Shown here: positions 1 through 64,000 of the stretch, piece after piece
Layout: each line of letters starts with the position of its first letter
Position numbering within the stretch: position 1 is the stretch's first letter
From: Candidatus Nomurabacteria bacterium
GTDB lineage: Bacteria > Patescibacteriota > Minisyncoccia > Phycocordibacterales > UBA9973
Direction of reading: 5' to 3'
Assembly (NCBI GenBank): GCA_026395995.1
Contig: JAPLXQ010000010.1
Coordinates: 2,587 to 66,586 of the forward strand
DNA length: 64,000 nt
Program-made: the position numbers and the translations under genes
Notes under the pieces: model-generated
Database searches by the model: none
What the model was told of the DNA's origin: nothing
The model's input: the letters and a program-made list of their open reading frames with translations, nothing else

Positions 1-68
1 CGGATCAGGAGACAATTTTGGGGAGGTAAAGTAGTTTTATTTCACCTATTTTATGCTACAATAGCAAT

Positions 69-581
69 ATGAATTTAGCCAAAAGAATCAAAGAAAGAAT
101 TAAAGAAAAAGAGCATAAGCTTGATGTAAATTCTATTTATCAAACAAGTATTCACAATGTATTGGCTCATTCTTACTCATTTTATTTTATTGCATTTTTG
201 TTCGGTATTATTTTGGATTTTGTATATCCAGTTCAATCTTTTGATATTCATTCAATTCAACCACTAGGTCTTATTTTGTTAGCTATCTCTACTTTACTAA
301 TTCACTGGGCACAGAGAACTTCTCGAAACTTAAAGAAAGAGGAAATAAGTTATAAAAATTTTATGGTTGGACCGTATAAATTTTCTCGAATGCCTACACA
401 TTTGGGAATATTTATCCTACTTTTAGGTTTTGGTATTATTACAAATTCTTTTTGGGTAATATTGTTTTCTTTTTTCTCTTTTTTCATTACTAAAATGACC
501 TTTATTAAAACAGAAGAAAAAATTTTAGAAAAAAAATACGGTGAGCCTTATTTAAAATATAAAGATGTCGTTCACCTTTAG
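69..581 (+). CDS. Membrane methyltransferase of the isoprenylcysteine carboxyl methyltransferase (ICMT)/PEMT family
   Basis: Multi-TM ORF with C-terminal motif GPYKFSRMPTHLG...EE..L...YGEPYLKY resembling ICMT family signature; ORF track. Confidence 0.55.
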   Translation: MNLAKRIKERIKEKEHKLDVNSIYQTSIHNVLAHSYSFYFIAFLFGIILDFVYPVQSFDIHSIQPLGLILLAISTLLIHWAQRTSRNLKKEEISYKNFMVGPYKFSRMPTHLGIFILLLGFGIITNSFWVILFSFFSFFITKMTFIKTEEKILEKKYGEPYLKYKDVVHL

Positions 582-584
582 ATT

Positions 585-1232
585 ATGATTTACCTTTTTA
601 CGGGGGATGATACAAAAAAGAAGCGTCTCGCTTATGATAAGTTTGCTATTTCTATTCCTAAAGATGTAGAAAAATTTTTCATCATTAAGAATGATTTTGA
701 TTCCTTGCAACTGGAAAGCTTTTTGTCTTCCCAGGGTTTATTTTTTACCAAATGCGCTGTGTTTTTTGAAAATGCTTTCGAGAGAGAAGAAATGAAAGAT
801 TATATTCTCAGCAAGTTAGAGCAAATGAGTGAAGCAGGGAATGATTTTATATTTATGGCTTCAAAATTGAACAAGCCAGTTCTTGATGCTTTTAAAAAAG
901 CTCGCGCCGAAATCAATGCCTATGAATTGCCAAAGATGGCAAAAGAAAAATATGATAATTTTATTCTAGCTAATGATTTCGGCGTGAAAGATAAATTAAA
1001 CCTTTGGATTCATTATCGCCAAGCGGTAGATTTGGGTGTAAGTCTCGAAGAACTAGTAGGTATTTTGTTTTGGAAAGCGAAAGATGTGCTCGTGAAAAAG
1101 AGCTATGGTAAATTTAGTGAAACAGAATTAAAGAATTTTACTTCACAAATTTCATATATCTTACCCAAAGCCCGCGGAGAGGGAATAGATGCCGAAATAG
1201 CATTAGAAGAGTTTTTGCTAAAGTTTTTTTAA
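585..1232 (+). CDS. holA: DNA polymerase III delta subunit-like (short)
   Basis: N-terminal IYLFTGDD motif typical of HolA; only 215 aa so truncated/compact version. Confidence 0.35.
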   Translation: MIYLFTGDDTKKKRLAYDKFAISIPKDVEKFFIIKNDFDSLQLESFLSSQGLFFTKCAVFFENAFEREEMKDYILSKLEQMSEAGNDFIFMASKLNKPVLDAFKKARAEINAYELPKMAKEKYDNFILANDFGVKDKLNLWIHYRQAVDLGVSLEELVGILFWKAKDVLVKKSYGKFSETELKNFTSQISYILPKARGEGIDAEIALEEFLLKFF

Positions 1233-1236
1233 TCTG

Positions 1237-1309
1237 TGCGCTCGGAAGGAATCGAACCTTCGACCGTCTCCTTAAAAGGGAGCTGCTCTACCGACTGAGC
1301 TACGAGCGC
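1237..1309 (-). tRNA. tRNA-Lys (anticodon TTT)
   Basis: Reverse complement folds as cloverleaf: acceptor GCGCTCG/CGAGCGC, T-arm GGTTCGATTCC, anticodon loop CTTTTAA. Confidence 0.8.
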
Positions 1310-1380
1310 ATATAATTTACTGGAACCGCTACGCCCGAGCTACGAGCGCATTTCTGTACATATGTGATAATATATCAAAT

Positions 1381-1860
1381 ATGACTAAAAATCAAGAGAA
1401 TATTTTAATTTTGCATAATATACGTAGTACTGAGAATGTCGGGGCGATGTTTCGTACTTCTGATGCCGTAGGGATAAACAAGATTTATATTACTGGATAT
1501 ACTCCGGCACCACTCGATAGATTCGGCAAAAAGAGAAATGATATTGCAAAGTCTGCACTTGGAGCTGAGGAATTTATATCTTGGGAGCAGAAAAAATTAG
1601 TCTGCCCTGTAATAGCTAAATTAAAAAGAGACGGCTTTAAAATAATTGCTATTGAGCAAGATAAAAAATCCATTGATTATAAAAAAGTAAAAATAGGAAA
1701 TAAAAATGTTTTTCTAGTAGGGAATGAGGTTACAGGAATAGATAAAAAGACATTAGAGAAATGTGATGTTATAGCCGAGATACCAATGAAAGGTAAAAAG
1801 GAGTCACTGAATGTTTCAGTTTCTTTTGGTGTCGCTATTTTTAGAATGCTAGGAATATAA
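1381..1860 (+). CDS. SpoU/TrmH family RNA 2'-O-methyltransferase
   Basis: ILHNIRSTENVGAMFRTSDAVG...ITGYTPAP SpoU motif block. Confidence 0.7.
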   Translation: MTKNQENILILHNIRSTENVGAMFRTSDAVGINKIYITGYTPAPLDRFGKKRNDIAKSALGAEEFISWEQKKLVCPVIAKLKRDGFKIIAIEQDKKSIDYKKVKIGNKNVFLVGNEVTGIDKKTLEKCDVIAEIPMKGKKESLNVSVSFGVAIFRMLGI

Positions 1861-1889
1861 ATATACCCCACCCCAATGCTATGCATTTT

Positions 1890-1923
1890 CCCCTCCCCAT
1901 TTTTTGCAGAAAATGGGGAGGGG
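1890..1923. terminator. GC-rich perfect hairpin between convergent genes (bidirectional terminator / GC-rich palindromic element)
   Basis: CCCTCCCCATTTTTTGCAGAAAATGGGGAGGG perfect palindrome in AT-rich context, between + gene ending 1860 and - gene ending 2091. Confidence 0.5.
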
Positions 1924-2090
1924 TCAGGGGAGGGGCTAGTTTGTGGGTCCATAAGCTCCTCCAGTGGAGATTGGTGCAGGGGGATTGAGGAATGGCTTGT
2001 TACTATCTTTATTTGGTCCAATTAATAAATACCATACAAACCAAAGTACGATGAAGAATAATATAAGTTCTTTTAGATGATCCATTTTTT

Positions 2091-2993
2091 TTATAAATTA
2101 ATTTGATGATAATTACAGAAGTGCGCACTTCTGCCGTTTACTATTTTTCTTATTATAGCACCACTGCACCCTTTTTTTCTACATTTTTCGCCAGTACGGC
2201 GATAAGCTTCGTGATGAAGCTGGAATGATCCTTTTTGACCATAAATATTCAGGTAGTCCGACATTGAGTCACCACCAAAATTAATTCCTTTTTTTAGTAA
2301 TTCTTGTGTAGCAGAAAAAATTTCTTGAAATTTTTTCTGCGGAATGTTTTTAATGAGTGTTTCAGGATGTAGACCGACTCGCCAAAGGATTTCATCAGAA
2401 TAAATATTGCCAATACCGGCGAGTATGCTCGGATTCATTAAAACTGTTTTAATCTTTCCATTTGGTTTTAAGATTAGACGTTCTTTTAATTTTTGCCAAG
2501 TAAAAGTTTTGTCGAGTGGTTCTGGTCCAATATTTTCTAGATGTTTTGTATTGTTTCGTGTCTCAGTATCGAGTAATGTTATTTTTCCGAATTTTCTGAC
2601 ATCTGAAAAGGCAAGATAGTAACCATTTGATAAAGTAAAAATTACATGAATAAAACGTCCAGTTTTTTGTTTTTGGTAAAATAAGCAGCCGGTCATTTTC
2701 ATGTGAATGAGTATAGTACTTTTTCTCCCCCTGTCTGAGGGGGAGTGGCCAGAGGCCGAGGGGGTGGGAGCAGATAAATTAATCAAAATATTTTTTGCAC
2801 GTCGTTCTACTGACAAGATTTTTTTACCAATAACTTCTTTTTTGAAATAGATAAAATACTTTGGATTTTTTACCGCATCTTTTTGACGCTGATCTTTGCT
2901 ATTTAAATCAGTCCAAACGTCCTTTATTTTGAGCCCTACAATTTCTTTTTGTAGTCCTCTAGTTGTCGTCTCTACTTCTGGTAGCTCAGGCAT
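2091..2993 (-). CDS. mutM: Formamidopyrimidine-DNA glycosylase (Fpg/MutM) with an in-frame GC-rich insertion
   Basis: N-terminal MPELPEVE catalytic Pro/Glu, C-terminal zinc finger CxxC...CxxC; insertion encoding SAPTPSASGHSPSDRGRKS at 2724-2772. Confidence 0.85.
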   Translation of the reverse strand: MPELPEVETTTRGLQKEIVGLKIKDVWTDLNSKDQRQKDAVKNPKYFIYFKKEVIGKKILSVERRAKNILINLSAPTPSASGHSPSDRGRKSTILIHMKMTGCLFYQKQKTGRFIHVIFTLSNGYYLAFSDVRKFGKITLLDTETRNNTKHLENIGPEPLDKTFTWQKLKERLILKPNGKIKTVLMNPSILAGIGNIYSDEILWRVGLHPETLIKNIPQKKFQEIFSATQELLKKGINFGGDSMSDYLNIYGQKGSFQLHHEAYRRTGEKCRKKGCSGAIIRKIVNGRSAHFCNYHQINL

Positions 2994-3018
2994 GCTATGA
3001 TTATACTACATTTAATTT

Positions 3019-3894
3019 ATGACTAAATTTATTAGTACATTTTTAATAGCTTTTATTTGTGCCACACTCGGTGTGGCACCACTTTCTGCTATCGCTAAGA
3101 CTGGTGCAAGTAAGACTCAAGCTGAAGCTATAAAACCTGTACGTATTTTGATAGTTCCAGGGCATGACGATGAAGTCTGGGGTGCTCAATATAAAAATAT
3201 GAAAGAAGCTAGTATGACTTTGGCCTTAGGAACACAGATTTATAATTTATTAAAAAAAGACAAAAGATTTGAAGTTTATATCACACGTAATGGTAATGGA
3301 TACACAAAAGATTTTGCCGATTATTTCACGAATCATATGGATGAAATAAAATCTTTTAAACAGATAGCAAAGACACAAATGGCTGGCCAGCTGGCAGCAG
3401 GATTATTTGTTCAGAAAAAAAATACACCACATGCTTCCGTCAAAGAAATTGTAGCAGATAGACTTTATGGTTTGAATAAGTGGGCGAATGAAAATAATAT
3501 CGATGCGATGATTCATATTCACTTTGATGATTATCCACGTCCTCATGCTTGGACAATAGGTGATTATAAAGGTTTTGCTATTTATATGCCTGAGTCACAA
3601 TTCCCTAATGCAGCAAATAGTGCACTTCTTGCTGGTAATATTTTTGCGCAATTAGAAAAAAAATATATTACTAGTACTTATCCAGAAGAGAAAGGGGGAT
3701 TGATACCAGATCAAAAACTTATTGCCCTAGGAGCCAACGACACACTTTTACCCAGCACTCGTAGTGTCTTGGTAGAATACGGATATATTTATCAAAAAAT
3801 ATTCCGAAATAGCACCACTCGCCATCAGGCTTATAAAACCATGGCTGATCTAACTGTAAAAGGAATTATTAATTATTTCTTCCCGAAGAAGTAA
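3019..3894 (+). CDS. Secreted N-acetylmuramoyl-L-alanine amidase-like (Amidase_3 family) protein
   Basis: Signal peptide; PGHDDE...IHIHFDD...GFAIYMPE blocks resemble Amidase_3 (CwlD-like). Confidence 0.45.
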   Translation: MTKFISTFLIAFICATLGVAPLSAIAKTGASKTQAEAIKPVRILIVPGHDDEVWGAQYKNMKEASMTLALGTQIYNLLKKDKRFEVYITRNGNGYTKDFADYFTNHMDEIKSFKQIAKTQMAGQLAAGLFVQKKNTPHASVKEIVADRLYGLNKWANENNIDAMIHIHFDDYPRPHAWTIGDYKGFAIYMPESQFPNAANSALLAGNIFAQLEKKYITSTYPEEKGGLIPDQKLIALGANDTLLPSTRSVLVEYGYIYQKIFRNSTTRHQAYKTMADLTVKGIINYFFPKK

Positions 3895-3932
3895 GTTTGA
3901 CGTCTTATCTATATAAGTATATTATTGGTGTA

Positions 3933-4112
3933 TGGATGATGACAAAGCAAAAATTAAAGAAGAAATGGAACATATTCAAGGTATTTATGAGCTTTCTTTA
4001 GAAGATTCAAAAAAATATGAAGAAAGAAATAAAAATTTAATAAAAGATTTTAAAAAAGATGATAATAACGAAAAGATAGCAAATATAAGATCAAAATTAT
4101 TAATTTAAATTA
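3933..4112 (+). CDS. Small K/E-rich hypothetical protein (59 aa, below ORF-track cutoff)
   Basis: ATG at 3933 to TAA at 4110; composition similar to downstream 4120-4827 ORF. Confidence 0.2.
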
Positions 4113-4119
4113 AATATAT

Positions 4120-4827
4120 ATGAACGAAAATAAAACAATGGAAGACTCAAAAGAAGAAGCTCTAAAAATTAGAGAAAATACAAAACATACTCAAGAAAAT
4201 TTCCGTGCAATGTCTGCAGAAGATAGAAGTAAAACCGAGAATTTTTATTTCGGTTCTGAAATATATAATTTAAGTGTTGGCGATTTTGAAAAAGTAAAAC
4301 AAGATTCTGTAAATCTGATCCTCGCCAGTGAATCACAGAGTAGAGAAATTCAAGTGAAAAGCTTTAATTCTTTAAAAGAAAAAGGGTATCCTGAAGAAAA
4401 ATTAGGTGATTTAGGGAAAAAACTGGATTCTTCCTATGAAGAATATACAAAGACTATTGCGGGAAGAATCGATGATATTAAAAATATTCAGCTAAAAAGA
4501 GAAGAAAAAATAACTGCCAATTCGGTGGAAAATTCAGAGCATCCTGAAGTTAAAATACACCAAGAAGAAAGAGCTGAATTTAAAGAAAAACTAGCCGATA
4601 TGTTTAATAAAATGGATAATTCTGAAAATACAGATTTATTCTATCAAAGATTAGATGGTGTTTTAGATCAAGCTTCAAAGAATAAAGATTCTGATACATT
4701 GATTTATTTAAGACATCTTTCTAGTGAAAGAATGAATTCTTTAAAAGAAAGCAACAATGAAGAAGAAATAAATAAACTTTATTCATTTAATAAAAAACTT
4801 CAATCTTTTGAGGAACAAATAAAATAA
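4120..4827 (+). CDS. Hypothetical charged/coiled-coil protein
   Basis: ORF track; no recognisable motif. Confidence 0.4.
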   Translation: MNENKTMEDSKEEALKIRENTKHTQENFRAMSAEDRSKTENFYFGSEIYNLSVGDFEKVKQDSVNLILASESQSREIQVKSFNSLKEKGYPEEKLGDLGKKLDSSYEEYTKTIAGRIDDIKNIQLKREEKITANSVENSEHPEVKIHQEERAEFKEKLADMFNKMDNSENTDLFYQRLDGVLDQASKNKDSDTLIYLRHLSSERMNSLKESNNEEEINKLYSFNKKLQSFEEQIK

Positions 4828-4897
4828 AAATTATTTCCCTCCTAAATTCTTAAACGCTTCTTTTATTTTTGCATTAGTGTCGACAGCAGTGACATTT

Positions 4898-5656
4898 GAA
4901 TTACAAGGTCGAACCTTGTAAAAACTTTATTATATTGTTATCATGCATATATGACTAGAAGTATAGAATTTTCTATTGGTGAATTTTATCATCTCTATAA
5001 TAGAGGTACTGAAAAGAGAATCATTTTTAATAATAAAAATGATTATGAAAGATTCACTCTTCTTCTATATTTATGTAATAGCCTGAACAAAGTAGATTTA
5101 GGTGACTACCTAAGACAAGGTCGAACCTTGTTAGAACTTTTTGATTTAGAAAGAAATAACACCTTGGTTGATATCGGTGCATATTGTTTAATGCCAAATC
5201 ATTTCCATATTTTAGTTAAGGAAAAATTAGAGGGAGGAATTAGTTTATTTATGCAAAAACTAACAACAGCATATACTATGTATTTTAATAAAAAATATAA
5301 TCGTACAGGTACCTTATTTCAAGGGAAATTTAAAGGCAAACATGTAATAGGTTACAATTATTTAAAATATTTATTTGCATATATTGGATTAAACCCTATT
5401 AAATTAATAGATAAAAATTGGAAAGAAAATGGAATAAAAAATTTATTGGAAGCAAAAAACTTTTTAAGTAAATATGAATTTTCTAGTTTTGTAGATTTTT
5501 GTGATATATCAAGAAAACAAAAAGTTATTTTAGTGCTGGATAATTTTCCAAAATACTTTCTTTCTAAAAAAGAATTTAATGATTTTATAAATGACTGGTT
5601 GGATTATAGAGAACTAGAATTTTAGTATTTTTTATTTTCCACCAAGAATTTTTAAT
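4898..5656 (+). mobile_element. Insertion carrying a RAYT/IS200-like HUH transposase, bounded by a 42-bp exact (ca. 65-bp degenerate) direct repeat that duplicates the ruvA 3' end
   Basis: Repeat gcttcttttatttttgcattagtgtcgacagcagtgacattt at 4856-4897 and 5657-5698; subterminal hairpin acaaggtcgaaccttgt at 4905-4921. Confidence 0.6.
4951..5625 (+). CDS. HUH (Y1) tyrosine transposase, IS200/IS605 TnpA / REP-associated tyrosine transposase (RAYT)-like
   Basis: YHLYNRG...LMPNHFHILV (HuH) ...YIGLNPIK (cf. RayT DYIYINPVKHG); paralog of 21346-22011. Confidence 0.7.
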   Translation: MTRSIEFSIGEFYHLYNRGTEKRIIFNNKNDYERFTLLLYLCNSLNKVDLGDYLRQGRTLLELFDLERNNTLVDIGAYCLMPNHFHILVKEKLEGGISLFMQKLTTAYTMYFNKKYNRTGTLFQGKFKGKHVIGYNYLKYLFAYIGLNPIKLIDKNWKENGIKNLLEAKNFLSKYEFSSFVDFCDISRKQKVILVLDNFPKYFLSKKEFNDFINDWLDYRELEF

Positions 5657-6204
5657 GCTTCTTTTATTTTTGCATTAGTGTCGACAGCAGTGACATTTTT
5701 CAATGCATCACGAGCTTCATTTTGAGAGTAGCCGAGAGATTTGAGGGCTTCGAGTGCATCCATTTCTTCTTTGAGTGCTCCACCTGTCTTTTCATCTTTA
5801 AATTTGTCTCGAAGTTCGATGACAATTTTTTCGGCGGTTTTTCTACCAATACCAGAAATTTTTGTGAGATAAGAAATATCATTTGTACCGATGGCTTGGC
5901 GGAGAGTCTCAATAGAAGCGACACTCAAAATACCCAAAGCTCCTTTTGGTCCAATACCTGAGACACTGATCAGCATTTCAAAAAATTCCAATTCTTCTCT
6001 GTCGAGGAAACCATAAAGATCGAGGGCGTCTTCGCGGACGATGGTGTGAATCCAAAGAAAGATTTCATCAGACCTCACCCCCTGCCCCCTCTCCTGAAAG
6101 GAGAGGGGTTTATGGATATGTATCTTATAACCGACCCCGTTTGCTTCCACAATAATGAATTTGTCTGTTTTGAGTATTGTTTTGCCTTTTATGCTTCCAA
6201 TCAT
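5632..6204 (-). CDS. ruvA: Holliday junction DNA helicase RuvA, with in-frame GC-rich insertion
   Basis: MIGSIKGK...ANGVGYKI N-terminus, HhH motifs GIGPKGALGIL / GIGRKTAEKI; insertion at 6071-6111 (QERGQGVRS). Confidence 0.85.
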   Translation of the reverse strand: MIGSIKGKTILKTDKFIIVEANGVGYKIHIHKPLSFQERGQGVRSDEIFLWIHTIVREDALDLYGFLDREELEFFEMLISVSGIGPKGALGILSVASIETLRQAIGTNDISYLTKISGIGRKTAEKIVIELRDKFKDEKTGGALKEEMDALEALKSLGYSQNEARDALKNVTAVDTNAKIKEALKILGGK

Positions 6205-6311
6205 GATTTTAGTATAACATATTTATTTTCTCCCACTTTATAAGGGGGGGGTGGCTGAAAGCCGAGGGGGTCATTTGCATTTTTTCTATATTTCTGTTAT
6301 GTTATACGTAT

Positions 6312-6563
6312 ATGCCAATAACAAAATCAGCTGAAAAAGCAATGCGTGGATCCCTTCGAAAGAAGGCTATTAATGACCGCCGAAAACGTGCCGTTAAAGA
6401 AGAAATTAAAAAGATATTAAAAGTTGTAAAGACTGATAAAACATCTATAGTAAAAATGCTTCCAACTGCTTTTCAAGCAATTGATAAAGCTGCTAAGAGT
6501 GGAGTTATCAAGAAAAATACTGCAGCTCGCAGAAAATCTCGTTTAGCAAGATTAACAAAATAA
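6312..6563 (+). CDS. rpsT: 30S ribosomal protein S20
   Basis: MPITKSAEKAMRGSLRKKAINDRRKRAVK typical S20. Confidence 0.85.
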   Translation: MPITKSAEKAMRGSLRKKAINDRRKRAVKEEIKKILKVVKTDKTSIVKMLPTAFQAIDKAAKSGVIKKNTAARRKSRLARLTK

Positions 6564-6565
6564 AT

Positions 6566-6596
6566 AAAAAAAGAAGTCGAAAGACTTCTTTTTTTA
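6566..6596 (+). terminator. Rho-independent terminator after rpsT
   Basis: gaagtcgaaagacttc hairpin followed by T-run. Confidence 0.6.
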
Positions 6597-6611
6597 TTGT
6601 ATAATGGACGT

Positions 6612-6893
6612 ATGAATCATTTATTAGAATTTTATGGAACTGAATGCCCACATTGCGTGAGTATGCACGAGCTTGTGGAAAAATTAGAAAAAGAAGAGGG
6701 TATAAAAGTGGAATCAATCGAGTGTTGGCACAACGAAGAAAATGCTAAAAGATTGGAAGAACTCGATAAAGATATGTGTGGAGGTGTACCATTTTTTTAC
6801 AATACTCAAACTAAGAAATTTATTTGTGGAGATGCCAATTATGGAATATTGAAAGCTTGGGCCAAAGGAGAACCTTTTACTCAAGACGAATAA
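6612..6893 (+). CDS. Thioredoxin-fold protein (glutaredoxin/thioredoxin-like, CPHC active site)
   Basis: FYGTECPHC motif near N-terminus; small size. Confidence 0.5.
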   Translation: MNHLLEFYGTECPHCVSMHELVEKLEKEEGIKVESIECWHNEENAKRLEELDKDMCGGVPFFYNTQTKKFICGDANYGILKAWAKGEPFTQDE

Positions 6894-6936
6894 TTTTTCC
6901 TTTCAATTTATCTAAAAATAAGCTAGTATAGGCCTT

Positions 6937-8412
6937 ATGTCAGCAGAAACAATCGTTCGATTCGATCAAGTGTTTTTTGAACACAGTATAAACAAACCAA
7001 TCCTCGAAGAGGTCTCTTTTTCTATTCGTCGTGGTTCAAAATTTACTTTGATGGGCCAGAATGGTGCCGGTAAAAGTACAATCTTTTCTTTAATCACTGG
7101 CGAGAAAAAACCAGAAGAGGGAATCATTAATGTTATGAATGGTGTGACGATAGCCTTGTCTAGGCAGGTTATTCCACGAGCTGATTTGGAACTCACAGTG
7201 AGAGAATTTTTTGAAAAATGTTTCGCTAAAAAGGTTTATGATATCGATGTAAAAATTGATGATATTTTGGAAGTGGTAAATTTGAAAGGTCATGAGAAAG
7301 TTCACGATCGAATAATCAAAACTTTTTCTGGTGGGCAACAAGCACGTTTACTCTTGGCCAGTGCACTTATTCAAAGTCCAGATTTACTTTTGCTTGATGA
7401 GCCGACAAACAATCTCGATAAGGCTGGTATTGCACACCTGACAGAATTTCTACGAAACTACAAAAAAACAGTCATCGTCATTTCCCACGATGCGGAATTC
7501 CTGAATGCTTTTACTGAAGGAGTTTTTTATTTAGATATTCATACGCGAAAAGTGGAGCAATATGTCGGTAACTATTTCAACGTGGTGAAAGATATCAAAG
7601 CTCGTATTGAAAGAGAAAATATGAAAAATGCTCAACTTGAAAAAACTATTCAAGCCAAGAAAGACCAAGCCAATGTCTTCGCTCACAAAGGGGGACGTCT
7701 ACGTCTCGTAGCTCGTCGTATGCGTGAACTCGCTGAAGATTTGGAAGAAGACATTGTGGATGTCCGCAAAGAAGATAAGGCTATTCGTCCATTTATTATC
7801 CCTGCCCAGCAAGATATGATCGGAGAGATAATAAACATTTCTGCTTACACTACGCTCAATCCAAAAACTCATAAAATAGTAAAACATAAAGCTCATATTT
7901 CTTTAAATAAAAATCAGCACTTGCTTTTGAAAGGTCCAAATGGAATTGGAAAAAGTACATTACTGGAAAGCTTGGCTAGTGGCCATGCCGAAGGTACAAA
8001 TATTAAAGAGGGAATCCGTATCGGATATTATCGCCAAGATTTTTCTACTTTGAATTTTGATCACACTGTCTATGAATCTTTGGCTTCAGCGATGGCTATC
8101 GGTGGAGAACGCCTTGATGAAGAGCGTATGCGCTCGATAGCTGCGAGTTTTCAAATTACTGGAGAATTTATCCGTACAAAAATCGGCAGTCTGTCTGAGG
8201 GGCAAAAAGGTCTCGTCGCCTTTGCTCGTCTCGTAATGGAAAAACCAGGGCTCCTCATTCTCGACGAGCCGACAAACCATATCAACTTCCGTCATTTGCC
8301 TGTAATTGCAAAAGCTCTCGATGAATACAAAGGCGCGATGATCCTCGTATCTCACGTTCAAGAATTCGTAGACCAAATTAGGATAGATGAAATTTTAGAT
8401 TTGGAGAAATAG
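6937..8412 (+). CDS. ABC-F family ATPase (tandem ABC domains, no TMD)
   Basis: Two Walker A (GQNGAGKST, GPNGIGKST), two signature motifs (SGGQQARLLLA, SEGQKGLVAFA), Walker B LLLDEPTN/LILDEPTN. Confidence 0.8.
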   Translation: MSAETIVRFDQVFFEHSINKPILEEVSFSIRRGSKFTLMGQNGAGKSTIFSLITGEKKPEEGIINVMNGVTIALSRQVIPRADLELTVREFFEKCFAKKVYDIDVKIDDILEVVNLKGHEKVHDRIIKTFSGGQQARLLLASALIQSPDLLLLDEPTNNLDKAGIAHLTEFLRNYKKTVIVISHDAEFLNAFTEGVFYLDIHTRKVEQYVGNYFNVVKDIKARIERENMKNAQLEKTIQAKKDQANVFAHKGGRLRLVARRMRELAEDLEEDIVDVRKEDKAIRPFIIPAQQDMIGEIINISAYTTLNPKTHKIVKHKAHISLNKNQHLLLKGPNGIGKSTLLESLASGHAEGTNIKEGIRIGYYRQDFSTLNFDHTVYESLASAMAIGGERLDEERMRSIAASFQITGEFIRTKIGSLSEGQKGLVAFARLVMEKPGLLILDEPTNHINFRHLPVIAKALDEYKGAMILVSHVQEFVDQIRIDEILDLEK

Positions 8413-8413
8413 A

Positions 8414-8500
8414 TACAACCCCCTAAATCCCCCTTATCAAGGGGACTTTGAATGCTAAGCATTTTACCTTCCCTGATAAGGGGAGGTTAGGAGAGGTTGT
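8414..8500. repeat. Nested GC-rich imperfect palindrome (MITE/REP-like element)
   Basis: Arms acaaccccctaaatcccccttatcaagggg / ccttccctgataaggggaggttaggagaggttgt around inner palindrome gaatgctaagcatt. Confidence 0.55.
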
Positions 8501-8684
8501 ATTTAAACCTTATTTTACAAGAAATTATATCTATTGACTTTTAATATTAATTATGATATACTTTCATTATAGGTTATTCTACTTCCTTAATTAGTAGATA
8601 TGGTGAGAATAGACAAACTCACTTAATGGCACTAAGCAATCAAATAATCTCGGCGTCGCACGTTGCGGTAAAATACATTGAAAA

Positions 8685-9125
8685 ATGAATAGTACATTAA
8701 ACAATCTAGCACTACTTTCTTTTAATAGAAAAGCTAGGAAAATCAGTAAAGACATTGGGGTAATAAATTGCATGGACGTGTTTTTTATACCATATTGTGT
8801 AATTCGTGCAGGTGAAACTTTATTTATTTGGAGTGAGGAGAATGGTTTTCATTCAGTCCTTACTGAAAATGATAAAGAACTTGCATATCTGGTAGATTTT
8901 CCAGAAAAATACGGTTACGATGAAGTTTACCATTTTGGGATTTTGAATGCTGACAAGACAACTCTTTCTATTTTTCGTTGTTATGACCAGCTTACTCACA
9001 AGAAAGAAGTGTTGCCTTATGGTTTACAATTCCACACTGATGAGTATAGAAAAGAGCGAGATTTCGAACTTCAACAAGAAAGCGAACTTCCATTTATGCA
9101 ACAAGGTCAAGGTTCCAGATTGTAA
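8685..9125 (+). CDS. Hypothetical protein
   Basis: ORF track; followed by hairpin terminator 9131-9175. Confidence 0.3.
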   Translation: MNSTLNNLALLSFNRKARKISKDIGVINCMDVFFIPYCVIRAGETLFIWSEENGFHSVLTENDKELAYLVDFPEKYGYDEVYHFGILNADKTTLSIFRCYDQLTHKKEVLPYGLQFHTDEYRKERDFELQQESELPFMQQGQGSRL

Positions 9126-9244
9126 TCATCAAACCCACCAGTAGAAAATCTACTTCGGTGGGTTTTCTGTTTTTGCATAAGAATTATATCTAGAAAAGTA
9201 AATTTATTTTGAAAAAAAGTATTTTTAAACTATAATAACTTTCT

Positions 9245-10465
9245 ATGCCAAAGAAGACTTGGTTTTTATTTTTAACTATTTTAATAGATATGATCGGTGT
9301 CGGTGTTTTGATACCTGTCATTCCACAATTGCTCGGTGAGCCTAGTTCTCCGGCATTTTTGCTTGGTCCGGGTCAGCAACATCTTGGTTTCATTTTACTT
9401 GGATTTTTAATGGCTGTGTACCCGATAGCTATGTTTTTTGCTTCACCGATACTCGGTAGTCTTTCTGATAAATATGGTCGCCGACCAGTCTTACTCATTT
9501 CAATTTTAGGTACAGCTATAGGATATTTTCTTTTTGCATATGCAATTATGACAAAAAATATCCCATTACTTTTTATTTCTAGAATGTTTGATGGGCTGAC
9601 AGGAGGGAATGTAGCTACAGTCCAAGCTGCTATCGCTGATCAGGTGAAGCTAGAAAATCGCGCCAGAGCTTTTGGTATGATAGGCGCTGCTTTTGGCCTT
9701 GGCTTTATTCTCGGTCCATTTATTGGAGGAAAACTCGCTGATCCGAGCATTGTACCATGGTTCAGTGCTACGATACCATTTATTTTTGCTGGAATTTTGG
9801 CATTGATAAATTTGGCTTCGATTTATTTTTTCTTTTCAGAAACTAATGAACATATCGATAAAGACAGAAAGATTAATTTCTTTGGCGCAATTGGTAACAT
9901 TATGAAAGCAAAAAAGATGGTTGAAATTCGTCATCTTTTAATCGTGTCATTTTTGTTTAATGCTGGTTTTGCATTTTTTACTTCTTTTTTTAATGTCTAT
10001 TTAACCACTAAGTTTAATTTTAGTGTTGGTCAGGTTGGGAACTTTTTTGGCTATGTCGGTGTATGTGTCGTCTTTACTCAGTTAGTAGTAGTGCGTCTTA
10101 TTTCAAAAAAATACGACAATATTTCAATTTTACGTTTTACAATACCGGCCACCGGTGTCGCTTTACTTTTGTATTTATTACCGACGCAGTCATGGTGGAT
10201 TTTTGTGATTGCTTTAATTTTTGCTATTCCAAACGGTCTTCAACAAGCAAATTTTTCTGCCCTTCTTTCTAAACGTATTGATCCTAAAAAAAGAGGGGAG
10301 GTGTTAGGTATTTCGGCTTCTGTAAACTCTGTTGGACAATCATTACCTCCACTTTTAGCTGGTTTAATCGCTGTAGTTTTTGCTCCTTGGACACCGATAT
10401 TTATCGCTGGACTATTTATAATAGCATCTGGACTAGTGTTTCGTTTTACCGAAAAGAAGACTTAA
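9245..10465 (+). CDS. MFS transporter (drug:H+ antiporter-like)
   Basis: 12 predicted TM segments, motif A-like DKYGRRPVLLISILG. Confidence 0.8.
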   Translation: MPKKTWFLFLTILIDMIGVGVLIPVIPQLLGEPSSPAFLLGPGQQHLGFILLGFLMAVYPIAMFFASPILGSLSDKYGRRPVLLISILGTAIGYFLFAYAIMTKNIPLLFISRMFDGLTGGNVATVQAAIADQVKLENRARAFGMIGAAFGLGFILGPFIGGKLADPSIVPWFSATIPFIFAGILALINLASIYFFFSETNEHIDKDRKINFFGAIGNIMKAKKMVEIRHLLIVSFLFNAGFAFFTSFFNVYLTTKFNFSVGQVGNFFGYVGVCVVFTQLVVVRLISKKYDNISILRFTIPATGVALLLYLLPTQSWWIFVIALIFAIPNGLQQANFSALLSKRIDPKKRGEVLGISASVNSVGQSLPPLLAGLIAVVFAPWTPIFIAGLFIIASGLVFRFTEKKT

Positions 10466-10574
10466 AAAATTATACACAGAACCCCTTTTTGATTGATTGA
10501 CAGGTTTTTAAAAAGGAGTACATTTAAAGTAAACAAAGACCTTTTAAATATTTCTAATAATAAATCTGGAAAAC

Positions 10575-10853
10575 ATGAAAAATCTAACAGTAACTTTAAC
10601 GTTCAAACCGTTAAATCGCGGCTGGTTCAAATGTATCCAGACTGGCGAAAAAACAAAAAACTGTGAGAGGTATCGTAGATCACACAGGAATCTTGCAGTC
10701 TCGGCTGTTAAGAATGCTAATAAGATAAAAATGGGTAGTTTCAATCTTTGGAATTGTCCTAGCTGTCGTTACATAAATGACAAAGGTGTTTTAAAAGAAA
10801 ACAACATTTGCACTGTTTGTGGAAAAGTTGTTTATCTTTACACCAACAGATAA
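10575..10853 (+). CDS. Small hypothetical protein with C-terminal zinc-ribbon (CPSC...CTVC)
   Basis: ORF track; Cys pairs. Confidence 0.25.
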   Translation: MKNLTVTLTFKPLNRGWFKCIQTGEKTKNCERYRRSHRNLAVSAVKNANKIKMGSFNLWNCPSCRYINDKGVLKENNICTVCGKVVYLYTNR

Positions 10854-11001
10854 AGAAACTGGCTTTCATTAGCCAAAATTTATGCACCCGCAGCCGGGCT
10901 CTCGCTACCGCTGTAGGACATAGTACGACATAGGTCATAACAAAAGCTTATGTTAAGAAGATGAAAGGTGAAATTCATCTTGTTTGTTTAGTTGGTTAAA
11001 A

Positions 11002-11036
11002 TTTTAAAAGCGCAATCTTTATCGATTGCGCTTTTT
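11002..11036. terminator. Bidirectional hairpin terminator
   Basis: aaaagcgcaatctttatcgattgcgcttttttt between convergent genes. Confidence 0.55.
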
Positions 11037-11070
11037 TTATTTATTATTTGAGTAAGTGAATCCTTGCTAC

Positions 11071-11703
11071 TTATAATACCGTCCTACTTAACTCTTTATT
11101 GATTATTTCACTTAATTTATCTGGAAAAGAATCTAGAAGATAATGTCCTCCATCTAAAACATAATCAGGATTTTTTATTTTATTAAATGGAAAATATTTA
11201 TCCTTTTTACCATGTATTCTAATCAGTCTTTTAGAATTCACATCTTCAGGAAAATAAGAAAAGAATCCAAACAAAAGATTTAGAAAATTCTGACTGGCTT
11301 TATTTATCCTATTTTGAGAAATTTCTCTTGTTTTGGGAGACATAAACATTAAAACAATTTTGCTAAAGAAAAGAACTGTTTTACCTTTTGGTTTTACTAA
11401 AACTAAAAATTTAAACAACCAACCCAACTCTTTTCTTTCTTTTCCACTAGAAATTAAAAAAAATATTTCTGGTTTTTTATATTTAGCTACATGTAATGCT
11501 AAAATACCACCGAGAGAGAAACCAACAAATATTGGATTTTCATCTGTTATTTGTTCAGCTATTTTCTGTAAATACAATTCTTTATCTTCATTTAATTCAA
11601 AATTCGGATAAGTAATTATGATCTTTTTGCCGTCTAATTTTAGAGTGTCTAAATGTTCTGGGCCATTGGCTAAGCCAGGAAATATGTAAATATTTTTTTC
11701 CAT
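11071..11703 (-). CDS. Alpha/beta hydrolase fold esterase
   Basis: GxSxG nucleophile elbow GFSLGG, overall size/fold pattern. Confidence 0.55.
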   Translation of the reverse strand: MEKNIYIFPGLANGPEHLDTLKLDGKKIIITYPNFELNEDKELYLQKIAEQITDENPIFVGFSLGGILALHVAKYKKPEIFFLISSGKERKELGWLFKFLVLVKPKGKTVLFFSKIVLMFMSPKTREISQNRINKASQNFLNLLFGFFSYFPEDVNSKRLIRIHGKKDKYFPFNKIKNPDYVLDGGHYLLDSFPDKLSEIINKELSRTVL

Positions 11704-11732
11704 AAGGTATATTATATCAGACTTACAATACT

Positions 11733-11744
11733 AGCTAGTTACTT
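11733..11744. promoter_or_regulatory. Palindromic 12-mer AACTAGCTAGTT-containing promoter motif upstream of leaderless minus-strand gene (one of four copies)
   Basis: Copies at 11733-11744, 12355-12366, 13269-13280 (variant), 13508-13519; first three followed on the minus strand by TGTAA..TATAAT and ATG within 7-8 nt. Confidence 0.45.
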
Positions 11745-11811
11745 CGCACTTTCTGCGATAGCAAAACATGCGAAGTGATTTACTGATTGTAGTAAGAACG
11801 ATTCTTGCTAC

Positions 11812-12327
11812 TTAAATTAATTTAATAACTTCTTCTAAAAATATTTTATTTTTTATACACCATTCTGATTTATTAAAATCTTCAGGTGCTAACCAAACAC
11901 GCCCATGAGTATCTTCGTTACCGTTAAAATCTTCTTCATTTATAATTTCACAAAGATAGAATAGCATACAGCTTGTGGGGTAGGGATAATTATAATTTTC
12001 TGGTTTTGGACAGGTTATAGTTAAGTTACTGTAACCTGCAAGTCTTTTAATCTTGACTCGAACACCTGTCTCTTCAAAAGCTTCTCTTGTGCAAGCTTCT
12101 TCTGGGCTTTCACCTTGATCAATATGACCACCTGATATATCAAGTATTCGCGTAGGCCTTTCTCCTTTTTTTAAATCAGTCATTAAAAATTTTCCATCTT
12201 TAAATACAAAAGCATAGACCGAGGTAGGTGTTAGATTTTCTGGAATAGTATCAGAAATATAAGTTTCCATAATATTTTCATATTTTATCCAATCTAAATT
12301 TTTACCCGTATAAATTAATTTTTGCAT
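11812..12327 (-). CDS. NUDIX hydrolase
   Basis: Nudix box GGHIDQGESPEEACTREAFEETGV. Confidence 0.7.
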   Translation of the reverse strand: MQKLIYTGKNLDWIKYENIMETYISDTIPENLTPTSVYAFVFKDGKFLMTDLKKGERPTRILDISGGHIDQGESPEEACTREAFEETGVRVKIKRLAGYSNLTITCPKPENYNYPYPTSCMLFYLCEIINEEDFNGNEDTHGRVWLAPEDFNKSEWCIKNKIFLEEVIKLI

Positions 12328-12507
12328 AGGTTTATTATAGCAGATTTACACCACTAGCTAGTTAAATAAATCAAATATTAACCGCTAGCAAGGACTGCCC
12401 TTGCTAGTTAATACCTTGTTATCAGGTACGCCTTTTTTATTTTCTACTGTACAAATTAATACAAAGATGTTATCTTGGATTTAGATAAACTCTTAAAAAT
12501 TTGAATT

Positions 12508-12843
12508 ATGAAAAATGTACAAAAACAAACTGAGCTGAGCTTGGAGCAATTATTAAATTTTTTGAAACATCCAAACAGTCACACACTTCCGAGCTGTATG
12601 CTGGTGAACGAAGTAGGAGCTGTTTGTATTCTGGGGGAGGACAAAGATAAACAAGGTGAAAATTACCTGTTATCACTTTTGGAAGATGAGGATATTAACC
12701 ATCGCGCAATTGCATTTTGTTGCCTATCAACCAACAAAGAGATATCTGATAGAAATAAAGTTGCCTTACTTAAGTTTCGATCAGAACCAAAAAACAAAGA
12801 ACTGATGCCTTCTATTGATGAAACATTGAGTGAGTACATATAA
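12508..12843 (+). CDS. Hypothetical protein
   Basis: ORF track; terminator hairpin 12858-12900. Confidence 0.3.
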   Translation: MKNVQKQTELSLEQLLNFLKHPNSHTLPSCMLVNEVGAVCILGEDKDKQGENYLLSLLEDEDINHRAIAFCCLSTNKEISDRNKVALLKFRSEPKNKELMPSIDETLSEYI

Positions 12844-13517
12844 ATAATTTTTTGCCTAAAAAGCAAAACAGGATAACTATTAGTTATCCTGTTTTTTTGT
12901 TACTGTAATGACATGCAAGACCTGTCAGATTTAGTGCTTTTGTAGCAAGAACCGTTCTTGCTAGTTTTAAAGCTATTGTATTTTTATAACTACTTATGTT
13001 ATAATACAAGTACTGAAAGGCAGAAAATCGGAGTGCTGCCGGCCCATGTGGCTATGGAGGGAATTTCCGTCCTCCCAGAGAAAAACACCCGCAAGGGTGT
13101 TTTTCATTATCTATTTGAGAAGTTTAGCGAGTTTTGACAGTAGTGGAGAAAGTAAAAATACGGCGAGAAAAGACAAAACTGTGTCGAAAATAGTAAAATC
13201 AAAAAAGCGAAAGTGTCTCAAATATTCCAAGGTAATCATATGTTACAGTATAGCAGACTTGTACCACTAGCTAGAACGGTTCTAGTTAGTTAGTTGTATG
13301 ATAAGTAATATAATTCCAAAAATCACCAAAGCACTGATAAGAAATATAAAAAATCTCTTATTATTTATATCATCTTTTACAAAGTTACTATTTGGAAAAA
13401 TTTTTCGCAATAATGTGAAGAAAAACATATATTTATAATAGCAATATACTCATAAAATATCAAATTATGTCGCTAATAGAGAAGTAATAACTATAGCGGA
13501 TTTCTATGACTAGCTAG

Positions 13518-14360
13518 TTATTGTCTTTTTAAGACAGAATCAATTCTTTCTTTACTTTCTTTGTAAGTTTTTTCAATTTCTTCTTCTAAAATTACTTCTT
13601 CAAGTTTACCGCCCTCTTTATCTTTTTCAGTAATAGTTCTTTTTGAAATCATAGCCATAAACAAAACTAAAAATGGTTTTTTCTTTAAAAGCTCTCTTGT
13701 AATACCGTAAATTTCTTTATTTTCTTTAATAAGTTCCTCAGCAAATTTTCTTGCTGTAACAAACTTTTCTTCTAGCTTTATTGTACTTTCTATAAACCAA
13801 CCTGCTGGTAATAATTTATTAATAAATGAGTATTTATATCCATTATAACTATCCATAACAGTTTCGGTACTTTCATTAAATTTTTCTAATTCAGTAAAAA
13901 AACCAAAAAGCTGATTAACTAAATCAATGTTTGATAATTCTAAAAGAACAGATTTGTCGTATATTAAAGGTTTAATTTTATTCGTACATATTAAGGCTTG
14001 ATTTGTATCTTTTGTTTCTTTTATAGTATCTAAAAATGAATCAATAACGAAAATCTTTTGATGGAGTGAGCCAAGAATCCTATTAGCATCATGTTCTATT
14101 TTTACTAAAGCATTATAATGAAGAACCTGTCTTTGGTATATTTTTTCAAAAATTGTCTCAATTCTAATAAATAAAAAAGCAAAAAAAGCCCCTGCAAAAG
14201 AAGTAGCAATAGTAATTCCGACATCGCCATTATGAATACTAGAGACAAAAGCTTTTATAACAAGGATAAAAACTAAAATTATAAAAACTAGTACTAAGAA
14301 AGTCCCCCAACCATAATAAGTTTTCATGAAATTTTTAGCTTGTTTAATATTTAATTTCAT
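13518..14360 (-). CDS. Hypothetical membrane protein (two N-terminal TM helices)
   Basis: ORF track, hydrophobic N-terminus. Confidence 0.4.
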   Translation of the reverse strand: MKLNIKQAKNFMKTYYGWGTFLVLVFIILVFILVIKAFVSSIHNGDVGITIATSFAGAFFAFLFIRIETIFEKIYQRQVLHYNALVKIEHDANRILGSLHQKIFVIDSFLDTIKETKDTNQALICTNKIKPLIYDKSVLLELSNIDLVNQLFGFFTELEKFNESTETVMDSYNGYKYSFINKLLPAGWFIESTIKLEEKFVTARKFAEELIKENKEIYGITRELLKKKPFLVLFMAMISKRTITEKDKEGGKLEEVILEEEIEKTYKESKERIDSVLKRQ

Positions 14361-14363
14361 ATT

Positions 14364-15014
14364 TTATTCATACCTTGGAGCTTCTTCGACAATACCAGCG
14401 ACGTGGTTTGAGGCGCGGGCGAAGGCGTAGAGGACGGATGAGAGGCGGTTTAGGTATGCGAGGGTTTGGGGGTTGACGGATTTTTCCCCTCCTTGTGGAG
14501 GAGGGGTGTCTCGGTAATCCGAGACGGGGTGGTGATTCTGGTTTTGATTTTCGGGGGTGGCGATTCTATTTTTCTGCTCTTCCGCGACGCCGACTACTCG
14601 GCGTTCGGCACGGCGGGCGATAGTGCGAGCGATGTCGCAAAGAGATGCGAGCTCTGTACCACCAGACACGAAGAAAGTTTTAATCGGTGGAAGCATTTTT
14701 TCAATGCCGTCGATAATTTCTTCGAGCCATTTTACTTTTTCTTCTACAATTGTTTTATCTGCACCGGCGAGTTCGGCCTGAATTATAAAAAGGTCTTGCT
14801 GAATTCTATCGATAGTTTCAGCAAGTTTTATTTCTCCAGTATCCAAAGTAAAAGCCACCTTTAAAGTGGCGGCTTTTACTTTTACCAAACCTAGAAAAGA
14901 ATTTATTTCATCCATCGAGCCGAGAGCTTCGGCTATCGCACTACTTTTTGATATACGTTGATCGCATCCAAAAGTTTTAGTTGTTCCATTGTCTCCTTTT
15001 CTGGTATATAGCAT
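14364..15014 (-). CDS. PduO-type ATP:cob(I)alamin adenosyltransferase with GC-rich in-frame insertion
   Basis: MLYTRKGDNGTT N-terminus typical of PduO/MMAB family; conserved RRAER and YLNRLS blocks flank inserted segment (~14468-14585). Confidence 0.8.
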   Translation of the reverse strand: MLYTRKGDNGTTKTFGCDQRISKSSAIAEALGSMDEINSFLGLVKVKAATLKVAFTLDTGEIKLAETIDRIQQDLFIIQAELAGADKTIVEEKVKWLEEIIDGIEKMLPPIKTFFVSGGTELASLCDIARTIARRAERRVVGVAEEQKNRIATPENQNQNHHPVSDYRDTPPPQGGEKSVNPQTLAYLNRLSSVLYAFARASNHVAGIVEEAPRYE

Positions 15015-15021
15015 TTTATTT

Positions 15022-17304
15022 TTATATTTCGCAAAGTCCTCCTACGCAAGCGAGTTCTTTCTTTACTTCTGTTTCATCTTCTCTTTCATAAGTTACGATC
15101 TTTGAGAAATCAATTTCACCGAGTCTTTCTTTCATTTCTTCATATTTCTCTTTTGTAATTTCTTCATAAGGGGCTAGCTGGTACACATGGTTTGAACGAG
15201 GTAAGAAGGAGAGACCTCCGACTATTTCCCAATTCTCATAAATCCAATGAGCCACTTTGAGCCATTCATCTTCTCCGACAGAGATTGTCACAGAAGGATT
15301 GTGTTCAGTGTAGTGATTCTTTACTACTTTCCAGTGTTCGAGCTGAGCAATAGCATCGACATCATCTTTACAGATAGCACCGTCTGGAGCCTTGATAGGG
15401 AATTCTAAGACATAAGTAGTAGCATCATCGAGTGTTTGTCCGACTTCAGGGAAATGAGGTACTCCTTGGTCACGTAGCATTTTGAAAAGAGAATCAGTTG
15501 CAGCGATACGAACACGGCGTATATAATATGGAGCATGGCGAGTATGCATTCCAGAAGAACAGTCGACAGTTTGAGAAGTGTTTCCAGATGGTTTCACACA
15601 AGTCACACATGTAGATGAATTGATTCCAAATTTCTCTGCATATTTTTTATTTATTTTAATAGCTTCGTTTTTTAATTTCTCTAACATTTTCGGATCACGT
15701 ACTAGTGCACAATCCCATTGTCCTGTGATTGAAACACCGAGTAATCTTTCTTTTTCACAATTCTTTTTCCATTCCTTAGAAAGGTAAGGGAAGTATGTGA
15801 GGGTAGATTGATATGTACCTAGGATTGTAGCGACACGAATTTTTCTTAAAAGACTCTCTTCTGTATCTTCAGCTCGAGCGACGACTTCTGAAAGGTTACA
15901 GAATTGTTTTGATTGAAGAATAATTTCTCCACAAGGATTTGTACCCCAGGCTGGGTAGATACCACCTTTGAATTGATCAAGTCGGCGTTTTGGTAAAGTA
16001 TTTGCTAATCCTCCACGATTGAAAATACCTCGTTCTCCTGATCCAGACTTCATCAAAGCTATCCATTCATCAAGGAATTCTGTTGAGCTTGGTTTTGTAG
16101 TGTATACAGCAGAATTGTTTGCGAGCATTCTTTGTCCTTCGTTTAGATAAAATTGTCCTTTTTTAGAATCACGAATAGCTTCATCGTCTAAATCAGAAAG
16201 GGAAATCATCGCACTACGACGTACACCTCCAGCCACGACACATTCACCGATTTTACAGATAATATCATGAGCGTCCATGTTTGAAAGGTGACGTCCTTGT
16301 CGGCGAAGAATTCTTTCACGTGAAAATGCTAAAAGTTCTTTGATTGGTGCAGGACCAGAACTCTTGCCACCCATAGTCTTTAAACGGGCACCAGCTGGGC
16401 GTAATTGAGAGAAATCAAAGTTTATGTCTCCACCTTCAAACCAAGTCTTTAAACCTAAAGAGAAAGCGTCTGCCCATCCTTCTTTACTGTCAGCAATGAC
16501 ATGGGTGACAGCTTTTTTGTTTGTTTGTTTTTGGATTTGTGGAAGAGCTTGAATATTCTCACTTTCTACAGACCATCCGACACCAGTACCACACATTGAG
16601 ATATACATTATCTCGGCAAAGTCTTGGAAAGTTCTAGGGGCGATGAAAGAACAGTTGTAAGCACAGACATTGGTACGACGAGCAGCTTTACCTGCAAATT
16701 GTAAAAGACGCATTGAAGGCAAGGCTTCTTGCTTGAGCATCGTCTCTCTTACTTCTTTGTATTCAGCATCAGTCAAACTTCCATTGACATTGTCGCGCAT
16801 AAAATCGACATATCGATCGACAGTCTCAATCCAGGTCTCACGACGGTCTTGTTCTGGTATCCATTTTGCATAAGTACGATAATACACGAGTTCTGCTAGG
16901 GAATTACGGAAATATTTCTTACTTTCAGTGAAAAGTTCTTTCACATCCTCTGGCACAGTACCGACTTTTTCACGAACTAAAGAACGCTCTTGTCTGTAAA
17001 GGATATATCCTTTGGCAGTATTCAAAAAATCTGAATTTATGAGTTCGTTTTCAACGATATCTTGTATCGTTTCAACTGTCGGAATGAAATTTTTGATCTT
17101 ATTCTCTTTTTGAACCAAAAGAAGCTTGTCCATCACCCCGTACATGACTTTTTCTGCATGTTTTTCGTCGCCTTCTTTGACAGATTGCATTGCTCGGAAA
17201 ATAGCACGCGTAATATGTTTACTATCAAAAGGCACAATCATACCATCTCTCTTTTGAATCTTTTGAAGGGAAGCATATTTTTTTAAGTTCATATCTTTTT
17301 TCAT
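15022..17304 (-). CDS. nrdJ: Ribonucleotide reductase, class II (adenosylcobalamin-dependent) with N-terminal ATP-cone
   Basis: ATP-cone start, active-site NPCGEI motif, size 760 aa, adjacency to cobalamin adenosyltransferase. Confidence 0.85.
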   Translation of the reverse strand: MKKDMNLKKYASLQKIQKRDGMIVPFDSKHITRAIFRAMQSVKEGDEKHAEKVMYGVMDKLLLVQKENKIKNFIPTVETIQDIVENELINSDFLNTAKGYILYRQERSLVREKVGTVPEDVKELFTESKKYFRNSLAELVYYRTYAKWIPEQDRRETWIETVDRYVDFMRDNVNGSLTDAEYKEVRETMLKQEALPSMRLLQFAGKAARRTNVCAYNCSFIAPRTFQDFAEIMYISMCGTGVGWSVESENIQALPQIQKQTNKKAVTHVIADSKEGWADAFSLGLKTWFEGGDINFDFSQLRPAGARLKTMGGKSSGPAPIKELLAFSRERILRRQGRHLSNMDAHDIICKIGECVVAGGVRRSAMISLSDLDDEAIRDSKKGQFYLNEGQRMLANNSAVYTTKPSSTEFLDEWIALMKSGSGERGIFNRGGLANTLPKRRLDQFKGGIYPAWGTNPCGEIILQSKQFCNLSEVVARAEDTEESLLRKIRVATILGTYQSTLTYFPYLSKEWKKNCEKERLLGVSITGQWDCALVRDPKMLEKLKNEAIKINKKYAEKFGINSSTCVTCVKPSGNTSQTVDCSSGMHTRHAPYYIRRVRIAATDSLFKMLRDQGVPHFPEVGQTLDDATTYVLEFPIKAPDGAICKDDVDAIAQLEHWKVVKNHYTEHNPSVTISVGEDEWLKVAHWIYENWEIVGGLSFLPRSNHVYQLAPYEEITKEKYEEMKERLGEIDFSKIVTYEREDETEVKKELACVGGLCEI

Positions 17305-17464
17305 ATTTTTAATTTTTTTAATAAAATAATAATAATAAGTTACAAAAATTTCATAACCATAAGATTAGTATACTACCAAAAAAAATATTTAGAAAATTGG
17401 GGATAACTAGAACATCTTTTCAAAAAATAGGAATACTTTTTAGCCTATTTTTATTCAAAAAAAA

Positions 17465-18172
17465 TTAATTTTGATTTAAAACTAAATTTAGAAAAGTTTC
17501 GAGTTCTTTGCCTTCGATTTTTCGAACAGTATTATCTTTTACTGCTCCGAGTTTGATATTCATTATTCTGATACGTTTCAAATCAGCTACTTCTTGGAAT
17601 AGAGCACTACACATTCGGCGAATTTGATGTTTTTTTCCTTCAGTCAGGGTTATTTTGAAAGCAGAATCGTCGACAATTTTGACGCTACACTTTTTTGTAA
17701 TATAGTCTTCAATATTCACCCCAGATTCCATTTTCTCTTTGAAGCTAGTGCGCAATTTATTCAATGTTTTAACAACATATTCTTTTTCATGAACATATTT
17801 TGGGTTTAAAAGCTTATCTGTGATTCGGCCGTCGTTTGTCAGGATAATAAGCCCATGACTGGCTTTGTCGAGTCGTCCAATAGGGAAGACGTCATTCGGT
17901 AGATTTTTACCTTTAATATTGTCGAGAATACCTTTTTCTTCTTCCATTGGAGAATGAGTCACTGTACCGATTGGCTTATTGTAAGCATAGTAAACATAAG
18001 ATTTTGAAATCTCATTTTTATTGCCTTTTAATTCAATCTTATCTGTCTCTTCTACTTGGTCTCCGAGTTTAGCTTTTTTCCCATTAATAAAAACTAAACC
18101 TTTTTGAATTAGTTCATCTGCCCCTCTTCTAGTAGAGAAATTATGTAAGGCTAAATATTTATTTATTCGCAT
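17465..18172 (-). CDS. Pseudouridine synthase, RsuA/RluB family (S4 domain + catalytic domain)
   Basis: INKYLALHNFSTRRGADELIQKG S4 domain; catalytic PIGRLDKASHGLIILTNDG; upstream ORF extension overlaps tRNA so start set at MRINKY. Confidence 0.75.
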   Translation of the reverse strand: MRINKYLALHNFSTRRGADELIQKGLVFINGKKAKLGDQVEETDKIELKGNKNEISKSYVYYAYNKPIGTVTHSPMEEEKGILDNIKGKNLPNDVFPIGRLDKASHGLIILTNDGRITDKLLNPKYVHEKEYVVKTLNKLRTSFKEKMESGVNIEDYITKKCSVKIVDDSAFKITLTEGKKHQIRRMCSALFQEVADLKRIRIMNIKLGAVKDNTVRKIEGKELETFLNLVLNQN

Positions 18173-18173
18173 G

Positions 18174-18245
18174 TGCTCTCGGTAGGAATCGAACCTACAT
18201 CGCAACTTCCGCAAAGTTGCGTCCTATCCATTGAACGACGAGAGC
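18174..18245 (-). tRNA. tRNA-Arg (anticodon GCG by manual folding)
   Basis: Cloverleaf: acceptor GCTCTCG/CGAGAGC, D-loop TTCAATGGATAG, anticodon stem CAACT/AGTTG loop TTGCGGA, T-arm GTAGGTTCGATTCCTAC. Confidence 0.55.
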
Positions 18246-18296
18246 AATTCTAATAGATTAGCATTTTTTAGTAAAAAGTCCAGTCAAGGAAAAAAA

Positions 18297-18752
18297 TTAC
18301 AAATCTAATCTTTCGAGCACTTTTTCAGAAAAATGTTCTTTCATTTCTTCTTCGGGGACATTGTTTGCTAGAAATATTTCTTTTACTTCATCTCTAGAGA
18401 CGTCGTGTAAATAGGTGACGATAATTGGCATAAAAATTCTGTTGGTTTTTATGAAAAGGGCAGGGTTGTGATCATCTCGAACAAAGAAAGATTTAATATC
18501 TTTATATAAATATAATTGGTTTTTTATTTTAAAGCCTGTTTCTTCTAAATCATAGGTGATGAGTTCTGGTTTTCTGGTAGCAAAGAATCCTAAAGAGATT
18601 CCTCCGAGTACCAGAAGAATAGCAAAAAAATAATCATTTAAAATGATAGCAGTAATACTACCAGCTACGATAATAATACCAAGAGCCCAAAACCAATCTC
18701 GACTTCTTTCTTTTTCTTCATACTCCCAAGCAGACCAAGATATTTTTTGCAT
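18297..18752 (-). CDS. Hypothetical membrane protein
   Basis: ORF track. Confidence 0.35.
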   Translation of the reverse strand: MQKISWSAWEYEEKERSRDWFWALGIIIVAGSITAIILNDYFFAILLVLGGISLGFFATRKPELITYDLEETGFKIKNQLYLYKDIKSFFVRDDHNPALFIKTNRIFMPIIVTYLHDVSRDEVKEIFLANNVPEEEMKEHFSEKVLERLDL

Positions 18753-18804
18753 ATAGTAATTGTATCAAATGCAAATTTTTTAAACAATAAAAATACTTTA
18801 TTTA

Positions 18805-19374
18805 TTAGTGAATATGATCGCAAGTTTCTTTTTTACCATCTTTTCTGAGTTCTTCTATTAAATGGTGAATCAAATCACCAATCAATAGAAAGATAAAAAG
18901 ACCAATTATTTTATCTAAATTTTCTGCACTTGTAATAAGGCCAGTCACACTAGCTCCTAATAATAAACCGACAATCCAGACACCAGAGACTGACAAGATA
19001 CAAGCCAAAATTTTCCAATTCTTTTTTATCTCAGTAAAAGGTACGAGTAATTCCCATAACAATAAGAATAAGACTGGTTGACGGACTATCTCATGGAGTA
19101 AAACAGGAATAATGTTACCACTCCAATTTAACCCATCGATAGCACTGTGAGCTAAGTTGAATAATATAAAAATACCCAAAGTTAAAATGAAGCCTTTATT
19201 TTTTGAGTGAAAGTGACAAGTCAGCTCTCCAAAAAGATATCCAATGAAAATTAGAATAAAAATGAATATAAAATTACCACCGACTTCATTTCTTTGAACA
19301 GAAGTAATCAGTGTGATGACAATTGCTGTGATAATAGCAATGATATTAAAATATTTACGATTTATGATATTCAT
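18805..19374 (-). CDS. Hypothetical polytopic membrane protein
   Basis: ORF track, multiple hydrophobic segments. Confidence 0.4.
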   Translation of the reverse strand: MNIINRKYFNIIAIITAIVITLITSVQRNEVGGNFIFIFILIFIGYLFGELTCHFHSKNKGFILTLGIFILFNLAHSAIDGLNWSGNIIPVLLHEIVRQPVLFLLLWELLVPFTEIKKNWKILACILSVSGVWIVGLLLGASVTGLITSAENLDKIIGLFIFLLIGDLIHHLIEELRKDGKKETCDHIH

Positions 19375-19420
19375 AATTTAAAAGTACGAAAATTATAAAA
19401 TTTAGAAATTATTTCCAATG

Positions 19421-19507
19421 CGGAGGCGGTGGGATTCGAACTCACGGACCCCGTAAAGAGTCTCTTGTTTTCAAGACAAGTGCCTTCAACCACTCAGCCA
19501 CGCCTCC
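19421..19507 (-). tRNA. tRNA-Ser (anticodon TGA), type II with long variable arm
   Basis: Acceptor GGAGGCG/CGCCTCC, anticodon stem-loop CTTGT CTTGAAA ACAAG, long variable arm, T-loop TTCGAAT. Confidence 0.8.
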
Positions 19508-19521
19508 GCGCTAGAAACAAT

Positions 19522-19755
19522 TTATTTCATTCTTAAAACTCGCTTTACTGAATTTAATACATCAGTATTTGTTTTCTTTAAAACCCAGAAAACATAAATC
19601 ATGTCCAAAATACCGGCTGTATTGAGGACTACTAATGCTACGAACCATCTTTTGTCGTTATTCTTTGATGCTAACCATGAAGAATAACACTTCCAGGCTA
19701 GTGTCCAAAGGATAACTGCGACAAAAAACACACCTTCTTTACCATTTAAATTCAT
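19522..19755 (-). CDS. Small membrane protein
   Basis: ORF track, two hydrophobic helices. Confidence 0.3.
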   Translation of the reverse strand: MNLNGKEGVFFVAVILWTLAWKCYSSWLASKNNDKRWFVALVVLNTAGILDMIYVFWVLKKTNTDVLNSVKRVLRMK

Positions 19756-19802
19756 TTCAAAATCATATCAGAAAAAGGCTTTTTATGCTAGTATCTCTAT
19801 AT

Positions 19803-20255
19803 ATGAGATTTTTAGGAGTAGATTTTGGGATGAAAAGAATAGGTTTGGCCATTTCTGATGAAAATGGTACTTTGGCCTTCCCAAAAGAGATAGTCTTGAA
19901 CGATCAAAATAAATTCACTCGAATTAGTGAAATTATTAAACAAGAAAATGTCGAAGAAATTGTGATTGGAGAGTCTGTCGATTTTTCTGGAAGGTTGAAT
20001 ATGCTGATGTCACATATTGAGCTCTTTATTACAGAACTAGAAGAAACTTATCATTTACCTGTGTATCGACAAAAAGAATTTTTGACCACTGTCGAAGCTC
20101 GACGATCCAAAAATGGTAAACAAGAAATGAGCCCTTCTCAAGCCCACAGTAAACTCAAAGATACAAAGAGAGGGAGAGTAGATGCTTCTGCTGCTGCTCT
20201 CATTTTGCAAAGATATTTAGACAAGAGAAATAAATTATTAGAAAAAAATAAATAA
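19803..20255 (+). CDS. ruvX: Putative pre-16S rRNA nuclease / Holliday junction resolvase-like YqgF (RuvX)
   Basis: LGVDFGMKRIGLAISD RNase H-like motif at N-terminus. Confidence 0.75.
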   Translation: MRFLGVDFGMKRIGLAISDENGTLAFPKEIVLNDQNKFTRISEIIKQENVEEIVIGESVDFSGRLNMLMSHIELFITELEETYHLPVYRQKEFLTTVEARRSKNGKQEMSPSQAHSKLKDTKRGRVDASAAALILQRYLDKRNKLLEKNK

Positions 20256-20259
20256 ATAT

Positions 20260-20634
20260 ATGGAAAAAATTAATTTTGAAGATTTTAAAAAAGTTGATAT
20301 TGCAGTGGGGCAGATTTTATCTGCAGAAAAAGTTCCAGAGACAGATAAGCTTTTAAAATTGTCTGTAGACCTAGGTTCTTTCTTTGTTGAAAATGCAGAA
20401 GGAGAGAAGGAGGAGAAAAAAGATATTCGCCAAATCGTTTCTGGTATCTCACTTTATTTTCCTGATCATTCTGTACTCGTCGGCAAGAAATGTATGTTTG
20501 TCACAAACCTCGAACCTCGTATGATCAAAGGTCTTGAAAGTCAGGGGATGATACTCGCAGTTTCTACTGAAGACGGAAAATTTTCTTTACTTGAACCAAA
20601 CGCTGATATTCCTGCGGGAACTAGAGCAAAATAA
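20260..20634 (+). CDS. tRNA-binding domain protein (CsaA/Trbp111-like)
   Basis: FKKVDIAVGQILSAEKVPETDKLLKLSVDLG typical tRNA_bind (EMAP) domain. Confidence 0.7.
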   Translation: MEKINFEDFKKVDIAVGQILSAEKVPETDKLLKLSVDLGSFFVENAEGEKEEKKDIRQIVSGISLYFPDHSVLVGKKCMFVTNLEPRMIKGLESQGMILAVSTEDGKFSLLEPNADIPAGTRAK

Positions 20635-20731
20635 CCCCACTCATATATTAAAATAATTTTCCTTTACAAAATAACTTTATTTTGTTATAGTTTTTTTGAA
20701 ATTACATTGTAAAATTTAATACTATAAAACT

Positions 20732-21235
20732 ATGAAGTTAGATGAAATTTTTAATAAGTATCAGTTAGAGGCCATAACTGTTGATTTTAATTTTACTGAT
20801 AAAAACAATCGTGTTAGTAAATCAATAGAAGAACTTTCCTTAAAAGGAATAAAAGTTAATTCATCGAAACCAGGTTCAATTTCTTTAGAAGAAATAGAAA
20901 GGAGTGACTTTATAAAACTTGATAAGAGTATTATTCTTGCTGTAACAACCTTGCTATTAAATGATAGCTATATTTCATTTGCTGTTGGTTTGGAAAAGTA
21001 TGAAAAAGAAATAATTGAAGAATTAGAAGCCTTTCCGGGGTTCAAAGAGTGGGGTGATTCAAAAATGGAACAAAATAAGCTTATAAAACATCAAAAGTAT
21101 GAAGCAGCTGCAAGAAGAAGAAACATCACAGATTCAATTGCTAAAGAATTTAAAATTGAAGAAAAAAAAGAAGAAATTATTGAAAAATACAAAAAGAAAA
21201 TTCAGGAACAGTATTCGAACCTTTTCATGGAATAG
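20732..21235 (+). CDS. Hypothetical protein; terminator hairpin at 21241-21273
   Basis: ORF track; aaaccttattg...caataaggttttt hairpin. Confidence 0.3.
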   Translation: MKLDEIFNKYQLEAITVDFNFTDKNNRVSKSIEELSLKGIKVNSSKPGSISLEEIERSDFIKLDKSIILAVTTLLLNDSYISFAVGLEKYEKEIIEELEAFPGFKEWGDSKMEQNKLIKHQKYEAAARRRNITDSIAKEFKIEEKKEEIIEKYKKKIQEQYSNLFME

Positions 21236-21283
21236 ATAAAACCTTATTGGGCAAAATACTCAATAAGGTTTTTATTTTGTGCA

Positions 21284-22038
21284 AAACCGCATGAGGGTAG
21301 TCCTCATGCGGTTTTCATTAATATTGAATGTGATATACTTTTAACATGGAACGAAAAGTAAAATTTTCAATAAATGAATATTACCATTTGTACAGTCGAG
21401 GTGTTGAAAAAAGAAAAGTTTTTCTTGACCCAAAAGACCACAAAAGATTTATGGCACTTCTATATATAATGAACAATTCTGAACCTTTTACTTTTGGTAA
21501 TTTTTTAAAACATAATAAGATTGAAGATATTTTCTCTAAAGAAAAAGAAAAAACACTAGTTTCTATTGTAAGTTATACTCTTATGCCAAACCATTTTCAT
21601 TTATTGGTCTATGAAAATGAAGAAGGAGGAATAAGTAAATTTATGAGTCGATTGCTGACTGCGTATTCGATGTATTTTAATACTAAATATAAAAGAAGTG
21701 GTCCTTTATTTGTGCACCCATTTCGTTCTGAACATATTTCAAATGAGTCACAGTATTTATGGATTTTTTCATACATCCATTTAAATCCTATTGGAATTAT
21801 AAAAAAAGACTTTAAAACCAAAGGATTCGGTAATAAAAAAATAGCTCAAAATTTTTTAAAATTATATCAATACTCTAGTTATTATGAATACGAAGGTGGT
21901 AATCGTATTGAATCAAAAATCCTTGACCTTTCTTTGGTACCAGAATATTTACCAAAAATCTCTTTTGATGTTGGAAAATATGAAAAATGGTTTAAAACAG
22001 AAGAAGAGTAACCGCATGAGGGTAGTCCTCATGCGGTT
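21284..22038 (+). mobile_element. RAYT/IS200-like HUH transposase gene bracketed by identical 28-bp hairpin repeats
   Basis: aaccgcatgagggtagtcctcatgcggtt at 21285-21313 and 22010-22038 (palindromic ccgcatgagg/cctcatgcgg). Confidence 0.65.
21346..22011 (+). CDS. HUH (Y1) tyrosine transposase, IS200/IS605 TnpA / RAYT-like (paralog)
   Basis: YHLYSRG...LMPNHFHLLV...SYIHLNPIG; ~45% identical to 4951-5625 product. Confidence 0.7.
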   Translation: MERKVKFSINEYYHLYSRGVEKRKVFLDPKDHKRFMALLYIMNNSEPFTFGNFLKHNKIEDIFSKEKEKTLVSIVSYTLMPNHFHLLVYENEEGGISKFMSRLLTAYSMYFNTKYKRSGPLFVHPFRSEHISNESQYLWIFSYIHLNPIGIIKKDFKTKGFGNKKIAQNFLKLYQYSSYYEYEGGNRIESKILDLSLVPEYLPKISFDVGKYEKWFKTEEE

Positions 22039-22061
22039 AAGAAATATGTTAATATGAATAT

Positions 22062-22652
22062 ATGCATTTATTTGAAGTTACAACTTTAATAAAAACCTTA
22101 GGTTTGTTTGGAATCTTTACTGTTGTTTTTGCTGAGTCAGGATTATTTTTTGGTTTTTTTATGCCAGGGGACTCTTTGCTTTTTACTGCTGGTTTTTTAT
22201 CGGCTGCTGGATATTTTAATGTAGCTTTTCTTTTTGTAGGTGCTTTTATTTGCGCCTTTTTGGGAGATACTGTCGGCTATTGGTCTGGTAAAAAGTTTGG
22301 ACCCAAACTTTTTACCAGACCAAATTCTTTTTTCTTTAATAAAAAAAATCTAGACAAAACAGCGCACTTCTATGAAAAATATGGAAAGAAGACTGTGACT
22401 ATTGCACGTTTTGTGCCAATAGTAAGAACTTTTGCACCGATTATGGCCGGTACAGCCAATATGAATTATAAAGATTTTTTATTTTATAATATTTTAGGTG
22501 GATTTTTTTGGACAGGGACGATGATATTGGCTGGATATTTTTTGGGTCACTCAATAAAAAATATTGATGCTTATATTTTACCAATTACTGGATTAATTAT
22601 TTTAATTTCTGTAATTCCAATCATTGTAGGCTTCTTCCATAAGAAAAATTAG
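22062..22652 (+). CDS. DedA family membrane protein
   Basis: GDTVGYWSGKKFGPKLF DedA/SNARE-associated signature. Confidence 0.75.
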   Translation: MHLFEVTTLIKTLGLFGIFTVVFAESGLFFGFFMPGDSLLFTAGFLSAAGYFNVAFLFVGAFICAFLGDTVGYWSGKKFGPKLFTRPNSFFFNKKNLDKTAHFYEKYGKKTVTIARFVPIVRTFAPIMAGTANMNYKDFLFYNILGGFFWTGTMILAGYFLGHSIKNIDAYILPITGLIILISVIPIIVGFFHKKN

Positions 22653-22667
22653 GGTATAATATAGTTA

Positions 22668-23750
22668 ATGTTAAATCGGTCATATAATAAATTTTTTCCA
22701 TTACCAGATTTTCTTTCAAAACCATCTTTTGGTTTAGATATTTCTGATGAATCAATAAAATTTATTGAAATCTTGCAGACACATAAAGGGTTACATATTG
22801 GTAAATATGGCGAAAAGAAATTTCCAGCTGGAATTATCGGGTCTGGTAAAATAATTGATTCAAAAAGATTAAAGGATATTTTACTCGAATTAAAAAAAGT
22901 AGAAGGTATGAATTCTGCTAGAGTTTCTTTGCCAGAAGAGCAAGTCTATCTTTTTAAATTAAAAATTCCCAGAGAAAAATCTATTAATATTCGTGAAGCC
23001 ATTGAGCTGTCTTTAGAAGAATATGTTCCAATACCACCTGCAGATATAATTTTTGATTATGAGTTATTTTCTGAAGATGATCAGAATTTTGAAGTACAGG
23101 TCTCTGCTGTACCAAAACAAATTATCGAAGGTTATATTTCCGTTTTTAAAGATTGTAATTTAGATGCCCCTTCTTTTGAGCTTGAAGCTCAGGCTGGAGC
23201 TCGGTCCATTGTTAAAGATGGGGATAATGATACTTATATGATTGTAGATTTCGGAAATGACCGTACAGGCCTTTCTGTTGTCAGCAATGGAATGGTCGTC
23301 TTTACTTCGACTCTCGATATTGGTGGTATTTTACTGACAAGGTTGATTGAGAAAAATTTTAAAGTTAGCTTTGCCGAAGCTGAAGCAATGAAACTCAAAT
23401 ACGGCCTGAGTCGTAATACTGGTAGCCAAGATATTTTCTCAGCACTTTTAAATGGAGTTTCTATTTTGCGTGATGAGATTAGTAAAAATTTTATTTACTG
23501 GCATACACATAAAGATGAAAATGGTAAAGATAGGCCAGCAATAAAAAAGATAATTCTTTGCGGGGGAGATGCAAACTTGATTGGTTTGGTAGAATATCTT
23601 TCTATTACAATGCATCAAAATATTGAGCTGGCTAATGTCTGGACGAATGTCGTCTCATCAGATAAATATATACCAATCATGGTTTTCGAAGAATCACTTT
23701 CTTATGCTACAGCTGTCGGTCTAGCCTTAGCAGACTTTGTCGACGAATAA
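22668..23750 (+). CDS. pilM: Type IV pilus assembly protein PilM (actin-like ATPase fold)
   Basis: FGLDISDESIKF start, size ~360 aa, followed by PilN/PilO-like genes. Confidence 0.7.
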   Translation: MLNRSYNKFFPLPDFLSKPSFGLDISDESIKFIEILQTHKGLHIGKYGEKKFPAGIIGSGKIIDSKRLKDILLELKKVEGMNSARVSLPEEQVYLFKLKIPREKSINIREAIELSLEEYVPIPPADIIFDYELFSEDDQNFEVQVSAVPKQIIEGYISVFKDCNLDAPSFELEAQAGARSIVKDGDNDTYMIVDFGNDRTGLSVVSNGMVVFTSTLDIGGILLTRLIEKNFKVSFAEAEAMKLKYGLSRNTGSQDIFSALLNGVSILRDEISKNFIYWHTHKDENGKDRPAIKKIILCGGDANLIGLVEYLSITMHQNIELANVWTNVVSSDKYIPIMVFEESLSYATAVGLALADFVDE

Positions 23751-24297
23751 AAATATGATTAATTTATTACCCTTAGAAGAAAAGAAAAGAATTGTAAAGG
23801 AATATTATTTCCGTCTTTTTATATTTTCTTTATATACTGTAGGTATTTGTTTTATCGTAGCTGGTGTCTCATTGTTACCATCCTTCTTTCTTGTTTCCTT
23901 GAAAGAAAATATCTTAACTAAAAAATGGGAAACACTTCAAGCTATGCCAGTATCACAGCCAGATAAAGAAACAATGGATGCTATTTCAGATGTTAATAAA
24001 AAAATAGACTTGATTACAAAAACAGAAAAAGAAAAGTTTTTAGTTCTTGAAAATGCTTTTAATCAAGTAATTTTTCAAAAAATGCCAGATATAAAATTGA
24101 CAGAGATTGCTTATGATAAAAAAATTGAAGGTACTAGAAGTATAAATATAAAAGGTTTTGCTTTGAACCGTGAGCGTCTACTATTGTTTAGGCAATCCTT
24201 AGAAAATAATCCTGCTTTTTCAAAGGTAGATTTACCAATTTCCAATTTCGTTAAAGAGAAAAATATTAGTTTTAATTTAAATCTTACTTCTATTTAA
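23737..24297 (+). CDS. pilN: PilN-like bitopic membrane protein
   Basis: Single N-terminal TM, position downstream of pilM with 14-bp overlap. Confidence 0.45.
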   Translation: MSTNKNMINLLPLEEKKRIVKEYYFRLFIFSLYTVGICFIVAGVSLLPSFFLVSLKENILTKKWETLQAMPVSQPDKETMDAISDVNKKIDLITKTEKEKFLVLENAFNQVIFQKMPDIKLTEIAYDKKIEGTRSINIKGFALNRERLLLFRQSLENNPAFSKVDLPISNFVKEKNISFNLNLTSI

Positions 24298-24298
24298 T

Positions 24299-24844
24299 AT
24301 GAAAAATGAAAATAACATTTTAATAAAAGTATTTCTAGCAATTTTATTTAATGCTGTTTTTGTCTTTGGTTTTATTTATTTGTACAATCAAATAAATAAT
24401 AAAAACATAAGCGCTGCAAGCCTGACCGAACAAATTAATACTGAAACAGATCGTCGTGATAAAATCACAGCCTTAAATTCTGAAATAAAAGCTATTGCTA
24501 AAGAGCGTGGAATGCTAGCGACACACTTTGCTAAAAGCTCAGACGTCGTACCGTTTTTAGATAATTTACAAGCTTTAGCAAAATCAGTAGGAGCGACAGC
24601 CGAAGTCTCGTCCTTAGATTTGACTGCCGAGGGAGGGGGATTGGAAGTAAAAATGAAAGCTACTGGTTCTTTTGTTTCTGTTTACAAACTTTTGTCCCTT
24701 TTAGAAAATTCTCAATATGAACTCGATTTTTCTTCTGTAATTTTTAATACTGTTTCAGCTTTGGACAATACTGGTAGCTTGAAAACCGGAAATCAAAAAT
24801 GGGATGCATCTTTTAATTTAACCTTGCTTTCTTTTGAAAGCTAA
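24299..24844 (+). CDS. pilO: PilO-like membrane protein
   Basis: Single TM + coiled-coil, synteny. Confidence 0.4.
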   Translation: MKNENNILIKVFLAILFNAVFVFGFIYLYNQINNKNISAASLTEQINTETDRRDKITALNSEIKAIAKERGMLATHFAKSSDVVPFLDNLQALAKSVGATAEVSSLDLTAEGGGLEVKMKATGSFVSVYKLLSLLENSQYELDFSSVIFNTVSALDNTGSLKTGNQKWDASFNLTLLSFES

Positions 24845-25169
24845 TAATATTATGGACTTAAAATTTTTAAAACCTAAAAAGAAAATAAATTTTACAAATA
24901 AAGAATTTGTTTATAACCCAGTTTTTCATTGGAATATAATTCTCTATACTTCAATAATTTTAATCTTAGCTTCATTGGCTTTTGGTGCATTTCTTTTTTA
25001 TAAAGAAAATAATGCTATTAATTCTTTGGATGATCAGGAATTACTTTCAAAAGAAGCTATCCTTAGTAAGGAAAAAATACAAAGAACCTTAGACGTCTTT
25101 ACTGTTCGAGAAAAAAAATCAATTGATATTTTGAATAGTGTACCCGTAGTGACTGATCCGTCGTTGTAG
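24834..25169 (+). CDS. Hypothetical membrane protein (pilus-assembly cluster member)
   Basis: ORF track; overlaps pilO end by 11 bp. Confidence 0.3.
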   Translation: MKANNIMDLKFLKPKKKINFTNKEFVYNPVFHWNIILYTSIILILASLAFGAFLFYKENNAINSLDDQELLSKEAILSKEKIQRTLDVFTVREKKSIDILNSVPVVTDPSL

Positions 25170-25174
25170 GGTTA

Positions 25175-25224
25175 ATACACCCAAATATAAAAAAGTACCC
25201 TAGGGTACTTTTTTATATTTGGGT
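25175..25224. terminator. Long perfect hairpin (bidirectional terminator)
   Basis: cacccaaatataaaaaagtaccctagggtacttttttatatttgggtg. Confidence 0.55.
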
Positions 25225-25295
25225 GCCTTCGGTTGGAATCGAACCAACATCGAAGCCTTAGAAGAGCTCTGTTCTATCCATTGAACTACGAAGGC
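25224..25295 (-). tRNA. tRNA-Arg (anticodon TCT)
   Basis: Acceptor GCCTTCG/CGAAGGC, anticodon loop CTTCTAA, T-arm GTTGGTTCGATTCCAAC. Confidence 0.8.
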
Positions 25296-25494
25296 AATGT
25301 TTGGCGCGAAATACAGGACTCGTTGCGCTGTGAGGGGTGTATTCTTGACCCGAACTCCCCGTACTATTCACGATACCATTTTATTTTCACTTTCTCAAAT
25401 ATAAGCTCAAAAATAAGGAGAGTTGGGTGAAATACCCTTGTTTTATCAGCTTGATACTTTTTTAGATTCAAAAAATGTGCAATAATTCATTGTA

Positions 25495-25755
25495 ATGAAA
25501 AAGAAACTAGAAAAAGAATATACTGGTGCAAAATCTAAAAAAGAGTTTTTGAAAATAATGGAGCGTTATGACTCTGGTAAGGGAGTAGAAATAATTATAG
25601 ATGGGAAAGATGGTAAACTTCAATCTTATCAAAAGATTCTATCTAGGACTGAAAAATCGCCTCAAATTGGGCGTAAACGGCTTAACATCAGCTTTTCATC
25701 TGTAGATCAAGATAATGAGCAGTTGTTACATTTTCTTCTTAATAAAACGAAGTAA
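25495..25755 (+). CDS. Hypothetical protein (island cargo)
   Basis: ORF track. Confidence 0.3.
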   Translation: MKKKLEKEYTGAKSKKEFLKIMERYDSGKGVEIIIDGKDGKLQSYQKILSRTEKSPQIGRKRLNISFSSVDQDNEQLLHFLLNKTK

Positions 25756-25779
25756 CACGCACTTCCGTATTAAACTTTT

Positions 25780-27342
25780 ATGAGTAATAAAGCAGATGAA
25801 ATACAAAAAGTAAGAGAGATTTGTTTAGTGAATGCCGAAGCTTCTTTGTCTGTTGCTGAAAGAGAATTAGATAAAGGTGTAGATAATATTTGTTTTCATT
25901 TAGCATTACTTGCTTTAGAAGAAATAGGTAAGTCAATTTTAGTAGCAGTTGGGTATACTATTTCAGTTACAGGTAAGGAAAAGGAAGATATTAAAAATGC
26001 TATGGATGATCACGTAAAGAAGATATTTTGGGCGCTCTGGAGTGGTTTTATTTTTGGACATGCTAGTCCCGAAGATGTTGAAAAAACAAAAGGATTAGCA
26101 ACTAGTTTACACGAAAATAGACTTACATATTTATATACTGACCCAAACGACTTAATTGACCCTAAAGATAAAATCCGTGTTGGTGAAGCAAAGACACTAA
26201 TAGATTTAACACGATTACGACTTGAAAGAGAAAAAACTACTACTGAAGTACATGAATTTAATGCAGACGAAACCGAACAATTGAAATGGTTTTTTTCTGC
26301 ACAAGAAGACCCTGAACAAAGAAAACAAATTTTTAGTAATGTTTCAATTGAGAAGTTAAAAGAATTTCAAAATGGTAGAGATTGGATAAAATGGTTATAT
26401 GATGCATTCAAAGAAAATAGAGATGCGATGTTAAAACTTGCACAACAAGAACTTTCAAGAGGGAGACCAGCAACTGAAGTTGAAAGACTTGAACCAAAGT
26501 ATAAATTGCGCTTTCGTATACAAAGTCAGTCTCACACAATTAGAGATAATGCTTTTGTTGATTGGAATAAAGAAGTTACAGGTACAAAGATATACAAAAC
26601 AACACCAAAAAATTTACCAATTTACGCAAAATCTGAACTAGTTATTGAACTTATACTTTATAAAAGTACTTCACCGGCTTCTCTATGGGATACTGGTTTT
26701 ACTTTAGCAAAAACATTTGTGAATGCTATAAACATAGGAACAATGGGGCTATTCTGGTGGAATATGCCGAAAGATGTTGAGAAGTACTATGATGAAATAA
26801 CGGACCTTGAAGCCGATAAAAGTGAAAATATAAAATTGAAAATAGTACCACAAAAAAGACTAATGATAGATTGGGGAGAAGATGCAAAAATGACTTTGAA
26901 AAAAGAAAATATAGGTGAAATTTCTTTAGTCGTTGCATTTCTTATGTATCAACAAGAAAAAGTAAAGAGTTTTATGGAGGCGTATGCTTTAGGGTTAACC
27001 TTTTTAAGTAAAACAGATATTCATTTAAGATTAGAAGTAAATGCATTTAGTGAGTTTTTCAAAGCTTTCAAAGAAGCATTGACTGGTTTGGGTGATTGGG
27101 ATGGTAAAACTGACTTATTAGAAACCTCTAAAAAGATTTTTGAAAAGGACTTTCCAGCATTTAAGCAACTGGAGGCGACTATACAAATTGGGCTTAACTT
27201 GAAACTAGAACAGGGTGATTTGTTATATAATATAACTTTGACTGAAGTTGTTGCTATGAAGATATATTGTGATTTTTATATAAAACTTAAAGCTAGGGAT
27301 TATTTCAAAACTGAATTAACTCAAGAAGTTAAAGAAAAATAA
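25780..27342 (+). CDS. Hypothetical 520-aa protein; N-terminal region faintly reminiscent of AbiV/HEPN-type abortive-infection proteins (unverified)
   Basis: ORF track; segment CFHLALLALEEIGKSILV; no NTPase motifs. Confidence 0.3.
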   Translation: MSNKADEIQKVREICLVNAEASLSVAERELDKGVDNICFHLALLALEEIGKSILVAVGYTISVTGKEKEDIKNAMDDHVKKIFWALWSGFIFGHASPEDVEKTKGLATSLHENRLTYLYTDPNDLIDPKDKIRVGEAKTLIDLTRLRLEREKTTTEVHEFNADETEQLKWFFSAQEDPEQRKQIFSNVSIEKLKEFQNGRDWIKWLYDAFKENRDAMLKLAQQELSRGRPATEVERLEPKYKLRFRIQSQSHTIRDNAFVDWNKEVTGTKIYKTTPKNLPIYAKSELVIELILYKSTSPASLWDTGFTLAKTFVNAINIGTMGLFWWNMPKDVEKYYDEITDLEADKSENIKLKIVPQKRLMIDWGEDAKMTLKKENIGEISLVVAFLMYQQEKVKSFMEAYALGLTFLSKTDIHLRLEVNAFSEFFKAFKEALTGLGDWDGKTDLLETSKKIFEKDFPAFKQLEATIQIGLNLKLEQGDLLYNITLTEVVAMKIYCDFYIKLKARDYFKTELTQEVKEK

Positions 27343-27354
27343 AATAATTGGGAT

Positions 27355-29205
27355 TTAATTTACAATTTGTTTAATTATCTCTCTTATTTCCTTACTTTCA
27401 GCATTTGTATCTTCAGTAAGATATGTTGTCAGTTTTTTATTACAGAACTCAATTGTTTCTGGAAGGCCTTTTTTGATACCAAGATAATGTTCAAGGTCTC
27501 CATTTTTTAAGATATATATTTTTTTCGTGTATTCTGTATTTATTTTTGTTTCCCAGTTTGTATTTCTTAATTTGAACGCTGTAATCTCAGTAGAGCTTCT
27601 TAAACCAATTCCTTTTTCAGCTGGGTAAAATCTTTCAATAGCAAAGTCTAAATCACCTATACAGTAAACTAAAAGACCAAAACTTTCAAATAATTTACTC
27701 CATTCGTTATAGCCACCTTTTCCACCCATATATAAAATAGCGATTTGCTGGTCTAGTTCTGGATATTTTTCTTGTATTATAGACTTAAAGAAATATCGGT
27801 CAGTATCACCCTCAACTAAAAGAACTTTTTTTGCGAAGAAAGCATAAGTGGATCTAGTGTTATCAAGTATTTTAATTAAAATTCTTTGATCAGTAGACAA
27901 AGTGGGTGCTTTTATCTCTGTGTTTCCAGAGCTATTTAAGGAAAAACGTTTTACTTGGTTTATTGTTGAAGAGTTTATTAAGGCCTCCGAGTGAGTTACT
28001 AGAATATACTGGCAACCTTGTTCTTTATTCAAATCTCTAACAACTTGCAAATACTCATTTTGAAATTGGTAGTGTAAATGTATTTCTGGTTCATCAATAA
28101 TAACTAACCCCCCTTTTAGGTTACCACGACCGTAAGCTTCAAAAACAAGATGGATGATTGCTTTTTGTCCCGCACTTAAACTGTTAATATTAGCTAAAAC
28201 TTTCTTTCTTCTTATGTCAAAAAACTCAAATGAGTACTGCCATGTCCGGAGATCAATTAGTTTTATTTTACATTCAAGATTAACGACTTGTAGTTTTTTA
28301 TTTATTGAGAGGATAAAATCAAGGTTATTAGCTTTTGTTTCACATTCAGCTTCAGTTAGTTTTTGTGAAATTAGATTAAAATGTTTTTCTGCAATTTGCA
28401 GTCTTACTAAAGAAAAAATACTTGGTTCTGTTTGGTCATTTTCGTTAAGACTTTTTGAAAAATCTTTAGTTTTTATTGTTTGTATTTGCTGAATTGGATG
28501 CTGATCTTTTAGCGATATTGAATTAGTAAATGCGTGGTAATTTCTGTAGCTACTTATAAGAGTGAAGCTATCATATATTGAAGTTAGTAAGTCTTCCGGG
28601 TGTTCTAAATTATGAAGAGATATGAGTTCTTTGTAAAAATTGTAGTCAGAAAGATATTCAAAACCAAAATCTTGCGAACCATCTACAAGCGTAACAGTAA
28701 ATTTTCCTGTATCTTTATTCAAACTTATATCAAATACATACTCACTTTGTACAGTAGTATTATTGGTAATTGTTTTTGTAGTATAAGAACTTGCTATAGC
28801 ATTAAGTTTAGTAATATTATCTTGAATATGTTTTATGTTTTGTAAATCAATCTCATCAAGAGCTATTACTAATCTAATTTTTTGAGGATCATCTGGTGTG
28901 TCCCAGTTTGGGTCTAGTCGGAAGTGTGAATAAGATTGAGTATTTATTGCCGATAGTATTTTTTGTTTTTCTTCATGTTTAAGATTTTCTCTACCAGAGT
29001 ATGAATCTTGATTTGTGTTGTATTGTTTACATAAAATTCTCTTAAAAATAAAGTTAATTATTTCAAGAGCCGTTGATTTTCCTGCTCCATTTTCTCCTAT
29101 AATAATATTTAATCCATCTTCAAAAATCACTACTTCAGCATCGGTAAGGCTGTTATAATATTTGAAACTTAATATATTTGAAATCTGAAGTGATCTTATT
29201 TTCAT
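27355..29205 (-). CDS. OLD-family ATP-dependent endonuclease (N-terminal ABC-type ATPase + C-terminal Toprim), class 1-like
   Basis: Walker A GENGAGKST, Walker B VIIDEPEIHLH, H-loop VTHS, Toprim motifs LLVEGDTD and GDLD. Confidence 0.7.
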   Translation of the reverse strand: MKIRSLQISNILSFKYYNSLTDAEVVIFEDGLNIIIGENGAGKSTALEIINFIFKRILCKQYNTNQDSYSGRENLKHEEKQKILSAINTQSYSHFRLDPNWDTPDDPQKIRLVIALDEIDLQNIKHIQDNITKLNAIASSYTTKTITNNTTVQSEYVFDISLNKDTGKFTVTLVDGSQDFGFEYLSDYNFYKELISLHNLEHPEDLLTSIYDSFTLISSYRNYHAFTNSISLKDQHPIQQIQTIKTKDFSKSLNENDQTEPSIFSLVRLQIAEKHFNLISQKLTEAECETKANNLDFILSINKKLQVVNLECKIKLIDLRTWQYSFEFFDIRRKKVLANINSLSAGQKAIIHLVFEAYGRGNLKGGLVIIDEPEIHLHYQFQNEYLQVVRDLNKEQGCQYILVTHSEALINSSTINQVKRFSLNSSGNTEIKAPTLSTDQRILIKILDNTRSTYAFFAKKVLLVEGDTDRYFFKSIIQEKYPELDQQIAILYMGGKGGYNEWSKLFESFGLLVYCIGDLDFAIERFYPAEKGIGLRSSTEITAFKLRNTNWETKINTEYTKKIYILKNGDLEHYLGIKKGLPETIEFCNKKLTTYLTEDTNAESKEIREIIKQIVN

Positions 29206-29261
29206 TGTGTAATTTTAGCACTTTTTAATTAAAAACCTATTTTTATGGGATAGATTATCTG

Positions 29262-29475
29262 CAAACTAAAATCTACCATTATCAACCATATTTATTAAAC
29301 TAAAAATTATATATTATTAGAGATTTCTAATGTAGTATTATCATATAATTTCCAATAAAATCTGTTGTTTCCTATTATTTGCCTTGTGCTTAAAATCCAC
29401 CATTATCCACTATGTTTTTGTGGGTTAAAATTAGATAATCCCTTTACTTAAAAATCCACGATTATCAATGCTATT
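29262..29475. repeat. Three to four direct repeats (iterons) of a ~23-bp unit AAAATCYACSATTATCMA
   Basis: aaaatctaccattatcaaccat (29266), aaaatccaccattatccactat (29392), aaaatccacgattatcaatgct (29451); weaker copy ~29355. Confidence 0.55.
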
Positions 29476-29479
29476 ATTA

Positions 29480-29860
29480 TTAAAGCCCATGACTATGCAA
29501 ACAAAAGGTATACTCTTTTTCGGTAGCTTTTCTTGTTCTCTTTTCAGTATCTATTATTTTAGGTTGTGACTTTTCCCATTCCGCTGGTGTTTGAAAGTCT
29601 GAAAGGGTTAGTGGTGTTTTAGGAGAACTATAATTAAATGTTGGAGTAGTTGAGTTAGCATAGATTTCTTGTTCATAGTTTATCCAAGAACAATTATGTT
29701 TTATTATTGCTGGTCTTACTTGAAACCAGCCAAACAAAATAATAATTACTATTACTATTGCCATTACTTTTCTTTTCTTTGCTAATTCACTTTTAATTTC
29801 TCTCATTCTATCTACAAAAAGTTCTTGTATTTTTTTCATATTTTGGTCCTCATTATTCAT
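29480..29860 (-). CDS. Small membrane protein (single TM)
   Basis: ORF track. Confidence 0.3.
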   Translation of the reverse strand: MNNEDQNMKKIQELFVDRMREIKSELAKKRKVMAIVIVIIILFGWFQVRPAIIKHNCSWINYEQEIYANSTTPTFNYSSPKTPLTLSDFQTPAEWEKSQPKIIDTEKRTRKATEKEYTFCLHSHGL

Positions 29861-30249
29861 ATTTTAATTAAAAAGATAATTATAAAAATCACTAGAACTG
29901 ATAAAAATAAGGACCAATTAAATAATCTTGTAAGAGCAGTTTCTGTATTTTTATCTATTGAGTTAACTGATTGAGTAGTTAGTTGGTTTGTATTCTCTGT
30001 TTTAGGTACGACTGTTATTTTTTCTGCTTGTTTAGCTTCTTGAGTTGGAATAACTTGTTCATTTTTTATTTCTGGTTGTTGTGCTTTAGTTGGAGCTGGT
30101 TTTATTGTAACTTGTTTAGCTTTGGTTTTATTTACCAAATCTTGTAGCTGATATAATGCATCATTACCAACTGTTGATGTTAGTGAATTTGCATGGGAAA
30201 TTCCCGGAATAATCATGGCTAGTATTAAAATTAAGATATATTTCTTCAT
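29857..30249 (-). CDS. Small secreted/membrane-anchored protein (signal peptide + C-terminal TM)
   Basis: Start set at MKKYILILILAMIIPGISHA; 4-bp overlap with downstream gene. Confidence 0.3.
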   Translation of the reverse strand: MKKYILILILAMIIPGISHANSLTSTVGNDALYQLQDLVNKTKAKQVTIKPAPTKAQQPEIKNEQVIPTQEAKQAEKITVVPKTENTNQLTTQSVNSIDKNTETALTRLFNWSLFLSVLVIFIIIFLIKI

Positions 30250-30524
30250 AAGATTTTTGTTATTTTTAATCCTATGAGTAGAAATCAAAAATCCCACCAC
30301 ATAGGTGAGAGCTTTCGCTCTCTGCATCCGTTTCCAGATACAGCTCGTCAAAGCATCCCTATATGATGGGGTTTCTAGCTTTGACGAGACTTTCGGCCAT
30401 GTCTTTATTTCTAAAGGGTTAGGCCACTTATATATTAAATTGTATGTTTATGATAACATATTTATATCTCTTATTGAATTAACTATTTACTTTAAGTCGG
30501 GGATACACCGCTTATTGAATATCA

Positions 30525-32305
30525 ATGACTGAATTATCAAAAACAGAAGAAAGAACCTTAAAAGTAGCTCTTTATTTAAGAGTGTCTACAGACGAACAAG
30601 TTGAAAAATTTGGGCTCTCTTTGCAAAGAGATGCTTTGATGTCTCTTATAAAATCAAAGGGCAATTTAATTACTGGTCAGCCAGTCTGGGCTTTTGCAGG
30701 GGAGGAGCATGTTTATATTGACGGTGGGGTTAGTGGCACAATTTCGCTTGATGATCGGCCCAGTTTTGCGAAGCTAAAAGAAGCTATCATTTTTTCATCT
30801 CCGGATAATAAACCTTTTGATATTGTGGCTGTTTATAAAATTGATCGTTTTGCCAGAAAATTGAAAATACTCCTTGATGTTATAGATTTTTTTGATAAAA
30901 ATGATGTTCAATTTATTTCAGCAAGTGAAAGTATAGACACTTCTACTCCTTTTGGAAAAGCGATGCTAGGAATTATTGGAATCATAGCCGAGCTTGACCG
31001 AGATACGATACTTGATAAAACAAGGCGTGGGCGCTATCAGTCTGCTTTATCGGGTGTTGTGATGGGTAATTCTGCATCTTATGGATACAGAAAAGATGAA
31101 AATAAGCATCTTGTAATTCTCAACGAAGAAGCTGATTGTATAAGAAACATATTTAATTTATTTGTGAATGGTTGGAATTCTGAAAAAATTGCTAGACATT
31201 TAACTAATTCTGGAATTTTATCACCAGAAGCGTCTGGTATAAAAAAACGAAAAAGAAAAGGCGGAACCAAACATAAGAACCCTCTCACTTATTGGAGGTC
31301 AGAAACAATACGAAGAATTTTATTGAATGAAATTTATATAGGCAAAATATATTTTGGTAAGTCTAAAGATGGTAAAGAGTTGGAAAAAAGTGAGTGGAAA
31401 ATTGCAGATCAGGAAGCCCCTATAATCGTTGATTTGCTGATCTTTGAAAAAGCGCAGAGACTTTTAGAAAATGTTAAACATCAGAGAAGAAATAGCCCTA
31501 AAAATAATCATACTTATCTACTCACTAGTCTTTTAAGGTGTGATTGTTGTTATAAAATAGAAAGAGATTCTAATAGATCTGTTTGGGGAGGTGAGCCCAA
31601 AAAGCTTGATAGTGGAGGAAAAACTTATTATTACAATTGTAGAAGAAAAAGAAAAGCTAAATCGTATTTTCCTTGCTCTTCGTTATCTTTACCAGCTGAT
31701 GAAATAGAAAATTATATAGTAGATTTTTGTTTACAGATTGTAAGTTCACCTATTGCTGTGTTTAGGTATCAACAAAATCTTGCTTCAAGTAAAAATCACA
31801 TTAAACTTCTTCGTAAAAAAAGTGAAGATGCCGTAAGGTTGATTCAAGCAAGTGAAAATAGGCAAAAAAATTCAAAGGAGCAACATCGTGTTGGTATTAT
31901 AAAAATGCCACAATTACAGAAATATTTGCTAGATGAGGAAAACACAATAAAAAGATTGAAATCCCAACAAAAGGAAATTGAAGTTGAACTTTCAAAAGAA
32001 AGCACATCAGAACGTTATGCTCAAACCTTTGAATTACTTTCAACTAAATATGTAGGGGCTTTAGAGGAAATAAAAAAGAACCGCGAAAATTTGTACGACT
32101 TAATTCATTTACTGATTGAAGAGATTGTTGTGATAACAAGGCCAGTTACTCCAGAAGATAAGGTTGCTGGAATAAAAAAAGAAGGGCAAGAAATACCCGA
32201 TGCACTTCATATAAAATTGAAATTACCGCAGGATATTATAAAGAAATTAGCTGAATCCACTCTAAAGAATTCTGTTGCCGGTTCGGGGCAAGAACTCATC
32301 TCTGG
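30525..32305 (+). CDS. Large serine recombinase (integrase); ORF reads on through tRNA-Val to 32372
   Basis: N-terminal resolvase catalytic domain ALYLRVSTDEQ, recombinase domain, Cys-rich zinc ribbon, C-terminal coiled coil; ~590-615 aa. Confidence 0.8.
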
Positions 32306-32378
32306 TGCGAGGTACAGGACTCGAACCTGTGACCTTCCCGGTGTAAACGGGTTGCTCTACCAACTGAGCTAACCTCGC
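32306..32378 (-). tRNA. tRNA-Val (anticodon TAC)
   Basis: Acceptor GCGAGGT/ACCTCGC, anticodon loop TTTACAC, T-arm ACAGGTTCGAGTCCTGT, CCA encoded. Confidence 0.8.
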
Positions 32379-32542
32379 AATGTGTATTAAGTTTTAATAT
32401 AACGTTGATTTTGCTAATTTGGTCTCATACCTACCAAAACAGCATAACCTCGCAAAATTCAAAAAAACAATTTTTTCTGAAGGTTTCTAAAGTATACGCT
32501 AAAATGTATATTTTTCAAGTTTTGTGATAATATTTAGATATT

Positions 32543-33457
32543 ATGGAAAATAAAAATTTAATGAAATATGCTGGTGAGGGTATTTTGAATAGTGTTGAAA
32601 AACAAATAGCACTTGCTCGTAAGCTAGAAGATGTCTATAAAAACAGGCCTGATCCAAGGAATTTTATAGGAGCAATGTCTGGCACTAAGCGTGAGAATGA
32701 ATATTCTGCTGAAGAGATAGAAAAAGATATTTCTTATGTTGAAAACACAAAAGCAAGCATAGAAAAAAGTAATAAAGAGAAAGGAATTGATACCTTAGCT
32801 ATTCTTGAAAGTGGTTTTTCTTTGAGTGAAATGATGCAAGCAATGATCATTGATCGTATTAATAAAGGAATGTTTCCAGGTTTTAAAGCGGTGATGACAT
32901 CTGAAAGAGATGATTTAAAAGTGGGGATTGATGCTGTTCTTAAAAAGAAAGAGCTTGGATATTTGGGTGCATCTTTTGATTTTACAATTACAGCAAGTAA
33001 GACAAATATACAAGACAAATTAGAAAAAAATTGGAACTTTAACATAGAAAGACATATTATTCCTACTGTAAAATATTTTGAAGATCCAGATACTCATGAA
33101 AAAAGGTCACTCTTAGTACCTAAGTTTATCATTGGTGGAAGTAAAAAAGATATAGAGTTTTTTACAGATAAATATTTAAACGATAAGGCTGATGAATTGA
33201 ACGATCATCCTTTTAAACATATGATGATTAAGCAGATTGATATGCAGCTAGATTCAGCTATCAAATTTTTTGAAACCAAAAAAGATGATAGAAGTTTTGA
33301 TTTCATAAAAAAAGAATACATGGAAATAAAATCTTTTATTGAAAAACTAAAAGAAGATGTGCATTATCAAGAATATGTAAAATCTAAGGATTTTATGGAA
33401 GCTAAAAAAGATGGTGTTGCCTTTAAGGCCATAAAAGAGTTTTGTGATGAAAAATAG
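32543..33457 (+). CDS. Hypothetical K/E-rich protein
   Basis: ORF track. Confidence 0.3.
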   Translation: MENKNLMKYAGEGILNSVEKQIALARKLEDVYKNRPDPRNFIGAMSGTKRENEYSAEEIEKDISYVENTKASIEKSNKEKGIDTLAILESGFSLSEMMQAMIIDRINKGMFPGFKAVMTSERDDLKVGIDAVLKKKELGYLGASFDFTITASKTNIQDKLEKNWNFNIERHIIPTVKYFEDPDTHEKRSLLVPKFIIGGSKKDIEFFTDKYLNDKADELNDHPFKHMMIKQIDMQLDSAIKFFETKKDDRSFDFIKKEYMEIKSFIEKLKEDVHYQEYVKSKDFMEAKKDGVAFKAIKEFCDEK

Positions 33458-34294
33458 ATGAAAAAAAAGATATCAGTCTTATATTCAAACAAAGACATTT
33501 TGGTCATAAATAAACCAGCGGGGATTTCGGTCCACGGTGACGGTAGGAGCGATGTGGAAACTTTAGCAGATTTGATATTGGCGGAATATCCAGAGATGAA
33601 AGACGTAGGTGAACCGATGGAAATAGATATCGGTGGTGGTGAGAAGAAAATTATATATCGTCCTGGAATAGTACACAGACTCGACAAAGATACGAGTGGA
33701 GTTCTTATCTTGGCTCGCAATCAAAAAGCTTATGAATATTTAAAAGAGCAATTTCAAAATAGGGAAGTGAAGAAAACTTATAATACTCTCGTCTATGGAA
33801 ATATGAAAAATGATTTTGGTATTGTGGATGCTGGTATCGGACGTAGTCCGAGTGATCCTAGAAAGAGAATTGCTTCACGTGGTAAGACTGGCAAGATTCG
33901 TGACGCAGTAACTGAATATAAAGTTTTGAAAAGAATTTCAGTCGGGAAAAGGTCGGACCTTAAGAATTCAAAAAGGTCCGACCTTGAGGGGACTGGAATT
34001 CAAGCACCTCACCCCAGCCCTCTCCTTAGCGAAGGAGAGGGAGAAGAAAAATTCACTTGGCTCGAAGTTAAACCAAAAACAGGACGCACACACCAGATCC
34101 GCGTGCATATGAAATTCCTAAATCATCCTGTCGTAGCGGACCAATTATATACTCCAAAGGACGCCACAACACCTTTTGGCATCTCCCGCCTAGCACTTCA
34201 TGCTTCATCTATTGAATTTAAAAACCTCAAAGGGGAAACCATCAAAATAGAAGCCCCACTACCGGAAGATTTGGAAAAAATACTTGAAAAATAA
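33458..34294 (+). CDS. RluA-family 23S rRNA/tRNA pseudouridine synthase with in-frame palindromic-repeat insertions
   Basis: HRLDKDTSGVLILARN catalytic motif; insertion at 33947-34044 encoding VGKRSDLKNSKRSDLEGTGIQAPHPSPLLSEGEGEE. Confidence 0.8.
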   Translation: MKKKISVLYSNKDILVINKPAGISVHGDGRSDVETLADLILAEYPEMKDVGEPMEIDIGGGEKKIIYRPGIVHRLDKDTSGVLILARNQKAYEYLKEQFQNREVKKTYNTLVYGNMKNDFGIVDAGIGRSPSDPRKRIASRGKTGKIRDAVTEYKVLKRISVGKRSDLKNSKRSDLEGTGIQAPHPSPLLSEGEGEEKFTWLEVKPKTGRTHQIRVHMKFLNHPVVADQLYTPKDATTPFGISRLALHASSIEFKNLKGETIKIEAPLPEDLEKILEK

Positions 34295-34454
34295 CACCTA
34301 AAACAGGTCTTATTTTACCGGCAATATCTACTTGACTTTTGTGTCTATTTTATGCTATAATATACTCAGCTTTATAAAATAAGTTACATATAGGGATATA
34401 TGGAATGGGGAGCAGCATTCTGCCAAAATAGTTCATTTATAATTTTATATACAT

Positions 34455-36344
34455 ATGTTGTTTTTATTTCTTGCTTTAGTAACAGCACTTATTGGTGCTT
34501 CGCCTTTTCTTGTTTCAAAAGATTTTGGTTCATTTATTGTCGCTGCAATTATTTATTTAATAGTTGGGTGGCTCGCTTATTATTTCTTCCCTCCTTGTCT
34601 GGAGTACGGACTTTTTGATGGTGTGTTTGGAGTAACTTTTGTTTTTTCAATTATCTCTACTGTTATTACAATGAGTATGGATAGTGACAATAGTTTTTCT
34701 TTAACAATTCCAATAGTTGGTCTTATTGTTTTAATTTTTGCTTGTTTATCTAGCTGTGGTTCTTGTAATACTACAAGATATGCCGCACTTGTAGGTAATA
34801 TTAGTAAAGAAGGTAAAACTTTAAAACATTGGACTCAGCAAAATCAGGAGATCTCACCTTCACACATTCGTATTGTTCCTAAAGAACATGCTTTGTCTAT
34901 TGCTAAAACTTCACTTAATCAAAATTCTGATGGTAGTGGAAATTTAGTCGGAAGTCAGTTTACCTTATCTGAAAAACTTATTACGTTACAGAAAGTTGAT
35001 AGTGAAATGTATTATGTTATTCCTCTTGATTTTAAAAATTGGGGAGTTTGGAATAATGTTACTACTGGAGTCCCAGGTTTTGTAATAGTAGATGCTGAAG
35101 ATCAACATGCAACGCCTAGGTATATTGATGGGCATTCTATGAAATTTACTCCAGGAGCTTGTTTTAGTCAAAATCTTGAGCGATATCTTTATTCGGAAAA
35201 AGGTTACTCAAATAAAATTTTGACTGACTACTCTTTTGAGTTAAATGATTCTTTAAAACCGTATTGGGTTATAAGTGTTTGCCATCATACAATCGGCACT
35301 GATGGAGGTATTGTTGTTGATGGTGTGGTAATTGTGGATCCAGAAAATGGAGAAACAAATTATTATGATAAAAACAAAGCACCTAGTTGGGTTGATCGAA
35401 TAATTCCAGAACAGATTATTAATAATAATCTAAAATACTGGGGAACTTACTCTAGTGGTTTCTGGAATAATACTTCTTGGGGTACTCAAGCTAATTTAAG
35501 AGAGCCTGAGTCAACTCTTTTGAATTATGGTAGTGATGGAACTTGTTGGTATGTAACTCCAATGACTTCGACTTCTGGTGAAGACCATACTATGACTGAT
35601 TTAATTTATACTAATTCTCGTACAGGTGAATCTCATCGTTACTGTGTGTCTGGTTCTACTGAAGAAAAAATAACAGCTACTGTTGATGCTACTGTTAAGT
35701 TTCAGAATTTACATGCTGCAGCAATTGTATTTGAAAATGTTTCAGATAAATTAACAGCATTGGTTCCAATATTAGCTGAAGATCATTCTATTAGAGGATT
35801 GGCTTTAGTTGATGTTGCTACAAAAAGTTTAGCGTGGGATCCTGATCCTGCAAATGCTTTGATGAAATATCAAAACAGTTTAGGATCAATCGCTTCTGCT
35901 ATTGGTACTGATATAGCAACTAATCAAGAGGATTATGTTGGAGTTATAGGTCGTATAAATGAAGGATTTACAACTTCTGGAAGTTTATATTATCTTTACT
36001 TTAATAAAAGTAGCCATATTTATGTGGTTCCACAATCTTATCGTGAAGTTCTTATTAGTCAGCCTGGAGATTCAGTAAGGATTAAGTTTCTTGATTCTCC
36101 TTCAGATCTTATTTCTGTAAATTATTTTGATAACCTGAGCTTAAATATAAAAGCTTCAAAAAATCAAAGCGATGTAATTAATAGAACAAATAAGAAAAGA
36201 GCAGATGAACGTTTGGATGCTTCAAGAAAGTCAGTAAAGGGAACCATTAATAATGGAGATATTTCTAATGAAGTTCTTGATTCAATTGCTCGAGATTTAG
36301 GTAAACAGAAAAATTCTGAAAAACCTAAAAAGAGTAAAAAATAA
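34455..36344 (+). CDS. Hypothetical membrane-anchored extracellular protein (N-terminal TM helices, Lys-rich C-terminus)
   Basis: ORF track. Confidence 0.35.
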   Translation: MLFLFLALVTALIGASPFLVSKDFGSFIVAAIIYLIVGWLAYYFFPPCLEYGLFDGVFGVTFVFSIISTVITMSMDSDNSFSLTIPIVGLIVLIFACLSSCGSCNTTRYAALVGNISKEGKTLKHWTQQNQEISPSHIRIVPKEHALSIAKTSLNQNSDGSGNLVGSQFTLSEKLITLQKVDSEMYYVIPLDFKNWGVWNNVTTGVPGFVIVDAEDQHATPRYIDGHSMKFTPGACFSQNLERYLYSEKGYSNKILTDYSFELNDSLKPYWVISVCHHTIGTDGGIVVDGVVIVDPENGETNYYDKNKAPSWVDRIIPEQIINNNLKYWGTYSSGFWNNTSWGTQANLREPESTLLNYGSDGTCWYVTPMTSTSGEDHTMTDLIYTNSRTGESHRYCVSGSTEEKITATVDATVKFQNLHAAAIVFENVSDKLTALVPILAEDHSIRGLALVDVATKSLAWDPDPANALMKYQNSLGSIASAIGTDIATNQEDYVGVIGRINEGFTTSGSLYYLYFNKSSHIYVVPQSYREVLISQPGDSVRIKFLDSPSDLISVNYFDNLSLNIKASKNQSDVINRTNKKRADERLDASRKSVKGTINNGDISNEVLDSIARDLGKQKNSEKPKKSKK

Positions 36345-36370
36345 ACTGCGACCAGTCAGATACTGGAAAT

Positions 36371-36405
36371 CCCCACTTTTTAATTAAAGTGGGGATTTTT
36401 GTTTT
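36371..36405 (+). terminator. Rho-independent terminator
   Basis: aaatccccactttttaattaaagtggggatttttgtttt. Confidence 0.55.
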
Positions 36406-36448
36406 AATAATTGCAAAATCTAATGCTTTGTGTTAGATTATATGAACT

Positions 36449-36874
36449 ATGACAGTAACAAATATAAAACTTAGTCCAGTAGATATGGATGCCCGAAAAA
36501 AGCTTGATTTTAAAGCCGGGGATACTATTCGCGTGTGGTCAAAGATTCCAGACGAAAAAGCTACAAAAAAGGGAGATGCACAAAAATTCCGCTCTCAGGC
36601 TTTTGAAGGAATCGTATTAGCTCGTAAACACGGCACAGAAATCGGAGGTACTTTTACAGTTCGTAAAGTAGCTAGTAGTGTCGGAGTAGAAAGAATTTTC
36701 CCAATTTTTTCTCCAATGATCGACAAAGTAGAAATCATCAAGAAAGCAAATGCCGGACGCAGTAAGCTCTACTATGTACGTACAAAAGCGGTCAAAGATG
36801 TTCGCCGAAAACTCCGTTCAGTAGCAATGTCCGCAGAACACGAAATGGAACCAGAAGTAAAAGAAGAAAAATAA
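36449..36874 (+). CDS. rplS: 50S ribosomal protein L19
   Basis: FEGIVLARKHGTEIGGTFTVRKVASSVGVERIFPIFSPMIDKVEI matches L19 core. Confidence 0.85.
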   Translation: MTVTNIKLSPVDMDARKKLDFKAGDTIRVWSKIPDEKATKKGDAQKFRSQAFEGIVLARKHGTEIGGTFTVRKVASSVGVERIFPIFSPMIDKVEIIKKANAGRSKLYYVRTKAVKDVRRKLRSVAMSAEHEMEPEVKEEK

Positions 36875-36964
36875 TTTTAAATATAAAAAGAAAACCCACT
36901 CAATAAAAATTTGGTGGGTTTTCTTTTTAGTTAAATATGCTAGTATCAAATATATAAGATATTT

Positions 36965-37046
36965 GCACGAGTGGCGGAACTGGTATACGCGTACGATTGA
37001 GGTTCGTATGGAGCAATCCTTGGAGGTTCAAGTCCTCTCTCGTGCA
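36965..37046 (+). tRNA. tRNA-Leu (anticodon GAG), type II
   Basis: Acceptor GCACGAG/CTCGTGC, anticodon stem-loop TACGA TTGAGGT TCGTA, variable arm, T-loop TTCAAGT. Confidence 0.75.
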
Positions 37047-37056
37047 CAACAAATAT

Positions 37057-37602
37057 ATGATTTTTCTTTATATTGTAATTTTGATTCTGTTTCTTTTTAT
37101 TTTATTTCTTTTTACTTCTTTTTTGACCCCGCTTTTTTCCAAGGTACCTTTTGTACCAGTGAGGGGGAGAATCGTAGATGAAATAATTGCAGCATTAGAA
37201 TTGAAAGACGATAGTGTTCTTTATGATCTTGGTTGTGGGGATGGTAGAGTGCTTTTTGCTGGAGTAAAAGATTTTCCAAATAGGAGCGCGCTCGGTATCG
37301 AGCGCGCTCCATTCCCATACCTTTGTGCAAAAATTAGAAAAGTCTTTTCTAAGACAAAAAATGTTTCTATTGTTTACGGTGATTTTTTTAAATTAGATTT
37401 TTCTCCGGCGACCCATATTTTTATTTATCTTTTTCCTAGTATTCTCGATGAGCTTTTACCAAGATTCGAAAAAGAATTAAAACAGGGGACTAGATTAGTG
37501 TCTTGCGATTTTCAATTTTCAAAAAGAAAACCAGATGAAGTAATAAAAACAAAATCAAAAGACTGGCAAACAAATCACACTATCTACGTTTATTACTTTT
37601 AA
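37057..37602 (+). CDS. Class I SAM-dependent methyltransferase with N-terminal TM anchor
   Basis: Motif I LYDLGCGDGRVL; start chosen downstream of tRNA-Leu. Confidence 0.6.
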   Translation: MIFLYIVILILFLFILFLFTSFLTPLFSKVPFVPVRGRIVDEIIAALELKDDSVLYDLGCGDGRVLFAGVKDFPNRSALGIERAPFPYLCAKIRKVFSKTKNVSIVYGDFFKLDFSPATHIFIYLFPSILDELLPRFEKELKQGTRLVSCDFQFSKRKPDEVIKTKSKDWQTNHTIYVYYF

Positions 37603-37680
37603 TTTTTTTTTAAAAAACTTTAACTTTTTCTAAAAATCTGTTATAACTATATAGCTAACCCAAATAGGGAATAGTTACAT

Positions 37681-37753
37681 GGAGGCATTGGTGTAGCGGT
37701 AACACTACAGCTTGTGGAGCTGTCATCGAGGGTTCGACCCCCTCATGCCTCCC
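37681..37753 (+). tRNA. tRNA-His (anticodon GTG) with encoded G-1
   Basis: 8-bp acceptor GGAGGCAT/ATGCCTCC, anticodon stem-loop ACAGC TTGTGGA GCTGT, T-arm GAGGGTTCGACCCCCTC, discriminator C. Confidence 0.8.
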
Positions 37754-37798
37754 ATTAATTTCAAAAATCCCCTTATTTTGCTATAATGGGAGTATATT

Positions 37799-40700
37799 AT
37801 GTTTGGAAAATTTTCAAAATTTCGTTTTTTAACCCAAAGCCTAATTGTAGTTTTAATCATAGCTACAGGGTTTTCTTTTTTTTTAAATAATGCACATTCT
37901 TATACTGGATTAATTTACGTATCTAATATTAATTCTAGCTCATTCTCATCACCTGTAGGTATTGCAAAAGATTCATCTGGAAATATTTACGTAATTGATA
38001 AAGTTGATAATACTGTTAAAAAATTCGATTCAAATGAAAATTTATTAACATCATGGGGTGGTACAGGTACAACAGAAAATAAACTTAATTTTCCTGTAAG
38101 TATTACTGTTGACCCATCAGGTCATGTATATGTTTTAGAACTTACAAATTCTCGCATCCAAGAATTTGAATCAGATGGAACTTTTATAAAAATGTTTGGC
38201 TGGGGTGTCCAAGATGGTACAAACACTTTTCAAGTTTGTACTTCAGGCTGCCAGGCTGGAGTTATGAGTATAGGTAATTTTTATTTTAGTTCATATAGTG
38301 GTATTGCGGCAGATTCCTCGGGTAATATTTATATTACTGAGTATGGTTATAATCGTGTTTCAGAATTCGACTCAAACGGAATTTTCGTAAAAACATTCGG
38401 CTGGGGTGTTTTGACAGGAGGTGCTTCTTTTGAAACATGTTTTTCTAGTTGTTTGAGTGGTGTCTCTGGTCATGGTGTTGGTCAATTTAACAATCCTACT
38501 GGTATGGCTATTGATTCTTTGAATCATATTTATATTTCAGATGGTGCGAATTCTAATGGACGCATCCAAGAATTTGAATCAGATGGAACTTTTATAAAAA
38601 TGTTTGGCTGGGGTGTCCAAGATGGTACAAACACTTTTCAAGTTTGTACTTCAGGCTGCCAGGCTGGGATATTGGGTTATGGAAATGGCCAATTTTATTG
38701 GCCACAAGCTATTGGTATTGATAGTAGTAATAATGTGTATGTCACAGATATAAATGTGAGAGATATTCAAGAATTCGATTCAAATGGAAACTTTATTATA
38801 AAAGTCGGACAGGGTGGTGGAACTCCAGGGACAATACCAAACCCAATGGGTTTAATCATAAATACAGCTGGTTATATTTATGAAGCAGATTATTATTTCC
38901 CAGCTGTTCAAAAATTTAAAATAGATGCCATCCCAGTAATTTCTAGTCTTAGTCTAAATACAATACCAGCAGGAAGTCCTGATACAACTATCGATATTTT
39001 AGGAGAAGATTTTAATGTAGCATCTATAGTTCGTTTTAATGGAATTGATCATACTCCTACATTTATAGGTAGTGATCATTTGCAAGTAGATTTTTTATCA
39101 GCATCTGATTTTAATATAGCTGGTAATTATCCAGTTACTGTTTTTAATTCATCACCAGATATCTCTTCAGCTTCTTCTGTTTTTAATGTTAGTGATAATC
39201 CTACTGTTACTATTGTACCTTCGGCTGTTTTTTCTAATAGAAATATTACTGATAACATTGTTCATGTTGTAGGTACCATAACACCAATATTACCGAGCCA
39301 GGTTTCAATTCATGGTGATACTACTGCTGGTGCTACAAATTTGCGCTGCACTCAAATAGATACTTTTTCGGTTGATTGTCTTGTGGACGTTACTTCAAGT
39401 GGACTTCTTTATGTAAGTGCAACAAATGGAATAAATACGACAAAAAGTTCGGCAGCTTCTTTTTCTATTGACCCACTGTTCCAAATTGAGATAAGCCCAT
39501 TATCAATGTCTTCAGCAAATATGATACCTGTAACCATTCATGTGACAGATGATAACACTATCGATGTTGGAAATGTATACGATGGTGGTATTACCGCAGG
39601 CTATTCTGATTTTTTGTGTACCCAATTTGACCCTAATACTGTTAATTGTGATTTAAACATTACTTCAAGTGGTGATTTAATTATTTCTGCTGATGATAAT
39701 GTTGGTAATAGTGTGACCAGTCAAACAATTACTTATATTATTGGTCCTCCAATAATTAATGTGACATTGCATACACTAGCTTCTCATAGCACAATTTCTG
39801 ATACGACTATTCATATTACAGATGATAATGCTATTGATTTTGGTAATATTACGGTGAGTGGTTTGTCGACTGCAAATACTTCAAATTTAAATTGTGTTCA
39901 AACTGATTCTAAAACAGTTGATTGTTCTATTAAAATTACTTCGAGTGGAACTTTAATAATTCATGCAATTGATAATGCTGGGAATATTGCTAATAGTGAT
40001 GCAGTTACTTATTCTATAACACCACCACCTCATGGTGGTTGTATTAACAACTGTAATCCTACACCAAACCCCTGCCTAGCAAACCCAGCCCTACCACAAT
40101 GTCCAAATCATTGTCTCTTTAACCCCACATTATCAGATTGTCATGTAGTAGATCCTTGTACTTTAAACCCATCACTCTGTATTGTTCCACCACCAATCAA
40201 AACATGTGCAAACACTCCATCAATGTGTCCTCCACCTCCACCACCACATAATCCACCACCAAACGGAAGTCCTTCAAATACAACAACAGTCACACCACCA
40301 ACAAAACCAACAGTAACTCCACCAATACCAATACAAACACCAAAGCCTACTCCAATATCTCCAATCAAAACATTTCTAAAAACAGTCGCAGCTAAAATCA
40401 TATTAGTCACAGTCGCTTCTACAGCCTTAGCTACCACCATGGCTTCTACTCCAATGTCCATGTGGCGTTCAATGCTCTCATTCCTCGCTGTACGTAAACG
40501 AAAACCATGGGGAGTAGTATATGACTCAATTACAAAACAACCACTCGATCCAGCATATGTAGTCCTTCAAGATATTAATGGTACTGAAATCAACACAGCC
40601 ATCACAGACCTAGACGGTAGATATGGCTTCTTCTTAAATCCTGGAATGTACAAACTGATTGCCAACAAAACAAACTACATCTTCCCATCAGCTAAACTAC

Positions 40701-41281
40701 AAGGTAAGTTCTCCGATGAACTATATGACAACCTATACTTCGGAGATACAATCAACATATTAAAAGCAGGAGATGTCTTAGCAAAGAACATACCAATGGA
40801 TCCAATGAATTTTGACTGGAATGAGTATGCCAAGAAACAGCAAAACCTTTTACACTTCTACCAAAAGAGAGATATCCTCTTAAACAAAGTATCTTCCGCT
40901 CTTTTCTACTTTGGTTTCATTCTTTCTTCGTATGCCATCTTAAACATTGTAGACAAATTAAATATTGTAATCTTCGCTTTGTACATTTTAATCTTCTTCT
41001 TCCGAACAACATTACTAAAACCAAAACAAGAAGGTACTGTCACAGACAGAGATGGTTCACCACTGGCATTTGCCATTGTTCGTATTTTCTCTGCTAGTAC
41101 TCACACTGAAATGCTACACAAGACTACAAATGCTCTTGGTAAATATTATTGTCTTATTTCTAATGGTCATTATTATGTGAAGATTGAGAAACACAATCCA
41201 GATGATACATATACACCTGTATATACATCAGGGGAGTTTGAGGTGAGGGAGGGGGTGGTGAATGGGGAGTTTAGTATATAA
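37799..41281 (+). CDS. Very large surface protein: N-terminal NHL-repeat beta-propeller, Ig-like repeats, Pro/Thr-rich linker, TM segments, C-terminal CarboxypepD_reg/Cna-B-like domain
   Basis: NHL-type repeats (SGNIYVIDKVDNTVKKFD), exact ~108-bp internal duplication, PPPPPHNPPP linker. Confidence 0.6.
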   Translation: MFGKFSKFRFLTQSLIVVLIIATGFSFFLNNAHSYTGLIYVSNINSSSFSSPVGIAKDSSGNIYVIDKVDNTVKKFDSNENLLTSWGGTGTTENKLNFPVSITVDPSGHVYVLELTNSRIQEFESDGTFIKMFGWGVQDGTNTFQVCTSGCQAGVMSIGNFYFSSYSGIAADSSGNIYITEYGYNRVSEFDSNGIFVKTFGWGVLTGGASFETCFSSCLSGVSGHGVGQFNNPTGMAIDSLNHIYISDGANSNGRIQEFESDGTFIKMFGWGVQDGTNTFQVCTSGCQAGILGYGNGQFYWPQAIGIDSSNNVYVTDINVRDIQEFDSNGNFIIKVGQGGGTPGTIPNPMGLIINTAGYIYEADYYFPAVQKFKIDAIPVISSLSLNTIPAGSPDTTIDILGEDFNVASIVRFNGIDHTPTFIGSDHLQVDFLSASDFNIAGNYPVTVFNSSPDISSASSVFNVSDNPTVTIVPSAVFSNRNITDNIVHVVGTITPILPSQVSIHGDTTAGATNLRCTQIDTFSVDCLVDVTSSGLLYVSATNGINTTKSSAASFSIDPLFQIEISPLSMSSANMIPVTIHVTDDNTIDVGNVYDGGITAGYSDFLCTQFDPNTVNCDLNITSSGDLIISADDNVGNSVTSQTITYIIGPPIINVTLHTLASHSTISDTTIHITDDNAIDFGNITVSGLSTANTSNLNCVQTDSKTVDCSIKITSSGTLIIHAIDNAGNIANSDAVTYSITPPPHGGCINNCNPTPNPCLANPALPQCPNHCLFNPTLSDCHVVDPCTLNPSLCIVPPPIKTCANTPSMCPPPPPPHNPPPNGSPSNTTTVTPPTKPTVTPPIPIQTPKPTPISPIKTFLKTVAAKIILVTVASTALATTMASTPMSMWRSMLSFLAVRKRKPWGVVYDSITKQPLDPAYVVLQDINGTEINTAITDLDGRYGFFLNPGMYKLIANKTNYIFPSAKLQGKFSDELYDNLYFGDTINILKAGDVLAKNIPMDPMNFDWNEYAKKQQNLLHFYQKRDILLNKVSSALFYFGFILSSYAILNIVDKLNIVIFALYILIFFFRTTLLKPKQEGTVTDRDGSPLAFAIVRIFSASTHTEMLHKTTNALGKYYCLISNGHYYVKIEKHNPDDTYTPVYTSGEFEVREGVVNGEFSI

Positions 41282-42560
41282 TACTTGTATGGTTAATTTT
41301 AAAGATAAATTTTTAAATTTCTGGAAAACTCTTGGTCCTGGTCTCACGACTGGTGCAGCTGATGATGATCCATCTGGTATTGCGACATATTCTCAGACAG
41401 GAGCTAAATACGGTTTTATGTTTGCTTGGCTGGCTCCTTTTACTATTCCTCTTATGTCTGTGGTTCAGGAAATGTGTGCCCGTATCGGTATTGTGACAAA
41501 GCAAGGACTCGCTGCAAATATAAAGAAACATTATTCAAAAAAGGTTTTGTTTTTCTGTACAGCACTTTTGCTTTTTGCTAACACCTTTAATATTGGAGCA
41601 GACCTAGGTGCAATGTCTCAAGGAATGCAATTGATTTTTCCTAATTGGAATTTCGCTGTACTTGTAATTGTCTTCGCAGTCCTATCTTTAGTGTTTCAAG
41701 TTTTCATTCCATATAAAACTTATTCAAAATATTTAAAATATTTATCTTTTGTTTTACTCGCATACATACTCTCTGCTCTTATGGTAGATATGGATTGGAA
41801 AGAAGTTTTTCGTCATACATTTATTCCATCTATGTCTTTCACAAAAGATAGTTTTATTATTCTTTCTGCTATTTTAGGAACGACGATTTCTCCATATTTA
41901 TTTTTCTGGCAAACTTCTCAAGAAGTAGAAGAGGAGATAATGACAGGGAAGATAGATAAAGTAGAACAAGAAGAAGAAATCAGAGAAGATATAAAAGAGA
42001 TGCGTACAGATGTTTGGAGTGGAATGTTTTTTTCAAACATTGTGATGTTTTTCATAATTATTGCTTGCGCCTCGACTTTATATAAAAGTGGAATTACAAA
42101 TATCGGCACAGCTGCTGATGCTGCGAAAGCCCTAGAGCCTTTTGCTGGTCATTTTTCTTCTCTTCTTTTTGCTATTGGAATTATTGGTATTGGATTTTTG
42201 GCTATCCCTGTCCTCGCTGGTGCGAATTCATATGCAGTGTCTGAATGTTTTGATTGGAAAGAAGGGCTTTACCGAAAATGGAATGAAGCTTATGCTTTTT
42301 ATGGAGTGATCGTGCTCGGTGTCGTCGTCGGTATTGTGTTGAACTTTATTGGCCTTGATCCTATTAAAGCACTTATTTATTCTGCTGTTTTAAATAGTCT
42401 CGTGGCACCCGTGATTTTATTTTTCATTGTTCGGCTTAGTTCAAACGAAGAGGTAATGGGTAATTTCAAAAGTCGCCCTGTCGCAAAAATAATTGGCTGG
42501 ATTGCTACAATCGTCATGGCTCTTGCTGGTATTGCGACAATTATTTCTCTTTGGATGTAA
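41262..42560 (+). CDS. mntH: NRAMP-family divalent metal (Mn2+/Fe2+) transporter
   Basis: GPGLTTGAADDDPSGIATYSQTGAKYGF NRAMP signature; 20-bp overlap with upstream gene. Confidence 0.85.
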   Translation: MGSLVYNTCMVNFKDKFLNFWKTLGPGLTTGAADDDPSGIATYSQTGAKYGFMFAWLAPFTIPLMSVVQEMCARIGIVTKQGLAANIKKHYSKKVLFFCTALLLFANTFNIGADLGAMSQGMQLIFPNWNFAVLVIVFAVLSLVFQVFIPYKTYSKYLKYLSFVLLAYILSALMVDMDWKEVFRHTFIPSMSFTKDSFIILSAILGTTISPYLFFWQTSQEVEEEIMTGKIDKVEQEEEIREDIKEMRTDVWSGMFFSNIVMFFIIIACASTLYKSGITNIGTAADAAKALEPFAGHFSSLLFAIGIIGIGFLAIPVLAGANSYAVSECFDWKEGLYRKWNEAYAFYGVIVLGVVVGIVLNFIGLDPIKALIYSAVLNSLVAPVILFFIVRLSSNEEVMGNFKSRPVAKIIGWIATIVMALAGIATIISLWM

Positions 42561-42605
42561 AACATTAAACTTGTCTACGTTTTATAAATATTGTAGAATA
42601 TATTT

Positions 42606-45600
42606 ATGAAATATTTAAAACTAGGTTTGTTTACCAGTGTGGCTGTGCTAGTCGTAATTATTGCAAAAATTGGTTTTAATATTCCACCATCAGATAACTC
42701 TGCTGCTGTTATAGGAAGTATTACTAAAAATACTATTACTACAAAAAACATTTTAACTTCAAAAACAGAAGCTTCTTTTGATTTAGAAATTCCAGATTTT
42801 AGTACTACAAAAGAAGGAAAAGAATATATAAAAGTTCACGGGGAATCGTATCCTAAAGATGCTTGGGGACGTCCAGTGCAATACAATGCGTATCAAAAAT
42901 TTAACAAAAAAACACCAGTAAGAAAAACTTCTTTTTTAAATAATATAAAAGATTTTTTTAGCTTAAAACAAGCTATTGCTTCTGATCAGGGAACACTTCC
43001 AGGAGAAATAAATTGTCGAACTAGTACATCAGTTCAAGGATATTTCAAAGTGTACTTTGAGGAAGTAGCAGTACACAACGGTCATGGCTATGACGATTCT
43101 TCTTTTGGTCTTGCTCGTCGTAATGAAGTTTGTAATGTATTACAAGCTATTGCGCATCAAATTAAACTCGATACAACGAACATAACTCCTGATATTTTAT
43201 TTGCTGTTGATCCTGGCAATTTACCATCAAATGCTCTTGCAGCAGCATCTGCTTATTCTGGTTATGAGATGAATGGCCCAGACAATGGTTCACTGCATAT
43301 GCATATAATTACAAGACAAGATCCTACTCCAAACATTGGAAGTTTTGATGCTTTTGTTTATACAAACTTTAATAGTGGAATAAATTGGGATGTTGATAGT
43401 AATTTAAATTCTGGAACATATAGTTTGTATACAGTTATGTCTCATGAAATAATGCATGCCCTAGGTTTCCGTTCACTTTTACCTGCTGTAATCTATTCTA
43501 CAAATATACCAATACAACATAGTACATTTGATGAAAATTTTTATCAAAATAGTACCACTACAAATACAAACAGATTTATTGTTCAAGGAACAAATAGTAT
43601 TTTTAATAATATTCTCAATGTACCAGCTGGTGCTCCATCACCTTGGTTTGTTAATAATACCGATATCTATCGAGGTAAAAAGAATATTGTTAATGCTAGT
43701 TTTGACGGTATTAGACCAGTTTTTAGTCCTCTACCTTGGCAACAAGGTTCATCACTTTCTCATTTTGATGGTACTCAGTACCTTATGAATCCTTCTCTTT
43801 CTACTAATACACAAATACTTTTACCTCAGAATGATGAAAAAGAAGTATTATGTCATTTAGGTTATCAGGTTTTGGGAATGAGTGGATGTGTTGTACCTAC
43901 TCCTTTTGCCAATAATGATTTTAAATCAACTACAGTGAGTGGTGGTGGATTACCAGGAACAACCTGTATTAATATATTGGCGAATGATGTCGCATTTAGT
44001 GGTGGAGTAATTAGTCTTAATTCTTTACAAGTTGTAGATAGTCAATCTGGAGATATTTTAAATTATTTTTCTGCAATTAATTGCACCGGATCTTCCTCTA
44101 CAACTTCAAATACAAATACTAAATCTATTCAGTTAATTCCTACATCTAGTACAAATTCTAGAATTATACAATATAAAATTACAGATTCTATTTCAAATAG
44201 AATTTCATTTCCTGCCACAATAACTTTTTTCTCTTCCGTATGTTCTAGTAATCCTAGTGAGTATGTTTGTAATGGTGATTTTGAACAACCATTTAATCCT
44301 ACTTTTGCTACTAATTTATATACTTATCCAGGCTGGTCTCTTTTTTGGTGTCCATTCTTGCCTCAAACAATTTTTTCTACCAATAATTTAATTAATGTTT
44401 GCCCTGTTCCTTTTTGGACAGGGGATCAGATAGGGACTCCAGATGTATTTAGTTCTTCTTTTGCTAACTCACCATACAATTCTGGTTTTCAACTTTGGTC
44501 TTTACCAGCATTAGGACTGAATAGTCCTAATGGAGGAAATTCAATTTCTAGAAGTATTAAAGAAGCTGGTGGTGGATATTTACCTGGAGGACAATTTGGA
44601 CCATATGATGAACCAATAATTACAAAATTAAAAAATCCATTAACCCCTGGGCAAGCCTACACTGTGTCTTTTGATGTAATCGCTAAATATAATCCAGGGT
44701 ATCAAGACGTGATTGATGCAAACATTGTTTCACCACAAGGTTGTATTGATTTAGATACTACATGGAGTGGTTCTACTTATTCACCTACAACATCAGCCCC
44801 TTATTATAATTCTTGTCAGAATTTGCCATATCCTTCAAATGATCAATGGACTCATGTGAGTTATACATTTACTCCTACTGTTGCTTATCAGTTTTTAAGA
44901 GGCTTCGGATATTTTCAAGAAGCCAATCAAAATATTGAGTCTAGTTTAGCTGTGTTGTTTGATAATTTTTCAATAAAGCCTGTTTTACCAGCTACAAATT
45001 CAATCAAAGGTATTGTGTACGAAGATCAAAACAATAACCACATCCAAGATAATGGAGAGCAAGGATTGGTTGGTATTCACGTAGACCTATTTTCTTCATC
45101 TTCATCGACGGTACCAATACAAACAGCCTCGACAGATGCTAGTGGTAAATATATATTTAATAATATAAATAATACAAACACGTATTTTCCATTTGATTAT
45201 GTTACTTTGGTACCTGAAAATATTTATCAGTCTGTAACACAACCAGTTTCACCCAATAGTGTTAGTTATGGAGTTTATGCTCATGCTTATCGTTTTCAAT
45301 TTTCGACAAGTGGACAGAATTTGGTAAATAAAAATTTTGGAGTCATATTGAACCAAGGTTGTGTTTCTACAAGTTCTCCATCTTTACATCTCTCTTATCC
45401 AAATGGTGGTGAAGTGTTCACTGTTGGTCAGCTAGCCACTGTGACTTGGGTTGGCTGTAATACGCCAGCTACTGATAAAGTAAAGATTTCTCTTTCTTTA
45501 AATGGTCAAGCTATAAGTCAACAATTGCTATCTCCAACACTGGGTGCAAATCCACTACCAAATACAGGTTCTGCTGTTATTAAAATACGTGACCCGTTAA

Positions 45601-45734
45601 CTATTTCATCTTGGGGCGCCAATGCTGTATATGGTTTACATTATAAAATCTTGGTTCAAGATGTGACATTAGCATCTGCTGGAAATTATAGTGTCTGGGA
45701 CAAGTCAGATAATCTGATTACAGTTAATCCATAA
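42606..45734 (+). CDS. Large secreted protein with zincin-like HExxH metalloprotease motif and C-terminal Cna-B/CarboxypepD_reg-like domain
   Basis: Signal/TM anchor, MSHEIMHALGF, Thr/Ser-rich regions. Confidence 0.5.
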   Translation: MKYLKLGLFTSVAVLVVIIAKIGFNIPPSDNSAAVIGSITKNTITTKNILTSKTEASFDLEIPDFSTTKEGKEYIKVHGESYPKDAWGRPVQYNAYQKFNKKTPVRKTSFLNNIKDFFSLKQAIASDQGTLPGEINCRTSTSVQGYFKVYFEEVAVHNGHGYDDSSFGLARRNEVCNVLQAIAHQIKLDTTNITPDILFAVDPGNLPSNALAAASAYSGYEMNGPDNGSLHMHIITRQDPTPNIGSFDAFVYTNFNSGINWDVDSNLNSGTYSLYTVMSHEIMHALGFRSLLPAVIYSTNIPIQHSTFDENFYQNSTTTNTNRFIVQGTNSIFNNILNVPAGAPSPWFVNNTDIYRGKKNIVNASFDGIRPVFSPLPWQQGSSLSHFDGTQYLMNPSLSTNTQILLPQNDEKEVLCHLGYQVLGMSGCVVPTPFANNDFKSTTVSGGGLPGTTCINILANDVAFSGGVISLNSLQVVDSQSGDILNYFSAINCTGSSSTTSNTNTKSIQLIPTSSTNSRIIQYKITDSISNRISFPATITFFSSVCSSNPSEYVCNGDFEQPFNPTFATNLYTYPGWSLFWCPFLPQTIFSTNNLINVCPVPFWTGDQIGTPDVFSSSFANSPYNSGFQLWSLPALGLNSPNGGNSISRSIKEAGGGYLPGGQFGPYDEPIITKLKNPLTPGQAYTVSFDVIAKYNPGYQDVIDANIVSPQGCIDLDTTWSGSTYSPTTSAPYYNSCQNLPYPSNDQWTHVSYTFTPTVAYQFLRGFGYFQEANQNIESSLAVLFDNFSIKPVLPATNSIKGIVYEDQNNNHIQDNGEQGLVGIHVDLFSSSSSTVPIQTASTDASGKYIFNNINNTNTYFPFDYVTLVPENIYQSVTQPVSPNSVSYGVYAHAYRFQFSTSGQNLVNKNFGVILNQGCVSTSSPSLHLSYPNGGEVFTVGQLATVTWVGCNTPATDKVKISLSLNGQAISQQLLSPTLGANPLPNTGSAVIKIRDPLTISSWGANAVYGLHYKILVQDVTLASAGNYSVWDKSDNLITVNP

Positions 45735-45858
45735 TTTCTTAGCAATTCTTCTGTTCTAGAATTTAGGATTATTGTGATATAATCTAAATATTAAAACTTT
45801 ACACCAAAAGTTGGTCAGCTTTTTGTGTAGAAATTATTAAATAATATAATCATAAAAT

Positions 45859-46338
45859 ATGAATAAAAATATGAGTTTAGGTGTGTCAGCATTAGTCATT
45901 GTGATAGTCGTAGTCGGTGCTATTTATTTTACAAGTAATTATAAAAACAAAATGCCAGAAGAAAACAATATTCAAAATACGCAAAATAATACAGTTCAAA
46001 ATGAACCTGTTTCAACAACAGATACAGCTAATCAAGAGGGAAGACTTACAAAAGCAGGTGATACAGTCGCTATGAACTATACTGGATCTTTAGAAAATGG
46101 AACAGTTTTTGATTCAAATGTTGATCCAAAATTTAAACACGTAGAACCATTTGTCTTTAATCTCGGAGCAGGGCAAGTCATAAAAGGTTGGGATCAAGGG
46201 TTGGTAGGAATGAAAGTAGGTGAGAAGCGCCACCTAGTGATCAAACCAGAAGATGGTTATGGTGCTACAGGAGCAGGAAATATTATTCCTCCAAATGCGA
46301 CACTTATCTTTGACGTAGAGCTTTTAGCAATTAAATAG
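45859..46338 (+). CDS. FKBP-type peptidyl-prolyl cis-trans isomerase (membrane-anchored)
   Basis: [20 protein letters not shown]...[26 protein letters not shown] core. Confidence 0.8.
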
Positions 46339-46363
46339 TAATCCCGTTTACGGGGAATTAAAT

Positions 46364-47143
46364 ATGGAAACACTTTGGACAAACAAAAGGTTTATTACAG
46401 CATCAACAATTTTTGTAGCAATACTTTGTCTTTTATCTATCGTTAATATTTTTCGAGAACCAAGTGATTTGAATAGTATCGATAATCAAAACCTTATTGT
46501 TCTCACTGGTCATGGTGAAGTAAAAGCTGTACCAGATATTGCTAATATATATTTTACAATTCGTAAAGAAGCTAAGACTGTAAAAGAAGCTCAAGCTGGA
46601 GTGGCTAGTATTGAAAAATCTTCATTGGATTTTTTGAAAACAAAAAATATTGATAATAAAGACATTAAAACAGAAAATACTTCTTTTAATCCTAAGTATG
46701 AAAATAAAGTTCTAGTTCCATGTTCAATGTATAATTGCCCACCTAGTAATAATGTTATTGTCGGATATGAATCAAGTGAAAGTATTACTGTAAAAGTCAG
46801 AAATACAGACGATGTCGGATCTATCATCCAAGGTCTTGGTACTCTCGGTGTTGAAAATTTGAATGGTCCTAATTTTGCCATTGATAATGAAGATGCTTTA
46901 AAAGCACAAGCACGCAAATTGGCTATTGATGAAGCAAAAGTAAAGGCTCAAAAATTGGCAAAAGATCTAGGCATACGTTTAGGTAAAATTGTTTCCTTTT
47001 CAGAAGGTAATAATTATCCAGCTCCTATGATGTATGCTAAGGCTGATATGGCAGTGTCATCTTCTGTTGGTGCACCAGCTGAAATTCCAAAAGGAGAGAA
47101 TACAATTGCTTCAGATGTGACAATCACTTATGAAATAAAGTAG
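46364..47143 (+). CDS. SIMPL/DUF541-domain secreted protein
   Basis: LTGHGEVKAVPDIANIYFTI pattern and size; terminator 47170-47200. Confidence 0.5.
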   Translation: METLWTNKRFITASTIFVAILCLLSIVNIFREPSDLNSIDNQNLIVLTGHGEVKAVPDIANIYFTIRKEAKTVKEAQAGVASIEKSSLDFLKTKNIDNKDIKTENTSFNPKYENKVLVPCSMYNCPPSNNVIVGYESSESITVKVRNTDDVGSIIQGLGTLGVENLNGPNFAIDNEDALKAQARKLAIDEAKVKAQKLAKDLGIRLGKIVSFSEGNNYPAPMMYAKADMAVSSSVGAPAEIPKGENTIASDVTITYEIK

Positions 47144-47235
47144 ATTTGACTATTCGACAGAAAAAGAGTATATTTAAAAGAGCCCTTTGCGGGGCTTTTT
47201 TATAAGGAGAATTTATAAAATAACCATATAATACA

Positions 47236-47421
47236 ATGTCAAAAATCAAAGATTATTTCACAGAAACAAAGTTAGAATTAAAGCATGTAAATTGGCCTAC
47301 TAGAGTCCAGACTATTTATTACACAATAATAGTGGCGGTTCTTTCTGTCGGCTTGGCTTATATATTAGGTTTTTTTGATTTTCTATTTTCTAAAGGTCTA
47401 GAAAAAGTAATTTCACTATAA
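47236..47421 (+). CDS. secE: Preprotein translocase subunit SecE
   Basis: Small single-TM protein immediately upstream of nusG. Confidence 0.7.
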   Translation: MSKIKDYFTETKLELKHVNWPTRVQTIYYTIIVAVLSVGLAYILGFFDFLFSKGLEKVISL

Positions 47422-47440
47422 TAATTAATTTAAATAATTT

Positions 47441-47986
47441 ATGGCTAAACAAGAAACACAAGGAGAAAGAAATTGGTACGCTATCCACACTTATGCTGGA
47501 TACGAAAACGCTGTTTTGAGAAATTTAAAACAACGTATCGAATCTCTAGGTATGCAAGAAAAGATTTTTAATGTCATTGTACCGATTGAGAAAAAAGTAA
47601 AAATTAAAGGAAATAAACGTGTCGAAGTAGAAGAGAAAATTTATCCAGGATACGTACTAGTAGATATGATTGTGACTGACGACTCTTGGTATGTAGTCCG
47701 TAATACTCCTCGTGTCACAGGATTCGTCGGAGCAGGAGTAAATCCAGTTCCATTAAAAAAAGAAGAAGTTGATTATTTGTTTAAGAAAATGGACGCTGGT
47801 ACTACAAAACACAATATTGATTTAGCGATAGATGAGACAGTAATGATAGTAGATGGTCCGTTTAAAGAATTGGAAGGTAAGGTAAATGCAATTGATCAAG
47901 AAAGAGGAAAAGTAAAAGTCTTAGTTTCAATGTTTGGTCGTGAAACTCCAGTCGAATTAGACTTCTTGCAAGTAAAAAAGATTTAA
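47441..47986 (+). CDS. nusG: Transcription termination/antitermination factor NusG
   Basis: NWYAIHTYAGYEN NGN domain, C-terminal KOW. Confidence 0.85.
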   Translation: MAKQETQGERNWYAIHTYAGYENAVLRNLKQRIESLGMQEKIFNVIVPIEKKVKIKGNKRVEVEEKIYPGYVLVDMIVTDDSWYVVRNTPRVTGFVGAGVNPVPLKKEEVDYLFKKMDAGTTKHNIDLAIDETVMIVDGPFKELEGKVNAIDQERGKVKVLVSMFGRETPVELDFLQVKKI

Positions 47987-48002
47987 TATAGTATAAAAAT
48001 AT

Positions 48003-48428
48003 ATGGCAAAGAAAATAACAAAGAAAATTAAATTACAAATTATGGGTGGCCGAGCAACTCCTGCTCCTCCTCTTGGTCCCGCCCTTGGACAGGCTGGTAT
48101 AAACATTGGTGATTTCGTTACCAAATTTAATGCCGCTACATCAAAGATGATGGGCGAAAAGGTAGGATGTATTGTGTCTGTTTACGAAGATCGTACTTAT
48201 GATTTCGTTATTAAGACTCCTCCTGCTACAGACCTTATCCTTAAGGCTGCCGGTGTAGAAAAAGGTTCAGGAAAGCCTAATACAGCTAAAGTCGGAAAGA
48301 TTACTCGTGCTCAGGCACTAGAAATCGGAAAGAAAAAAGCTGTTGACCTTAATGCTAAAGATGATGAAGGATTAATCGCTATTATCGCAGGATCAGCTAG
48401 ATCTGCTGGTATCGAAGTAAAAGGTTAA
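48003..48428 (+). CDS. rplK: 50S ribosomal protein L11
   Basis: IKLQIMGGRATPAPPLGPALGQAGINI. Confidence 0.9.
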   Translation: MAKKITKKIKLQIMGGRATPAPPLGPALGQAGINIGDFVTKFNAATSKMMGEKVGCIVSVYEDRTYDFVIKTPPATDLILKAAGVEKGSGKPNTAKVGKITRAQALEIGKKKAVDLNAKDDEGLIAIIAGSARSAGIEVKG

Positions 48429-48437
48429 TACTAAAAT

Positions 48438-48472
48438 TTAAAAGAGCCCCGCCTTACGGCGGGGCTCTTTAC
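48438..48472 (+). terminator. Rho-independent terminator after rplK
   Basis: agagccccgccttacggcggggctcttt. Confidence 0.6.
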
Positions 48473-48534
48473 TTTTTGTGTTTGAAATGGTAATTTAAAA
48501 ATGAATTCATTGTTAAACTAAATAAATTTTTAAA

Positions 48535-49146
48535 ATGGAACTTATAAAAAGTATTGCATTTGATGCAGACGATACTATTATCTATACGTTAGAAATGTTG
48601 AATAATTTTTACAATGCTAAATATAATAAAAAATTTAGCATTGAGGACTATACTTCATACGATTTGTATAAAATATGGGGAGTTAGTTATGAACAAACAG
48701 TAGAAGATATTCGTATGTTTTATGACAGTGAATTTTATAGGAAGATTAAAACAACTACAGGTGCTCATGAAGCAGTAAGTTACTTGTCTAAAAAATATGA
48801 TCTTCATATTGTTACTTCACGAAGTAAAGATGCAGAAGAATATCTTAACTTTACTTTATCAAAATTATTTTTGCCAGATCATTTTTTGGATATACATTCG
48901 ATAGGTTATGGGCCGGATTCATCTATGTGTAAATGGGAGAAGTGTAAAGAAATAAATACACCAATACTTATAGATGACCATCATGGACATTTGATTTCTG
49001 CAGCAGAACAAGGAATACACGGAATATTAATTCCAGCACCTTGGAATAAAAACATTACAGGTCTACCAAAGGAAATTTTTCGTGTGAGAAATTTAAGTGA
49101 AGCAGTAGAGGTAATTGAAAAGAACCAAAAAATAATTTGGAAATAA
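48535..49146 (+). CDS. HAD-superfamily phosphatase, 5'(3')-deoxyribonucleotidase (NT5C)-like
   Basis: DxDxT motif FDADDTI at N-terminus; context in dNTP cluster; terminator hairpin 49150-49180. Confidence 0.45.
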   Translation: MELIKSIAFDADDTIIYTLEMLNNFYNAKYNKKFSIEDYTSYDLYKIWGVSYEQTVEDIRMFYDSEFYRKIKTTTGAHEAVSYLSKKYDLHIVTSRSKDAEEYLNFTLSKLFLPDHFLDIHSIGYGPDSSMCKWEKCKEINTPILIDDHHGHLISAAEQGIHGILIPAPWNKNITGLPKEIFRVRNLSEAVEVIEKNQKIIWK

Positions 49147-49206
49147 TAAAAAGAGCCCTAGCATTAGGGCTCTTTTCTTTTACTTTTATTGTTGTATACT
49201 TTGCAT

Positions 49207-49695
49207 ATGTCAGAAAACTATAAAAGACCATCTTGGGACGAATACTTTTTAGAAATAATGGACACAGTAGCCAAGAGAGCTAGCTGTGATAGGGGACGCT
49301 CAGGCTGCGTTATTGTCAAAGATAATAGAATCCTTGCTACTGGGTATGTCGGTGCTCCGGCAGGAGTAAAAAGCTGTGATGATGCAGGACATGAAATGCA
49401 TACAGTAATCCATGCTGACGGTACTCAAACACAGCATTGTATTCGTACTGCTCATAATGAACAAAATGCTATTGTGCATGCTGCTCGTACCGGCGTCGCA
49501 CTTTTAGGTGGAACAATGTATTGTTATATGACTCCTTGTTATGCTTGTGCAAAGATGATTATTAATTCTGGGATTGTCAGAGTAGTAGCCAAGAAAGATT
49601 ATCATGCTGGAGAAAGATCAAAAGAAATATTTAAAGAAGCTGGAGTTAAATATGAACTTATAAATAATGAAGTCGAAAAATATACTAATCAATAA
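49207..49695 (+). CDS. dCMP deaminase (CDA-fold, ComEB-like)
   Basis: HNEQNAI and PCYACAKMI zinc-binding motifs; alternative start at 49189. Confidence 0.8.
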   Translation: MSENYKRPSWDEYFLEIMDTVAKRASCDRGRSGCVIVKDNRILATGYVGAPAGVKSCDDAGHEMHTVIHADGTQTQHCIRTAHNEQNAIVHAARTGVALLGGTMYCYMTPCYACAKMIINSGIVRVVAKKDYHAGERSKEIFKEAGVKYELINNEVEKYTNQ

Positions 49696-49705
49696 TTAAA
49701 ACTTT

Positions 49706-50038
49706 ATGTCTGTTGATCTAAAAGAATTACAAAAAGAGGTGATGAGGAATAAGATTGAAAAAGGTTTCAATACTACTGATGTAGCATTAGAATTTTGTCG
49801 AGCTCATGAAGAACTCTCAGAAGCTTTTTCAAAGTTTAATAAAAATCAAGACGGAGTAGCAGAAGAATTTGCTGATGTGGCTGTGTTCTTGCTCGGTATG
49901 TGTGAAATACTTGGTTATGATTTGGAAAAAGAATTGGTTCGAAAAATTGAAATAAATAAAAATCGTAAATATAAAAAAGCTAAATCTCCAGACGGTAAAG
50001 ATATTTTCATAAGAGAGAAAACAGACATAGATCCATAA
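49706..50038 (+). CDS. MazG-like nucleotide pyrophosphohydrolase
   Basis: EELSEAFSK...EEFADVAVFLLGMCE all-alpha NTP-PPase motifs; terminator 50046-50070. Confidence 0.65.
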   Translation: MSVDLKELQKEVMRNKIEKGFNTTDVALEFCRAHEELSEAFSKFNKNQDGVAEEFADVAVFLLGMCEILGYDLEKELVRKIEINKNRKYKKAKSPDGKDIFIREKTDIDP

Positions 50039-50071
50039 ATAATAAAAGGCCCCTTGTGGGGCCTTTTTAGA

Positions 50072-50569
50072 TTAAAATTTTATGTATTCTACAAATGAAT
50101 ACGACTTCTCATTCCTTTCGTCAGCATCGTATCTTTCACGATTTGTTTCTCCAAAAACTATTGGAATAATTTCCGGGAAAAATGCATCAGCGTCTTTGTC
50201 TGTCGCTTCTACATGAGTGATATATAGCTTGTCAGCAATTTTTATTGCTTCTCTGTATATTTGTTCACCGCCAGTAATAAAAGATTCTGTTACTGTTTCA
50301 TCTTGTCTAACTAGAGTGAGAGCATCTTCAAGTGAATGAACCACTTCGATGTCTGGAGCTGTATAGTCTACGTTACGAGTAATGACAATATTTCGTCTTT
50401 TTGGTAATGCTTTACCTAAAGATTCAAAGGTCTTGCGACCCATGATTATTGGATGTCCTGAAGTTATTTCTTGGAAATGTTTCAGGTCGGTCTTTAAACG
50501 CCATAGCAATTTATTATTTTTGCCGAGTTCGTTATTTTCACCTATAACTGCAATAATAGATATTTTCAT
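50072..50569 (-). CDS. folA: Dihydrofolate reductase
   Basis: ISIIAVIGENNELGKNNKLLWRLKTDLKHFQEIT...IIMGRKTFESLG. Confidence 0.85.
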   Translation of the reverse strand: MKISIIAVIGENNELGKNNKLLWRLKTDLKHFQEITSGHPIIMGRKTFESLGKALPKRRNIVITRNVDYTAPDIEVVHSLEDALTLVRQDETVTESFITGGEQIYREAIKIADKLYITHVEATDKDADAFFPEIIPIVFGETNRERYDADERNEKSYSFVEYIKF

Positions 50570-50572
50570 AAT

Positions 50573-51529
50573 TTATACAGCTATTGGTGCTTTAATCATC
50601 GGATGAGGGTCATATCCAATAAGCTCAAAATCTTCAAAGACAAAATCTTCTATATTTTTTACTTCAGGATTTATTTTCATTGTCGGCATGCTACGAATTT
50701 CATTTTTACGTGAAATCTGAAGGTTTGCTTGTTCAAGATGGTTTGAATATAAGTGTGTATCTCCACCAGTCCAAATAAATTCTCCGAGTTCAAGTCCAGT
50801 GACTTGTGCCATCATCATAGTAAGTAATGCATATGAAGCAATGTTGTAAGGTACACCTAAAAAGGTATCACAACTTCTTTGATATAACAGACAAGATAAT
50901 TTATTGTCAGCTACATAAAACTGGAATATACAATGACATGGTGGAAGACCACTTACAGCCATTGCATCTAAGTCAGCAACATTCCATGCAGATACTATCA
51001 TTCTTCGAGAATCAGGTTGTTTTTTTAATTGTTCAATGACAATTTTGATTTGATCGATATGTCCACCATTTGGTGTTGGCCAGTTCCTCCATTGGTAACC
51101 ATAGATTGGTCCAAGGTCTCCATTTTCTTTTGCAAAAACTGGATCAGTTTTTATTTTTTCTACATATTCTTTCAATCCAGTTTTCCATTCATCACTTTCT
51201 GTCTTTGGTACAGGGATACCATTTTTCTTCAAATATGCTTTGTATGGCCATTCGTCCCAAATACCTACACCGTTATCAGCTAGATATTTTAAGTTTGTAT
51301 CACCACGTAAGAACCAAATCAATTCATGAATGATTCCTTTCATGTGTACTTTTTTTGTTGTTAGGAGAGGGAAGCCATTTGCTAGATCGAATCGCATTTG
51401 ATATCCGAAGACACTTTTTGTACCTGTTCCTGTACGATCAGTTTTTGTCGCACCACTTTGTAAGATATGTTCCAATAATTTTAAATACTGGTTATCTACA
51501 TGATTGTTGTTATCCATATTTTCCATTGT
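50573..51529 (-). CDS. thyA: Thymidylate synthase ThyA
   Basis: [20 protein letters not shown] catalytic Cys motif; upstream ORF extension likely non-coding. Confidence 0.9.
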
Positions 51530-51724
51530 ACTATATTTATTATAGTTAAGGTAATTATTTACTTTGAGTTTAGCATAATATAAATCTTTGTATATTTGAC
51601 AAAATAAGTACAAAATGCTATTCTTTTACTATCACTCTCATCTATTAAATAACGAGACTGAAACCTGTGGAAATCAATTATGACTTTTGTGTCGTGCGAT
51701 TGGTTACCATGACACAAAAATTAT

Positions 51725-53104
51725 ATGATAAAAACACGCAGTTTCGCGCGTCCGGCTTCGGCTCGACCGCATGCTCCTTCTGCTCGCCCAGCGAGAAGTG
51801 GAGCAGGTTACTCACATAGTGCACCACGTCACGCTAGTAGCGGGGCAGTTTCTCATCGTCCAGCAGCTAAACCAGCTTTTGGATCTAGACCTCATTCTGC
51901 TCCATCTGGAGGCAGAGCTTTTGGTAGTAACAGACCTAGTTTTAAAGGACGAGGTAATTTTGGACCAAAGAGAGGTGCAGGAGGAAAAAGATTTGGAGGA
52001 GAGAGAATAGATTATTCTCGCTTTATTAAAAAAGCAGTAAAAGTAGAAGAGAAGCCGTATGTTTCAAAACATACTTTTTCTGATTTTCCTTTTGATGCAG
52101 TTATTCAGAGAAATATCGCAAAGAAGGGTTACATTCATCCTCGCCCTATTCAAGACCAATCAATTCCTTCAGTTATTGCAGGTAAAGACGTTTTCGGTAT
52201 GGCAAATACAGGACAAGGAAAAACTGCAGCGTTCCTACTTCCACTTATAAATAAAGTAATGAAAAACAAAGAAGAGAAAGTCCTTGTACTTGCTCCTACT
52301 CGTGAACTTGCAATGCAAATTGAAGAAGACCTTCGCTCTATGGCATCTGGTTCAAAACTTTTCGGAGTTTGTGTCGTCGGTGGTATGCCAATCGATAAAC
52401 AAATTCGTGAAATAAAACACGGAGTATCTTTCGTTATCGGAACTCCAGGACGTGTAACTGATCTTATAAAAAGAAAAGTTCTCGACCTTGCTCCATACAA
52501 ATCTATCGTTCTCGATGAAGCTGACCGTATGCTAGATATGGGATTCCGCGATGATATGGTTTTCATTTTAGGAAAATGTGCAGAGCAAAGACAAACTCTT
52601 TTCTTCTCTGCTACTCTTTCTCCAGAAATTAAAAAACTTACAGAAAAATTCTTGAAAGATCCTATCTTTATATCTGTTATGACAGGGGAGACTTCAAAAA
52701 ATATTGATCAAGATGTTGTGAAATTTACTTCAAAAGAAGATCGTTTCGACAAACTTGTAGAAGTTTTGAAAAAAGATGGTTCTGATAAAGTTCTAATCTT
52801 CCGCGAAATGAAACATGCTTGTGATACTATTACAAAAGAACTTTCTGATGCTGGTTTCAAAGTTGGTTGTATTCATGGCGACAAACGTAGTCGTGATCGT
52901 ATCCGTACTTTGGATTTATTCAAGACTGATAAAATAAATATCCTTGTTGCGACAGACGTCGCAGCTCGTGGACTCGATATTCCCGATGTGACCCACGTCA
53001 TCAACTACGATATCCCGCAGACCTACGACACCTACGTCCACCGCATCGGCCGAACCGGTCGTGCTGACAAAAAAGGCAACGCGCTGACTTTCGTTCCGCA
53101 ATAA
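51725..53104 (+). CDS. DEAD-box ATP-dependent RNA helicase with GC-rich Arg/Ser/Gly-rich N-terminal extension
   Basis: Q-motif, Walker A ANTGQGKT, DEAD, SAT, HRIGRTGR. Confidence 0.85.
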   Translation: MIKTRSFARPASARPHAPSARPARSGAGYSHSAPRHASSGAVSHRPAAKPAFGSRPHSAPSGGRAFGSNRPSFKGRGNFGPKRGAGGKRFGGERIDYSRFIKKAVKVEEKPYVSKHTFSDFPFDAVIQRNIAKKGYIHPRPIQDQSIPSVIAGKDVFGMANTGQGKTAAFLLPLINKVMKNKEEKVLVLAPTRELAMQIEEDLRSMASGSKLFGVCVVGGMPIDKQIREIKHGVSFVIGTPGRVTDLIKRKVLDLAPYKSIVLDEADRMLDMGFRDDMVFILGKCAEQRQTLFFSATLSPEIKKLTEKFLKDPIFISVMTGETSKNIDQDVVKFTSKEDRFDKLVEVLKKDGSDKVLIFREMKHACDTITKELSDAGFKVGCIHGDKRSRDRIRTLDLFKTDKINILVATDVAARGLDIPDVTHVINYDIPQTYDTYVHRIGRTGRADKKGNALTFVPQ

Positions 53105-53168
53105 ATTTGACACTATTGTTATAGGTAGTATTATTAGCTTATTACTCAATTAAATAATATAAAAACAT

Positions 53169-53414
53169 ATGGACAACGTACCACACAATAAGCTATTTAG
53201 TGAAATGGACAAAGAAGAACTAAATAAAGCTGAAGAAATAATAAGAAAAAAATTAAAGCCTATGTCTACTGAATTTTATCAACTAGGTTTAATAAGTGAA
53301 CTTAACATGGAGTTTAAAGAAGCATTAGAGTACTACAAACAAGCATTGGCTTGTGATCCAAATAATAGTGTAGCAATTTTAAAAGTAAAAAACCTCGAGG
53401 AAAAATCAAAATAA
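53169..53414 (+). CDS. Small TPR-like protein
   Basis: ORF track; terminators 53425-53475. Confidence 0.3.
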   Translation: MDNVPHNKLFSEMDKEELNKAEEIIRKKLKPMSTEFYQLGLISELNMEFKEALEYYKQALACDPNNSVAILKVKNLEEKSK

Positions 53415-53552
53415 GAAAAAAGAGTGGCATTGAGTCACTCTTTTTAGTCTAAAAATCCTGCTTTGCAAGCGGGATTTTTTTCATATATAATCAATCTGTG
53501 ATTTAATGAGCTCCAAAACTTTATTACTATTTAACTTTTAACTATTTTTACT

Positions 53553-54725
53553 ATGAAAGATACACAAATAAAAAAATTAATAACAGCAGAAGGTAAAAGA
53601 CAGAAAAGTGTTATTAATTTAATCGCCTCAGAAAATTATGTTTCCAAAGATGTTTTAGCGGCTCTCGGTTCAGTCCTTACAAATAAATATGCAGAAGGGT
53701 ATCCAGGACGAAGATATTATGGAGGAAATGAAATTATTGATAAAGTAGAAACTCTAGCTATCGATCGTGCGTTAAAACTTTTTAAATTAAAACCAGACGC
53801 ATGGCATGTGAATGTTCAGCTCCTTTCTGGAAGTCCTGCGAATTTTGCATTGTATTCTGCTCTCGTACCTATCGGTGGAAAAATAATGGGAATGAAATTA
53901 ACTTCTGGTGGACATCTCACACACGGACATCCACTTTCTATGACAGGTAAACTTTGGAAACCGATTCAATTCGAACTCGACCCAAAAACAGAAGTCATCG
54001 ATTATGATGCAATTGAAAAATTAGCAATACAAGAAAAGCCAGATATTATCGTCGCTGGTTTTACCGCATATCCACGCGTTGTTGATTTTAAAAAGTTTAG
54101 ATCTATCGCTGACAAATGCGGAGCATTATTACATATCGATATGTCTCACTTTGCAGGACTTGTCGCAGGGGGAGTGTATCCATCTCCATTTCCATATGCA
54201 GACAGTGTGATGACTACTACTCACAAATCTCTCCGTGGTCCGAGACAAGCAATTCTTTTTGTAAAAAAAGATGAACGTGGTTTTGATAAAAAATTAGATA
54301 AGATGGTAATACCTGGACTCTTTGGTGGTCCACATGAAAACAATATTGCCGGAGTTGCGATAGCACTCAAAGAAGCTGACACTCCAGCCTTTAAAAAATA
54401 CGCAAAACAAGTTATTAAAAATGCGCAAACATTAGCAAAAGAATTACAACGTTTAGGCTGGAAAATAGTTTCTGGTGGCACTGATTCACACTTGATATTG
54501 ATGGATACTTTTTCTTCAAATGGTGTTACAGGTAGTGATGCTAGTAAAAAGCTTGAAAAAGCAGGGATAATAGTAAATATGAATACTGTTCCAGGGGACA
54601 CACGTTCTGTTATGGATCCATCTGGTATTCGCCTAGGTACTTGTGCAGAAACAACAATAGGTAAAAAAGAAAAAGATATGATTAAAATAGCACAGAAGAT
54701 GGATAAAGTATTAAGAGGTAAATAA
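53553..54725 (+). CDS. glyA: Serine hydroxymethyltransferase
   Basis: NLIASENYVSKDVLAALGSVLTNKYAEGYPGRRYYGGNE. Confidence 0.9.
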   Translation: MKDTQIKKLITAEGKRQKSVINLIASENYVSKDVLAALGSVLTNKYAEGYPGRRYYGGNEIIDKVETLAIDRALKLFKLKPDAWHVNVQLLSGSPANFALYSALVPIGGKIMGMKLTSGGHLTHGHPLSMTGKLWKPIQFELDPKTEVIDYDAIEKLAIQEKPDIIVAGFTAYPRVVDFKKFRSIADKCGALLHIDMSHFAGLVAGGVYPSPFPYADSVMTTTHKSLRGPRQAILFVKKDERGFDKKLDKMVIPGLFGGPHENNIAGVAIALKEADTPAFKKYAKQVIKNAQTLAKELQRLGWKIVSGGTDSHLILMDTFSSNGVTGSDASKKLEKAGIIVNMNTVPGDTRSVMDPSGIRLGTCAETTIGKKEKDMIKIAQKMDKVLRGK

Positions 54726-54728
54726 TTT

Positions 54729-55139
54729 ATGAAGATATTTATCTGCACAAGTAAACATTTATATAATCAGATTCCTCCTATAAAAGAATCTCTTGAAAAA
54801 AGTGGTCACATTATAACTTTACCAAATAGTCTTGATAATCCTTTGAAAGAGCAAGAAATGAAAACAGTAGGAACAGCAGAACATTCAAAATGGAAAGGAG
54901 AGATGCTTCGACTTCAAAAAGAAAAAGTTAACATGAATGATGCAATTTTAGTTTTAAATTTTGAAAAGAACGGACAGGCGAATTATATTGGAGGAGCTAC
55001 ATTTTTAGAAATTTACATGGCTTTTGAATTAGGTAAAAAGATATTTTTGTATAATCCAATTCCAGAAAGCTTTTTAAAAGATGAATTGCTGGGGATGAAC
55101 CCTTTTATTATTAATGGTGATTTAAGTTTAATAAAATAA
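54729..55139 (+). CDS. Possible nucleoside 2-deoxyribosyltransferase-like (flavodoxin-fold) protein
   Basis: MKIFICTS start, size and context; weak. Confidence 0.3.
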   Translation: MKIFICTSKHLYNQIPPIKESLEKSGHIITLPNSLDNPLKEQEMKTVGTAEHSKWKGEMLRLQKEKVNMNDAILVLNFEKNGQANYIGGATFLEIYMAFELGKKIFLYNPIPESFLKDELLGMNPFIINGDLSLIK

Positions 55140-55143
55140 TTTT

Positions 55144-55833
55144 ATGAAAAAAGGAAAATTAATTGTAATAGACGGTACGGACGGAAGTGGAAAGGCGACA
55201 CAGGTAGAATTACTTCGTTTACGTTTAGTAAAAGAAGGCTATAAAGTAAAGACTGTAGATTTCCCGGAATACTATAAAAATTTCTTCGGCAACTTTATTG
55301 GTCACTGTTTGAGTGAGCAATATTTTAATTTTGTGAAAGTTCATCCTAAAATAGCTTCTGTCTTATATGCAGCCGATCGTTGGGAATCATCTGATCAAAT
55401 TGATGGGTGGTTGAAATCTGGGTGCATAGTTATTGCCAATAGATATGTTTCAGCTAATCAAATTCACCAGGGTGGAAAAATAACAAATGCTAAAAAAAGA
55501 AAAGACTTTTTACGTTGGCTGGATGATATGGAATATAGGGTTTTCGGTATACCGAGACCAGATGTAGTAATTTATTTGGAGGTTCCAATCAAGGTTACCC
55601 AAAAATTAATGATTGAACGTGATGCAAAAAACGCTAGACAGTATTTAAAGAAAAAGGGAGATGTTCACGAAAATGACCCAGTCTTTTTGGAAAATTCACG
55701 TAAGAGTGCATTGAAACTTATCAAAGAATTAAATAACTTTATAAAAATTTCTTGCGTAAAAGGTTTTAATATGAGAGCTAGAGAAGATATTCATGAAGAT
55801 GTATATTTAGAAATTAAAAAAGTTTTAAAATAA
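55144..55833 (+). CDS. Thymidylate kinase-like (d)NMP kinase
   Basis: P-loop LIVIDGTDGSGKATQ, DRY-like ANRYVSANQIHQG. Confidence 0.6.
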   Translation: MKKGKLIVIDGTDGSGKATQVELLRLRLVKEGYKVKTVDFPEYYKNFFGNFIGHCLSEQYFNFVKVHPKIASVLYAADRWESSDQIDGWLKSGCIVIANRYVSANQIHQGGKITNAKKRKDFLRWLDDMEYRVFGIPRPDVVIYLEVPIKVTQKLMIERDAKNARQYLKKKGDVHENDPVFLENSRKSALKLIKELNNFIKISCVKGFNMRAREDIHEDVYLEIKKVLK

Positions 55834-55834
55834 T

Positions 55835-56245
55835 ATGAAAATATATTTTGCAGGATCAATACGAGGAGGAAGAGATGACAAAGATATTTATGCTGATATT
55901 ATTTCTTTACTGAAAAAATATGGCCCAGTACTGAGTGAACATATAGGCGACAAAAATCTTTCAAGTCAAGGTCAAACGTCAATGACGAATGAACAAATTT
56001 ATCAGAAAGATGTTAATTGGATTAATGAATCTGATATTATCATTGCTGAAGTTACAAACCCATCACTTGGTGTTGGTTATGAATTAGGCCTTGCTGAATC
56101 TCTTAAAAAGAAAATTATTGCCTTATACAGAGTAGTAGACGGTAAAAGGCTTTCCGCAATGGTAGCAGGAAATAGTAATATTACTTGTATAGAATATACC
56201 GAAGTTTCTGAATTAGATAAAATATTTGAAGAAATTTTTAAATAA
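55835..56245 (+). CDS. 2'-deoxynucleoside 5'-phosphate N-hydrolase (DNPH1/Rcl) / nucleoside 2-deoxyribosyltransferase family
   Basis: MKIYFAGSIRGGR N-terminus characteristic of DNPH1; ...EVTNPSLGVGYELGLAE. Confidence 0.65.
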   Translation: MKIYFAGSIRGGRDDKDIYADIISLLKKYGPVLSEHIGDKNLSSQGQTSMTNEQIYQKDVNWINESDIIIAEVTNPSLGVGYELGLAESLKKKIIALYRVVDGKRLSAMVAGNSNITCIEYTEVSELDKIFEEIFK

Positions 56246-56254
56246 TATTTATCG

Positions 56255-56285
56255 CTTAAAAAGCCCGAGTTATCTCGGGTTTTTA
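56255..56285 (+). terminator. Rho-independent terminator
   Basis: aaaagcccgagttatctcgggttttt. Confidence 0.6.
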
Positions 56286-56299
56286 TTTTTCTTATAATT

Positions 56300-56737
56300 A
56301 TGTACAATGAAAACATGCAGTTTAAGATCAAAAAATTGAAAGAAGGTGCGAAATTACCTAGTTATGCAAACCCGGGGGATGTGGGTATGGATTTGTATTC
56401 TATGGAAAATGTTACTTTGGCTCCTATGGAACATACTATTTTAAATCATGGTTTTGCTTTAGAATTCCCTGAAGGATACGGAGGTTTTGTTATGGACAAG
56501 GGAAGTATTTCAAAAGCAGGGCTCAAAGTTATGGGTGGGGTATATGATGCAGGGTATAGAGGCGAATACAATACACATCTGGTTAATTTGTCTGATAAAT
56601 CATATACTATCGAAGTAGGAGATAAAGTTTCTCAACTAGTCATCACTCCTGTCGTAATAGGCGAGATAGAGGAGGTGAATGAACTTTCAGAATCTGTTCG
56701 CGGAGAGGGTAGATATGGTTCAACTGGTAGAAAATAA
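56300..56737 (+). CDS. dut: dUTP diphosphatase
   Basis: dUTPase motifs PGDVGMDL, GGFVMDKGSISK, RGEGRYGSTG. Confidence 0.85.
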   Translation: MYNENMQFKIKKLKEGAKLPSYANPGDVGMDLYSMENVTLAPMEHTILNHGFALEFPEGYGGFVMDKGSISKAGLKVMGGVYDAGYRGEYNTHLVNLSDKSYTIEVGDKVSQLVITPVVIGEIEEVNELSESVRGEGRYGSTGRK

Positions 56738-56800
56738 GATCTCACCCCCAACCCCTCTCCTTATAAAGGAGAGGGGCGCCGGGATGGAATACACAATATA

Positions 56801-58552
56801 ATGAAACAAAAAATAATAAATTTAATAAAAGATGCTTTGAATAAACTCGAAATAGGTGAGGTGAATTTTGTCGTGGAACATCCAGAAGATTTCAAGAATG
56901 GAGACTATTCTACGAACGTAGCGATGGTTTGTGCGAAGCAATTGAAAATGAATCCACGTGAACTTGCAGAAAAAATTTCTGCAGAAATTATGAAGCACCC
57001 CCTCCGGCTTTCAGTCACCTCCCCCTTAGCTAAGGGGGAGGGCTGGGGTGGGGGTGTTGAAAAAATAGAAGTCGCCGGCGCAGGGTTTATAAATTTCTAT
57101 ATTTCAAAAGAATATTTTCAAAAAGAATTAGCAAATATAATAACTTTAGCTGATAAATACGGATCCTCAGATTTAAATAAAGGAAAGAAAATTTTAGTTG
57201 AACATTCTAGTCCGAATTTATTTAAGCCATTTCACGTCGGGCATATGATGAATAATGCTATCGGTGAATCTATTACTCGACTCGCACATTTTTCTGGTGC
57301 GGAAGTAAAAGCTATTTCTTTCCCGTCTGATATTTCTCTCGGAGTAGCTAAAGCAATTTTTATAATTTTAGAAAAACAAATTGATGGTGAGGTTTTTAAA
57401 CCAGTAGATATCGTTGCATTAGGTGATGCTTATGTAGAAGGCACGAAGAGATATGATGAAGATGAATCTATCCATGCTCGTGTAAAAGAAATTGCTGATA
57501 ATCTATACTCTGAAAAAGACTCTCCAGAATTCAGCGCTTTTGTCGCTTGTAAAGAATTCAATATGGAATATTTTAAAAATATTACAAAACGTCTCGGTTC
57601 AGAATTTGATGGATATATTTACGAGAGTGAGGCTGGTATCATAGGTAAAAAAATGGTTTTAGAAAATACTCCTGCTATTTTTACCGAGAGTGAAGGCGCC
57701 GTCGTTTATATTCCAGAAGAAACAAAAAAATACATCAATACTGCCGTGTTTATAAACAGTCAAGGCAATCCTACTTATGAAGCGAAAGACCTCGGCCTTC
57801 TCGATTTAAAATTTGAAAAATATAATCCAGACCTTTCTATTTTTATTACAGACCATCAACAGATTTCTCATTTCGCTGTCGTTCTCGATGCTGTAGAAAA
57901 AATAAATAAAAGCTGGGTAGAGAGAAGTGTTCACCGAACACATGGACGTATGACATTCAAAGGACAAAAAATGTCTTCACGTCTCGGGGGAGTTCCACTC
58001 GTTGCTGATATTTTAGAGACAGTCCTTGCTGAAGTTTCTGAACGTACAAAAGACAGAGATACAGTAGACACACGTGAGAATCCAGAAGCTATCGCTGTCG
58101 GCGCACTAAAGTTCGCTATTCTCCGTGCTCAAGCAGGGAAAAATATCGACTTTGATCCAGATACTTCACTTTCATTCGAAGGGGATTCAGGTCCGTATTT
58201 ACAATACACTGGTGTCCGTGCAAATTCTGTACTAGCGAAGGCACCCCTCCTCAATCCTCCCCTTGGCAAATGGGAGGAAGGACTCAATAATTTAGAAATC
58301 ACCGATGTAGAAAAAATACTTGCTCGTTTTCCGGAAGTCGTCGAAAATTCTATCACTAATTGGGCTCCACATTATGTCACGACATATTTATGTGAATTAG
58401 CGCAATCATTCAACAGCTGGTATGCACATACTCAAATTATCGATGAAGCTAATCCAAATATGAATTACAATTTAGCTATCACTAAATCAGTTGCTCAAGT
58501 AATGCAAAACGGCCTTTGGCTTCTCGGCATTGAACTTCCAGAGAGAATGTAA
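56801..58552 (+). CDS. argS: Arginine--tRNA ligase with in-frame GC-rich insertion(s)
   Basis: HSSPNLFKPFHVGHMMN (HIGH), DALR anticodon-binding C-terminus; insertion 56997-57056. Confidence 0.9.
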   Translation: MKQKIINLIKDALNKLEIGEVNFVVEHPEDFKNGDYSTNVAMVCAKQLKMNPRELAEKISAEIMKHPLRLSVTSPLAKGEGWGGGVEKIEVAGAGFINFYISKEYFQKELANIITLADKYGSSDLNKGKKILVEHSSPNLFKPFHVGHMMNNAIGESITRLAHFSGAEVKAISFPSDISLGVAKAIFIILEKQIDGEVFKPVDIVALGDAYVEGTKRYDEDESIHARVKEIADNLYSEKDSPEFSAFVACKEFNMEYFKNITKRLGSEFDGYIYESEAGIIGKKMVLENTPAIFTESEGAVVYIPEETKKYINTAVFINSQGNPTYEAKDLGLLDLKFEKYNPDLSIFITDHQQISHFAVVLDAVEKINKSWVERSVHRTHGRMTFKGQKMSSRLGGVPLVADILETVLAEVSERTKDRDTVDTRENPEAIAVGALKFAILRAQAGKNIDFDPDTSLSFEGDSGPYLQYTGVRANSVLAKAPLLNPPLGKWEEGLNNLEITDVEKILARFPEVVENSITNWAPHYVTTYLCELAQSFNSWYAHTQIIDEANPNMNYNLAITKSVAQVMQNGLWLLGIELPERM

Positions 58553-58637
58553 AAATCGTTAGGCAAGACCTAGCGATTTTCAGTTTTCCACCATTACATC
58601 TTGAAAAAGTAAAATCTCAGGATTATAATTTATATTA

Positions 58638-61600
58638 ATGTACTCAATAAAACGGGCGCGTTTGTTGTTTATTTTTATCACTAGCTTTATTAGTGTTTTT
58701 TATTTTTCAGCTCATTGTGCCTTGGCTGGCACGAATGTGACTGATGATATTACTTCCAATACTACGTGGACTGTCGCAGAGAGTCCATATATTGTGAGTA
58801 CGAATTTGTATATTGCCCCCAGTACCATACTCACTATCGAGCCAGGTGTCGTAGTAAAGTTTGAAAATAATTCTAGTATAAATTCCGCCGGTGATATCAT
58901 AGCGAATGGAAATATAAATAATAAAATAACCTTCACTTCTATTTTAGATGATTCAATAGCCGGAGATACAAATGAAGATTCTGATAATACCATTCCAAAT
59001 AAAAATGATTGGGATGGTATTTATTTTAATAGCTCTCATAATTCGTCTTTTACTTATGTGAACTTTAAATATGCTACCGATCTTTTAACTACAGATACTT
59101 CAGACATTAATTTACAAAATATTGATATTTATGAAAGTAATACTGGAATTTATTCTTATGATAATAGTAATATTACAATTACTAATGCTACCGCACAAAA
59201 TATCACCAGTGATGTTTTGTTTGCTTATAATCATACTAATATATTAGTGGACAATATTACTATTCAAGATATAGATGAAGCTGCTGTTGAAATTCTTGAG
59301 GGTAGTAGGCTAACTATTAACAACTCTTCTGTTAAAAATGTTTCACAATATGGAGCTTTTTTTATTTATGGTAATAGTTTTTTGATAGGCGATCATTTAG
59401 ACGTTGAAGATGTTTTTGGTAGTTCTCAGGACACAATAGACGTAGTAAATCATAGTAATTTATTGATTGATCATTCTACTTTTAAAAATTGCCCAGGGGA
59501 TTCGTGTATAGCTTTTTATGATAGTAATAGCTATTTGAATAATCCTTCGAGTGTGAGTGCTTATAATACATTATTCGATACTGGGGCAGGGTCAGCATTT
59601 ATTACTTTTGGAAATAGCCTAGTCACCGCTAATATTCAAAACTGCACGATTAAAAATTTTGATTATTTGGGAATTAGAAATTATGGTCCAGCAGTGCTAA
59701 ATGCTATCAATAATTATTGGGGTGATGCTACTGGGCCATACCATCCAGATTTGAATCCATCTGGGCTCGGTAATGGTGTTTCGAATAATGTCGACTTTAT
59801 TCCTTTTAAGATTACTGATCCACTCATCTCTCATAATCCAGTGATATTGATACCCGGAATTATGGGCTCATATTTAAATAAAAATTTTGGTGACATGGGT
59901 GAATTGTGGCCGAATATTAATACTTTGATAACATCGATTTCTGATGATTTTTTAAATGATCTTGCTTTGCGACCAGATGGCACTGAAGATCCAGCTAAGC
60001 CAATACAAGTAGGAGATATTATTCGTAGTATCAATGTCACTCTGCCTGGAATAAATAGTGTCTCACATAGCTTTGATGGATTGATAAATGAATTGACCAA
60101 TGGTGGCTATGTAGAAAATACTGACTTGTTTGTCTTTCCATATGATTGGCGAAAAGATGATGCGGAGGCAGCGATTTTGCTCGACAGCAAAATCGCTGCC
60201 GTCCTCTCCCAGACCGGCGCCTCCAAAGTAGATATTGTGGCTCACAGTATGGGCGGGCTCGTCACGAAAAAATATATTTCTGATCACGGCGCCGGCCTGA
60301 TAGACAAACTCGTCTTCATTGGCACTCCGCACCTCGGTGCACCGAAAGCTTATAAAGTACTAACTTATGGAGATGATATGGGAATAAATTATTGGAAACT
60401 TAGTTTATTAAGTCCAAGTAGGGCAAAATATATTTCTCAAAATATGCCAGGGGTTTTTGATCTTTTGCCGAGTGAAAAATATATTAATGATAATGGGTCT
60501 TATGTGATAAATGCCAAAAATAATCCTGTGCAGAATTTGAATTATTCTGAGACGAAAGATTTTATGAATACTCAAGGACGGAATATTTCAATGTTTACAC
60601 CAGCTGAAAGTTTGCATAATGATACAGACAATTTAAATTTACTAAATACAGATGTGTACAATTTTGTTGGTTGTGGTAAGACGAAAACGATTGGCAAAAT
60701 ACGAGTGGGGAAGAAGAGAGATTGGACACACCTTGGACTGACATGGAAAGACGATGTAATTATTTCATATACGAATGGTGATGAGACAGTGCCACTGTCT
60801 TCGGCTACTAGTGTCGACGCTCTCAATGAATACTTTGTGAAAAATATTTCACATATGGATTTGCCTTCAGCGGATGGATTGAGGCAAGATGTATTGGCTA
60901 TTCTCACGGGTGCTGATTTACCGAGCTCACCAGTGGTTTTGTCTGATGTGGGTGATTGTACGACTTCTGGGCACACTGTATCTGTCCACAGCCCAGCGAC
61001 ACTCGATATTTATGATAGCTTCGGCAATCATACAGGATTGAATACTGATGGTGACATTGAGTACGGCGTTCCGGGAGTATCTTATGATATTTTTGATGAT
61101 GTGAAATATGCATTTTTACCAGATGGGCAAAATTATCGAATTGTGAACCATGCTACAGATACAGGAGGGTATAGTTTGAATATTGATAATGTGGCAAACA
61201 ATGATGACATTACAAATTCTTTTTCTTGGAATCTTGTACCATTACAGACTTTGAATACAAATACTGAAATAAATATTGGCCCAGATTATCCTGAAAATGA
61301 TTATGTATTAAAGGCCGATGAAGATGGTAATGGAAGCTTTGAGAAAACTTTTCCTTTGAATTTTGATGGCACTAGCCTGGCTGAAAAAACAGAAGAAAAA
61401 CTTCATCATTCTAGTGGTGGTAGTGTTTTATCAATATTAAATAAAAAGGATGATGATAAAAAAGAAAACCTAGAAGAAAAAAATATTTCTGAATTGAATT
61501 CCGAATCCCAAAGGTCGGTCCTTAAGAATTTGGCTGTTAAAGGACCAACCTTAACGAATTCTGTATTTAAAAGGTCGTTCCTTAAAGGAGTTCAAGGTGC

Positions 61601-61739
61601 GACCTTAATACATTTAAACCCTGAGTCTGCATCCCAAACGGCCTCTGCAATAAATTCTGGTTTTAAAATTAAAGATATTTTAATAGTTCTTTCTGTTTGT
61701 ATTTTAGCTTTTATTATTGGCAAAAAATTGGTAAAATAG
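58638..61739 (+). CDS. Large secreted protein: N-terminal right-handed beta-helix region, central alpha/beta-hydrolase (lipase/LCAT-like, AHSMGG), C-terminal repeat-containing segment and TM anchor
   Basis: Signal peptide, GxSxG AHSMGG with PVILIPGIMGS oxyanion region, C-terminal hydrophobic helix. Confidence 0.55.
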   Translation: MYSIKRARLLFIFITSFISVFYFSAHCALAGTNVTDDITSNTTWTVAESPYIVSTNLYIAPSTILTIEPGVVVKFENNSSINSAGDIIANGNINNKITFTSILDDSIAGDTNEDSDNTIPNKNDWDGIYFNSSHNSSFTYVNFKYATDLLTTDTSDINLQNIDIYESNTGIYSYDNSNITITNATAQNITSDVLFAYNHTNILVDNITIQDIDEAAVEILEGSRLTINNSSVKNVSQYGAFFIYGNSFLIGDHLDVEDVFGSSQDTIDVVNHSNLLIDHSTFKNCPGDSCIAFYDSNSYLNNPSSVSAYNTLFDTGAGSAFITFGNSLVTANIQNCTIKNFDYLGIRNYGPAVLNAINNYWGDATGPYHPDLNPSGLGNGVSNNVDFIPFKITDPLISHNPVILIPGIMGSYLNKNFGDMGELWPNINTLITSISDDFLNDLALRPDGTEDPAKPIQVGDIIRSINVTLPGINSVSHSFDGLINELTNGGYVENTDLFVFPYDWRKDDAEAAILLDSKIAAVLSQTGASKVDIVAHSMGGLVTKKYISDHGAGLIDKLVFIGTPHLGAPKAYKVLTYGDDMGINYWKLSLLSPSRAKYISQNMPGVFDLLPSEKYINDNGSYVINAKNNPVQNLNYSETKDFMNTQGRNISMFTPAESLHNDTDNLNLLNTDVYNFVGCGKTKTIGKIRVGKKRDWTHLGLTWKDDVIISYTNGDETVPLSSATSVDALNEYFVKNISHMDLPSADGLRQDVLAILTGADLPSSPVVLSDVGDCTTSGHTVSVHSPATLDIYDSFGNHTGLNTDGDIEYGVPGVSYDIFDDVKYAFLPDGQNYRIVNHATDTGGYSLNIDNVANNDDITNSFSWNLVPLQTLNTNTEINIGPDYPENDYVLKADEDGNGSFEKTFPLNFDGTSLAEKTEEKLHHSSGGSVLSILNKKDDDKKENLEEKNISELNSESQRSVLKNLAVKGPTLTNSVFKRSFLKGVQGATLIHLNPESASQTASAINSGFKIKDILIVLSVCILAFIIGKKLVK

Positions 61740-61813
61740 ATATAACTTGTCCCGTTAGAAAATCATCGGGCATAAGTAAAAAATAAACTTTATTAATTAA
61801 ATTTTCTAATGGG

Positions 61814-62161
61814 ATGGTACTTTGGATCCAAAAAACTTTTCATACAGATAAATGGTGGGGTAAAGCTATTTTCATGCTTTTAACTTATGTTGTTTATTGG
61901 TGTGTGTTTTATGGAATTTTTTCAATATTACCAAATCAACATCCAAATAATAATACTGATGTAGGAAGTAGTTTATTTTTAATTTATTTAGTAATTATTG
62001 TTCCGATTTTAAGTTTCTTTATACCTCATTACTTTAAAAAAGTTTTTTCCATAAATAAAGTTTTGTTGTATTCTTTACATCTCTTTTTTATATTAGTTTC
62101 TTTATACTTGTTCTTTATAATCGCAGCAACATCTGCAGTACAAAATATTCAAATCGGATAA
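61814..62161 (+). CDS. Hypothetical membrane protein
   Basis: ORF track. Confidence 0.3.
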   Translation: MVLWIQKTFHTDKWWGKAIFMLLTYVVYWCVFYGIFSILPNQHPNNNTDVGSSLFLIYLVIIVPILSFFIPHYFKKVFSINKVLLYSLHLFFILVSLYLFFIIAATSAVQNIQIG

Positions 62162-62165
62162 ATTT

Positions 62166-62561
62166 ATGAAAACATATGAATCATATCAAGCATTAATAAA
62201 GCCGTCTTGGGCACCACCGTCATATCTCTTTGGTCCGGTTTGGAGCTTCCTTTATATTTTGATTTTCATTTCTTTTGGGAAAGTTTTTATGATGGCTTTT
62301 GAGAAGACTATTCCATTTATCGTAGCTTTGCCATTTATTTTAAATTTAATTTTTAATATTATTTACACACCACTGATGTTTGGTTTGAAAAACAATACTC
62401 TCGCATCTATCGATATTTTGCTCGTCCTCGGTACTATCATTTGGATGATGATTGCAATTTTTCCACATATGCGATGGATTACATATATTCAAATTCCGTA
62501 CCTCCTTTGGGTTTCTTTTGCGACAGTGTTGCAGTTAAGCATTTACTTTTTGAATAAGTAA
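62166..62561 (+). CDS. TspO/MBR family tryptophan-rich membrane protein
   Basis: KPSWAPPSYLFGPVWSFLY typical TspO N-terminus. Confidence 0.75.
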   Translation: MKTYESYQALIKPSWAPPSYLFGPVWSFLYILIFISFGKVFMMAFEKTIPFIVALPFILNLIFNIIYTPLMFGLKNNTLASIDILLVLGTIIWMMIAIFPHMRWITYIQIPYLLWVSFATVLQLSIYFLNK

Positions 62562-63076
62562 TGCCTTTCAAAAAGAAAAAAGTAACAGTGAATGATGAAA
62601 TGCAGCAAAAGTATGTATACTTTTTGACTGAGCCTGTGGGTAAAAAATTTGATCCCGATTTCAAGCCAGACCTGACGCCCAAGCAAATGCTTTCCTTGGG
62701 CGTCTTTGGCGGCCGTTACCTCACAGATTGCAAAAAGGAATTCCCAAAAGAATGGTTCACTCGTGCAAAACTTTCTCCACATCATCATGATAAAAAATTA
62801 AATTATTTCGGTGTCGATGCGAGCCAGTCTTTATCAACCTGGAAGAAAAATGGATGGATTCACCCTATGGACCCGCGGGGTTGGTTTCAATGGTATTGCC
62901 GATATTATATGGGACGCAGAATTCCTGATGAAGATGCGAGACAAATAAAACGTTGGCGAATGATTCAAAGGCATACTGCGCAAATAGAAAAAAACTGCCG
63001 AGCAGGGGACATTTTCTGCCGCCCCCGCCAACGCCAAGCCCTCCTCCACTGGGCATATGATAGTAGGAAAATTTGA
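62561..63076 (+). CDS. Conserved hypothetical Trp/Arg-rich protein
   Basis: ORF track; GWIHPMDPRGWFQWYCRYYMGRR block. Confidence 0.3.
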   Translation: MPFKKKKVTVNDEMQQKYVYFLTEPVGKKFDPDFKPDLTPKQMLSLGVFGGRYLTDCKKEFPKEWFTRAKLSPHHHDKKLNYFGVDASQSLSTWKKNGWIHPMDPRGWFQWYCRYYMGRRIPDEDARQIKRWRMIQRHTAQIEKNCRAGDIFCRPRQRQALLHWAYDSRKI

Positions 63077-63108
63077 TGTTTTTGGTAATCTTTTAGTATA
63101 ATTTACGT

Positions 63109-63591
63109 ATGAATAAAATCAATATCTATATAGATGGGAATAATTTATACAGATCTGCCAAAGAGCTTGGTTTTGAAATTGATTATAAAAAATTCAGAGG
63201 CTGGCTTCGTCAAAAATACAATCCACAATTTGTGTATTTATTTATTGGACTTGTTCCAGAACGTGCAAAGTTTTACGAACACTTACAAAAATGTGGCTAT
63301 ATTCTAGTTTTTAAACAAACAATATCTGTCGGTGAAAAAATAAAAGGAAATTGTGATGCTGAGCTAGTTTTGAAAGCTGTTTCAGATTTTTATACTAAAT
63401 CTTTAGATTCTTGTATTTTAGTTACTGGCGATGGTGACTTTGGTTGCCTTGTCGAATTTTTAAAAGAAAATAAATCAATGAGTTGTATTGTGTCACCTGA
63501 TGAAAGTAAGTGTTCTATTCTTTTAAGAAATAAAAATACTGAGATATTGTTTTTAAATGAGCATTATCATAAATTCTCAAATAGAGGTTAA
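63109..63591 (+). CDS. NYN-domain (LabA/DUF88-like, PIN-like) protein
   Basis: INIYIDGNNLY...VTGDGDFGCLVEFLK; palindromic terminator 63597-63640. Confidence 0.7.
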   Translation: MNKINIYIDGNNLYRSAKELGFEIDYKKFRGWLRQKYNPQFVYLFIGLVPERAKFYEHLQKCGYILVFKQTISVGEKIKGNCDAELVLKAVSDFYTKSLDSCILVTGDGDFGCLVEFLKENKSMSCIVSPDESKCSILLRNKNTEILFLNEHYHKFSNRG

Positions 63592-63740
63592 AAAGAAAAA
63601 GCCCCCGATGCAGACGTATCTGCATAAGGGTCTCTTTCATAGTGATATAGCTATTATATACGAACGTTCGGATAGCGTCAAGCATATAGTTGGAGTTACT
63701 TTTTCTTGTATTTAAAGGTTTAAAATGCTCTAATTTTGAT

Positions 63741-64000
63741 ATGCCAAAGAATTTTAATATACGAGCAAAAGTGTGGCGATGGCCGGGGGGATGGGGGCTG
63801 GCATTTTGTGAATTTAGATAAAAAAGTCTCTAAACAAATTCGAGATGTGTATACTCGTGGTTTTGTAAAAGTATATGCCACTATCGGGCGCACGTCTTGG
63901 GATGCGTCACTCTTGCCGAGTAAAAGGGACGCCAGCTATCTGCTCTGTGTCAAAAAACTCGTCCGCCAAAAAGAAGGAATCTTTGATGGTGATATTGTTT
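63741..64000 (+). pseudogene. DUF1905-like gene, 5' part of which is split by a +1 frameshift in a G6 homopolymer; runs off window end
   Basis: Frame 0 gives MPKNFNIRAKVWRWPGGWGLAFCEFR*; frame +1 continues HFVNLDKKVSKQIRDVYTRGFVKVYATIGRTSWDASLLPSKRDASYLLCVKKLVRQKEGIFDGDIV; removing one G at 63785-63790 yields PGDGGWHFV. Confidence 0.45.

Follow-up and report, generated by a model that had tools for sequence, protein, structure and literature searches.

Ten GC-rich hairpin elements in the window (the whole stretch of Candidatus Nomurabacteria DNA analysed here, 64 kb; Patescibacteria/CPR) form one family by sequence and structure, and their architecture, judged from the sequence, is that of the Box C / PIT / TMECO "intrastrand triplex motif" (TM). 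This family is already known pan-bacterially and is not novel to CPR. We consider it probable that the elements are pan-bacterial TM copies behaving as selfish DNA, which we infer to be the ends of a DUF559 cassette.

A family of three-block elements

The GC content of the window was 33.7%, correcting the ~30% given in a sequence-only reading of the same DNA, and all of the ten hairpins listed in that reading (10/10) were found where it had placed them or a few bases off. A search for perfect GC-rich stems of at least 7 bp gave 29 matches at ~12 loci, whereas 20 shuffles gave 0-2. Each TM unit runs from a pyrimidine block to its purine complement and on to a mirror purine block, and spans 34-59 nt. 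When a pyrimidine block, a complementary purine block and a mirror purine block (G.G / A.A / T.A) were all required, this stricter scan gave 9 matches covering eight of the listed loci and none in 20 shuffles, supporting the earlier claim of one related family. The site at 1890 was missed by the strict scan because its loop 1 is 16 nt long, and the site at 6243 was not called because its pyrimidine block is degenerate or decayed. Note that a core previously taken as an element of its own, gtggcYgaRaggccgagggggt, is really the loop-2 mini-hairpin plus the third (mirror) block of one TM, and that only about half of the copies had the 3-nt loop 2 of strict TMECO spacing.

Four of the ten copies were located in the non-coding 12% of the window, and the number of open frames at the copies (~3.6 of 6 on average) was in modest excess over that of random segments (2.9). 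The GC content of the inserts was 58-73%, compared with 34% for the gene background, and several copies folded strongly as DNA (z from -3.4 to -6.1). A T tail was absent from all of the elements, so that none scored as terminator-like; the terminator role assigned earlier to the element at 1890-1950 was therefore unsupported.

TMs in spacers

The convergent spacer between a SpoU methylase gene and fpg carries a double (palindromic) TM at 1866..1935, which on the + strand reads CCCCTCCCC, a 16-nt loop, GGGGAGGGG, TCA and GGGGAGGGG (assigned by eye); on the - strand, the mirror block GGGGTGGGG, the complement of 1866-1874, follows via a 15-nt loop 2. This element has a 14-bp stem and a DNA fold z of -4.96. 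A degenerate TM (6230..6270, + strand; TCTCCC..GGGGGGGG tggctgaaagcc GAGGGGGT) lies in the ruvA / rpsT divergent spacer. Downstream of an ABC-F gene, two short inverted TMs occupy 8417..8497 without anything in between; the left unit was called by the strict scan on the - strand (CCCCTT gat AAGGGG gatttag GGGGTT), and the right half of this site, listed earlier as 8414-8500, is a second, degenerate copy. The pair forms a long inverted repeat (fold z = -6.13) that is closed in 6/6 frames. Finally, the dut-argS spacer contains a TM at 56741..56776 (- strand, strict scan; CCCCTCTCCTT tat AAGGAGAGGGG ttg GGGGTGAG).

TMs translated in frame

Six of the ten TMs, each called by the strict scan, lie in frame within fpg, ruvA, the PduO-type adenosyltransferase gene, rluA and argS (two sites). 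Since all five host ORFs are intact (5/5), every intragenic copy keeps the reading frame, as had been claimed; the accompanying claim of an added peptide held as a net gain for fpg, rluA, the pduO-type gene and argS site 1, but not for ruvA and argS site 2. The fpg TM (2725..2765, + strand; gene 2091-2993, - strand) reads CTCCCCCT gtctg AGGGGGAG tggccagaggcc GAGGGGGT, with a 12-nt mini-hairpin as loop 2, and is a clean addition of 16 aa between aligned blocks in comparison with MutM structures. The TM in ruvA (6072..6108, - strand; gene 5632-6204, - strand) reads CCCCTCTCCT ttc AGGAGAGGGG gcag GGGGTGAGGT and encodes KPLSFQERGQGVRS; it adds only ~4 aa to the ortholog loop, and therefore replaces ~8 native codons in the ortholog alignment. 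In the PduO-type gene (14364-15014, - strand), the TM at 14486..14533 (+ strand; CCCCTCCT tgtgg AGGAGGGG tgtctcggtaatccgagac GGGGTGGT) has a 7-bp hairpin as loop 2 and a fold z of -5.41, and the product has ~36 extra residues relative to PDB homologs. The rluA TM (34006..34041, - strand; gene 33458-34294, + strand) reads CCCTCTCCTT cgct AAGGAGAGGG ctg GGGTGAGGT, encodes PHPSPLLSEGEG, and is part of a ~36-aa insertion relative to RluD/RluC structures.

The first argS site is a double TM (56997..57055) readable from either strand; on the - strand it reads CCTCCCCCTT agct AAGGGGGAGG tgactgaaagcc GGAGGGGGT and encodes HPLRLSVTSPLAKGEGWGGG. This insertion amounts to ~15 aa, and AlphaFold gave residues 69-83 as coil with pLDDT <50, which predicts a disordered surface loop. 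The short TM at argS site 2 (58245..58278, - strand; TCCTCCC atttgccaag GGGAGGA ttg AGGAGGG) adds ~2 aa in a coil with pLDDT 56-66 in the AlphaFold model. The fpg, pduO-type and rluA inserts each fall between conserved blocks. The clean fpg insertion between aligned blocks and the low-pLDDT ArgS coil are in line with the earlier expectation that the insertions map to loops.

Gain and loss among relatives

A relative that is 92-95% identical (L001; 92-97% as given for the dut-argS spacer) was without all three TMs of the shared 11 kb. The 56-bp block 56741-56796 is cleanly missing there, the argS site 2 position carries a different, REPIN-like hairpin, and neither a target-site duplication nor a fixed insertion sequence was seen in this comparison. 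The argS site 1 segment was also missing in orthologs of 90, 84, 77 and 74% identity. TM-type peptides were present at the same ArgS loop in ~11 of 120 ArgS orthologs (Paceibacteria); those in L209 and L210 were verified at the DNA level, and L210 has the argS-site-1 TM subtype at the identical loop. The window and L210 elements are only 69% identical, no better than the right flank, and the TMs found at this site in distant lineages could have been kept from an ancestor and lost many times elsewhere, instead of having been inserted repeatedly. TM density varied sharply among Patescibacteria loci: 9-10 per 64 kb in the window, 7 in the 21.8 kb of L209 and none in four loci of 20 kb. The absence of the three copies from L001 indicates that the TM copies are recent and polymorphic.

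Family identity and a proposed DUF559 cassette

The TM family was described from E. coli and cyanobacteria (Holder et al. 2015, NAR, PMC4666352, which in turn cites Hoyne/Maher 2000), and the architecture of the window elements agrees with that of the family as published, E. coli copies included. An exact 24-base compound motif was found in >120 stretches that together cover nearly all bacterial phyla, including Proteobacteria, Bacteroidota, Chloroflexota, Planctomycetota and Cyanobacteria, against ~2 expected by chance, contradicting a CPR-specific or new family; on the other hand, the remark that such elements were undescribed for CPR-type genomes is consistent with the searchable literature. 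TMs whose loop 2 holds a hairpin are a frequent variant in the Paceibacteria clade, and long loop-2 variants occur outside CPR too, adjoining DUF559. Low-GC genomes that do not belong to CPR, two of which are named as Bacteroidota, likewise have TMs in frame, in hosts such as alanyl-tRNA synthetase, Dus and NuoM-like ORFs (ORF identity by eye).

Among 120 motif-selected loci, inverted TM pairs bracketed DUF559 ORFs in five, and lone TMs adjoined two more. In a reciprocal test, 80 metagenome loci were picked by the DUF559 protein alone; 43 of these had a strict TM no more than 250 bp upstream, 38 had one downstream within that distance, and 31 had one on both sides. TM density near the DUF559 ORF was ~2-2.5 per kb (estimated from the per-locus listing), whereas the far flanks had 0.13 per kb. 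In addition, a TM-like hairpin sits at the 3' end of the DUF559 gene ycjD of E. coli, with TMECO no. 9 ~170 bp further on, and entire TM-DUF559 cassettes lie in frame within LeuRS and MetRS of other phyla. DUF559 is grouped with Vsr and the group I intron homing endonuclease I-Bth0305I (PMC3424549). The small endonuclease bracketed by TMs may thus be their mover, whereas previous work found TMs to be unassociated with mobile elements and to form no stable triplex in vivo (PMC4666352). No DUF559 ORF was present in the 64-kb window, L001, L209 or L210; we therefore infer the DUF559 link here, and a mobiliser is unproven in this lineage.

A second hairpin family and a Y1 transposase gene

A second, REP-like hairpin family, overlooked in the sequence-only reading, goes with a Y1 (IS200-like / RAYT-like) transposase gene at 4951..5625 (+ strand). 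The gene product matches PF01797 (E 3.7e-8, 34 bits, cutoff 23) and scores under the cutoff of the NCBI RAYT model NF047646. The gene and four of its orthologs are flanked by ACAAGGT-nnn-ACCTTGT hairpins. In the window, a hairpin of this type (ACAAGGTCGAACCTTGT, repeat family D3) lies upstream of the gene at 4903..4919, and a second copy lies within it at 5115-5131. Four tandem REP-like units (AAAGGTCGGTCCTT, AAAGGACCAACCTT, AAAGGTCGTTCCTT, CAAGGTGCGACCTT) occupy 61509..61606 (+ strand), in frame and close to the 3' end of the ORF at 58638-61739. A REPIN-like inverted doublet (AAGGTCGGACCTT / 11 nt / AAGGTCCGACCTT; 33949..33985) with a 13-bp perfect stem is in frame in rluA, adjoining the TM; its pattern occurs 13 times against 0.75 expected. 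The rluA insert thus holds a different hairpin besides the TM. The Y1 gene is a candidate mobiliser of this second family, not of the TMs.

Proposed mechanism and alternatives

A TM unit can fold into a hairpin; when single-stranded, it can also form a purine-motif intrastrand triplex. TMs probably act as selfish, unstable DNA that is gained and lost between close relatives, with adjacent sequence often replaced. Many copies fall in genes because the genome is 88% coding, and surviving TMs would be those in spacers or in frame at surface loops, the latter being translated as Pro/Gly/Ser/Glu/Arg/Leu-rich linkers that are probably disordered; stop codons are impossible in the homopurine and homopyrimidine blocks in any frame. 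We propose that a ~0.5-kb cassette with a DUF559 (Vsr / I-Bth0305I-like PD-(D/E)XK) endonuclease has TMs as its terminal inverted repeats, and that solo and paired TMs are its non-autonomous remnants, which would spread by endonuclease-triggered break-and-copy or stay after ORF deletion.

The first interpretation of these elements was a CPR-restricted palindromic selfish repeat, an RPE analogue specialised for in-frame insertion. In-frame copies in five conserved genes, presence/absence differences between close relatives, recurrent hits in Paceibacteria ArgS orthologs and the frequent loop-2-hairpin variant of the clade are all consistent with it. However, it appears unlikely, given a compound motif that spans many phyla and matches the published E. 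coli family, long loop-2 variants beside DUF559 outside CPR, and units much shorter than RPEs; lineage restriction of the TM family is contradicted by the cross-phylum motif. We similarly doubt that the TMs are REP/REPIN-type elements moved by the Y1 transposase. RAYTs act on hairpins, the TMs at 6072 and 6230 are ~450-620 bp away from the Y1 gene, and the family of this gene is very abundant in Patescibacteria (7042 homologs), yet the gene and four of its orthologs are flanked by the other hairpin family, four 20-kb orthologous Y1 loci from Patescibacteria contained no strict TMs, and the RAYT model score is under its cutoff.

A host function (termination, mRNA stabilisation, replication pausing or regulated recombination), with the cross-phylum likeness arising convergently via triplex/hairpin chemistry, would fit the strong folding of several copies, the intergenic copies at gene ends, and the reported in vitro triplex formation and hypervariable flanks of TMs (PMC4666352). 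Nevertheless, T tails are missing, PIT elements showed neither promoter nor terminator activity in E. coli (PMC4666352), and convergence leaves unexplained the conserved non-paired details (e.g., CTCACCCC-NN-CCCTCTCC), the bracketing of one ORF family and the presence/absence polymorphism, making this explanation improbable. That the host proteins had these segments from the outset, as ancestral parts rather than insertions, seems very improbable indeed: those in ruvA and argS site 2 do add almost no length, but the ArgS site 1 segment is missing in 74-90% identical orthologs, structures of MutM, RluD and PduO-type homologs are without the fpg, rluA and pduO segments, and the GC content of the segments is far from that of the genes around them. 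The ancestral reading is contradicted at four of the six sites.

Comparison with known systems

The window elements and Box C / PIT / TMECO have in common the three-block layout (triplets G.G-C, A.A-T and T.A-T), near-identical block sequences (CCCTCTCC / GGAGAGGG / GGGGTGAGG), and multi-copy occurrence, often as inverted pairs, at loci hypervariable among close strains. They differ in that E. coli TMs were reported as always intergenic (PMC4666352), whereas 6/10 in the window are translated in frame; in loop 2, which is a 12-19-nt mini-hairpin in about half of the window copies and 3 nt in TMECO; and in density, ~150 per Mb in the window versus ~5 per Mb calculated for E. coli K-12 (23 copies, 4.64-Mb genome). 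The window TMs, in a 34% GC Patescibacteria host, miss the strict TMECO pattern by one or two bases.

RPEs resemble TMs as selfish palindromes that insert into conserved genes without shifting the frame, giving the protein an additional surface segment while its function is preserved. The RPE-like description thus stands for behaviour (in-frame, polymorphic, in loops) but not for identity: RPEs are ~100-150 bp long and restricted to Rickettsia, whereas TMs are 34-59 nt, pan-bacterial and built of three blocks. TMs are also similar to REP / REPIN elements with RAYTs, being short GC-rich hairpins, single or in inverted doublets, that bracket a dedicated enzyme gene. However, that pattern is fitted by the second window family (AAGGTCGRACCTT plus the Y1 gene 4951-5625), while TMs flank no Y1 gene in the window or the four orthologous loci, and the enzyme they bracket elsewhere is a PD-(D/E)XK DUF559 endonuclease and not a Y1 transposase. 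REPs are classically extragenic, whereas the REPIN-like doublet of the window is in frame in rluA.

Homing endonuclease genes and inteins likewise place a small endonuclease ORF in essential genes (aaRS) at the same site across lineages. The TM-DUF559 cassette, with its putative endonuclease, is instead without intron or intein splicing machinery, is apparently translated through together with its TM ends, and ends in structured inverted repeats unlike those genes. Fungal mitochondrial GC clusters / double-hairpin elements are GC-rich palindromes of AT-rich, gene-dense genomes, sometimes in coding regions, but they differ from TMs in hosts and sequences and are without the three-block mirror architecture. 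In this tiny-genome bacterium, TMs are found in frame in essential genes, and their bracketing of DUF559 ORFs in other phyla is a new lead.

Structure of the GC-rich hairpins

The GC content of the window is 33.7%, and by its ArgS and transposase homologs it is assigned to Patescibacteria (Paceibacteria / Candidatus Nomurabacteria). GC-rich hairpins were confirmed at all ten sites proposed in the sequence-only reading. Perfect GC-rich stems of at least 7 bp were found at ~12 loci of the window, compared with 0–2 matches in shuffled sequence, and several elements folded as single-stranded DNA well beyond shuffles (z −3.4 to −6.1), folding being computed for hairpins only. When the copies were aligned, the repeating unit proved to be compound and not a simple palindrome; it is here called a triplex motif (TM) unit. 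On the G-rich strand, it consists of a pyrimidine block, loop 1, a complementary purine block, loop 2 and a mirror purine block, the last being the mirror of the first purine block with A→T allowed, as exemplified by the ruvA copy (CCCCTCTCCT ttc AGGAGAGGGG gcag GGGGTGAGGT). A purpose-written three-block scan, defined by a Watson-Crick purine complement plus a mirror block allowing G.G-C, A.A-T and T.A-T triplets, detected nine strict units, at eight of the listed sites, whereas 20 shuffles gave none. The element at 1866-1935 fits the three-block layout by eye, as a double unit, and decayed or degenerate copies were recognized at 6230-6270 and in the right half of 8414-8500. Inverted TM pairs without an intervening ORF are located at 1866-1935, 8417-8497 and 56997-57055. 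In fpg, the 6230-6270 copy, the first argS site and the PduO-type gene, loop 2 is itself a 12-19-nt mini-hairpin; gtggcYgaRaggccgagggggt, previously listed as a separate core, is this loop-2 mini-hairpin region of TM units. The terminator role assigned earlier to one element was also not borne out, as no TM was called by the terminator/promoter scan. When the window and ten motif-bearing loci were searched with Rfam at the gathering threshold, no family covered the elements, and only tRNAs, LOOT and C4 RNAs were found.

Several other structured features were observed in the window. LOOT RNA (Rfam RF03000) is located at 30307-30425 on the minus strand (88 bits versus a gathering score of 46.4). 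A perfect 12-bp all-GC-rich hairpin at 37283-37310 (GGAGCGCGCTCG gtat CGAGCGCGCTCC), downstream of tRNA-Leu (36965-37047), is unrelated to the TM family. Two intergenic hairpins at 21283-21315 and 22009-22039, which have a 13-14-bp stem and loop in common (AACCGCATGAGG gtagt CCTCATGCGGTT), are a repeated terminator-like element.

The TM units belong to a pan-bacterial repeat family

We next consider the identity of the units. Box C / PIT / TMECO was described as a G/C-rich intrastrand triplex motif with the TMECO pattern CCCTCNCCC N3-6 GGGNGAGGG N3 GGGNGAGGG; E. coli K-12 has 23 TMECO copies, all intergenic, 262 proteobacterial genomes have 3610 copies, and related G/C-rich motifs are abundant in cyanobacteria (Holder et al. 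2015, PMC4666352). The triplex is stable in vitro and was undetected in vivo, the loci are hypervariable, and neither promoter or terminator activity nor a link to mobile elements was found (PMC4666352). The window copies have the same three-block architecture (nine strict units at eight loci), and their blocks, CCCCTCTCC / GGAGAGGGG / GGGGGTGAGG, are 1-2 bases off the published pattern, indicating that the repeat family of the window was already known. Furthermore, the compound motif CTCACCCC-N2-6-CCCTCTCC-N3-10-GGAGAGGG, with 24 fixed bases, occurs in at least 120 stretches of one-genome-per-species bacterial genomes, where our own estimate of the chance expectation is ~2, and the matches listed include Planctomycetota, Chloroflexota, Pseudomonas, Xanthomonas, Enterobacter, Bacteroidota, Cyanobacteria, Verrucomicrobia, Acidobacteria and others. 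The setting of the window elements is new; the repeat family to which they belong is pan-bacterial and already known. Regularly spaced tandem TM arrays were also seen in a Pseudomonas crudilactis locus (L011, 421-754; period ~151 bp), an 8-kb stretch that has C4 antisense RNA genes at other positions, and in a Bacteroidales locus (L019, 61-250; period ~78 bp).

TM copies are carried in frame by conserved genes

Six of the ten TM copies lie inside ORFs, namely those of fpg (2091-2993, minus strand), ruvA (5632-6204, minus), a PduO-type adenosyltransferase gene (14364-15014, minus), rluA (33458-34294, plus) and argS (56801-58552, plus), with argS containing two sites (site 1, 56997-57055; site 2, 58245-58278). 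All these host ORFs are intact, so that every intragenic copy is in frame; the earlier claim of in-frame palindromic insertion in conserved ORFs is thus upheld by ORF, structure and ortholog comparisons. Comparison with solved structures and orthologs gave net length changes of a clean +16 aa in fpg (versus MutM), ~+36 aa each in rluA and the PduO-type gene, and ~+15 aa at argS site 1, where most of 120 orthologs have a loop of 8 aa. The net change was ~+4 aa in ruvA and ~+2 aa at argS site 2, indicating that native codons were replaced at both.

The encoded peptides are rich in Pro, Gly, Ser, Glu, Arg and Leu (SPLAKGEGWGGG is an example of an insert-spanning ArgS peptide encoded in the window). 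In the AlphaFold model of ArgS (mean pLDDT 84.7), residues 69-83 are coil with pLDDT <50 between helix 52-64 and strand 86-92, and site 2 is coil with pLDDT 56-66; the ArgS TM peptide is accordingly predicted to be disordered. Since stop codons cannot occur in homopurine or homopyrimidine blocks, a reading frame can be closed by the loops only. On average, ~3.6 of the six frames per copy are open versus 2.9 for random segments, a modest effect. The window is 88% coding, and four of the ten TMs lie within the 12% that is non-coding, consistent with selection purging most genic insertions.

In-frame TM copies are not confined to CPR: of the 29 low-GC motif matches among those listed, 8, in 7 loci, lie inside ORFs of 285-773 aa, whose products, read by eye, include AlaRS, Dus, NuoM-like and HsdR-like proteins. 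In the literature searched, which included few subscription journals, there was no prior description of palindromic elements in CPR or of TMs in coding regions, in line with the earlier remark that such in-frame behaviour in a CPR setting is undescribed. TMs are tolerated here as translated inserts in essential enzymes, which has consequences for CPR proteins when genes are called, orthologs aligned and structures predicted; the in-frame copies also provide a naturally occurring inventory of loops at which essential proteins permit insertions.

Recent gain or loss among relatives

Window 53553-64000 has a syntenic counterpart, 91-97% identical, in a close relative (locus L001, GCA_943350065.1). 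None of the three window TMs in this common stretch is present in L001, and the neighbouring sequence is replaced. The copy between dut and argS corresponds to a clean 56-bp indel, argS site 1 to an insertion plus a replaced patch, and at argS site 2 L001 has another hairpin (~3770-3820), related to the second, REP-like family described below. No target-site duplication was visible at the one clean indel. Two hairpins inside ORFs, at 60167-60200 (15-bp perfect stem, GGCAGCGATTTTGCT) and 62674-62704 (10-bp perfect stem, GACGCCCAAG), are common to L001, as there is no indel there.

L001 also has insertions of its own. One of 717 bp (8091-8807), missing from the window, lies at window 62560 between the genes at 62166-62561 and 62561-63076; it overlaps a 146-aa ORF (8093-8533) with no Pfam match and contains an 84-aa GIY-YIG ORF (8550-8804). 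Two others, of 24 and 17 nt (578-601 and 10034-10050; window 54115 and 63786), have GGTTTACC(C)TG plus a short hairpin in common, and the 17-nt one, whose length is no multiple of three, is in a GC-rich patch (window 63768-63810) within a DUF1905 gene.

An exact-protein look-up gave no record identical to the window ArgS. TM-type peptides (SPLLAGEGSGVRF and similar) occur in the same loop in ~11 of 120 ArgS orthologs, with further sites in others, and in the two genomes whose DNA was inspected, both Paceibacteria (L209 and L210), the peptide-coding inserts are TMs. In L209, 7 TMs were counted over 21.8 kb. L210 carries the same double TM subtype as the window at the same argS position, the two elements being 69% identical and their flanks 50% and 69%. 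The presence of TMs in the same ArgS loop may reflect either repeated insertion or retention with loss. Two other orthologs (P0006 and P0038) have a different insert (TPGVGTSFTPGVEF / TPGVGALFTPGVG) in the loop of window aa 63-86, indicating that this loop takes several element types. Beside argS, L209 (13949-17464) and L210 (12107-15721) encode a class I tRNA synthetase of ~1170-1200 aa, in which a His_Phos_1 domain is listed between two tRNA-synt_1 matches.

A second hairpin family accompanies a Y1 transposase gene

The ORF at 4951-5625 encodes a Y1 (IS200-like) transposase (PF01797, 34 bits versus a cutoff of 23) and scored below the cutoff of the NCBI RAYT model. One Ca. Nomurabacteria protein, from a 287-kb contig, matches its product at 100% identity, and 7042 homologs of the product were counted; a PDB sequence search with it gave no match. 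Direct repeats of 67 nt and 88% identity (4831-4897 and 5632-5698) enclose the gene. As the second of them is the 3' end of ruvA, an ~800-bp unit was apparently inserted there, duplicating or restoring this end. A REP-like hairpin, ACAAGGTCGAACCTTGT, is located upstream of the Y1 gene (4903-4919) and inside it (5115-5131). The pattern of this second family, AAGGTCGRACCTT, has 13 matches versus 0.75 expected; the family is also present in frame in rluA, as an inverted doublet (33949-33985), in the Y1 gene itself, and in the ORF 58638-61739, as four tandem units (61509-61606). As in the window, the gene is flanked by ACAAGGT..ACCTTGT hairpins of this type at four orthologous Y1 loci, which have no TMs, indicating that the Y1 enzyme belongs with the REP-like family and not with the TMs. 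The second family and the Y1 gene together look like a REP/REPIN-RAYT system in Patescibacteria, for which no prior description was found in the literature searched (few subscription journals).

Association of TMs with DUF559 endonuclease genes

To our knowledge, few short repeats of bacteria are as widespread as Box C / PIT / TM repeats, for which no origin or mechanism is accepted and which have lacked an explanation since the 1990s. In the motif-selected loci among the matches listed, every inverted TM pair 450-520 bp apart bracketed a DUF559 ORF (L041, L079, L054, L022 and L006; PF04480, Pfam E 1e-30 to 1e-34), and single TMs adjoin DUF559 in L003 and L018. In the reciprocal test, 80 metagenome loci were picked by DUF559 protein similarity alone, using a four-sequence alignment. 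A strict TM was located within 250 bp upstream of DUF559 in 43 of the 80 loci and within 250 bp downstream in 38, and 31 loci had strict TMs on both sides on opposite strands; the far flank of the 80 loci had 19 TMs in 144 kb. Complete TM-DUF559-TM cassettes were found in frame in LeuRS of a Cytophagales member (L041, 5682-8000) and in MetRS of two betaproteobacteria (L022, 1777-4515; L006, 2-2161), here between the anticodon-binding and tRNA-binding domains, and one is fused after a GATase_5 domain in Hymenobacter (L079, 3815-5407).

In E. coli K-12, a TM-like hairpin spans the stop codon of ycjD, annotated as DUF559, and TMECO no. 9 lies ~170 bp past ycjD, with the remnant of another DUF559 3' end in between. 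The fabI-adjacent TM-ycjD segment of K-12 is missing in ~2,080 of 5,426 E. coli genomes; in the one such comparison inspected, O157:H7 (L211) versus K-12 (L124), the fabI-sapF interval of O157:H7 holds TetR regulator and RND efflux genes and no empty site.

DUF559 is grouped with Vsr and the homing endonuclease I-Bth0305I (PMC3424549). We tentatively propose, at slightly under an even chance in our judgement, that a pan-bacterial selfish cassette of ~0.5 kb, coding for a DUF559 (Vsr-like) endonuclease, has Box C / PIT / TM repeats as its structured ends. Both the whole cassette and solo ends would insert in frame in ArgS, LeuRS, MetRS, Fpg, RuvA and others, and their translation would yield linkers or a nuclease domain embedded in the host protein. 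Such a cassette would occupy an intein-like niche without splicing. A tblastn search with eight DUF559 proteins detected no DUF559 ORF in the window, L001, L209 or L210, and the neighbours of DUF559 in a low-GC locus (L153) bore no sign of CPR origin; for the window genome, the TM-DUF559 link is what we infer from the other loci. The association itself is strong and apparently unreported, no paper in the literature searched (few subscription journals) having paired DUF559 or YcjD with TM repeats, and it could explain the origin of the family. The consistent bracketing of one endonuclease family makes the mover of TM repeats a testable question.

Comparison with known systems

A repeat flanking a Y1 gene, as in REP/REPIN-RAYT systems, is seen for the second hairpin family but not for the TMs, and the bracketed PF04480 ORF of the proposed TM-DUF559-TM cassette is absent from the window and L001 but present elsewhere (31 of 80 loci). 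MITEs, which are non-autonomous transposons, combine terminal inverted repeats with a target-site duplication; in the window, inverted TM pairs occur with no ORF inside, and the single clean indel showed no such duplication. Rickettsia palindromic elements are ~100-150 bp long and have Rickettsia as host, whereas the window units are 34-59 nt long and hosted by Patescibacteria, being set apart by length and host. The likeness drawn to these elements in the sequence-only reading holds for behaviour, namely in-frame insertion, but not for identity or lineage restriction, the family being pan-bacterial. The window copies agree with TMECO in hypervariability between close relatives, three TMs being missing from L001. 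However, loop 2, N3 in TMECO, is 2-5 nt in six readings of the window copies and 7-19 nt in the remainder, and 6 of the 10 window copies are intragenic whereas TMECO of E. coli K-12 is always intergenic. The window copies thus differ from Box C / PIT / TMECO in their intragenic position, in the loop-2 hairpin variant and in density, TMs reaching very high density in this reduced CPR genome.

Follow-up and report, generated by a model that had tools for sequence, protein, structure and literature searches.

Transposases of the Y1/HUH type are thought either to move IS200/IS605 elements, which leave no duplication behind, or to be domesticated as RAYTs that mobilise only REPs. The locus that we analysed, located in a 64-kb stretch of DNA (the window; Table 1), carries the gene of such an enzyme (tnpA-1) between an orphan fragment and an intact copy of ruvA. 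With the IS200/IS605 elements (e.g. IS608 and ISDra2) it shares the catalytic fold, subterminal hairpins that define the ends and the lack of a short target-site duplication. Unlike the present element, those elements are found in multiple near-identical copies and have both a left and a right hairpin. Moreover, a canonical IS200/IS605 insertion leaves a contiguous target on both sides, whereas here one flank is an orphan gene fragment and the other a diverged but intact allele of that gene, and the initial annotation of the locus had rightly set it apart from such insertions on account of its flanks. REPtrons (RAYT/TnpA_REP) also have a Y1 HUH enzyme (4ER8 is the best structural match of TnpA-1) and, like the family to which tnpA-1 belongs, palindromes that border the gene on both sides and few, diverged copies at a conserved position. 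They differ by a dispersed palindrome population and a GTAG-type tetranucleotide at the stem foot; conversely, the third hairpin that lies in frame within the gene in 59% of the family loci is not described in the REPtron literature that was searched, and the window copy has no right hairpin.

Several other systems share parts of this anatomy. IS91, ISCR elements and Helitrons can carry or juxtapose pieces of neighbouring genes by one-ended transposition, in which only one end is processed, and they do so with Y2 or Rep-helicase enzymes, by rolling-circle replication and with ori and ter ends. In the tnpA-1 family three loci have the orphan fragment at the left end of the element and one has it at the right end, and there is no sign of rolling-circle replication. 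Genomic islands and phages with an integration site in the 3' end of a gene bring a replacement for that end and likewise keep the target intact, with a displaced partial copy on the far side, but they depend on an integrase of the tyrosine or serine type and on an att core that is fixed in one target gene, neither of which is present here. A hairpin with the nick site inside the gene of the initiator itself is known from gene A of phiX174 and repC of pT181; those hairpins are replication origins of phages and plasmids, whereas the internal hairpin of the tnpA-1 family, presumably recognised by the protein that its gene encodes, has two flanking twins. Homology-facilitated illegitimate recombination and the formation of merodiploids by natural transformation, lastly, show the same one-sided homology anchor and the same combination of an intact and an interrupted gene copy. 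For instance, transformation of S. pneumoniae with lethal cassettes yielded merodiploids in which the essential target gene was present both intact and inactivated (Johnston et al. 2013, PMC3784515). The duplications reported there measure 100-900 kb and form between IS repeats, against 46-604 nt in the loci described below, where a Y1 element has the non-homologous joint at its hairpin end and the two copies are alleles of different lineages.

Table 1. Features of the tnpA-1 locus (positions in the window)
Feature	Position	Strand	Evidence and remarks
Amidase 3' end, raised divergence	3746..3894		19/149 mismatches with the nearest relative, mostly synonymous; 2.6% further upstream
N-acetylmuramoyl-L-alanine amidase gene	3019..3894	+	Pfam Amidase_3; collinear with L081-L084 up to 3894; stop abuts ruvA stop in relatives
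Strain-specific 1,737-bp insertion	3895..5631		blastn against L081-L084, junction sequences, composition
ORF58, K/E-rich	3932..4108	+	No family match
ORF235, ORFan	4120..4827	+	No match but itself in 5.8 billion proteins
Orphan ruvA 3' end (first 67-nt copy)	4831..4897	-	22 codons and stop (NVTAVDTNAKIKEAFKNLGGK); ends 3 nt from left-hairpin foot
Upstream 42-nt exact copy	4856..4897		Exact-repeat search
Left hairpin TTACAAGGT-CGA-ACCTTGTAA	4901..4921 (core 4903-4919)		9-bp stem; 29 nt upstream of tnpA ATG
tnpA-1, RAYT-like Y1 HUH transposase, 224 aa	4951..5625	+	Pfam, alignment, AlphaFold2/Foldseek
Internal hairpin copy	5115..5131		In frame in tnpA-1, encodes RQGRTL; the family-wide third hairpin
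Functional ruvA tail (second 67-nt copy)	5632..5698	-	Exact part 5657-5698; begins 6 nt past tnpA stop
ruvA 3' part, raised divergence	5632..5831		14/200 mismatches with the nearest relative; about 1.8% further on
ruvA, intact	5632..6204	-	RuvA with RuvA_N, HHH_5 and RuvA_C domains (Pfam)

A comparison with related genomes showed what has been added at this site. In L081-L084 the site is empty: blastn aligned these genomes at 95-96% identity with window positions 2446-3894 and 5632-7235 and with nothing in between, so that the stops of the amidase gene and ruvA directly abut (TAA/TTA). The stops of both genes also abut in the more distant L086 and L087 (RuvA identities of 83% and 77%), and none of the relatives compared at ruvA carries the duplicated block. 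Segment 3895-5631 is therefore a derived insertion relative to these genomes, located exactly where the amidase gene and ruvA, which are convergent, meet at their stops, and its GC content (22-32%) is below that of the flanks (33-44%). It contains two ORFan genes, the orphan ruvA tail, the left and the internal hairpin and the Y1/HUH transposase gene. An 801-bp unit inside ruvA is only one of two possible decompositions of the locus; the empty site gives the 1,737 bp between the stops instead. Neither ORF58 nor ORF235 had a match in Pfam, NCBIfam or PHROGs, and the homologue search with ORF235 returned only the protein itself and hence no donor context. A search of Rfam over positions 3000-7500 yielded only sub-threshold chance matches.

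The elevated divergence does not stop at the borders of the insertion (Table 1). To judge from the distribution of the mismatches, the insertion together with about 150 nt of the amidase gene and about 200 nt of ruvA constitutes one tract of separate ancestry. Collinearity with the relatives does not mark the functional ruvA tail as the native one, as this diverged tract covers the tail as well as the insertion. That the element carried a replacement tail, as was proposed in the initial annotation, is possible; either of the two tails may have travelled with it.

The two tails form a direct repeat of 67 nt that is 88% identical and has a start-to-start spacing of 801. All eight mismatches are found within the 25 nt at the side of the stop codon, an extension that is 68% identical, and the remaining 42 nt are exact and enclose positions 4898-5656 (759 bp), in good agreement with the 42-bp exact repeat, the extension to about 65 bp at about 70% identity and the 759-bp bracket reported before. 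The 42-mer occurs in just these two copies in the window (none of 100 shuffles gave a match) and is not a dispersed intergenic repeat. The downstream copy is indeed the real 3' end of ruvA, the product of which ends in KIKEALKILGGK before the stop, and the upstream copy is the orphan tail on the minus strand; the latter has no start codon and, in the minus-strand reading, is preceded by in-frame stops.

Most codon differences between orphan and functional copy are synonymous, both in the window (5/7) and in three other loci with the same anatomy (44/55 in L005, 5/5 in L071 and, within the first 50 nt, 5/6 in L092). In addition, the variants are found in the ruvA genes of other genomes: at the eight differing positions the orphan tail equals the functional ruvA of L087 at six, and the functional tail equals that of L086 at six and that of L081 at five. 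The predominance of synonymous differences and the presence of the variants in other genomes show that the tails are two diverged alleles, each of which evolved under purifying selection, and not a gene end and its decayed duplicate. The claim that the duplication was made upon insertion could thus not be upheld. The 42-nt block is also well conserved in relatives without any element (41/42 in L081, and 38/42 and 35/42 in others). Such local conservation is the only explanation that we can offer for the exact identity next to the junction, although a recombination or gene-conversion boundary may have been located there.

The assignment of the transposase to the HUH Y1, IS200-like enzymes held up. 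TnpA-1 aligned with the Pfam family Y1_Tnp (PF01797) at 34 bits (cut-off 23, E 3.7e-8) and contains the HUH motif as NHFHIL (residues 83-88; H86 is invariant, and H84 is present in at least 90% of the aligned sequences) as well as Y140 and Y144, both invariant in the alignment and followed by LNP. Although a sequence-only profile search of the PDB with TnpA-1 gave no match, the AlphaFold2 model (pLDDT 84.5) retrieved 4ER8 (E. coli TnpA_REP) as the top PDB match in Foldseek, followed by the TnpA proteins of IS608, IS200 and ISDra2 (probability 1.0). The only NCBIfam match was REP_Tyr_transpos (NF047646) at 34.7 bits, which is well below the cut-off of 80 bits, and the protein has an additional C-terminal region of about 80 aa. 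On the basis of motifs and predicted structure tnpA-1 is an IS200/RAYT-like member of the Y1 HUH superfamily. Its nearest relatives (69-74% identity) are found in other genomes at a conserved locus downstream of dnaJ and not at ruvA. The window contains a second family member (21346-22011), a canonical paralogue that has hairpins on both flanks and is 44.6% identical to tnpA-1, and tnpA-1 itself is an extra copy.

The left hairpin of tnpA-1 (ACAAGGTCGAACCTTGT) matches the canonical left hairpin of the family, and it recurs once within the gene, with no further copy in the window. This recurrence had been noticed before; the position given for it (5108-5126) was off and should read 5115-5131. 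Upon folding as single-stranded DNA the left hairpin reached -7.3 kcal/mol (z -5.0) and the internal one -5.6 kcal/mol (z -3.0). A right hairpin is missing after the stop codon of tnpA-1, where the junction lies 6 nt past the stop and not at an element end, and the window copy is therefore probably no longer a canonical mobile unit. Each hairpin type is confined to its own gene in the window, in other words there is no dispersed REP population in these 64 kb, and inspection by eye of the centre-aligned family hairpins revealed no GTAG-type or other conserved motif beside the stems.

The family to which tnpA-1 belongs is large and found throughout the Patescibacteria (more than 7,000 proteins), with single or few, diverged copies per genome. 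In about four fifths of the family loci the same hairpin is present on both sides of the gene, often with an inverted loop, and the third, in-frame hairpin co-varies with the flanking ones in the loci that have it (it is lacking in 41%). A comparison of element DNA across 81 loci, from a collection with a single genome for each species, gave only one similar pair, and both members of it came from one and the same genome. The literature searched contained no account of this family in Patescibacteria and none of a REP located within a RAYT gene.

Among about 140 loci we found three others with the anatomy of the window locus, i.e. an orphan gene fragment at a hairpin end, the element, and an intact, diverged allele of the gene. 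Two of these (L005 and L071) were among the first 81 loci, and the third (L092) came from a nucleotide search of 64 metagenome loci; a translated search of the first 81 loci for more diverged orphan fragments gave nothing convincing beyond L005 and L071. The three loci originate from unrelated assemblies and involve other genes, 5' as well as 3' gene ends and repeats of 46 to 604 nt, and they have no block of full identity. What they have in common with the window is the position of the joint: 0-3 nt separate the cut end of the orphan from the left-hairpin foot in the window, L005 and L071, and in L092, where it faces the right hairpin, the distance to the foot is 12 nt. IS200/IS605 elements insert 3' of a fixed tetra- or pentanucleotide; no shared motif was seen at the four informative junctions (e.g. 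...ACATTT, ...GTGCT and ...GATGT up to the joint). The fact that in all four cases the element sits between two diverged alleles of one gene suggests that it spreads via recombination between strains, with the host gene kept intact.

We give an even chance, the highest among the readings compared, to an origin of the structure by recombination between strains that combined a joint at the hairpin end with a homology joint in the shared gene, a proposal that builds on four cases among the roughly 140 loci. Related strains would have exchanged DNA, with a first joint at the hairpin end of the element, the site at which single-stranded DNA is cut and joined by Y1 transposases, and the opposite side would have been resolved by homologous recombination inside the shared gene. 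The outcome would be a small partial merodiploid, with an intact allele and an orphan fragment, and the insertion, being harmless, would survive. We infer the participation of TnpA from one observation, the position of the joint at the hairpin foot.

Such an origin could have taken two courses. In one, the donor had the element at a harmless position directly behind its ruvA, and the element entered together with the 3' part of that gene, while its far end was joined to the resident ruvA at codon -22; a plausible target for this joint would be the single strand that is displaced in the D-loop during recombination. In the other, the donor ruvA had been interrupted by the element, which took the orphan along to a site beside the intact resident ruvA. 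Both courses require at least two events at the locus, and ordinary double crossover in the amidase gene and ruvA may afterwards have carried the finished haplotype from strain to strain; neither a donor nor an intermediate haplotype was found. Two further routes were considered and rejected. Campbell-type integration of a circle via the ruvA tail would have given the order tnpA, ORF58-ORF235, intact ruvA, contrary to the arrangement observed, and insertion into one copy of an older tandem duplication is at variance with the absence of the rest of the interrupted copy across the element.

The locus could also consist of unrelated scars, left by illegitimate recombination or by independent indels at a hot spot between convergent genes, in which the transposase had no part. 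It is clearly mosaic, two further ORFan genes are present in the block, and the missing right hairpin and the right junction so close to the tnpA stop fit such a history. Nevertheless we consider it unlikely, as the orphan ends at the foot of a hairpin (0-12 nt) in four independent loci and chance is unlikely to repeat itself in this way. The integration at a gene 3' end that was put forward in the initial annotation would, as an att-type mechanism, imply a site-specific element, namely an 801-bp unit (4898-5698) that brought its own ruvA tail and recombined in an attP x attB-like manner at the ruvA core. We judge this very unlikely in spite of the suitable geometry, with an exact 42-nt block followed by similar but non-identical tails on one side and by no similarity on the other, and in spite of the intact gene that such integration would leave. 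There is no integrase (ORF58 and ORF235 are without family match), Y1 enzymes are not known to work in this way, the relatives are short of 1,737 bp and not of 801 bp, and they conserve the 42-nt block without having the element. Furthermore, the parallel loci differ in gene, length and gene end and lack an identity block, and the nearest relatives of tnpA-1 reside elsewhere than at ruvA.

The source of the contig is a metagenome bin, and a chimera of co-occurring strains, assembled via the 42-nt repeat, has to be considered as well. An independent assembly (k=31) recovered the order amidase-ORF58-ORF235-orphan with the left half 100% identical, and both k=31 Logan contigs with ORF235 end inside the repeat, exactly where the 42-nt repeat would branch the graph, which implies two contexts of the 42-mer among the reads. 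The right half (orphan-hairpin-tnpA-ruvA) is known from a single metagenome-assembled contig; the left-end junction (GAATT plus hairpin) had no matches in a metagenome scan and the exact TnpA-1 sequence none in a contig index. We nevertheless regard an artefact as extremely unlikely, since the junction between the 42-nt block and the GAATT-hairpin must exist on some molecule, which makes the ruvA fragment beside the hairpin real in any case, and since the parallel loci stem from unrelated assemblies and the left half was confirmed independently. Least probable of all is a duplication in situ upon insertion, either as a long target-site duplication or by slippage or template switching at a hairpin, after which the orphan decayed. 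A direct repeat does flank the element exactly and hairpins can stall replication, but neutral decay of a non-coding copy predicts neither the synonymous bias at all four loci, nor the clustering of the window differences in 25 of 67 nt, nor the presence of six of the eight orphan variants in the functional ruvA of another genome, and this possibility is thereby largely refuted.

A more far-reaching reading, which we consider unlikely as a whole, is that of a family in which the in-frame hairpin co-evolves with the flanking ones, palindromy setting residue pairs such as Q-L, E-F, R-S and I-Y, and which spreads between strains in a one-ended, homology-assisted manner, the hairpin end being joined into single-stranded DNA that becomes exposed as flanking DNA of the donor recombines with the resident gene; the latter would remain intact, with an orphan piece of an allele next to the element. 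If true, this would be a new mode of movement for HUH elements, coupled to DNA uptake and recombination. The allele pairs bear on the question of how mobile DNA survives in the tiny, gene-dense genomes of Patescibacteria, which have almost no intergenic space. In practice, 'duplications' on the two sides of such genes should be taken for allele pairs and not for target-site duplications. The co-varying in-frame hairpin is a clear case of nucleic-acid structure that constrains a protein sequence, and the internal hairpin offers an experimental handle on recognition by the enzyme (binding, cleavage, autoregulation). In a few of the homologue loci, 1-3 extra copies of the hairpin were found nearby.

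Conserved features of the tnpA-1 protein are its HUH motif, NHFHIL, and the tyrosines Y140 and Y144, which precede LNP. Its AlphaFold2 model (pLDDT 84.5) was structurally closest to 4ER8, the REP-associated tyrosine transposase of E. coli, and next to the TnpA proteins of IS608, IS200 and ISDra2. The sole NCBIfam match was REP_Tyr_transpos, at 34.7 bits versus a cut-off of 80. These results place the protein in the Y1 HUH superfamily, as a RAYT-like member outside the curated RAYT equivalog. A word-indexed search yielded more than 7,000 relatives, the named ones nearly all from Patescibacteria and the identical entry from a Candidatus Nomurabacteria MAG; in an exhaustive search, clusters at 50% identity numbered 311 for E <= 1e-30 and 4,464 for E <= 1e-10. 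The nearest relatives (69-74% identical, at loci L002, L003, L171 and L172) share a gene order of dnaJ, a small ORF (tRNA_bind in L172), tnpA and another gene, which points to vertical residence over a long time, as is typical of domesticated RAYTs. Since these relatives occupy a conserved position downstream of dnaJ in four other genomes, the copy at ruvA looks like an immigrant, extra copy. It is probably stranded, because the right hairpin is missing: no hairpin was found 3' of tnpA-1.

The closest RuvA (P0123) is encoded on four contigs (L081-L084) that are 95-96% identical at the DNA level to window 2446-3894 and 5632-7235, with nothing in between. The stops of the amidase gene (encoding N-acetylmuramoyl-L-alanine amidase) and the convergent ruvA abut in these contigs (...AAATTAA/TTATTTTCC...), and they do so as well in the more distant L086 and L087. 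The 1,737 bp between both stops in the window are therefore a derived insertion, ending 6 nt past the tnpA-1 stop at the ruvA stop codon. The GC content is 22-32% in the insertion and 33-44% outside, and ORF235 is an ORFan (no homolog among 5.8 billion proteins). Because of the repeat, a two-insertion reading can also be given, with 936 bp holding the ORFs between the stops and 801 bp (hairpin, tnpA and tail) within ruvA at codon -22. In independent k=31 Logan contigs, amidase, ORF58, ORF235 and the orphan tail were found at 100% identity; these contigs stop at window 4885, the last 31-mer ahead of the 42-mer common to both copies, which is what a repeat present in those reads would produce.

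Coordinates (window positions) of the ruvA locus and of the two tnpA genes with their hairpins
Feature	Position	Strand	Remarks
Derived insertion	3895-5631		In order: 37 nt, ORF58, ORF235, 3 nt, orphan tail, GAA, hairpin, tnpA-1, 6 nt
Direct repeat, upstream copy (orphan tail)	4831-4897	-	Exact core 4856-4897
Left hairpin	4903-4919 (4901-4921 with 9-bp stem)		Palindrome ACAAGGTCGAACCTTGT; 29 nt before tnpA-1 ATG
tnpA-1	4951-5625	+	224 aa; Pfam Y1_Tnp above cut-off; between the repeat copies
Internal hairpin	5115-5131		Second copy of ACAAGGTCGAACCTTGT, inside tnpA-1
Direct repeat, downstream copy (functional tail)	5632-5698	-	Exact core 5657-5698
Intact ruvA	5632-6204	-	Complete RuvA; domains RuvA_N, HHH_5 and RuvA_C
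tnpA-2	21346-22011		221 aa; 44.6% identical to tnpA-1; canonical family member
tnpA-2 hairpins	21289-21309 and 22014-22034		Identical to each other; stem 13-14 bp

The direct repeat that the initial annotation had seen around a Y1 transposase gene at the 3' end of ruvA is indeed present; it spans 67 nt (88% identity, 801 nt from start to start), and its exact 42-nt core has no further copy within the window and was matched in 0 of 100 shuffled sequences. The RuvA tail described on the minus strand upstream was likewise recovered: this copy encodes NVTAVDTNAKIKEAFKNLGGK* and is an orphan, as it has no start codon and is preceded by in-frame stops. All eight mismatches between the copies fall inside the 25 nt adjoining the stop codon, and five of the seven differing codons are synonymous. 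At the eight differing positions the orphan tail equals the functional ruvA of L087 six times, and the functional tail matches L086 six times and L081 five times. The 42-nt block is conserved in relatives anyway (41/42, 38/42 and 35/42), so that its identity needs no special 'core'. By these comparisons the two tails are alleles and not the result of an in-place duplication.

Mismatches to the nearest relative climb toward the insertion from both sides. In the amidase gene they amount to 19 of 149 positions at 3746-3894 (mostly synonymous) and to 2.6% further upstream; in ruvA they amount to 14 of 200 at 5632-5831 and to about 1.8% further on. The insertion and both gene ends, functional tail included, therefore have a separate ancestry in common that is more diverged. 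Homologous recombination, crossing over in the amidase gene and in ruvA, probably exchanged the finished haplotype, and for that reason collinearity cannot tell which tail is 'native'.

The anatomy of orphan, hairpin, element and intact gene was found at three other loci, i.e. in four cases among about 140 loci with the window included. In L005, the orphan corresponds to 604 nt from the 5' part of a prepilin-peptidase-like gene and is 89% identical to its partner (44 synonymous versus 11 non-synonymous codon differences); the left hairpin foot is the orphan end and the intact gene starts 26 nt past the right hairpin. In L071, it is a 46-nt gene tail with five differences, all synonymous, that ends 1-3 nt off the left hairpin, the stop of the intact gene lying 19 nt past the right hairpin. 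L092 holds a repeated tail of a gene with a transketolase-like C-terminus (assigned by eye): the intact gene enters the left hairpin, with its stop codon in the loop, and the orphan tail, with its own terminator, begins 12 nt past the right hairpin. In all four cases the truncated end of the orphan adjoins a hairpin end, and a gene end forms one boundary of the repeat. Polarity is not fixed, given that three loci have the orphan on the left and one has it on the right.

Cutting and joining of single-stranded DNA by Y1 enzymes at the element end is established for IS608 and TnpA_REP (PMC8266576). The recurrent hairpin-foot junction implicates just this end, and the allele divergence implicates DNA of two lineages. 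We infer a recombination-assisted origin, in which an exchange between strains would be the simplest process yielding both: one side would be resolved through homology in the shared gene and on the other side the element end would be joined into that gene, leaving an intact allele and an orphan fragment. The data are compatible with two variants, each the mirror of the other. In variant M, the donor would have a harmless insertion located just past the gene, with the new joint arising inside the resident gene; it is favoured a priori, because such donors can be expected to be common and a breakpoint anywhere would be viable. In variant M', the donor insertion would disrupt the gene and the orphan would travel with the element, which would take one event fewer for the window because ORFs, orphan and tnpA would form a single low-GC block. 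The displaced single strand of a D-loop could conceivably be the joining target.

The substitution pattern contradicts a duplication in place with later decay. The initial annotation was partly right in its interpretation: the element is of the RAYT/IS200 kind, of which this is a new variant, but the repeat is not a duplication made at insertion. Site-specific, att-type integration is unlikely, since there is no integrase, target genes and repeat lengths vary among loci and the 'core' is kept in relatives without the element. Chance scars would leave the four hairpin-foot junctions unexplained. An assembly chimera would not do away with the junction of ruvA fragment and hairpin and would leave the other loci with the same anatomy unexplained, although the right half of the ruvA locus does rest on one MAG contig.

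In 80 genome and 80 metagenome loci of the family, tnpA is almost always flanked by one short palindrome type on both sides, and 108 loci have a stem of 6 bp or more on either side. Median distances are 27.5 nt from the left foot to the ATG and 11 nt from the stop to the right foot. This layout is a REPtron-like arrangement, of which tnpA-1 has the canonical left palindrome only. The tnpA-2 gene, which has no internal hairpin, is located 3' of a tRNA-binding-domain-like ORF (20260-20634, domain assigned by eye). Neither hairpin type recurs elsewhere within the 64 kb, so the window holds no dispersed REP population. In six loci (L010, L017, L040, L048, L075 and L080), one to three extra copies of the locus-specific hairpin lie no more than about 1.5 kb from tnpA, which amounts to REP-like spread on a small scale in some genomes. 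In many homolog loci (L004, L006, L010, L017, L019, L020, L056, L097 and L164/L166) a perfect DnaA-box-like motif, (A)GTTATCCACA, lies directly 3' of a flanking hairpin; Quentin et al. (2018) bring up DnaA boxes in their discussion of C-terminal domains in one subclass of TnpA_REP. A hairpin with an extended -10-like promoter (TGTGGTATAAT) occurs on both sides of tnpA in L117, L121 (= L039) and L135, where the element may supply a promoter to the gene downstream. In the TnpA alignment (A1), several annotated homologs, P0005, P0009 and P0043 among them, are extended at the N- or C-terminus by residues (e.g. ...DKVRPCQ and ...QKVGPS) that are translated flanking hairpins, so these gene calls run into the palindromes.

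The most unexpected result was a co-varying, in-frame hairpin inside the gene. The initial annotation had noticed the recurrence of the hairpin in tnpA-1, correctly, but at 5108-5126 instead of 5115-5131; folded as single-stranded DNA, the left and internal hairpins have z-scores of -5.0 and -3.0. Across the family, a stretch of 12 nt or more in gene nt 121-240 exactly matches the flanking hairpins of the same locus in 77 of 131 distinct loci (59%), always about 160 nt from the ATG (range 127-175), and the longest such match has a median of 17 nt over all 131 loci. When genes were compared to flanks taken from other loci, the figure was 4.4%, and for gene nt 241-360 against own flanks it was 1 of 131. 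The internal hairpin forms a palindrome in the reading frame with a glycine codon at its centre, for instance CAA GGT nnn ACC TTG (QGxTL), GAA GGG CGG TCC TTC (EGRSF), CGA GGT TCA ACC TCG (RGSTS) and ATA GGC CTC GCC TAT (IGLAY). In an ungapped alignment of 77 sequences, pre-selected for stems of at least 6 bp (the unbiased figure being the 59%), 86.8% of cells pair and double-sided changes number 170 versus 53 in shuffles; the pairing breaks down once the partner column is shifted. The three copies of the hairpin, one of which is within coding sequence, thus change in concert, which requires either one sequence-specific factor recognising all three, presumably TnpA, or frequent gene conversion among them. 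No description of the internal hairpin was found in the REPtron and RAYT literature searched. At tnpA-1, the left/internal similarity extends 14 nt past the stem (4903-4933 versus 5115-5145, 31 nt, 87%), which hints at gene conversion between both sites.

Two further palindromic features were observed around ruvA. Within the gene, a GC-rich palindromic segment at window 6063-6112 (…CACCCCCTGCCCCCTCTCCTGAAAGGAGAGGGG…, protein HKPLSFQERGQGVRSDE) is in frame and stands where L081, L086 and L087, the nearest relatives, have an AT-rich loop segment; the much more distant L088 carries this GC-rich segment at the equivalent place of its ruvA. The segment has the appearance of an intragenic mini-element, palindromic and in frame, and may be compared with the Rickettsia palindromic elements. 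Between ruvA and rpsT, in AT-rich surroundings, a GC-rich hairpin (GGGGGGGGTGGCTGAAAGCCGAGGGGG, 6228-6275) is conserved in L081 and L086.

Follow-up and report, generated by a model that had tools for sequence, protein, structure and literature searches.

A RAYT-like Y1 HUH gene bracketed by cognate hairpins in Candidatus Nomurabacteria, probably one of a large candidate-phyla family of REPtron/TIRtron-like units

Domesticated transposases that coexist with miniature repeats of their own are known chiefly from REP/RAYT systems. In the window (the whole 64-kb stretch of Candidatus Nomurabacteria DNA that was analysed; G+C 33.7%), a gene for a 221-aa HUH protein is located between two copies of one hairpin, and the first-pass annotation had compared this arrangement both with REP/RAYT units and with the ends of IS200/IS605 elements. 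The question raised by this locus is which of these, if either, it represents. The results described here indicate that the locus is probably a REPtron/TIRtron-like unit, composed of a RAYT-like class-2 TnpAY1 gene and its cognate hairpins and belonging to a large candidate-phyla family, and not an IS200-type element. The gene, its hairpins and a paralog in the same window are as follows.

21346..22011, + strand: Y1 HUH gene, 221 aa, RAYT-like, TnpAY1 class 2 (H83, F84 and H85; Y143 in YIHLNP; SS motif at 177-178)
21285..21313, + strand: upstream cognate hairpin; A/T pairs extend the stem to 21283-21315; loop GTAGT, apex AGG-N5-CCT; covariance model R1 E 6e-6
22010..22038, + strand: downstream cognate hairpin, over the TAA stop; apex about +1 from the stop, as is typical in the family; R1 match
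4951..5625, + strand: paralog 1, 224 aa, 44.6% identical to the 221-aa protein, with its own, different hairpin
4901..4921, + strand: paralog-1 cognate hairpin TTACAAGGTCGAACCTTGTAA, 30 nt before the ATG; a second core copy lies in the coding sequence at 5115-5131

The two hairpins around the 221-aa gene are exact + strand copies of the 29-nt sequence AACCGCATGAGGGTAGTCCTCATGCGGTT. When up to 3 mismatches were allowed, they were the sole matches in the 64-kb window, compared with 0 expected from 100 shuffles, and the claim that identical hairpins flank the HUH gene was thus confirmed at both coordinates. In each copy, 12 bp of stem enclose a loop of 5 nt, GTAGT, which is asymmetric; counting flanking A/T pairs, the stem is 14 bp long in the upstream copy and 13 bp in the downstream copy. 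Since the loop is asymmetric, the two copies are direct repeats and not a perfect palindrome. The repeat had been described as a 28-bp palindrome lying directly upstream of the gene and directly after its stop codon; the hairpin and the bracketing were upheld, but the length is 29 nt, the palindrome is imperfect, the upstream copy ends 32 nt 5′ of the ATG, and the downstream copy shares bases with the TAA stop (22009-22011). Folding as ssDNA gave -26.5 kcal/mol (z = -9.2 against shuffles) for the upstream copy and -15.5 kcal/mol (z = -8.6) for the downstream copy. Both copies scored as terminator-like, with A/T runs, and no Rfam family was found on either hairpin.

The 221-aa protein matched Pfam PF01797 (Y1_Tnp) with 35.3 bits, above the cutoff of 23, and contained no other Pfam domain. 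Together with the HUH motif, Y143 and the second paralog, this match bears out its initial description as an HUH transposase paralog. The equivalog cutoff of 80 for NCBIfam NF047646 (REP_Tyr_transpos) was not reached by either of the window's two paralogs (39.8 bits for the 221-aa protein and 34.7 bits for paralog 1). H83, F84, H85 and Y143 were invariant among 29 aligned family members; the motif around the tyrosine is YIHLNP in the 221-aa protein and YIGLNP in paralog 1. A search of the PDB by sequence alone gave a best match of only E about 0.6 (ISDra2 TnpA). An AlphaFold model of the protein (pLDDT 77.8) was compared with the PDB using Foldseek, and matches with a probability of 1.00 were obtained to IS608 TnpA (2vic, E 8.6e-4) and to the E. 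coli REP-associated transposase (4er8, E 9.1e-4; TM 0.62 normalised to the target). When the gene was compared with that of a relative (L083/L084; 95.5% nucleotide identity), dN/dS was 0.19.

Protein searching revealed 3189 relatives, mostly unnamed, nearly all of them from Paceibacteria, Nomurabacteria and other candidate-phyla bacteria. Loci with a relative numbered 528 when one genome per GTDB species was taken, and 80 of these 528 were retrieved for analysis. Several divergent paralogs occur per genome, each with its own hairpin; the two paralogs of this window, like those of eight other genomes, were accompanied by different hairpins.

The hairpin bracket was found to be a family-wide feature at a fixed position. 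For each homolog, the 370 nt before the gene were aligned locally to the 390 nt after it, with mismatched loci serving as the null (99th percentile 22). For 78 loci compared in this way, the highest-scoring local match was a hairpin in most cases, often with a score above the 99th percentile of the null, and an independent search for the longest stem confirmed the bracket picture. At least one AGG-N5-CCT hairpin was present in the bracket zones of 75 of the 80 loci, and 52 of the 80 had it on both sides. Measured from the ATG, the upstream apex began at a median of -45 (IQR -45 to -40); measured from the last base of the stop codon, the downstream apex began at +1. In alignment A2, which was built using the AGG/CCT pattern, invariance of AGG/CCT is partly by construction; the same apex also emerged from the unbiased local-alignment and longest-stem searches.

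Compensatory changes show that the hairpin is kept as a structure. Among 114 distinct hairpins, 336 double-sided changes were counted, compared with 135 in shuffles; the observed number was reached in 0 of 500, and slid controls collapsed. Pair 7-25, which was unforced by selection of the hairpins, was paired in 114 of 114, with four pair types. The left and right hairpins of one locus differed on average by 0.19 of 19 core nt, whereas orthologous hairpins whose proteins had diverged by 35–45% differed by 5.5 of 19, indicating that the pair is kept alike as the sequence drifts. Protein and hairpin divergence were correlated (Spearman 0.53; 0 of 300 permutations), a relation to which shared descent contributes and which it could produce alone. 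The loops of the left and right copies pointed the same way in 29 loci and opposite ways in 22; such near-random orientation sits uneasily with an enzyme of strict strand specificity.

The class of hairpin is also dispersed in a REP-like manner, occurring at many sites without the gene. Class hairpins with a stem of at least 7 bp numbered 142 in bracket zones (about 25 kb) and 36 elsewhere (about 545 kb of flanking DNA); among the 36, the cognate sequence of the locus itself was frequent. Scanning of metagenomes for the commonest hairpin, GAGCRAGGACTMCCCTYGCTC, matched at least 120 stretches. In 80 metagenome loci with this hairpin, 106 class hairpins were present, 30 of which flank a homolog while 47 are internal orphans without a nearby homolog; the orphans were drawn from many different metagenomes, and the counts are across metagenomes, not per genome. 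One 82-kb metagenome contig carried 2 bracket and 2 orphan copies. Labels placing 20 orphan hairpins inside genes came from crude ORF calling and were left unused. In the 64-kb window, model R1 detected the two pairs, a weaker variant at 12938-12968, and two orphans:

12385..12407, no strand assigned: orphan class hairpin, CTAGCAAGG ACTGC CCTTGCTAG; no RAYT-like gene adjoining; top R1 match in the window, E 5e-6
58553..58579, no strand assigned: orphan hairpin of the AGG-CAAGA-CCT subclass with one T-G mismatch; no RAYT-like gene adjoining; R1 E 0.02

Orphan copies are thus common at the level of the family. For AACCGCATGAGGGTAGTCCTCATGCGGTT itself, a search for copies elsewhere, as proposed in the first-pass annotation, found no third copy in the window and, by exact scans with the 23-nt core, none in JGI metagenome contigs or viral contigs; a REP population of this hairpin, and its dissemination in trans by the window's paralog, are therefore conjectural.

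With respect to known systems, the locus resembles REPtrons (rayT/yafM of E. coli, PDB 4ER8, and those of Pseudomonas and Stenotrophomonas) in having a Y1 HUH gene with Y---NP at low copy, as divergent paralogs, in the flanking of each gene by its own palindromic repeat, in the occurrence of repeat copies elsewhere without a gene, and in the stable inheritance of many loci. It differs from them in several respects. The hairpins are without the 5′ GT[AG]G foot and have instead G[TG]AGT or ACT[AC]C in the loop under the AGG/CCT apex; in the 114 hairpins the flanks were unconserved (A2 columns 1-4 and 28-31), and the GTAG-like sequence was in the loop. The stems are perfect, 9–14 bp in length and without a bulge, and there is one hairpin per side, with no REPIN clusters. 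The 221-aa protein is about 55 aa longer than the REPtron proteins and scores below the NCBIfam RAYT cutoff, and a high genomic copy number would be conjectural, AACCGCATGAGGGTAGTCCTCATGCGGTT having been found only at its two flanks. The foot matters to differing degrees in the three REPtrons studied, and in group 3 REPs loop positions are critical. A RAYT/TnpA-REP is judged by its activity on the repeat as folded ssDNA, which it should bind, cleave and rejoin in a strand-specific manner; protein/oligonucleotide assays for this have been described (PMC8266576). The original REP/RAYT reading was accordingly sustained for the family, most of the 80 loci being bracketed, with co-divergence of protein and hairpin, paralog-specific hairpins and orphans; it is qualified in three ways, in that no third copy of AACCGCATGAGGGTAGTCCTCATGCGGTT was found in the window or in the JGI metagenome and viral collections, the 221-aa protein is below the NCBIfam cutoff, and the hairpins are without the GT[AG]G tetranucleotide.

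By its Y---NP motif, the 221-aa protein belongs to class 2 of TnpAY1. Within this class, subclass 2.1 (Quentin et al. 2018, PMC6006769) corresponds to Group 1 RAYTs (Bertels et al. 2017, PMC5581495) and to most TIRYTs/TIRtrons (Di Nocera et al. 2013, PMC3733652), and its signature consists of NH[YF]H, FQ, Y[IV]HLNP and an SS proximal tail (Table 1, PMC6006769). The corresponding motifs of the 221-aa protein are NHFH, FV, YIHLNP and YSSY, with FT in many homologs and FQ in paralog 1; judged by motif only, the protein would fit best near subclass 2.1. The nearest annotated plasmid relatives, 287-295-aa proteins with Y1_Tnp and Bac_DnaA_C domains, are of the kind typical of the subclass. However, alignment with two Bac_DnaA_C-bearing relatives stopped about 75–80 residues short of their C termini, and compared with them the candidate-phyla proteins have a 25-aa insertion following the first helix and are without the C-terminal DnaA_C-like helix-turn-helix domain. 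No REP-like sequences have been reported near subclass 2.1 genes (PMC6006769), the 16-mers flanking Group 1 RAYTs are only slightly enriched (PMC5581495), and TIRtrons may have partly self-complementary flanking repeats in moderately abundant families (PMC3733652). In contrast, the hairpin bracket is nearly universal here, and the flanking repeats are outside the GGGGWSAS consensus of TIRs.

A putative promoter for the gene was found by consensus scan.

21312..21339, + strand: putative promoter; -35 TTTTCA at 21312-21317, 16-nt spacer, TG-extended -10 TATACT at 21334-21339

The ATG of the 221-aa gene is 6 nt past the putative -10, and the -35 overlaps the foot of the upstream hairpin. In 69 homologous loci, two motifs were conserved relative to the ATG: TATAAT at -12 to -7, and TTG at -35 to -33, where the upstream hairpin has its 3′ arm. 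These positions suggest that the gene may be transcribed as a leaderless mRNA from a promoter of standard sigma-70 geometry having its -35 box in the upstream hairpin. If so, the upstream hairpin would be outside the gene's own mRNA, which argues against a role at the RNA level in that transcript.

Comparison with relatives showed that the locus lies in DNA particular to this lineage.

20635..22061, no strand assigned: lineage-specific segment of about 1.43 kb, from the stop of the tRNA_bind-domain gene to the dedA ATG, containing the 167-aa ORF, its terminator and the hairpin-gene-hairpin unit
20732..21235, + strand: 167-aa ORF of unknown function, within the inserted segment and outside the hairpin bracket; no Pfam family
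21238..21272, + strand: terminator-like hairpin of the 167-aa ORF, from folding and terminator scan

The three nearest relatives were chosen by their DedA homologs P0124, P0125 and P0128 (79, 76 and 71% identical). On their contigs the tRNA_bind stop and the dedA start are 8, 0 and 6 nt apart, in the order RuvX, tRNA_bind gene, dedA, pilM, and the 167-aa ORF and the RAYT-like gene are absent from the site. This empty site indicates that 20635-22061 is a lineage-specific gain. No hairpin was found at the empty site in those relatives with DNA to read (L223-L225), and insertion into a pre-existing hairpin at this locus was rejected on this ground. The relative with 95.5% nucleotide identity retains the segment, hairpins included. 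The 167-aa ORF was found in the same lineage only and was rejected as a recurrent partner; there it is 79% identical, compared with 97% for the RAYT-like protein. It had been proposed that a gene in conserved synteny, with its hairpin absent elsewhere, would be domesticated and not a mobile unit; this does not describe the present gene, which is not in conserved synteny.

Other members of the family appear more settled. Clustering of neighbours revealed several orthologous positions, one of which, between a DsbA-like gene and rpoD-dnaG, is common to about 15 distant genomes. Low copy number, divergent paralogs and positions shared by up to 15 genomes amount to RAYT-like vertical inheritance, with the window's copy itself a lineage-specific gain. 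In genomes from which two loci were fetched, the paralogs were at different positions. The identical proteins P0034 and P0087 were each present on at least 24 contigs, always in one context, giving no sign of recent transposition.

Paralog 1 provides a different view of how such genes may be inserted.

4831..4897, + strand: orphan copy of the terminal 67 nt of ruvA (3′ end), adjoining the paralog-1 hairpin; the real ruvA 3′ end is at 5632-5698

The gene is thus flanked by a 67-nt direct repeat of the ruvA 3′ end, the functional copy being the one after the gene. With hairpins masked, the same geometry was also found at rpoD (L036 and L021) and at an ABC-F gene (L032); in these cases the orphan copy ends 0–3 nt from the family hairpin and the functional copy begins at the stop codon of the target. 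Identical duplication geometry was therefore present at three independent target genes. Tandem duplication followed by deletion was rejected for the ruvA repeat, since an additional hairpin would then be expected on the left side of the orphan copy and none is present. IS200/IS605 transposition produces no target duplication. The duplicated gene ends could possibly have arisen by long staggered-cut duplication or by homology-driven integration of a hairpin-delimited circle carrying a gene end.

The geometry shared by three target genes and the empty site for the window's copy are the basis for an alternative that we consider unlikely: the hairpin-bracketed units may be a distinct kind of Y1 HUH element, transferred complete only on rare occasions and by a route outside the described IS200/IS605 and RAYT systems. 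The hairpin foot would then be the end of the element; insertion at the stop codon of a convergent gene would duplicate the last 27–67 nt of that gene and leave it intact, or else a hairpin-to-hairpin circle with the gene end would integrate by homology, and the hairpin would double as the operator of the leaderless promoter.

The locus could also be an autonomous IS200-type insertion sequence, in which a 754-bp hairpin-gene-hairpin unit, with subterminal hairpins as left and right ends, moves via a single-stranded circle. A unit of about 0.7 kb with a single Y1 HUH gene, like-oriented subterminal hairpins at both ends and an upstream hairpin able to block read-through transcription resembles IS200; it is located in DNA that the nearest relatives lack; the closest protein homologs are in different contexts; and in four loci an orphan 3′ end of a target gene lies 0–3 nt from the upstream hairpin, as if the foot were the end of an element. 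We nevertheless regard this explanation as improbable. IS200 transposases have Y---Q and about 150 aa, whereas the present protein has YIHLNP (class 2) and 221 aa. IS200 occurs as multiple near-identical copies; here the copies are single, divergent, often syntenic and never seen in two contexts, near-identical copies being absent from the window and from the two-paralog genomes. The identical copies in several contexts expected of an insertion sequence did not appear for P0034 and P0087, the two most widely seen proteins, and the position between the DsbA-like gene and rpoD-dnaG is kept in distant genomes. In addition, the inserted segment is 1.43 kb in length and includes an unrelated ORF outside the bracket, and the empty sites are without a hairpin and without a defined target. 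The motif, the absence of near-identical copies and the single context of identical proteins thus speak against the IS200/IS605-end reading offered initially.

A further explanation, which we hold to be quite improbable, is that the hairpins serve only as common signals for transcription, upstream as a bidirectional terminator and source of the -35 box and downstream as a terminator, and are kept alike by gene conversion, while the HUH protein has another substrate. The terminator-like scores and A/T runs of both copies agree with this, as do the TTG of a well-spaced promoter being supplied by the upstream hairpin and the location of many orphan hairpins directly 3′ of gene ends. However, the 167-aa ORF upstream already ends in a separate terminator-like hairpin and does not need the cognate one for this purpose, and the explanation gives no reason why terminators should be identical on either side of one gene or paralog-specific within a genome. 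Nor is the AGG-N5-CCT apex general to terminators here: the window has five such hairpins in its 64 kb, four of them tied to the two genes (three in bracket zones and one in the paralog-1 coding sequence), and across the loci bracket zones are about 85-fold enriched over the flanks. Chance or misassembly as the source of the two 29-mers is virtually inconceivable and was refuted by the shuffles and by the independent assemblies in which the arrangement is repeated (L001, L002, L083 and L084), and the arrangement recurs over about 80 loci.

For the REPtron/TIRtron-like unit, a course of action can be proposed. The protein would recognise the conserved AGG/CCT apex and the loop, binding the hairpin in its folded ssDNA form, and might then cleave and rejoin it, by analogy with TnpA-REP of E. 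coli. Such cleavage and rejoining could spread or homogenise hairpin copies and occasionally move the whole unit. With the upstream hairpin over the -35 box, binding of the protein may autoregulate the leaderless transcript, which would be ended by the downstream hairpin.

To our knowledge, nearly all work on REP/RAYT systems has concerned Proteobacteria, Cyanobacteria and Bacteroidetes, and no report linking RAYTs or REPs to Paceibacteria or candidate-phyla bacteria was found in the literature searched. The family, which numbers more than 3000 proteins and occurs in Paceibacteria (candidate phyla radiation), bacteria with reduced genomes, is apparently undescribed. It is related to a large RAYT subclass (2.1 / Group 1) reported without associated repeats, and it brings a new type of hairpin with an apex-and-loop signature, no GTAG foot, and a matched pair nearly always at the gene, in which the hairpin is integral to the gene's own putative promoter. 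The family therefore offers a compact comparative system for the recognition of DNA by such nucleases, for the upkeep of likeness within a hairpin pair, and for the retention of several such genes in reduced genomes.

Paralog 1, the other RAYT-like gene of the window (4951-5625, plus strand; own hairpin at 4901-4921), was found to be flanked on both sides by a 67-nt direct repeat (88% identity). All 8 mismatches between the copies were confined to the 26 nt closest to the stop codon.

4831-4897, left copy: orphan, still coding for NVTAVDTNAKIKEAFKNLGGK*
5632-5698, right copy: belongs to ruvA itself (minus strand), as its genuine 3′ end

The same geometry was observed at three homologous RAYT-like loci in other genomes (L036, L021, and L032). 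In each of them, the convergent gene that lies downstream had its 3′ end repeated upstream of the unit (a RAYT-like gene with its cognate hairpins; positions within each locus).

L036, 3890-3945 and 4709-4764: duplicated 3′ end of rpoD
L021, 3724-3753 and 4716-4745: duplicated 3′ end of rpoD
L032, 3776-3802 and 4714-4740: duplicated 3′ end of an ABC-F gene

At these three loci, a family hairpin (apex AGG-N5-CCT) lay 0-3 nt from the end of the orphan gene-end copy. The geometry of these gene-end repeats suggests that the units inserted with a target duplication of 27-67 nt. In L032, an apparent duplication of the upstream hairpin proved to be a scaffolding artefact, with a run of N at approximately 3824-3923 in the public record and an identical 48 nt on each side of it.

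The unit of the window (gene 21346-22011, hairpins 21285-21313 and 22010-22038) was compared with that of a close relative (95.5% nucleotide identity; loci L083 and L084). Directly 3′ of the stop codon in both loci, the 5′ arm of the downstream hairpin showed a 10-nt tandem duplication (ACCGCATGAG ACCGCATGAGG...); the upstream copy was unchanged. The RAYT-like protein was 97% identical to its counterpart, versus 79% for the product of the adjoining 167-aa ORF (20732-21235), which belonged to no recognisable family and differed mainly in its C-terminal third.

Other features of the window were as follows.

25178-25225: perfect palindrome of 48 nt whose two 24-nt arms adjoin without a spacer; it runs into the end of a tRNA gene on the minus strand (25224-25295), with which it shares its final two bases
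30307-30425, minus strand: the LOOT RNA of Rfam, matched over its full length at 88 bits (gathering score, 46.4)
37954-38817: repeats recurring approximately every 201-207 nt, and a 126-nt pair (93% identity, 408 nt apart); probably coding for repeated protein modules
11713-11741, 12336-12364, 13249-13277, and 13492-13520: four copies of the 29-nt motif TATAGCAGATTTACACCACTAGCTAGTTA, immediately 5′ of minus-strand gene starts

Because its minus-strand reading gives CTAGCTAG followed by a TATAAT-like box, TATAGCAGATTTACACCACTAGCTAGTTA looks like a common promoter or operator.

The core of the paralog 1 hairpin (ACAAGGTCGAACCTTGT) was present again within the paralog 1 coding sequence (5115-5131), where it codes for RQGRTLL in a variable stretch, reminiscent of the REP sequences that have been described as in-frame insertions in TnpAY1 subclass 2.4. 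At 12385-12407 and 58553-58579, and also at 12938-12968, lay orphan hairpins that belong to the hairpin class of this family yet differ in stems and loops (ACTGC, CAAGA), with no RAYT-like gene in their vicinity. Since relatives of 'group B' have a RAYT-like gene in the region of the 12385-12407 hairpin, this hairpin may be the relic of a lost copy.

Follow-up and report, generated by a model that had tools for sequence, protein, structure and literature searches.

A direct-repeat array as a putative protein-binding site in a tRNA-Val-integrated large serine recombinase element of a CPR bacterium

As described for the pSC101 and RK2 oriV and for the type I repeats of P4 ori and crr, iterons are direct repeats of ~18–22 bp in AT-rich DNA of mobile elements, and in P4 the repeat clusters are irregularly placed. 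Direct, helically phased half-sites characterize omega of pSM19035 (WATCACW heptads), ParR/parC of plasmid R1, and the OmpR/PhoB boxes. Terminase sites, for example, lambda cosB, consist of irregularly spaced short repeats. Elements of the tycheposon type reportedly occupy 6–10 kb at the 3′ end of a tRNA gene and carry a serine or tyrosine recombinase at one end together with swappable defence or accessory cargo. In this study, we analysed a repeat array in a 64-kb stretch of DNA (hereafter, the window) from a metagenome-assembled genome of Candidatus Nomurabacteria (CPR) that resembles each of these systems in some respect. With iterons, it shares direct repeats of similar length, AT-rich DNA, and a mobile location, and its irregular placement recalls the P4 clusters. 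The direct, helically phased half-sites are common to the array and to the omega, ParR, and OmpR/PhoB systems, and operator and centromere arrays additionally share with it a conserved ~90-aa protein on the same backbone, whose gene is flanked by sites in a related element. Three irregularly spaced short repeats are also found in lambda cosB (R1–R3) and in the SPP1 pac boxes. Finally, similar to tycheposons, the element that carries the array lies at a tRNA 3′ end and has a terminal recombinase and swappable cargo.

Three direct copies of AAAATCYACSATTATCMA lie on the + strand at 29268–29285, 29392–29409, and 29451–29468, exactly where the original prediction had placed them, and their start-to-start distances of 124 and 59 bp confirm the irregular spacing. 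Every pair of these 18-nt cores differs at 2 of 18 positions. Beyond the cores, a weaker similarity reaches ~30 nt, which gives the units R1 (29267–29296; core AAAATCTACCATTATCAA, 63–80 nt upstream of the OLD start codon), R2 (29391–29420; the best-conserved copy, with both TCC half-sites present), and R3 (29450–29479), all on the + strand. R3 abuts the stop codon of a 126-aa gene, and TGCTATTAT is found near it at 29469–29477 (+). Their host spacer (29206–29479; 274 bp, 24% GC) is bounded by the start of the OLD gene (27355–29205, −) and the stop of the 126-aa gene (29480–29860, −). The AT-rich intergenic location and the flanking genes, an OLD-family nuclease and two small membrane/secreted protein genes, are therefore as originally described.

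The array is distinct from the rest of the window. When up to 3 mismatches are allowed, no further match occurs in the 64 kb, and no copies are present on the − strand. Similarly, with a weight matrix, the three repeats score 32–34 bits, and the remainder of the 64-kb window reaches at most 12.5 bits. Since the motif is unique within the 64-kb window by both measures, it is not a generic AT-rich repeat there; scattering of the motif across the genome had been named in advance as fatal to the prediction. In a first-order Markov simulation of a 274-bp intergenic region with 24% GC, none of 1000 spacers contained three non-overlapping 18-mers at a pairwise distance of ≤2; the closest set, at a distance of 3, arose once. 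Tandem Repeats Finder detected no tandem array in the repeat region. A larger tandem unit was discarded on this result and on an alignment of ~60-bp units, in which the core alone is shared. The weaker fourth copy that had been proposed did not hold up. Its best candidate, TAAAATCTGTTGTTTCCTATTATTTG at 29356–29385 (+), scores 0.9 bits versus 29–38 bits for the three true copies, and its half-sites are 9 bp apart instead of 10 bp. This candidate retains the AAAATCT, TTTCC, and TATTATTT blocks with a 1-nt shift and is aligned with R1–R3 by MAFFT; it may at best be a decayed relic of a repeat unit.

Based on the alignment of the copies, each ~30-bp unit consists of three 10-bp blocks on the + strand, which in R2 are AAAATCCACC, ATTATCCACT, and ATGTTTTTGT. 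Two head-to-tail WWWTCC half-sites one helical turn apart, reading AAAATCC.. and ATTATCC.., are followed by a T-rich block. Conservation within the motif is highest at the TCC/GGA trinucleotides. This 10-bp head-to-tail geometry suits a protein or a small oligomer that lies along one face of the helix. RNA folding of the spacer was no better than that of shuffled sequences on either strand (z = 0.12 and 0.01), and the same was true for the repeat region of the related element L109 described below (z = 1.34 and 0.09). Moreover, there is no Rfam match within 29206–29479 at E ≤ 5, and the spacer contains no credible ORF; the longest ones encode 20 and 28 aa and lack conservation. The lack of RNA structure on either strand favours a role at the DNA level over that of a structured RNA, and the folding and hairpin results rule out a structured RNA or a terminator. 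A reading of the units as promoters was also rejected; sigma-70-like sites are fewer than in shuffled sequences, and properly spaced hexamers are absent.

The array sits inside a discrete ~7.0-kb large serine recombinase (LSR) element integrated in tRNA-Val. At the right junction, tRNA-Val(tac) (32303–32378, −) receives the 21 nt of its 3′ end from the element. At the left junction, a relic of the tRNA-Val 3′ end, TGGCGCGAAATACAGGACTCG (25302–25322, +), is identical to 32303–32323 at 18 of 21 positions and adjoins a tRNA-Arg. Both ends are thereby delimited, in agreement with the mobile-element location proposed originally. Rejoining the inner ends yields an attP-like site with a 14-nt inverted repeat, GTTCGGGGCAAGAA (32281–32294) and TTCTTGACCCGAAC (25342–25355, +), whose arms are complementary at 13 of 14 positions, stand 48 nt apart, and centre on the shared TACAGGACTCG. 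The LSR gene (30525–32372, +) carries the Pfam domains Resolvase, Recombinase, and Zn_ribbon_recom and matches the phrog_95 integrase (1.7e-94). The last ~70 nt of its ORF are the antisense strand of tRNA-Val, and the C-terminus of the LSR would consequently change on excision.

Between these ends, the order is an 86-aa ORF, AbiV, OLD, the repeats, the 126-aa gene, the 130-aa gene, a LOOT RNA, and the LSR gene. The cargo consists of an AbiV-family HEPN protein (25780–27342, +; Pfam HEPN_AbiV 38.7 bits; NCBIfam AbiV_defense 42.3 bits, cut-off 27) and an OLD-family ATPase/TOPRIM nuclease (27355–29205, −; Pfam AAA_15 and OLD-like_TOPRIM; PADLOC Old 1.9e-29). The genes of AbiV and this class-1-like OLD nuclease are convergent, with a gap of 12 nt. 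The 130-aa (30249→29857, −) and 126-aa (29860→29480, −) small membrane/secreted protein genes lie downstream of LOOT. Profile scans of the element proteins return only OLD, AbiV, the LSR, and unknowns, and no recognisable transcription factor is among them.

The original prediction had also considered recombinase binding. This reading fails, as the motif bears no relation to the arms of the attP inverted repeat, GTTCGGGGCAAGAA and TTCTTGACCCGAAC. An att or res site of the LSR was dismissed because the units are direct repeats located 1.0 kb from the LSR gene and 2.8–4 kb from the junctions. Likewise, an array of the transposon-end type (Tn7/Mu) was dismissed because no inverted copies exist anywhere in the 64 kb.

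Two further observations concern the element and its site. Three copies of the palindrome TTTTAATTAAAA are present in the 64 kb, all inside the element (27870–27881, 29223–29234, and 29862–29873), versus an expectation of 0.25, and none of 100 shuffles gave three. One copy precedes the OLD ATG by 17 nt, and another precedes the ATG of the 126-aa gene by 2 nt. This palindrome could be a second, dimer-type operator or a mere reflection of the AT-richness of the element. In addition, the neighbours of the integration site at 33458–34294 and 36449–36874 are an RluA-family pseudouridine synthase and ribosomal protein L19, which also adjoin the related elements L112 (7352–8629) and L113 (4636–5843). 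These common neighbours indicate that related LSR elements occupy a homologous tRNA site in several CPR genomes.

The LSR belongs to a large CPR-wide family, for which a homolog search returned 318 members, and we compared six of its elements, including the five closest. The LSR of all six ends in an antisense tRNA, and identity to the LSR of the window is 58% in L109 (P0124), 57% in L110, 54% in L111, 52% in L112, 51% in L113, and 41% in L106. LOOT is present in L109, L110, L111, and L112 and absent from L113 and L106. Homologs of the 86-aa protein are encoded by the former four (52% identity, E = 4e-26 in L109), and L113 and L106 give weak matches. An exact 21-nt repeat (2365 and 10722) marks the two ends of L111. 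Relatives differ in the cargo between the left end and the LOOT operon: L111 encodes a Fic/RhuM protein, L112 has genes related to metals or redox, and those of L109 are unknowns. The cargo slot thus behaves like a hotspot.

The closest relative, L109, has the layout of the window without AbiV and OLD: its left end is followed by two unknown cargo genes, the small gene (+), a spacer, a gene for a 239-aa membrane protein (−), LOOT (−), the LSR gene (+), and the tRNA, with LOOT divergent from the LSR. DNA homology between the window and L109 spans the left end, the small gene, and the LSR, and other intergenic DNA no longer aligns. However, two units, TTAAATCCCACATTTTCCCATATTTTTT and TTAAATCCGAGGTTTTCCGCTGTTTTAT, make up essentially all of the 112-nt spacer that separates the small gene from the LOOT-operon gene in L109. 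These units align without gaps to those of the window and share the invariant pattern AAATC..TT.TC..T.TT. They stand 45 bp apart, so the spacing differs from the 124 and 59 bp of the window. With a matrix built from the window units only, the three best matches in L109 (7409, 7865, and 7910) fall on a single strand, in a stretch of 530 bp that surrounds the small gene. This clustering was reproduced in 2 of 2000 shuffles, which ignore the AT-richness of intergenic DNA. Individual L109 scores of 10–16 bits are within the shuffle maxima, and the significance lies only in the clustering. Reciprocally, a matrix from the two L109 copies ranks R2 first of ~128,000 window positions. L109 thus contains two or three copies of the motif, which flank its counterpart of the 86-aa gene. 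A gap of 4–15 nt separates the stop codon of the final LOOT-operon gene from the start of the array in both elements, even though the final genes are not homologous. Collectively, the sequences of these two elements, and of two only, indicate that the motif and its position are conserved.

In contrast, neither the motif nor an obvious analogous array was found in L110, L111, L112, L113, or L106, whose LSRs are 41–57% identical; the array is accordingly not a universal feature of the backbone. A scan of viral contigs for the exact motif returned 87 singletons and no clustered arrays. A scan of metagenome contigs for two copies gave 13 loci; the ones inspected had no relation to the array and were for the most part repetitive or coding DNA of very low GC. 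A blastn search of the spacer against phages and plasmids gave chance matches only (E ~ 0.1–1). A widespread repeat family was therefore discarded as an explanation.

These results bear on the possibility that the array is a functionless relic of local duplications in an AT-rich spacer. R1 and R2 are 74% similar across 47 nt, and their weak similarity extends to about 47–60 nt, as in a segmental duplication. The possible decayed fourth unit, the lack of the array in distant family members, and the lack of a homolog of the repeat region in the phage, plasmid, viral, and metagenome collections are in line with such an origin. However, the 18-nt cores are identical at 16 of 18 positions while their flanks have decayed to ~60% identity, and a related motif occupies the same backbone position in L109, where the LSR is 58% identical and the other intergenic DNA cannot be aligned. 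We consequently regard a relic as unlikely.

In a replication reading, the array would be the iteron-type origin of the excised 7-kb circle, with an initiator that binds the repeats and melts the adjacent AT-rich DNA. The three 18-nt cores correspond to the at least three direct repeats of ~17–22 bp expected of iterons (three or four when the relic unit is counted), the surrounding DNA has 24% GC, and the element is excisable. Furthermore, R2 contains TTATCCACT, which matches the DnaA box at 8 of 9 positions. However, Pfam, NCBIfam, PHROGs, and PADLOC revealed no Rep, primase, or helicase among the element proteins, and the adjacent Rep- or ParB-like gene whose presence had been suggested as a check is missing from the results of all four libraries. 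Pfam and PHROGs also returned no Rep, primase, or helicase for the two scanned L109 cargo proteins. The spacing is irregular and unconserved, and L109 has just two adjacent units without an AT-rich spacer between them. A DnaA-box cluster or a chromosomal origin was rejected separately; the one 8/9 and four 7/9 boxes are no denser than in the window at large, and the cumulative GC skew shows no turn at this site. Because the whole spacer is AT-rich, no single unwinding element stands out or can be singled out. An iteron origin is thus highly improbable, and the proposed replication function is not supported, given the missing Rep gene, the irregular spacing, and the single 8/9 DnaA box. The partition site that had been suggested fares no better, since the element proteins include no ParA/ParM-type NTPase and no ParB/ParR-type protein. 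The N-terminal ABC-type ATPase of OLD fits OLD/GajA/AriA-type models and not ParA.

The location of the array, directly upstream of the OLD gene on the same strand, raises the question of whether it serves as an operator for this toxic gene, with a repressor or activator that binds R1 (−63 to −80) and loops to R2 and R3. Upstream regulatory sites typically lie at such distances. An extended −10-like sequence, TGCTAAAAT (29212–29220, −), is positioned 6 nt before the OLD ATG, and there is no Shine–Dalgarno sequence; based on these features, the OLD mRNA looks leaderless. Similarly, the 86-aa gene is preceded by an extended −10-like TGCAATAAT at about 25475–25486 (+) without a Shine–Dalgarno sequence. 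These −10-like sequences stand 6–8 nt before the ATG of the two genes, and the arrangement suggests that both mRNAs might be leaderless. OLD homologs number in the hundreds across phyla (57–75% identity). The closest ones (70–75% identity), in L089, L090, and L092, lie in other tRNA-linked or defence islands in CPR, and neither the repeats nor LOOT are present in these three contexts. In particular, L089 (73% identical) has a comparable intergenic region upstream of OLD and shares TGnTAAAAT-N6-ATG with the window; it keeps TGnTAAAAT beside the ATG and lacks the motif. TGnTAAAAT therefore goes with OLD and the repeats do not, which places the junction of cargo and backbone between the OLD promoter and R1. 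Conversely, the motif is present in L109, which has no OLD gene. Collectively, these results indicate that the array belongs to the backbone and that the link to OLD implied by the original prediction is coincidental; an OLD operator is most unlikely. A link to the adjacent 126-aa gene was also pursued and dropped, as only two distant homologs were found and no related context was seen.

On the other side of the array lies the LOOT operon. LOOT RNA (Rfam RF03000) is found at 30307–30425 (−) with 88 bits versus a gathering score of 46.4. It is followed by a terminator-like hairpin plus T-run (30310–30292), and the 130-aa gene starts 58 nt past its end. LOOT is present in 5 of the 7 sampled elements of the LSR family, with the relatives carrying it at 8744–8871 (−) in L109, 5422–5549 (+) in L110, 6845–6969 (+) in L111, and 5212–5339 (−) in L112. 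All five copies end 58–68 nt upstream of the start codon of a same-strand gene for a signal-peptide or transmembrane protein, and these proteins are not homologous to one another. Rfam types LOOT as an sRNA. On these elements, it looks like a cis-acting leader, similar to a riboswitch or an attenuator, rather than a free-standing sRNA. A guide-RNA function was considered and set aside, as LOOT has no complementarity of ≥9 nt to the repeats or the att sites. The open-access literature yielded no published link of LOOT to recombinase elements or CPR, and its LSR-element context appears to be new to the literature.

Since the array follows this operon, it could also act in its transcript, either as an unstructured GGA motif in the 3′ UTR (GGAUAAUGGUGGAUUUU, − strand) recognized by an RNA-binding protein or as a rut-like tract, that is, a C-rich, G-poor + strand sequence that promotes Rho termination. 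The position 4–15 nt past the last stop of the operon in both elements, the conserved orientation relative to the operon, the unstructured sequence, and the conservation of TCC/GGA above all other positions are consistent with an RNA-level role. In contrast, one or both GGA are lost in R1 and R3, the third L109 copy is on the far side of the convergent small gene, where a 3′ UTR of the LOOT operon could not plausibly extend, and the window has no + strand gene that reads into its array. Such a role is very unlikely.

The backbone encodes one conserved small protein that might bind the repeats. Its 86-aa gene (25495–25755, +) has homologs in L109, L110, L111, and L112, and the family shares the invariant C-terminal motif DN.(E/Q)LLHFLL.K. 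An exhaustive HMMER search of 1.84 billion representatives returned only 7 matches, and no relative was found in Pfam or the PDB. No ribbon-helix-helix, helix-turn-helix, or winged-helix signature was detected, and the AlphaFold2 single-sequence model (pLDDT 57) is too poor for a fold search. The repeat motif and the 86-aa gene co-occur in the window and in L109, and the protein lacks a recognisable DNA-binding domain. It is the sole element-encoded candidate for a binder of the array. It could equally be the recombination directionality factor (RDF) of the LSR, perhaps without DNA binding.

A further reading is DNA packaging, in which the array would be a pac- or cosB-like site for the small terminase of a helper phage on a satellite-like element. 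In L110 (2267–4613, −), the gene of the 86-aa homolog is directly followed by genes for TerS and TerL. The terminase genes match the small terminase phrog_51 (2.5e-16), with Pfam Terminase_2 above cut-off, and the large terminase phrog_2 (1.9e-28), and no capsid or portal gene is recognisable in L110, which covers ~10 kb between two tRNAs. Terminases without capsid or portal suggest that the family includes phage-satellite-like CPR elements. In L110, terS starts right after the 3′ end of the small gene, exactly the position that the units occupy in L109, and the anti-phage defence cargo is typical of satellites. However, L110 itself lacks the motif, no viral contig contains a clustered motif array, and searches of IMG/VR with the LSR and with the small protein yielded no relatives; even the assignment of the family to satellites is putative. 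We therefore judge a packaging site distinctly unlikely. The same low probability applies to a broader proposal in which the array would be the packaging or replication hand-off site of a new phage-satellite-like CPR family with a tRNA-targeting LSR, a LOOT leader ahead of membrane-protein genes, the ~90-aa protein as binder, and defence genes such as AbiV and OLD exchanged beside the array.

The presence of the motif at the same place in a related element suggests that the array is probably a protein-binding site of the element backbone. The phased half-sites, the conserved core with decayed flanks, the same position in a diverged relative, and the lack of RNA structure are the features from which we infer a protein-bound DNA array; the identity of its binder and the effect of binding are likewise putative. 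The element backbone comprises the LSR, LOOT RNA with its membrane-protein operon, and the conserved ~90-aa protein. A protein or a small oligomer would bind the repeats along one helix face. The bound protein, with the 86-aa protein as the candidate, would organise or insulate transcription where backbone modules and cargo meet; it might block read-through across the cargo border in either direction or autoregulate the small gene. The location of the array, with the last gene of the LOOT operon on one side and the swappable cargo on the other, suggests such a regulatory or insulating role. This account, a putatively protein-bound DNA array of the backbone with this role, is a tentative one at somewhat less than even probability. 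Regarding the original prediction of a binding array on a mobile element, the mobile location, the uniqueness of the motif, and the related motif in L109 support it, whereas the origin, partition, and recombinase readings attached to it are not supported.

As an orphan array, the repeats alone are a modest finding, and their value lies in the context that they expose. In a small CPR element driven by a recombinase, the array shows where the conserved backbone gives way to exchangeable defence cargo, and CPR mobile elements and gene regulation are almost unstudied. Moreover, with five elements that carry it, the LSR element family provides a defined genomic setting for the orphan LOOT RNA. If the pairing of the 86-aa protein with the 30-bp site is true, it would provide a new small DNA-binding fold and a handle on the regulation or mobilisation of these elements.

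Finally, we compared the array with the known systems introduced above. Unlike iterons, it lacks an initiator gene on the element, regular helical spacing, and a convincing DnaA-box cluster or unwinding element, and its counterpart in L109 has two adjacent units. Compared with the omega, ParR, and OmpR arrays, its half-site period is 10 bp instead of 7 or 11 bp, no partner ATPase is present, and binding is putative. The array consequently does not qualify as an iteron array, for want of a Rep, or as a parC/omega-type system, for want of a Par. For lambda cosB and SPP1 pac, the likeness extends to the terS and terL genes beside the small-protein gene in L110; in contrast, the element of the window encodes no terminase, and the terminase-bearing L110 is without the motif. 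Small tRNA-integrating cargo elements include the Prochlorococcus tycheposons (bioRxiv 10.1101/2020.12.28.424599). The element of the window differs from them in its CPR host, in the lack of a recognisable replication module, and in its possession of a LOOT leader and a family-specific small protein.
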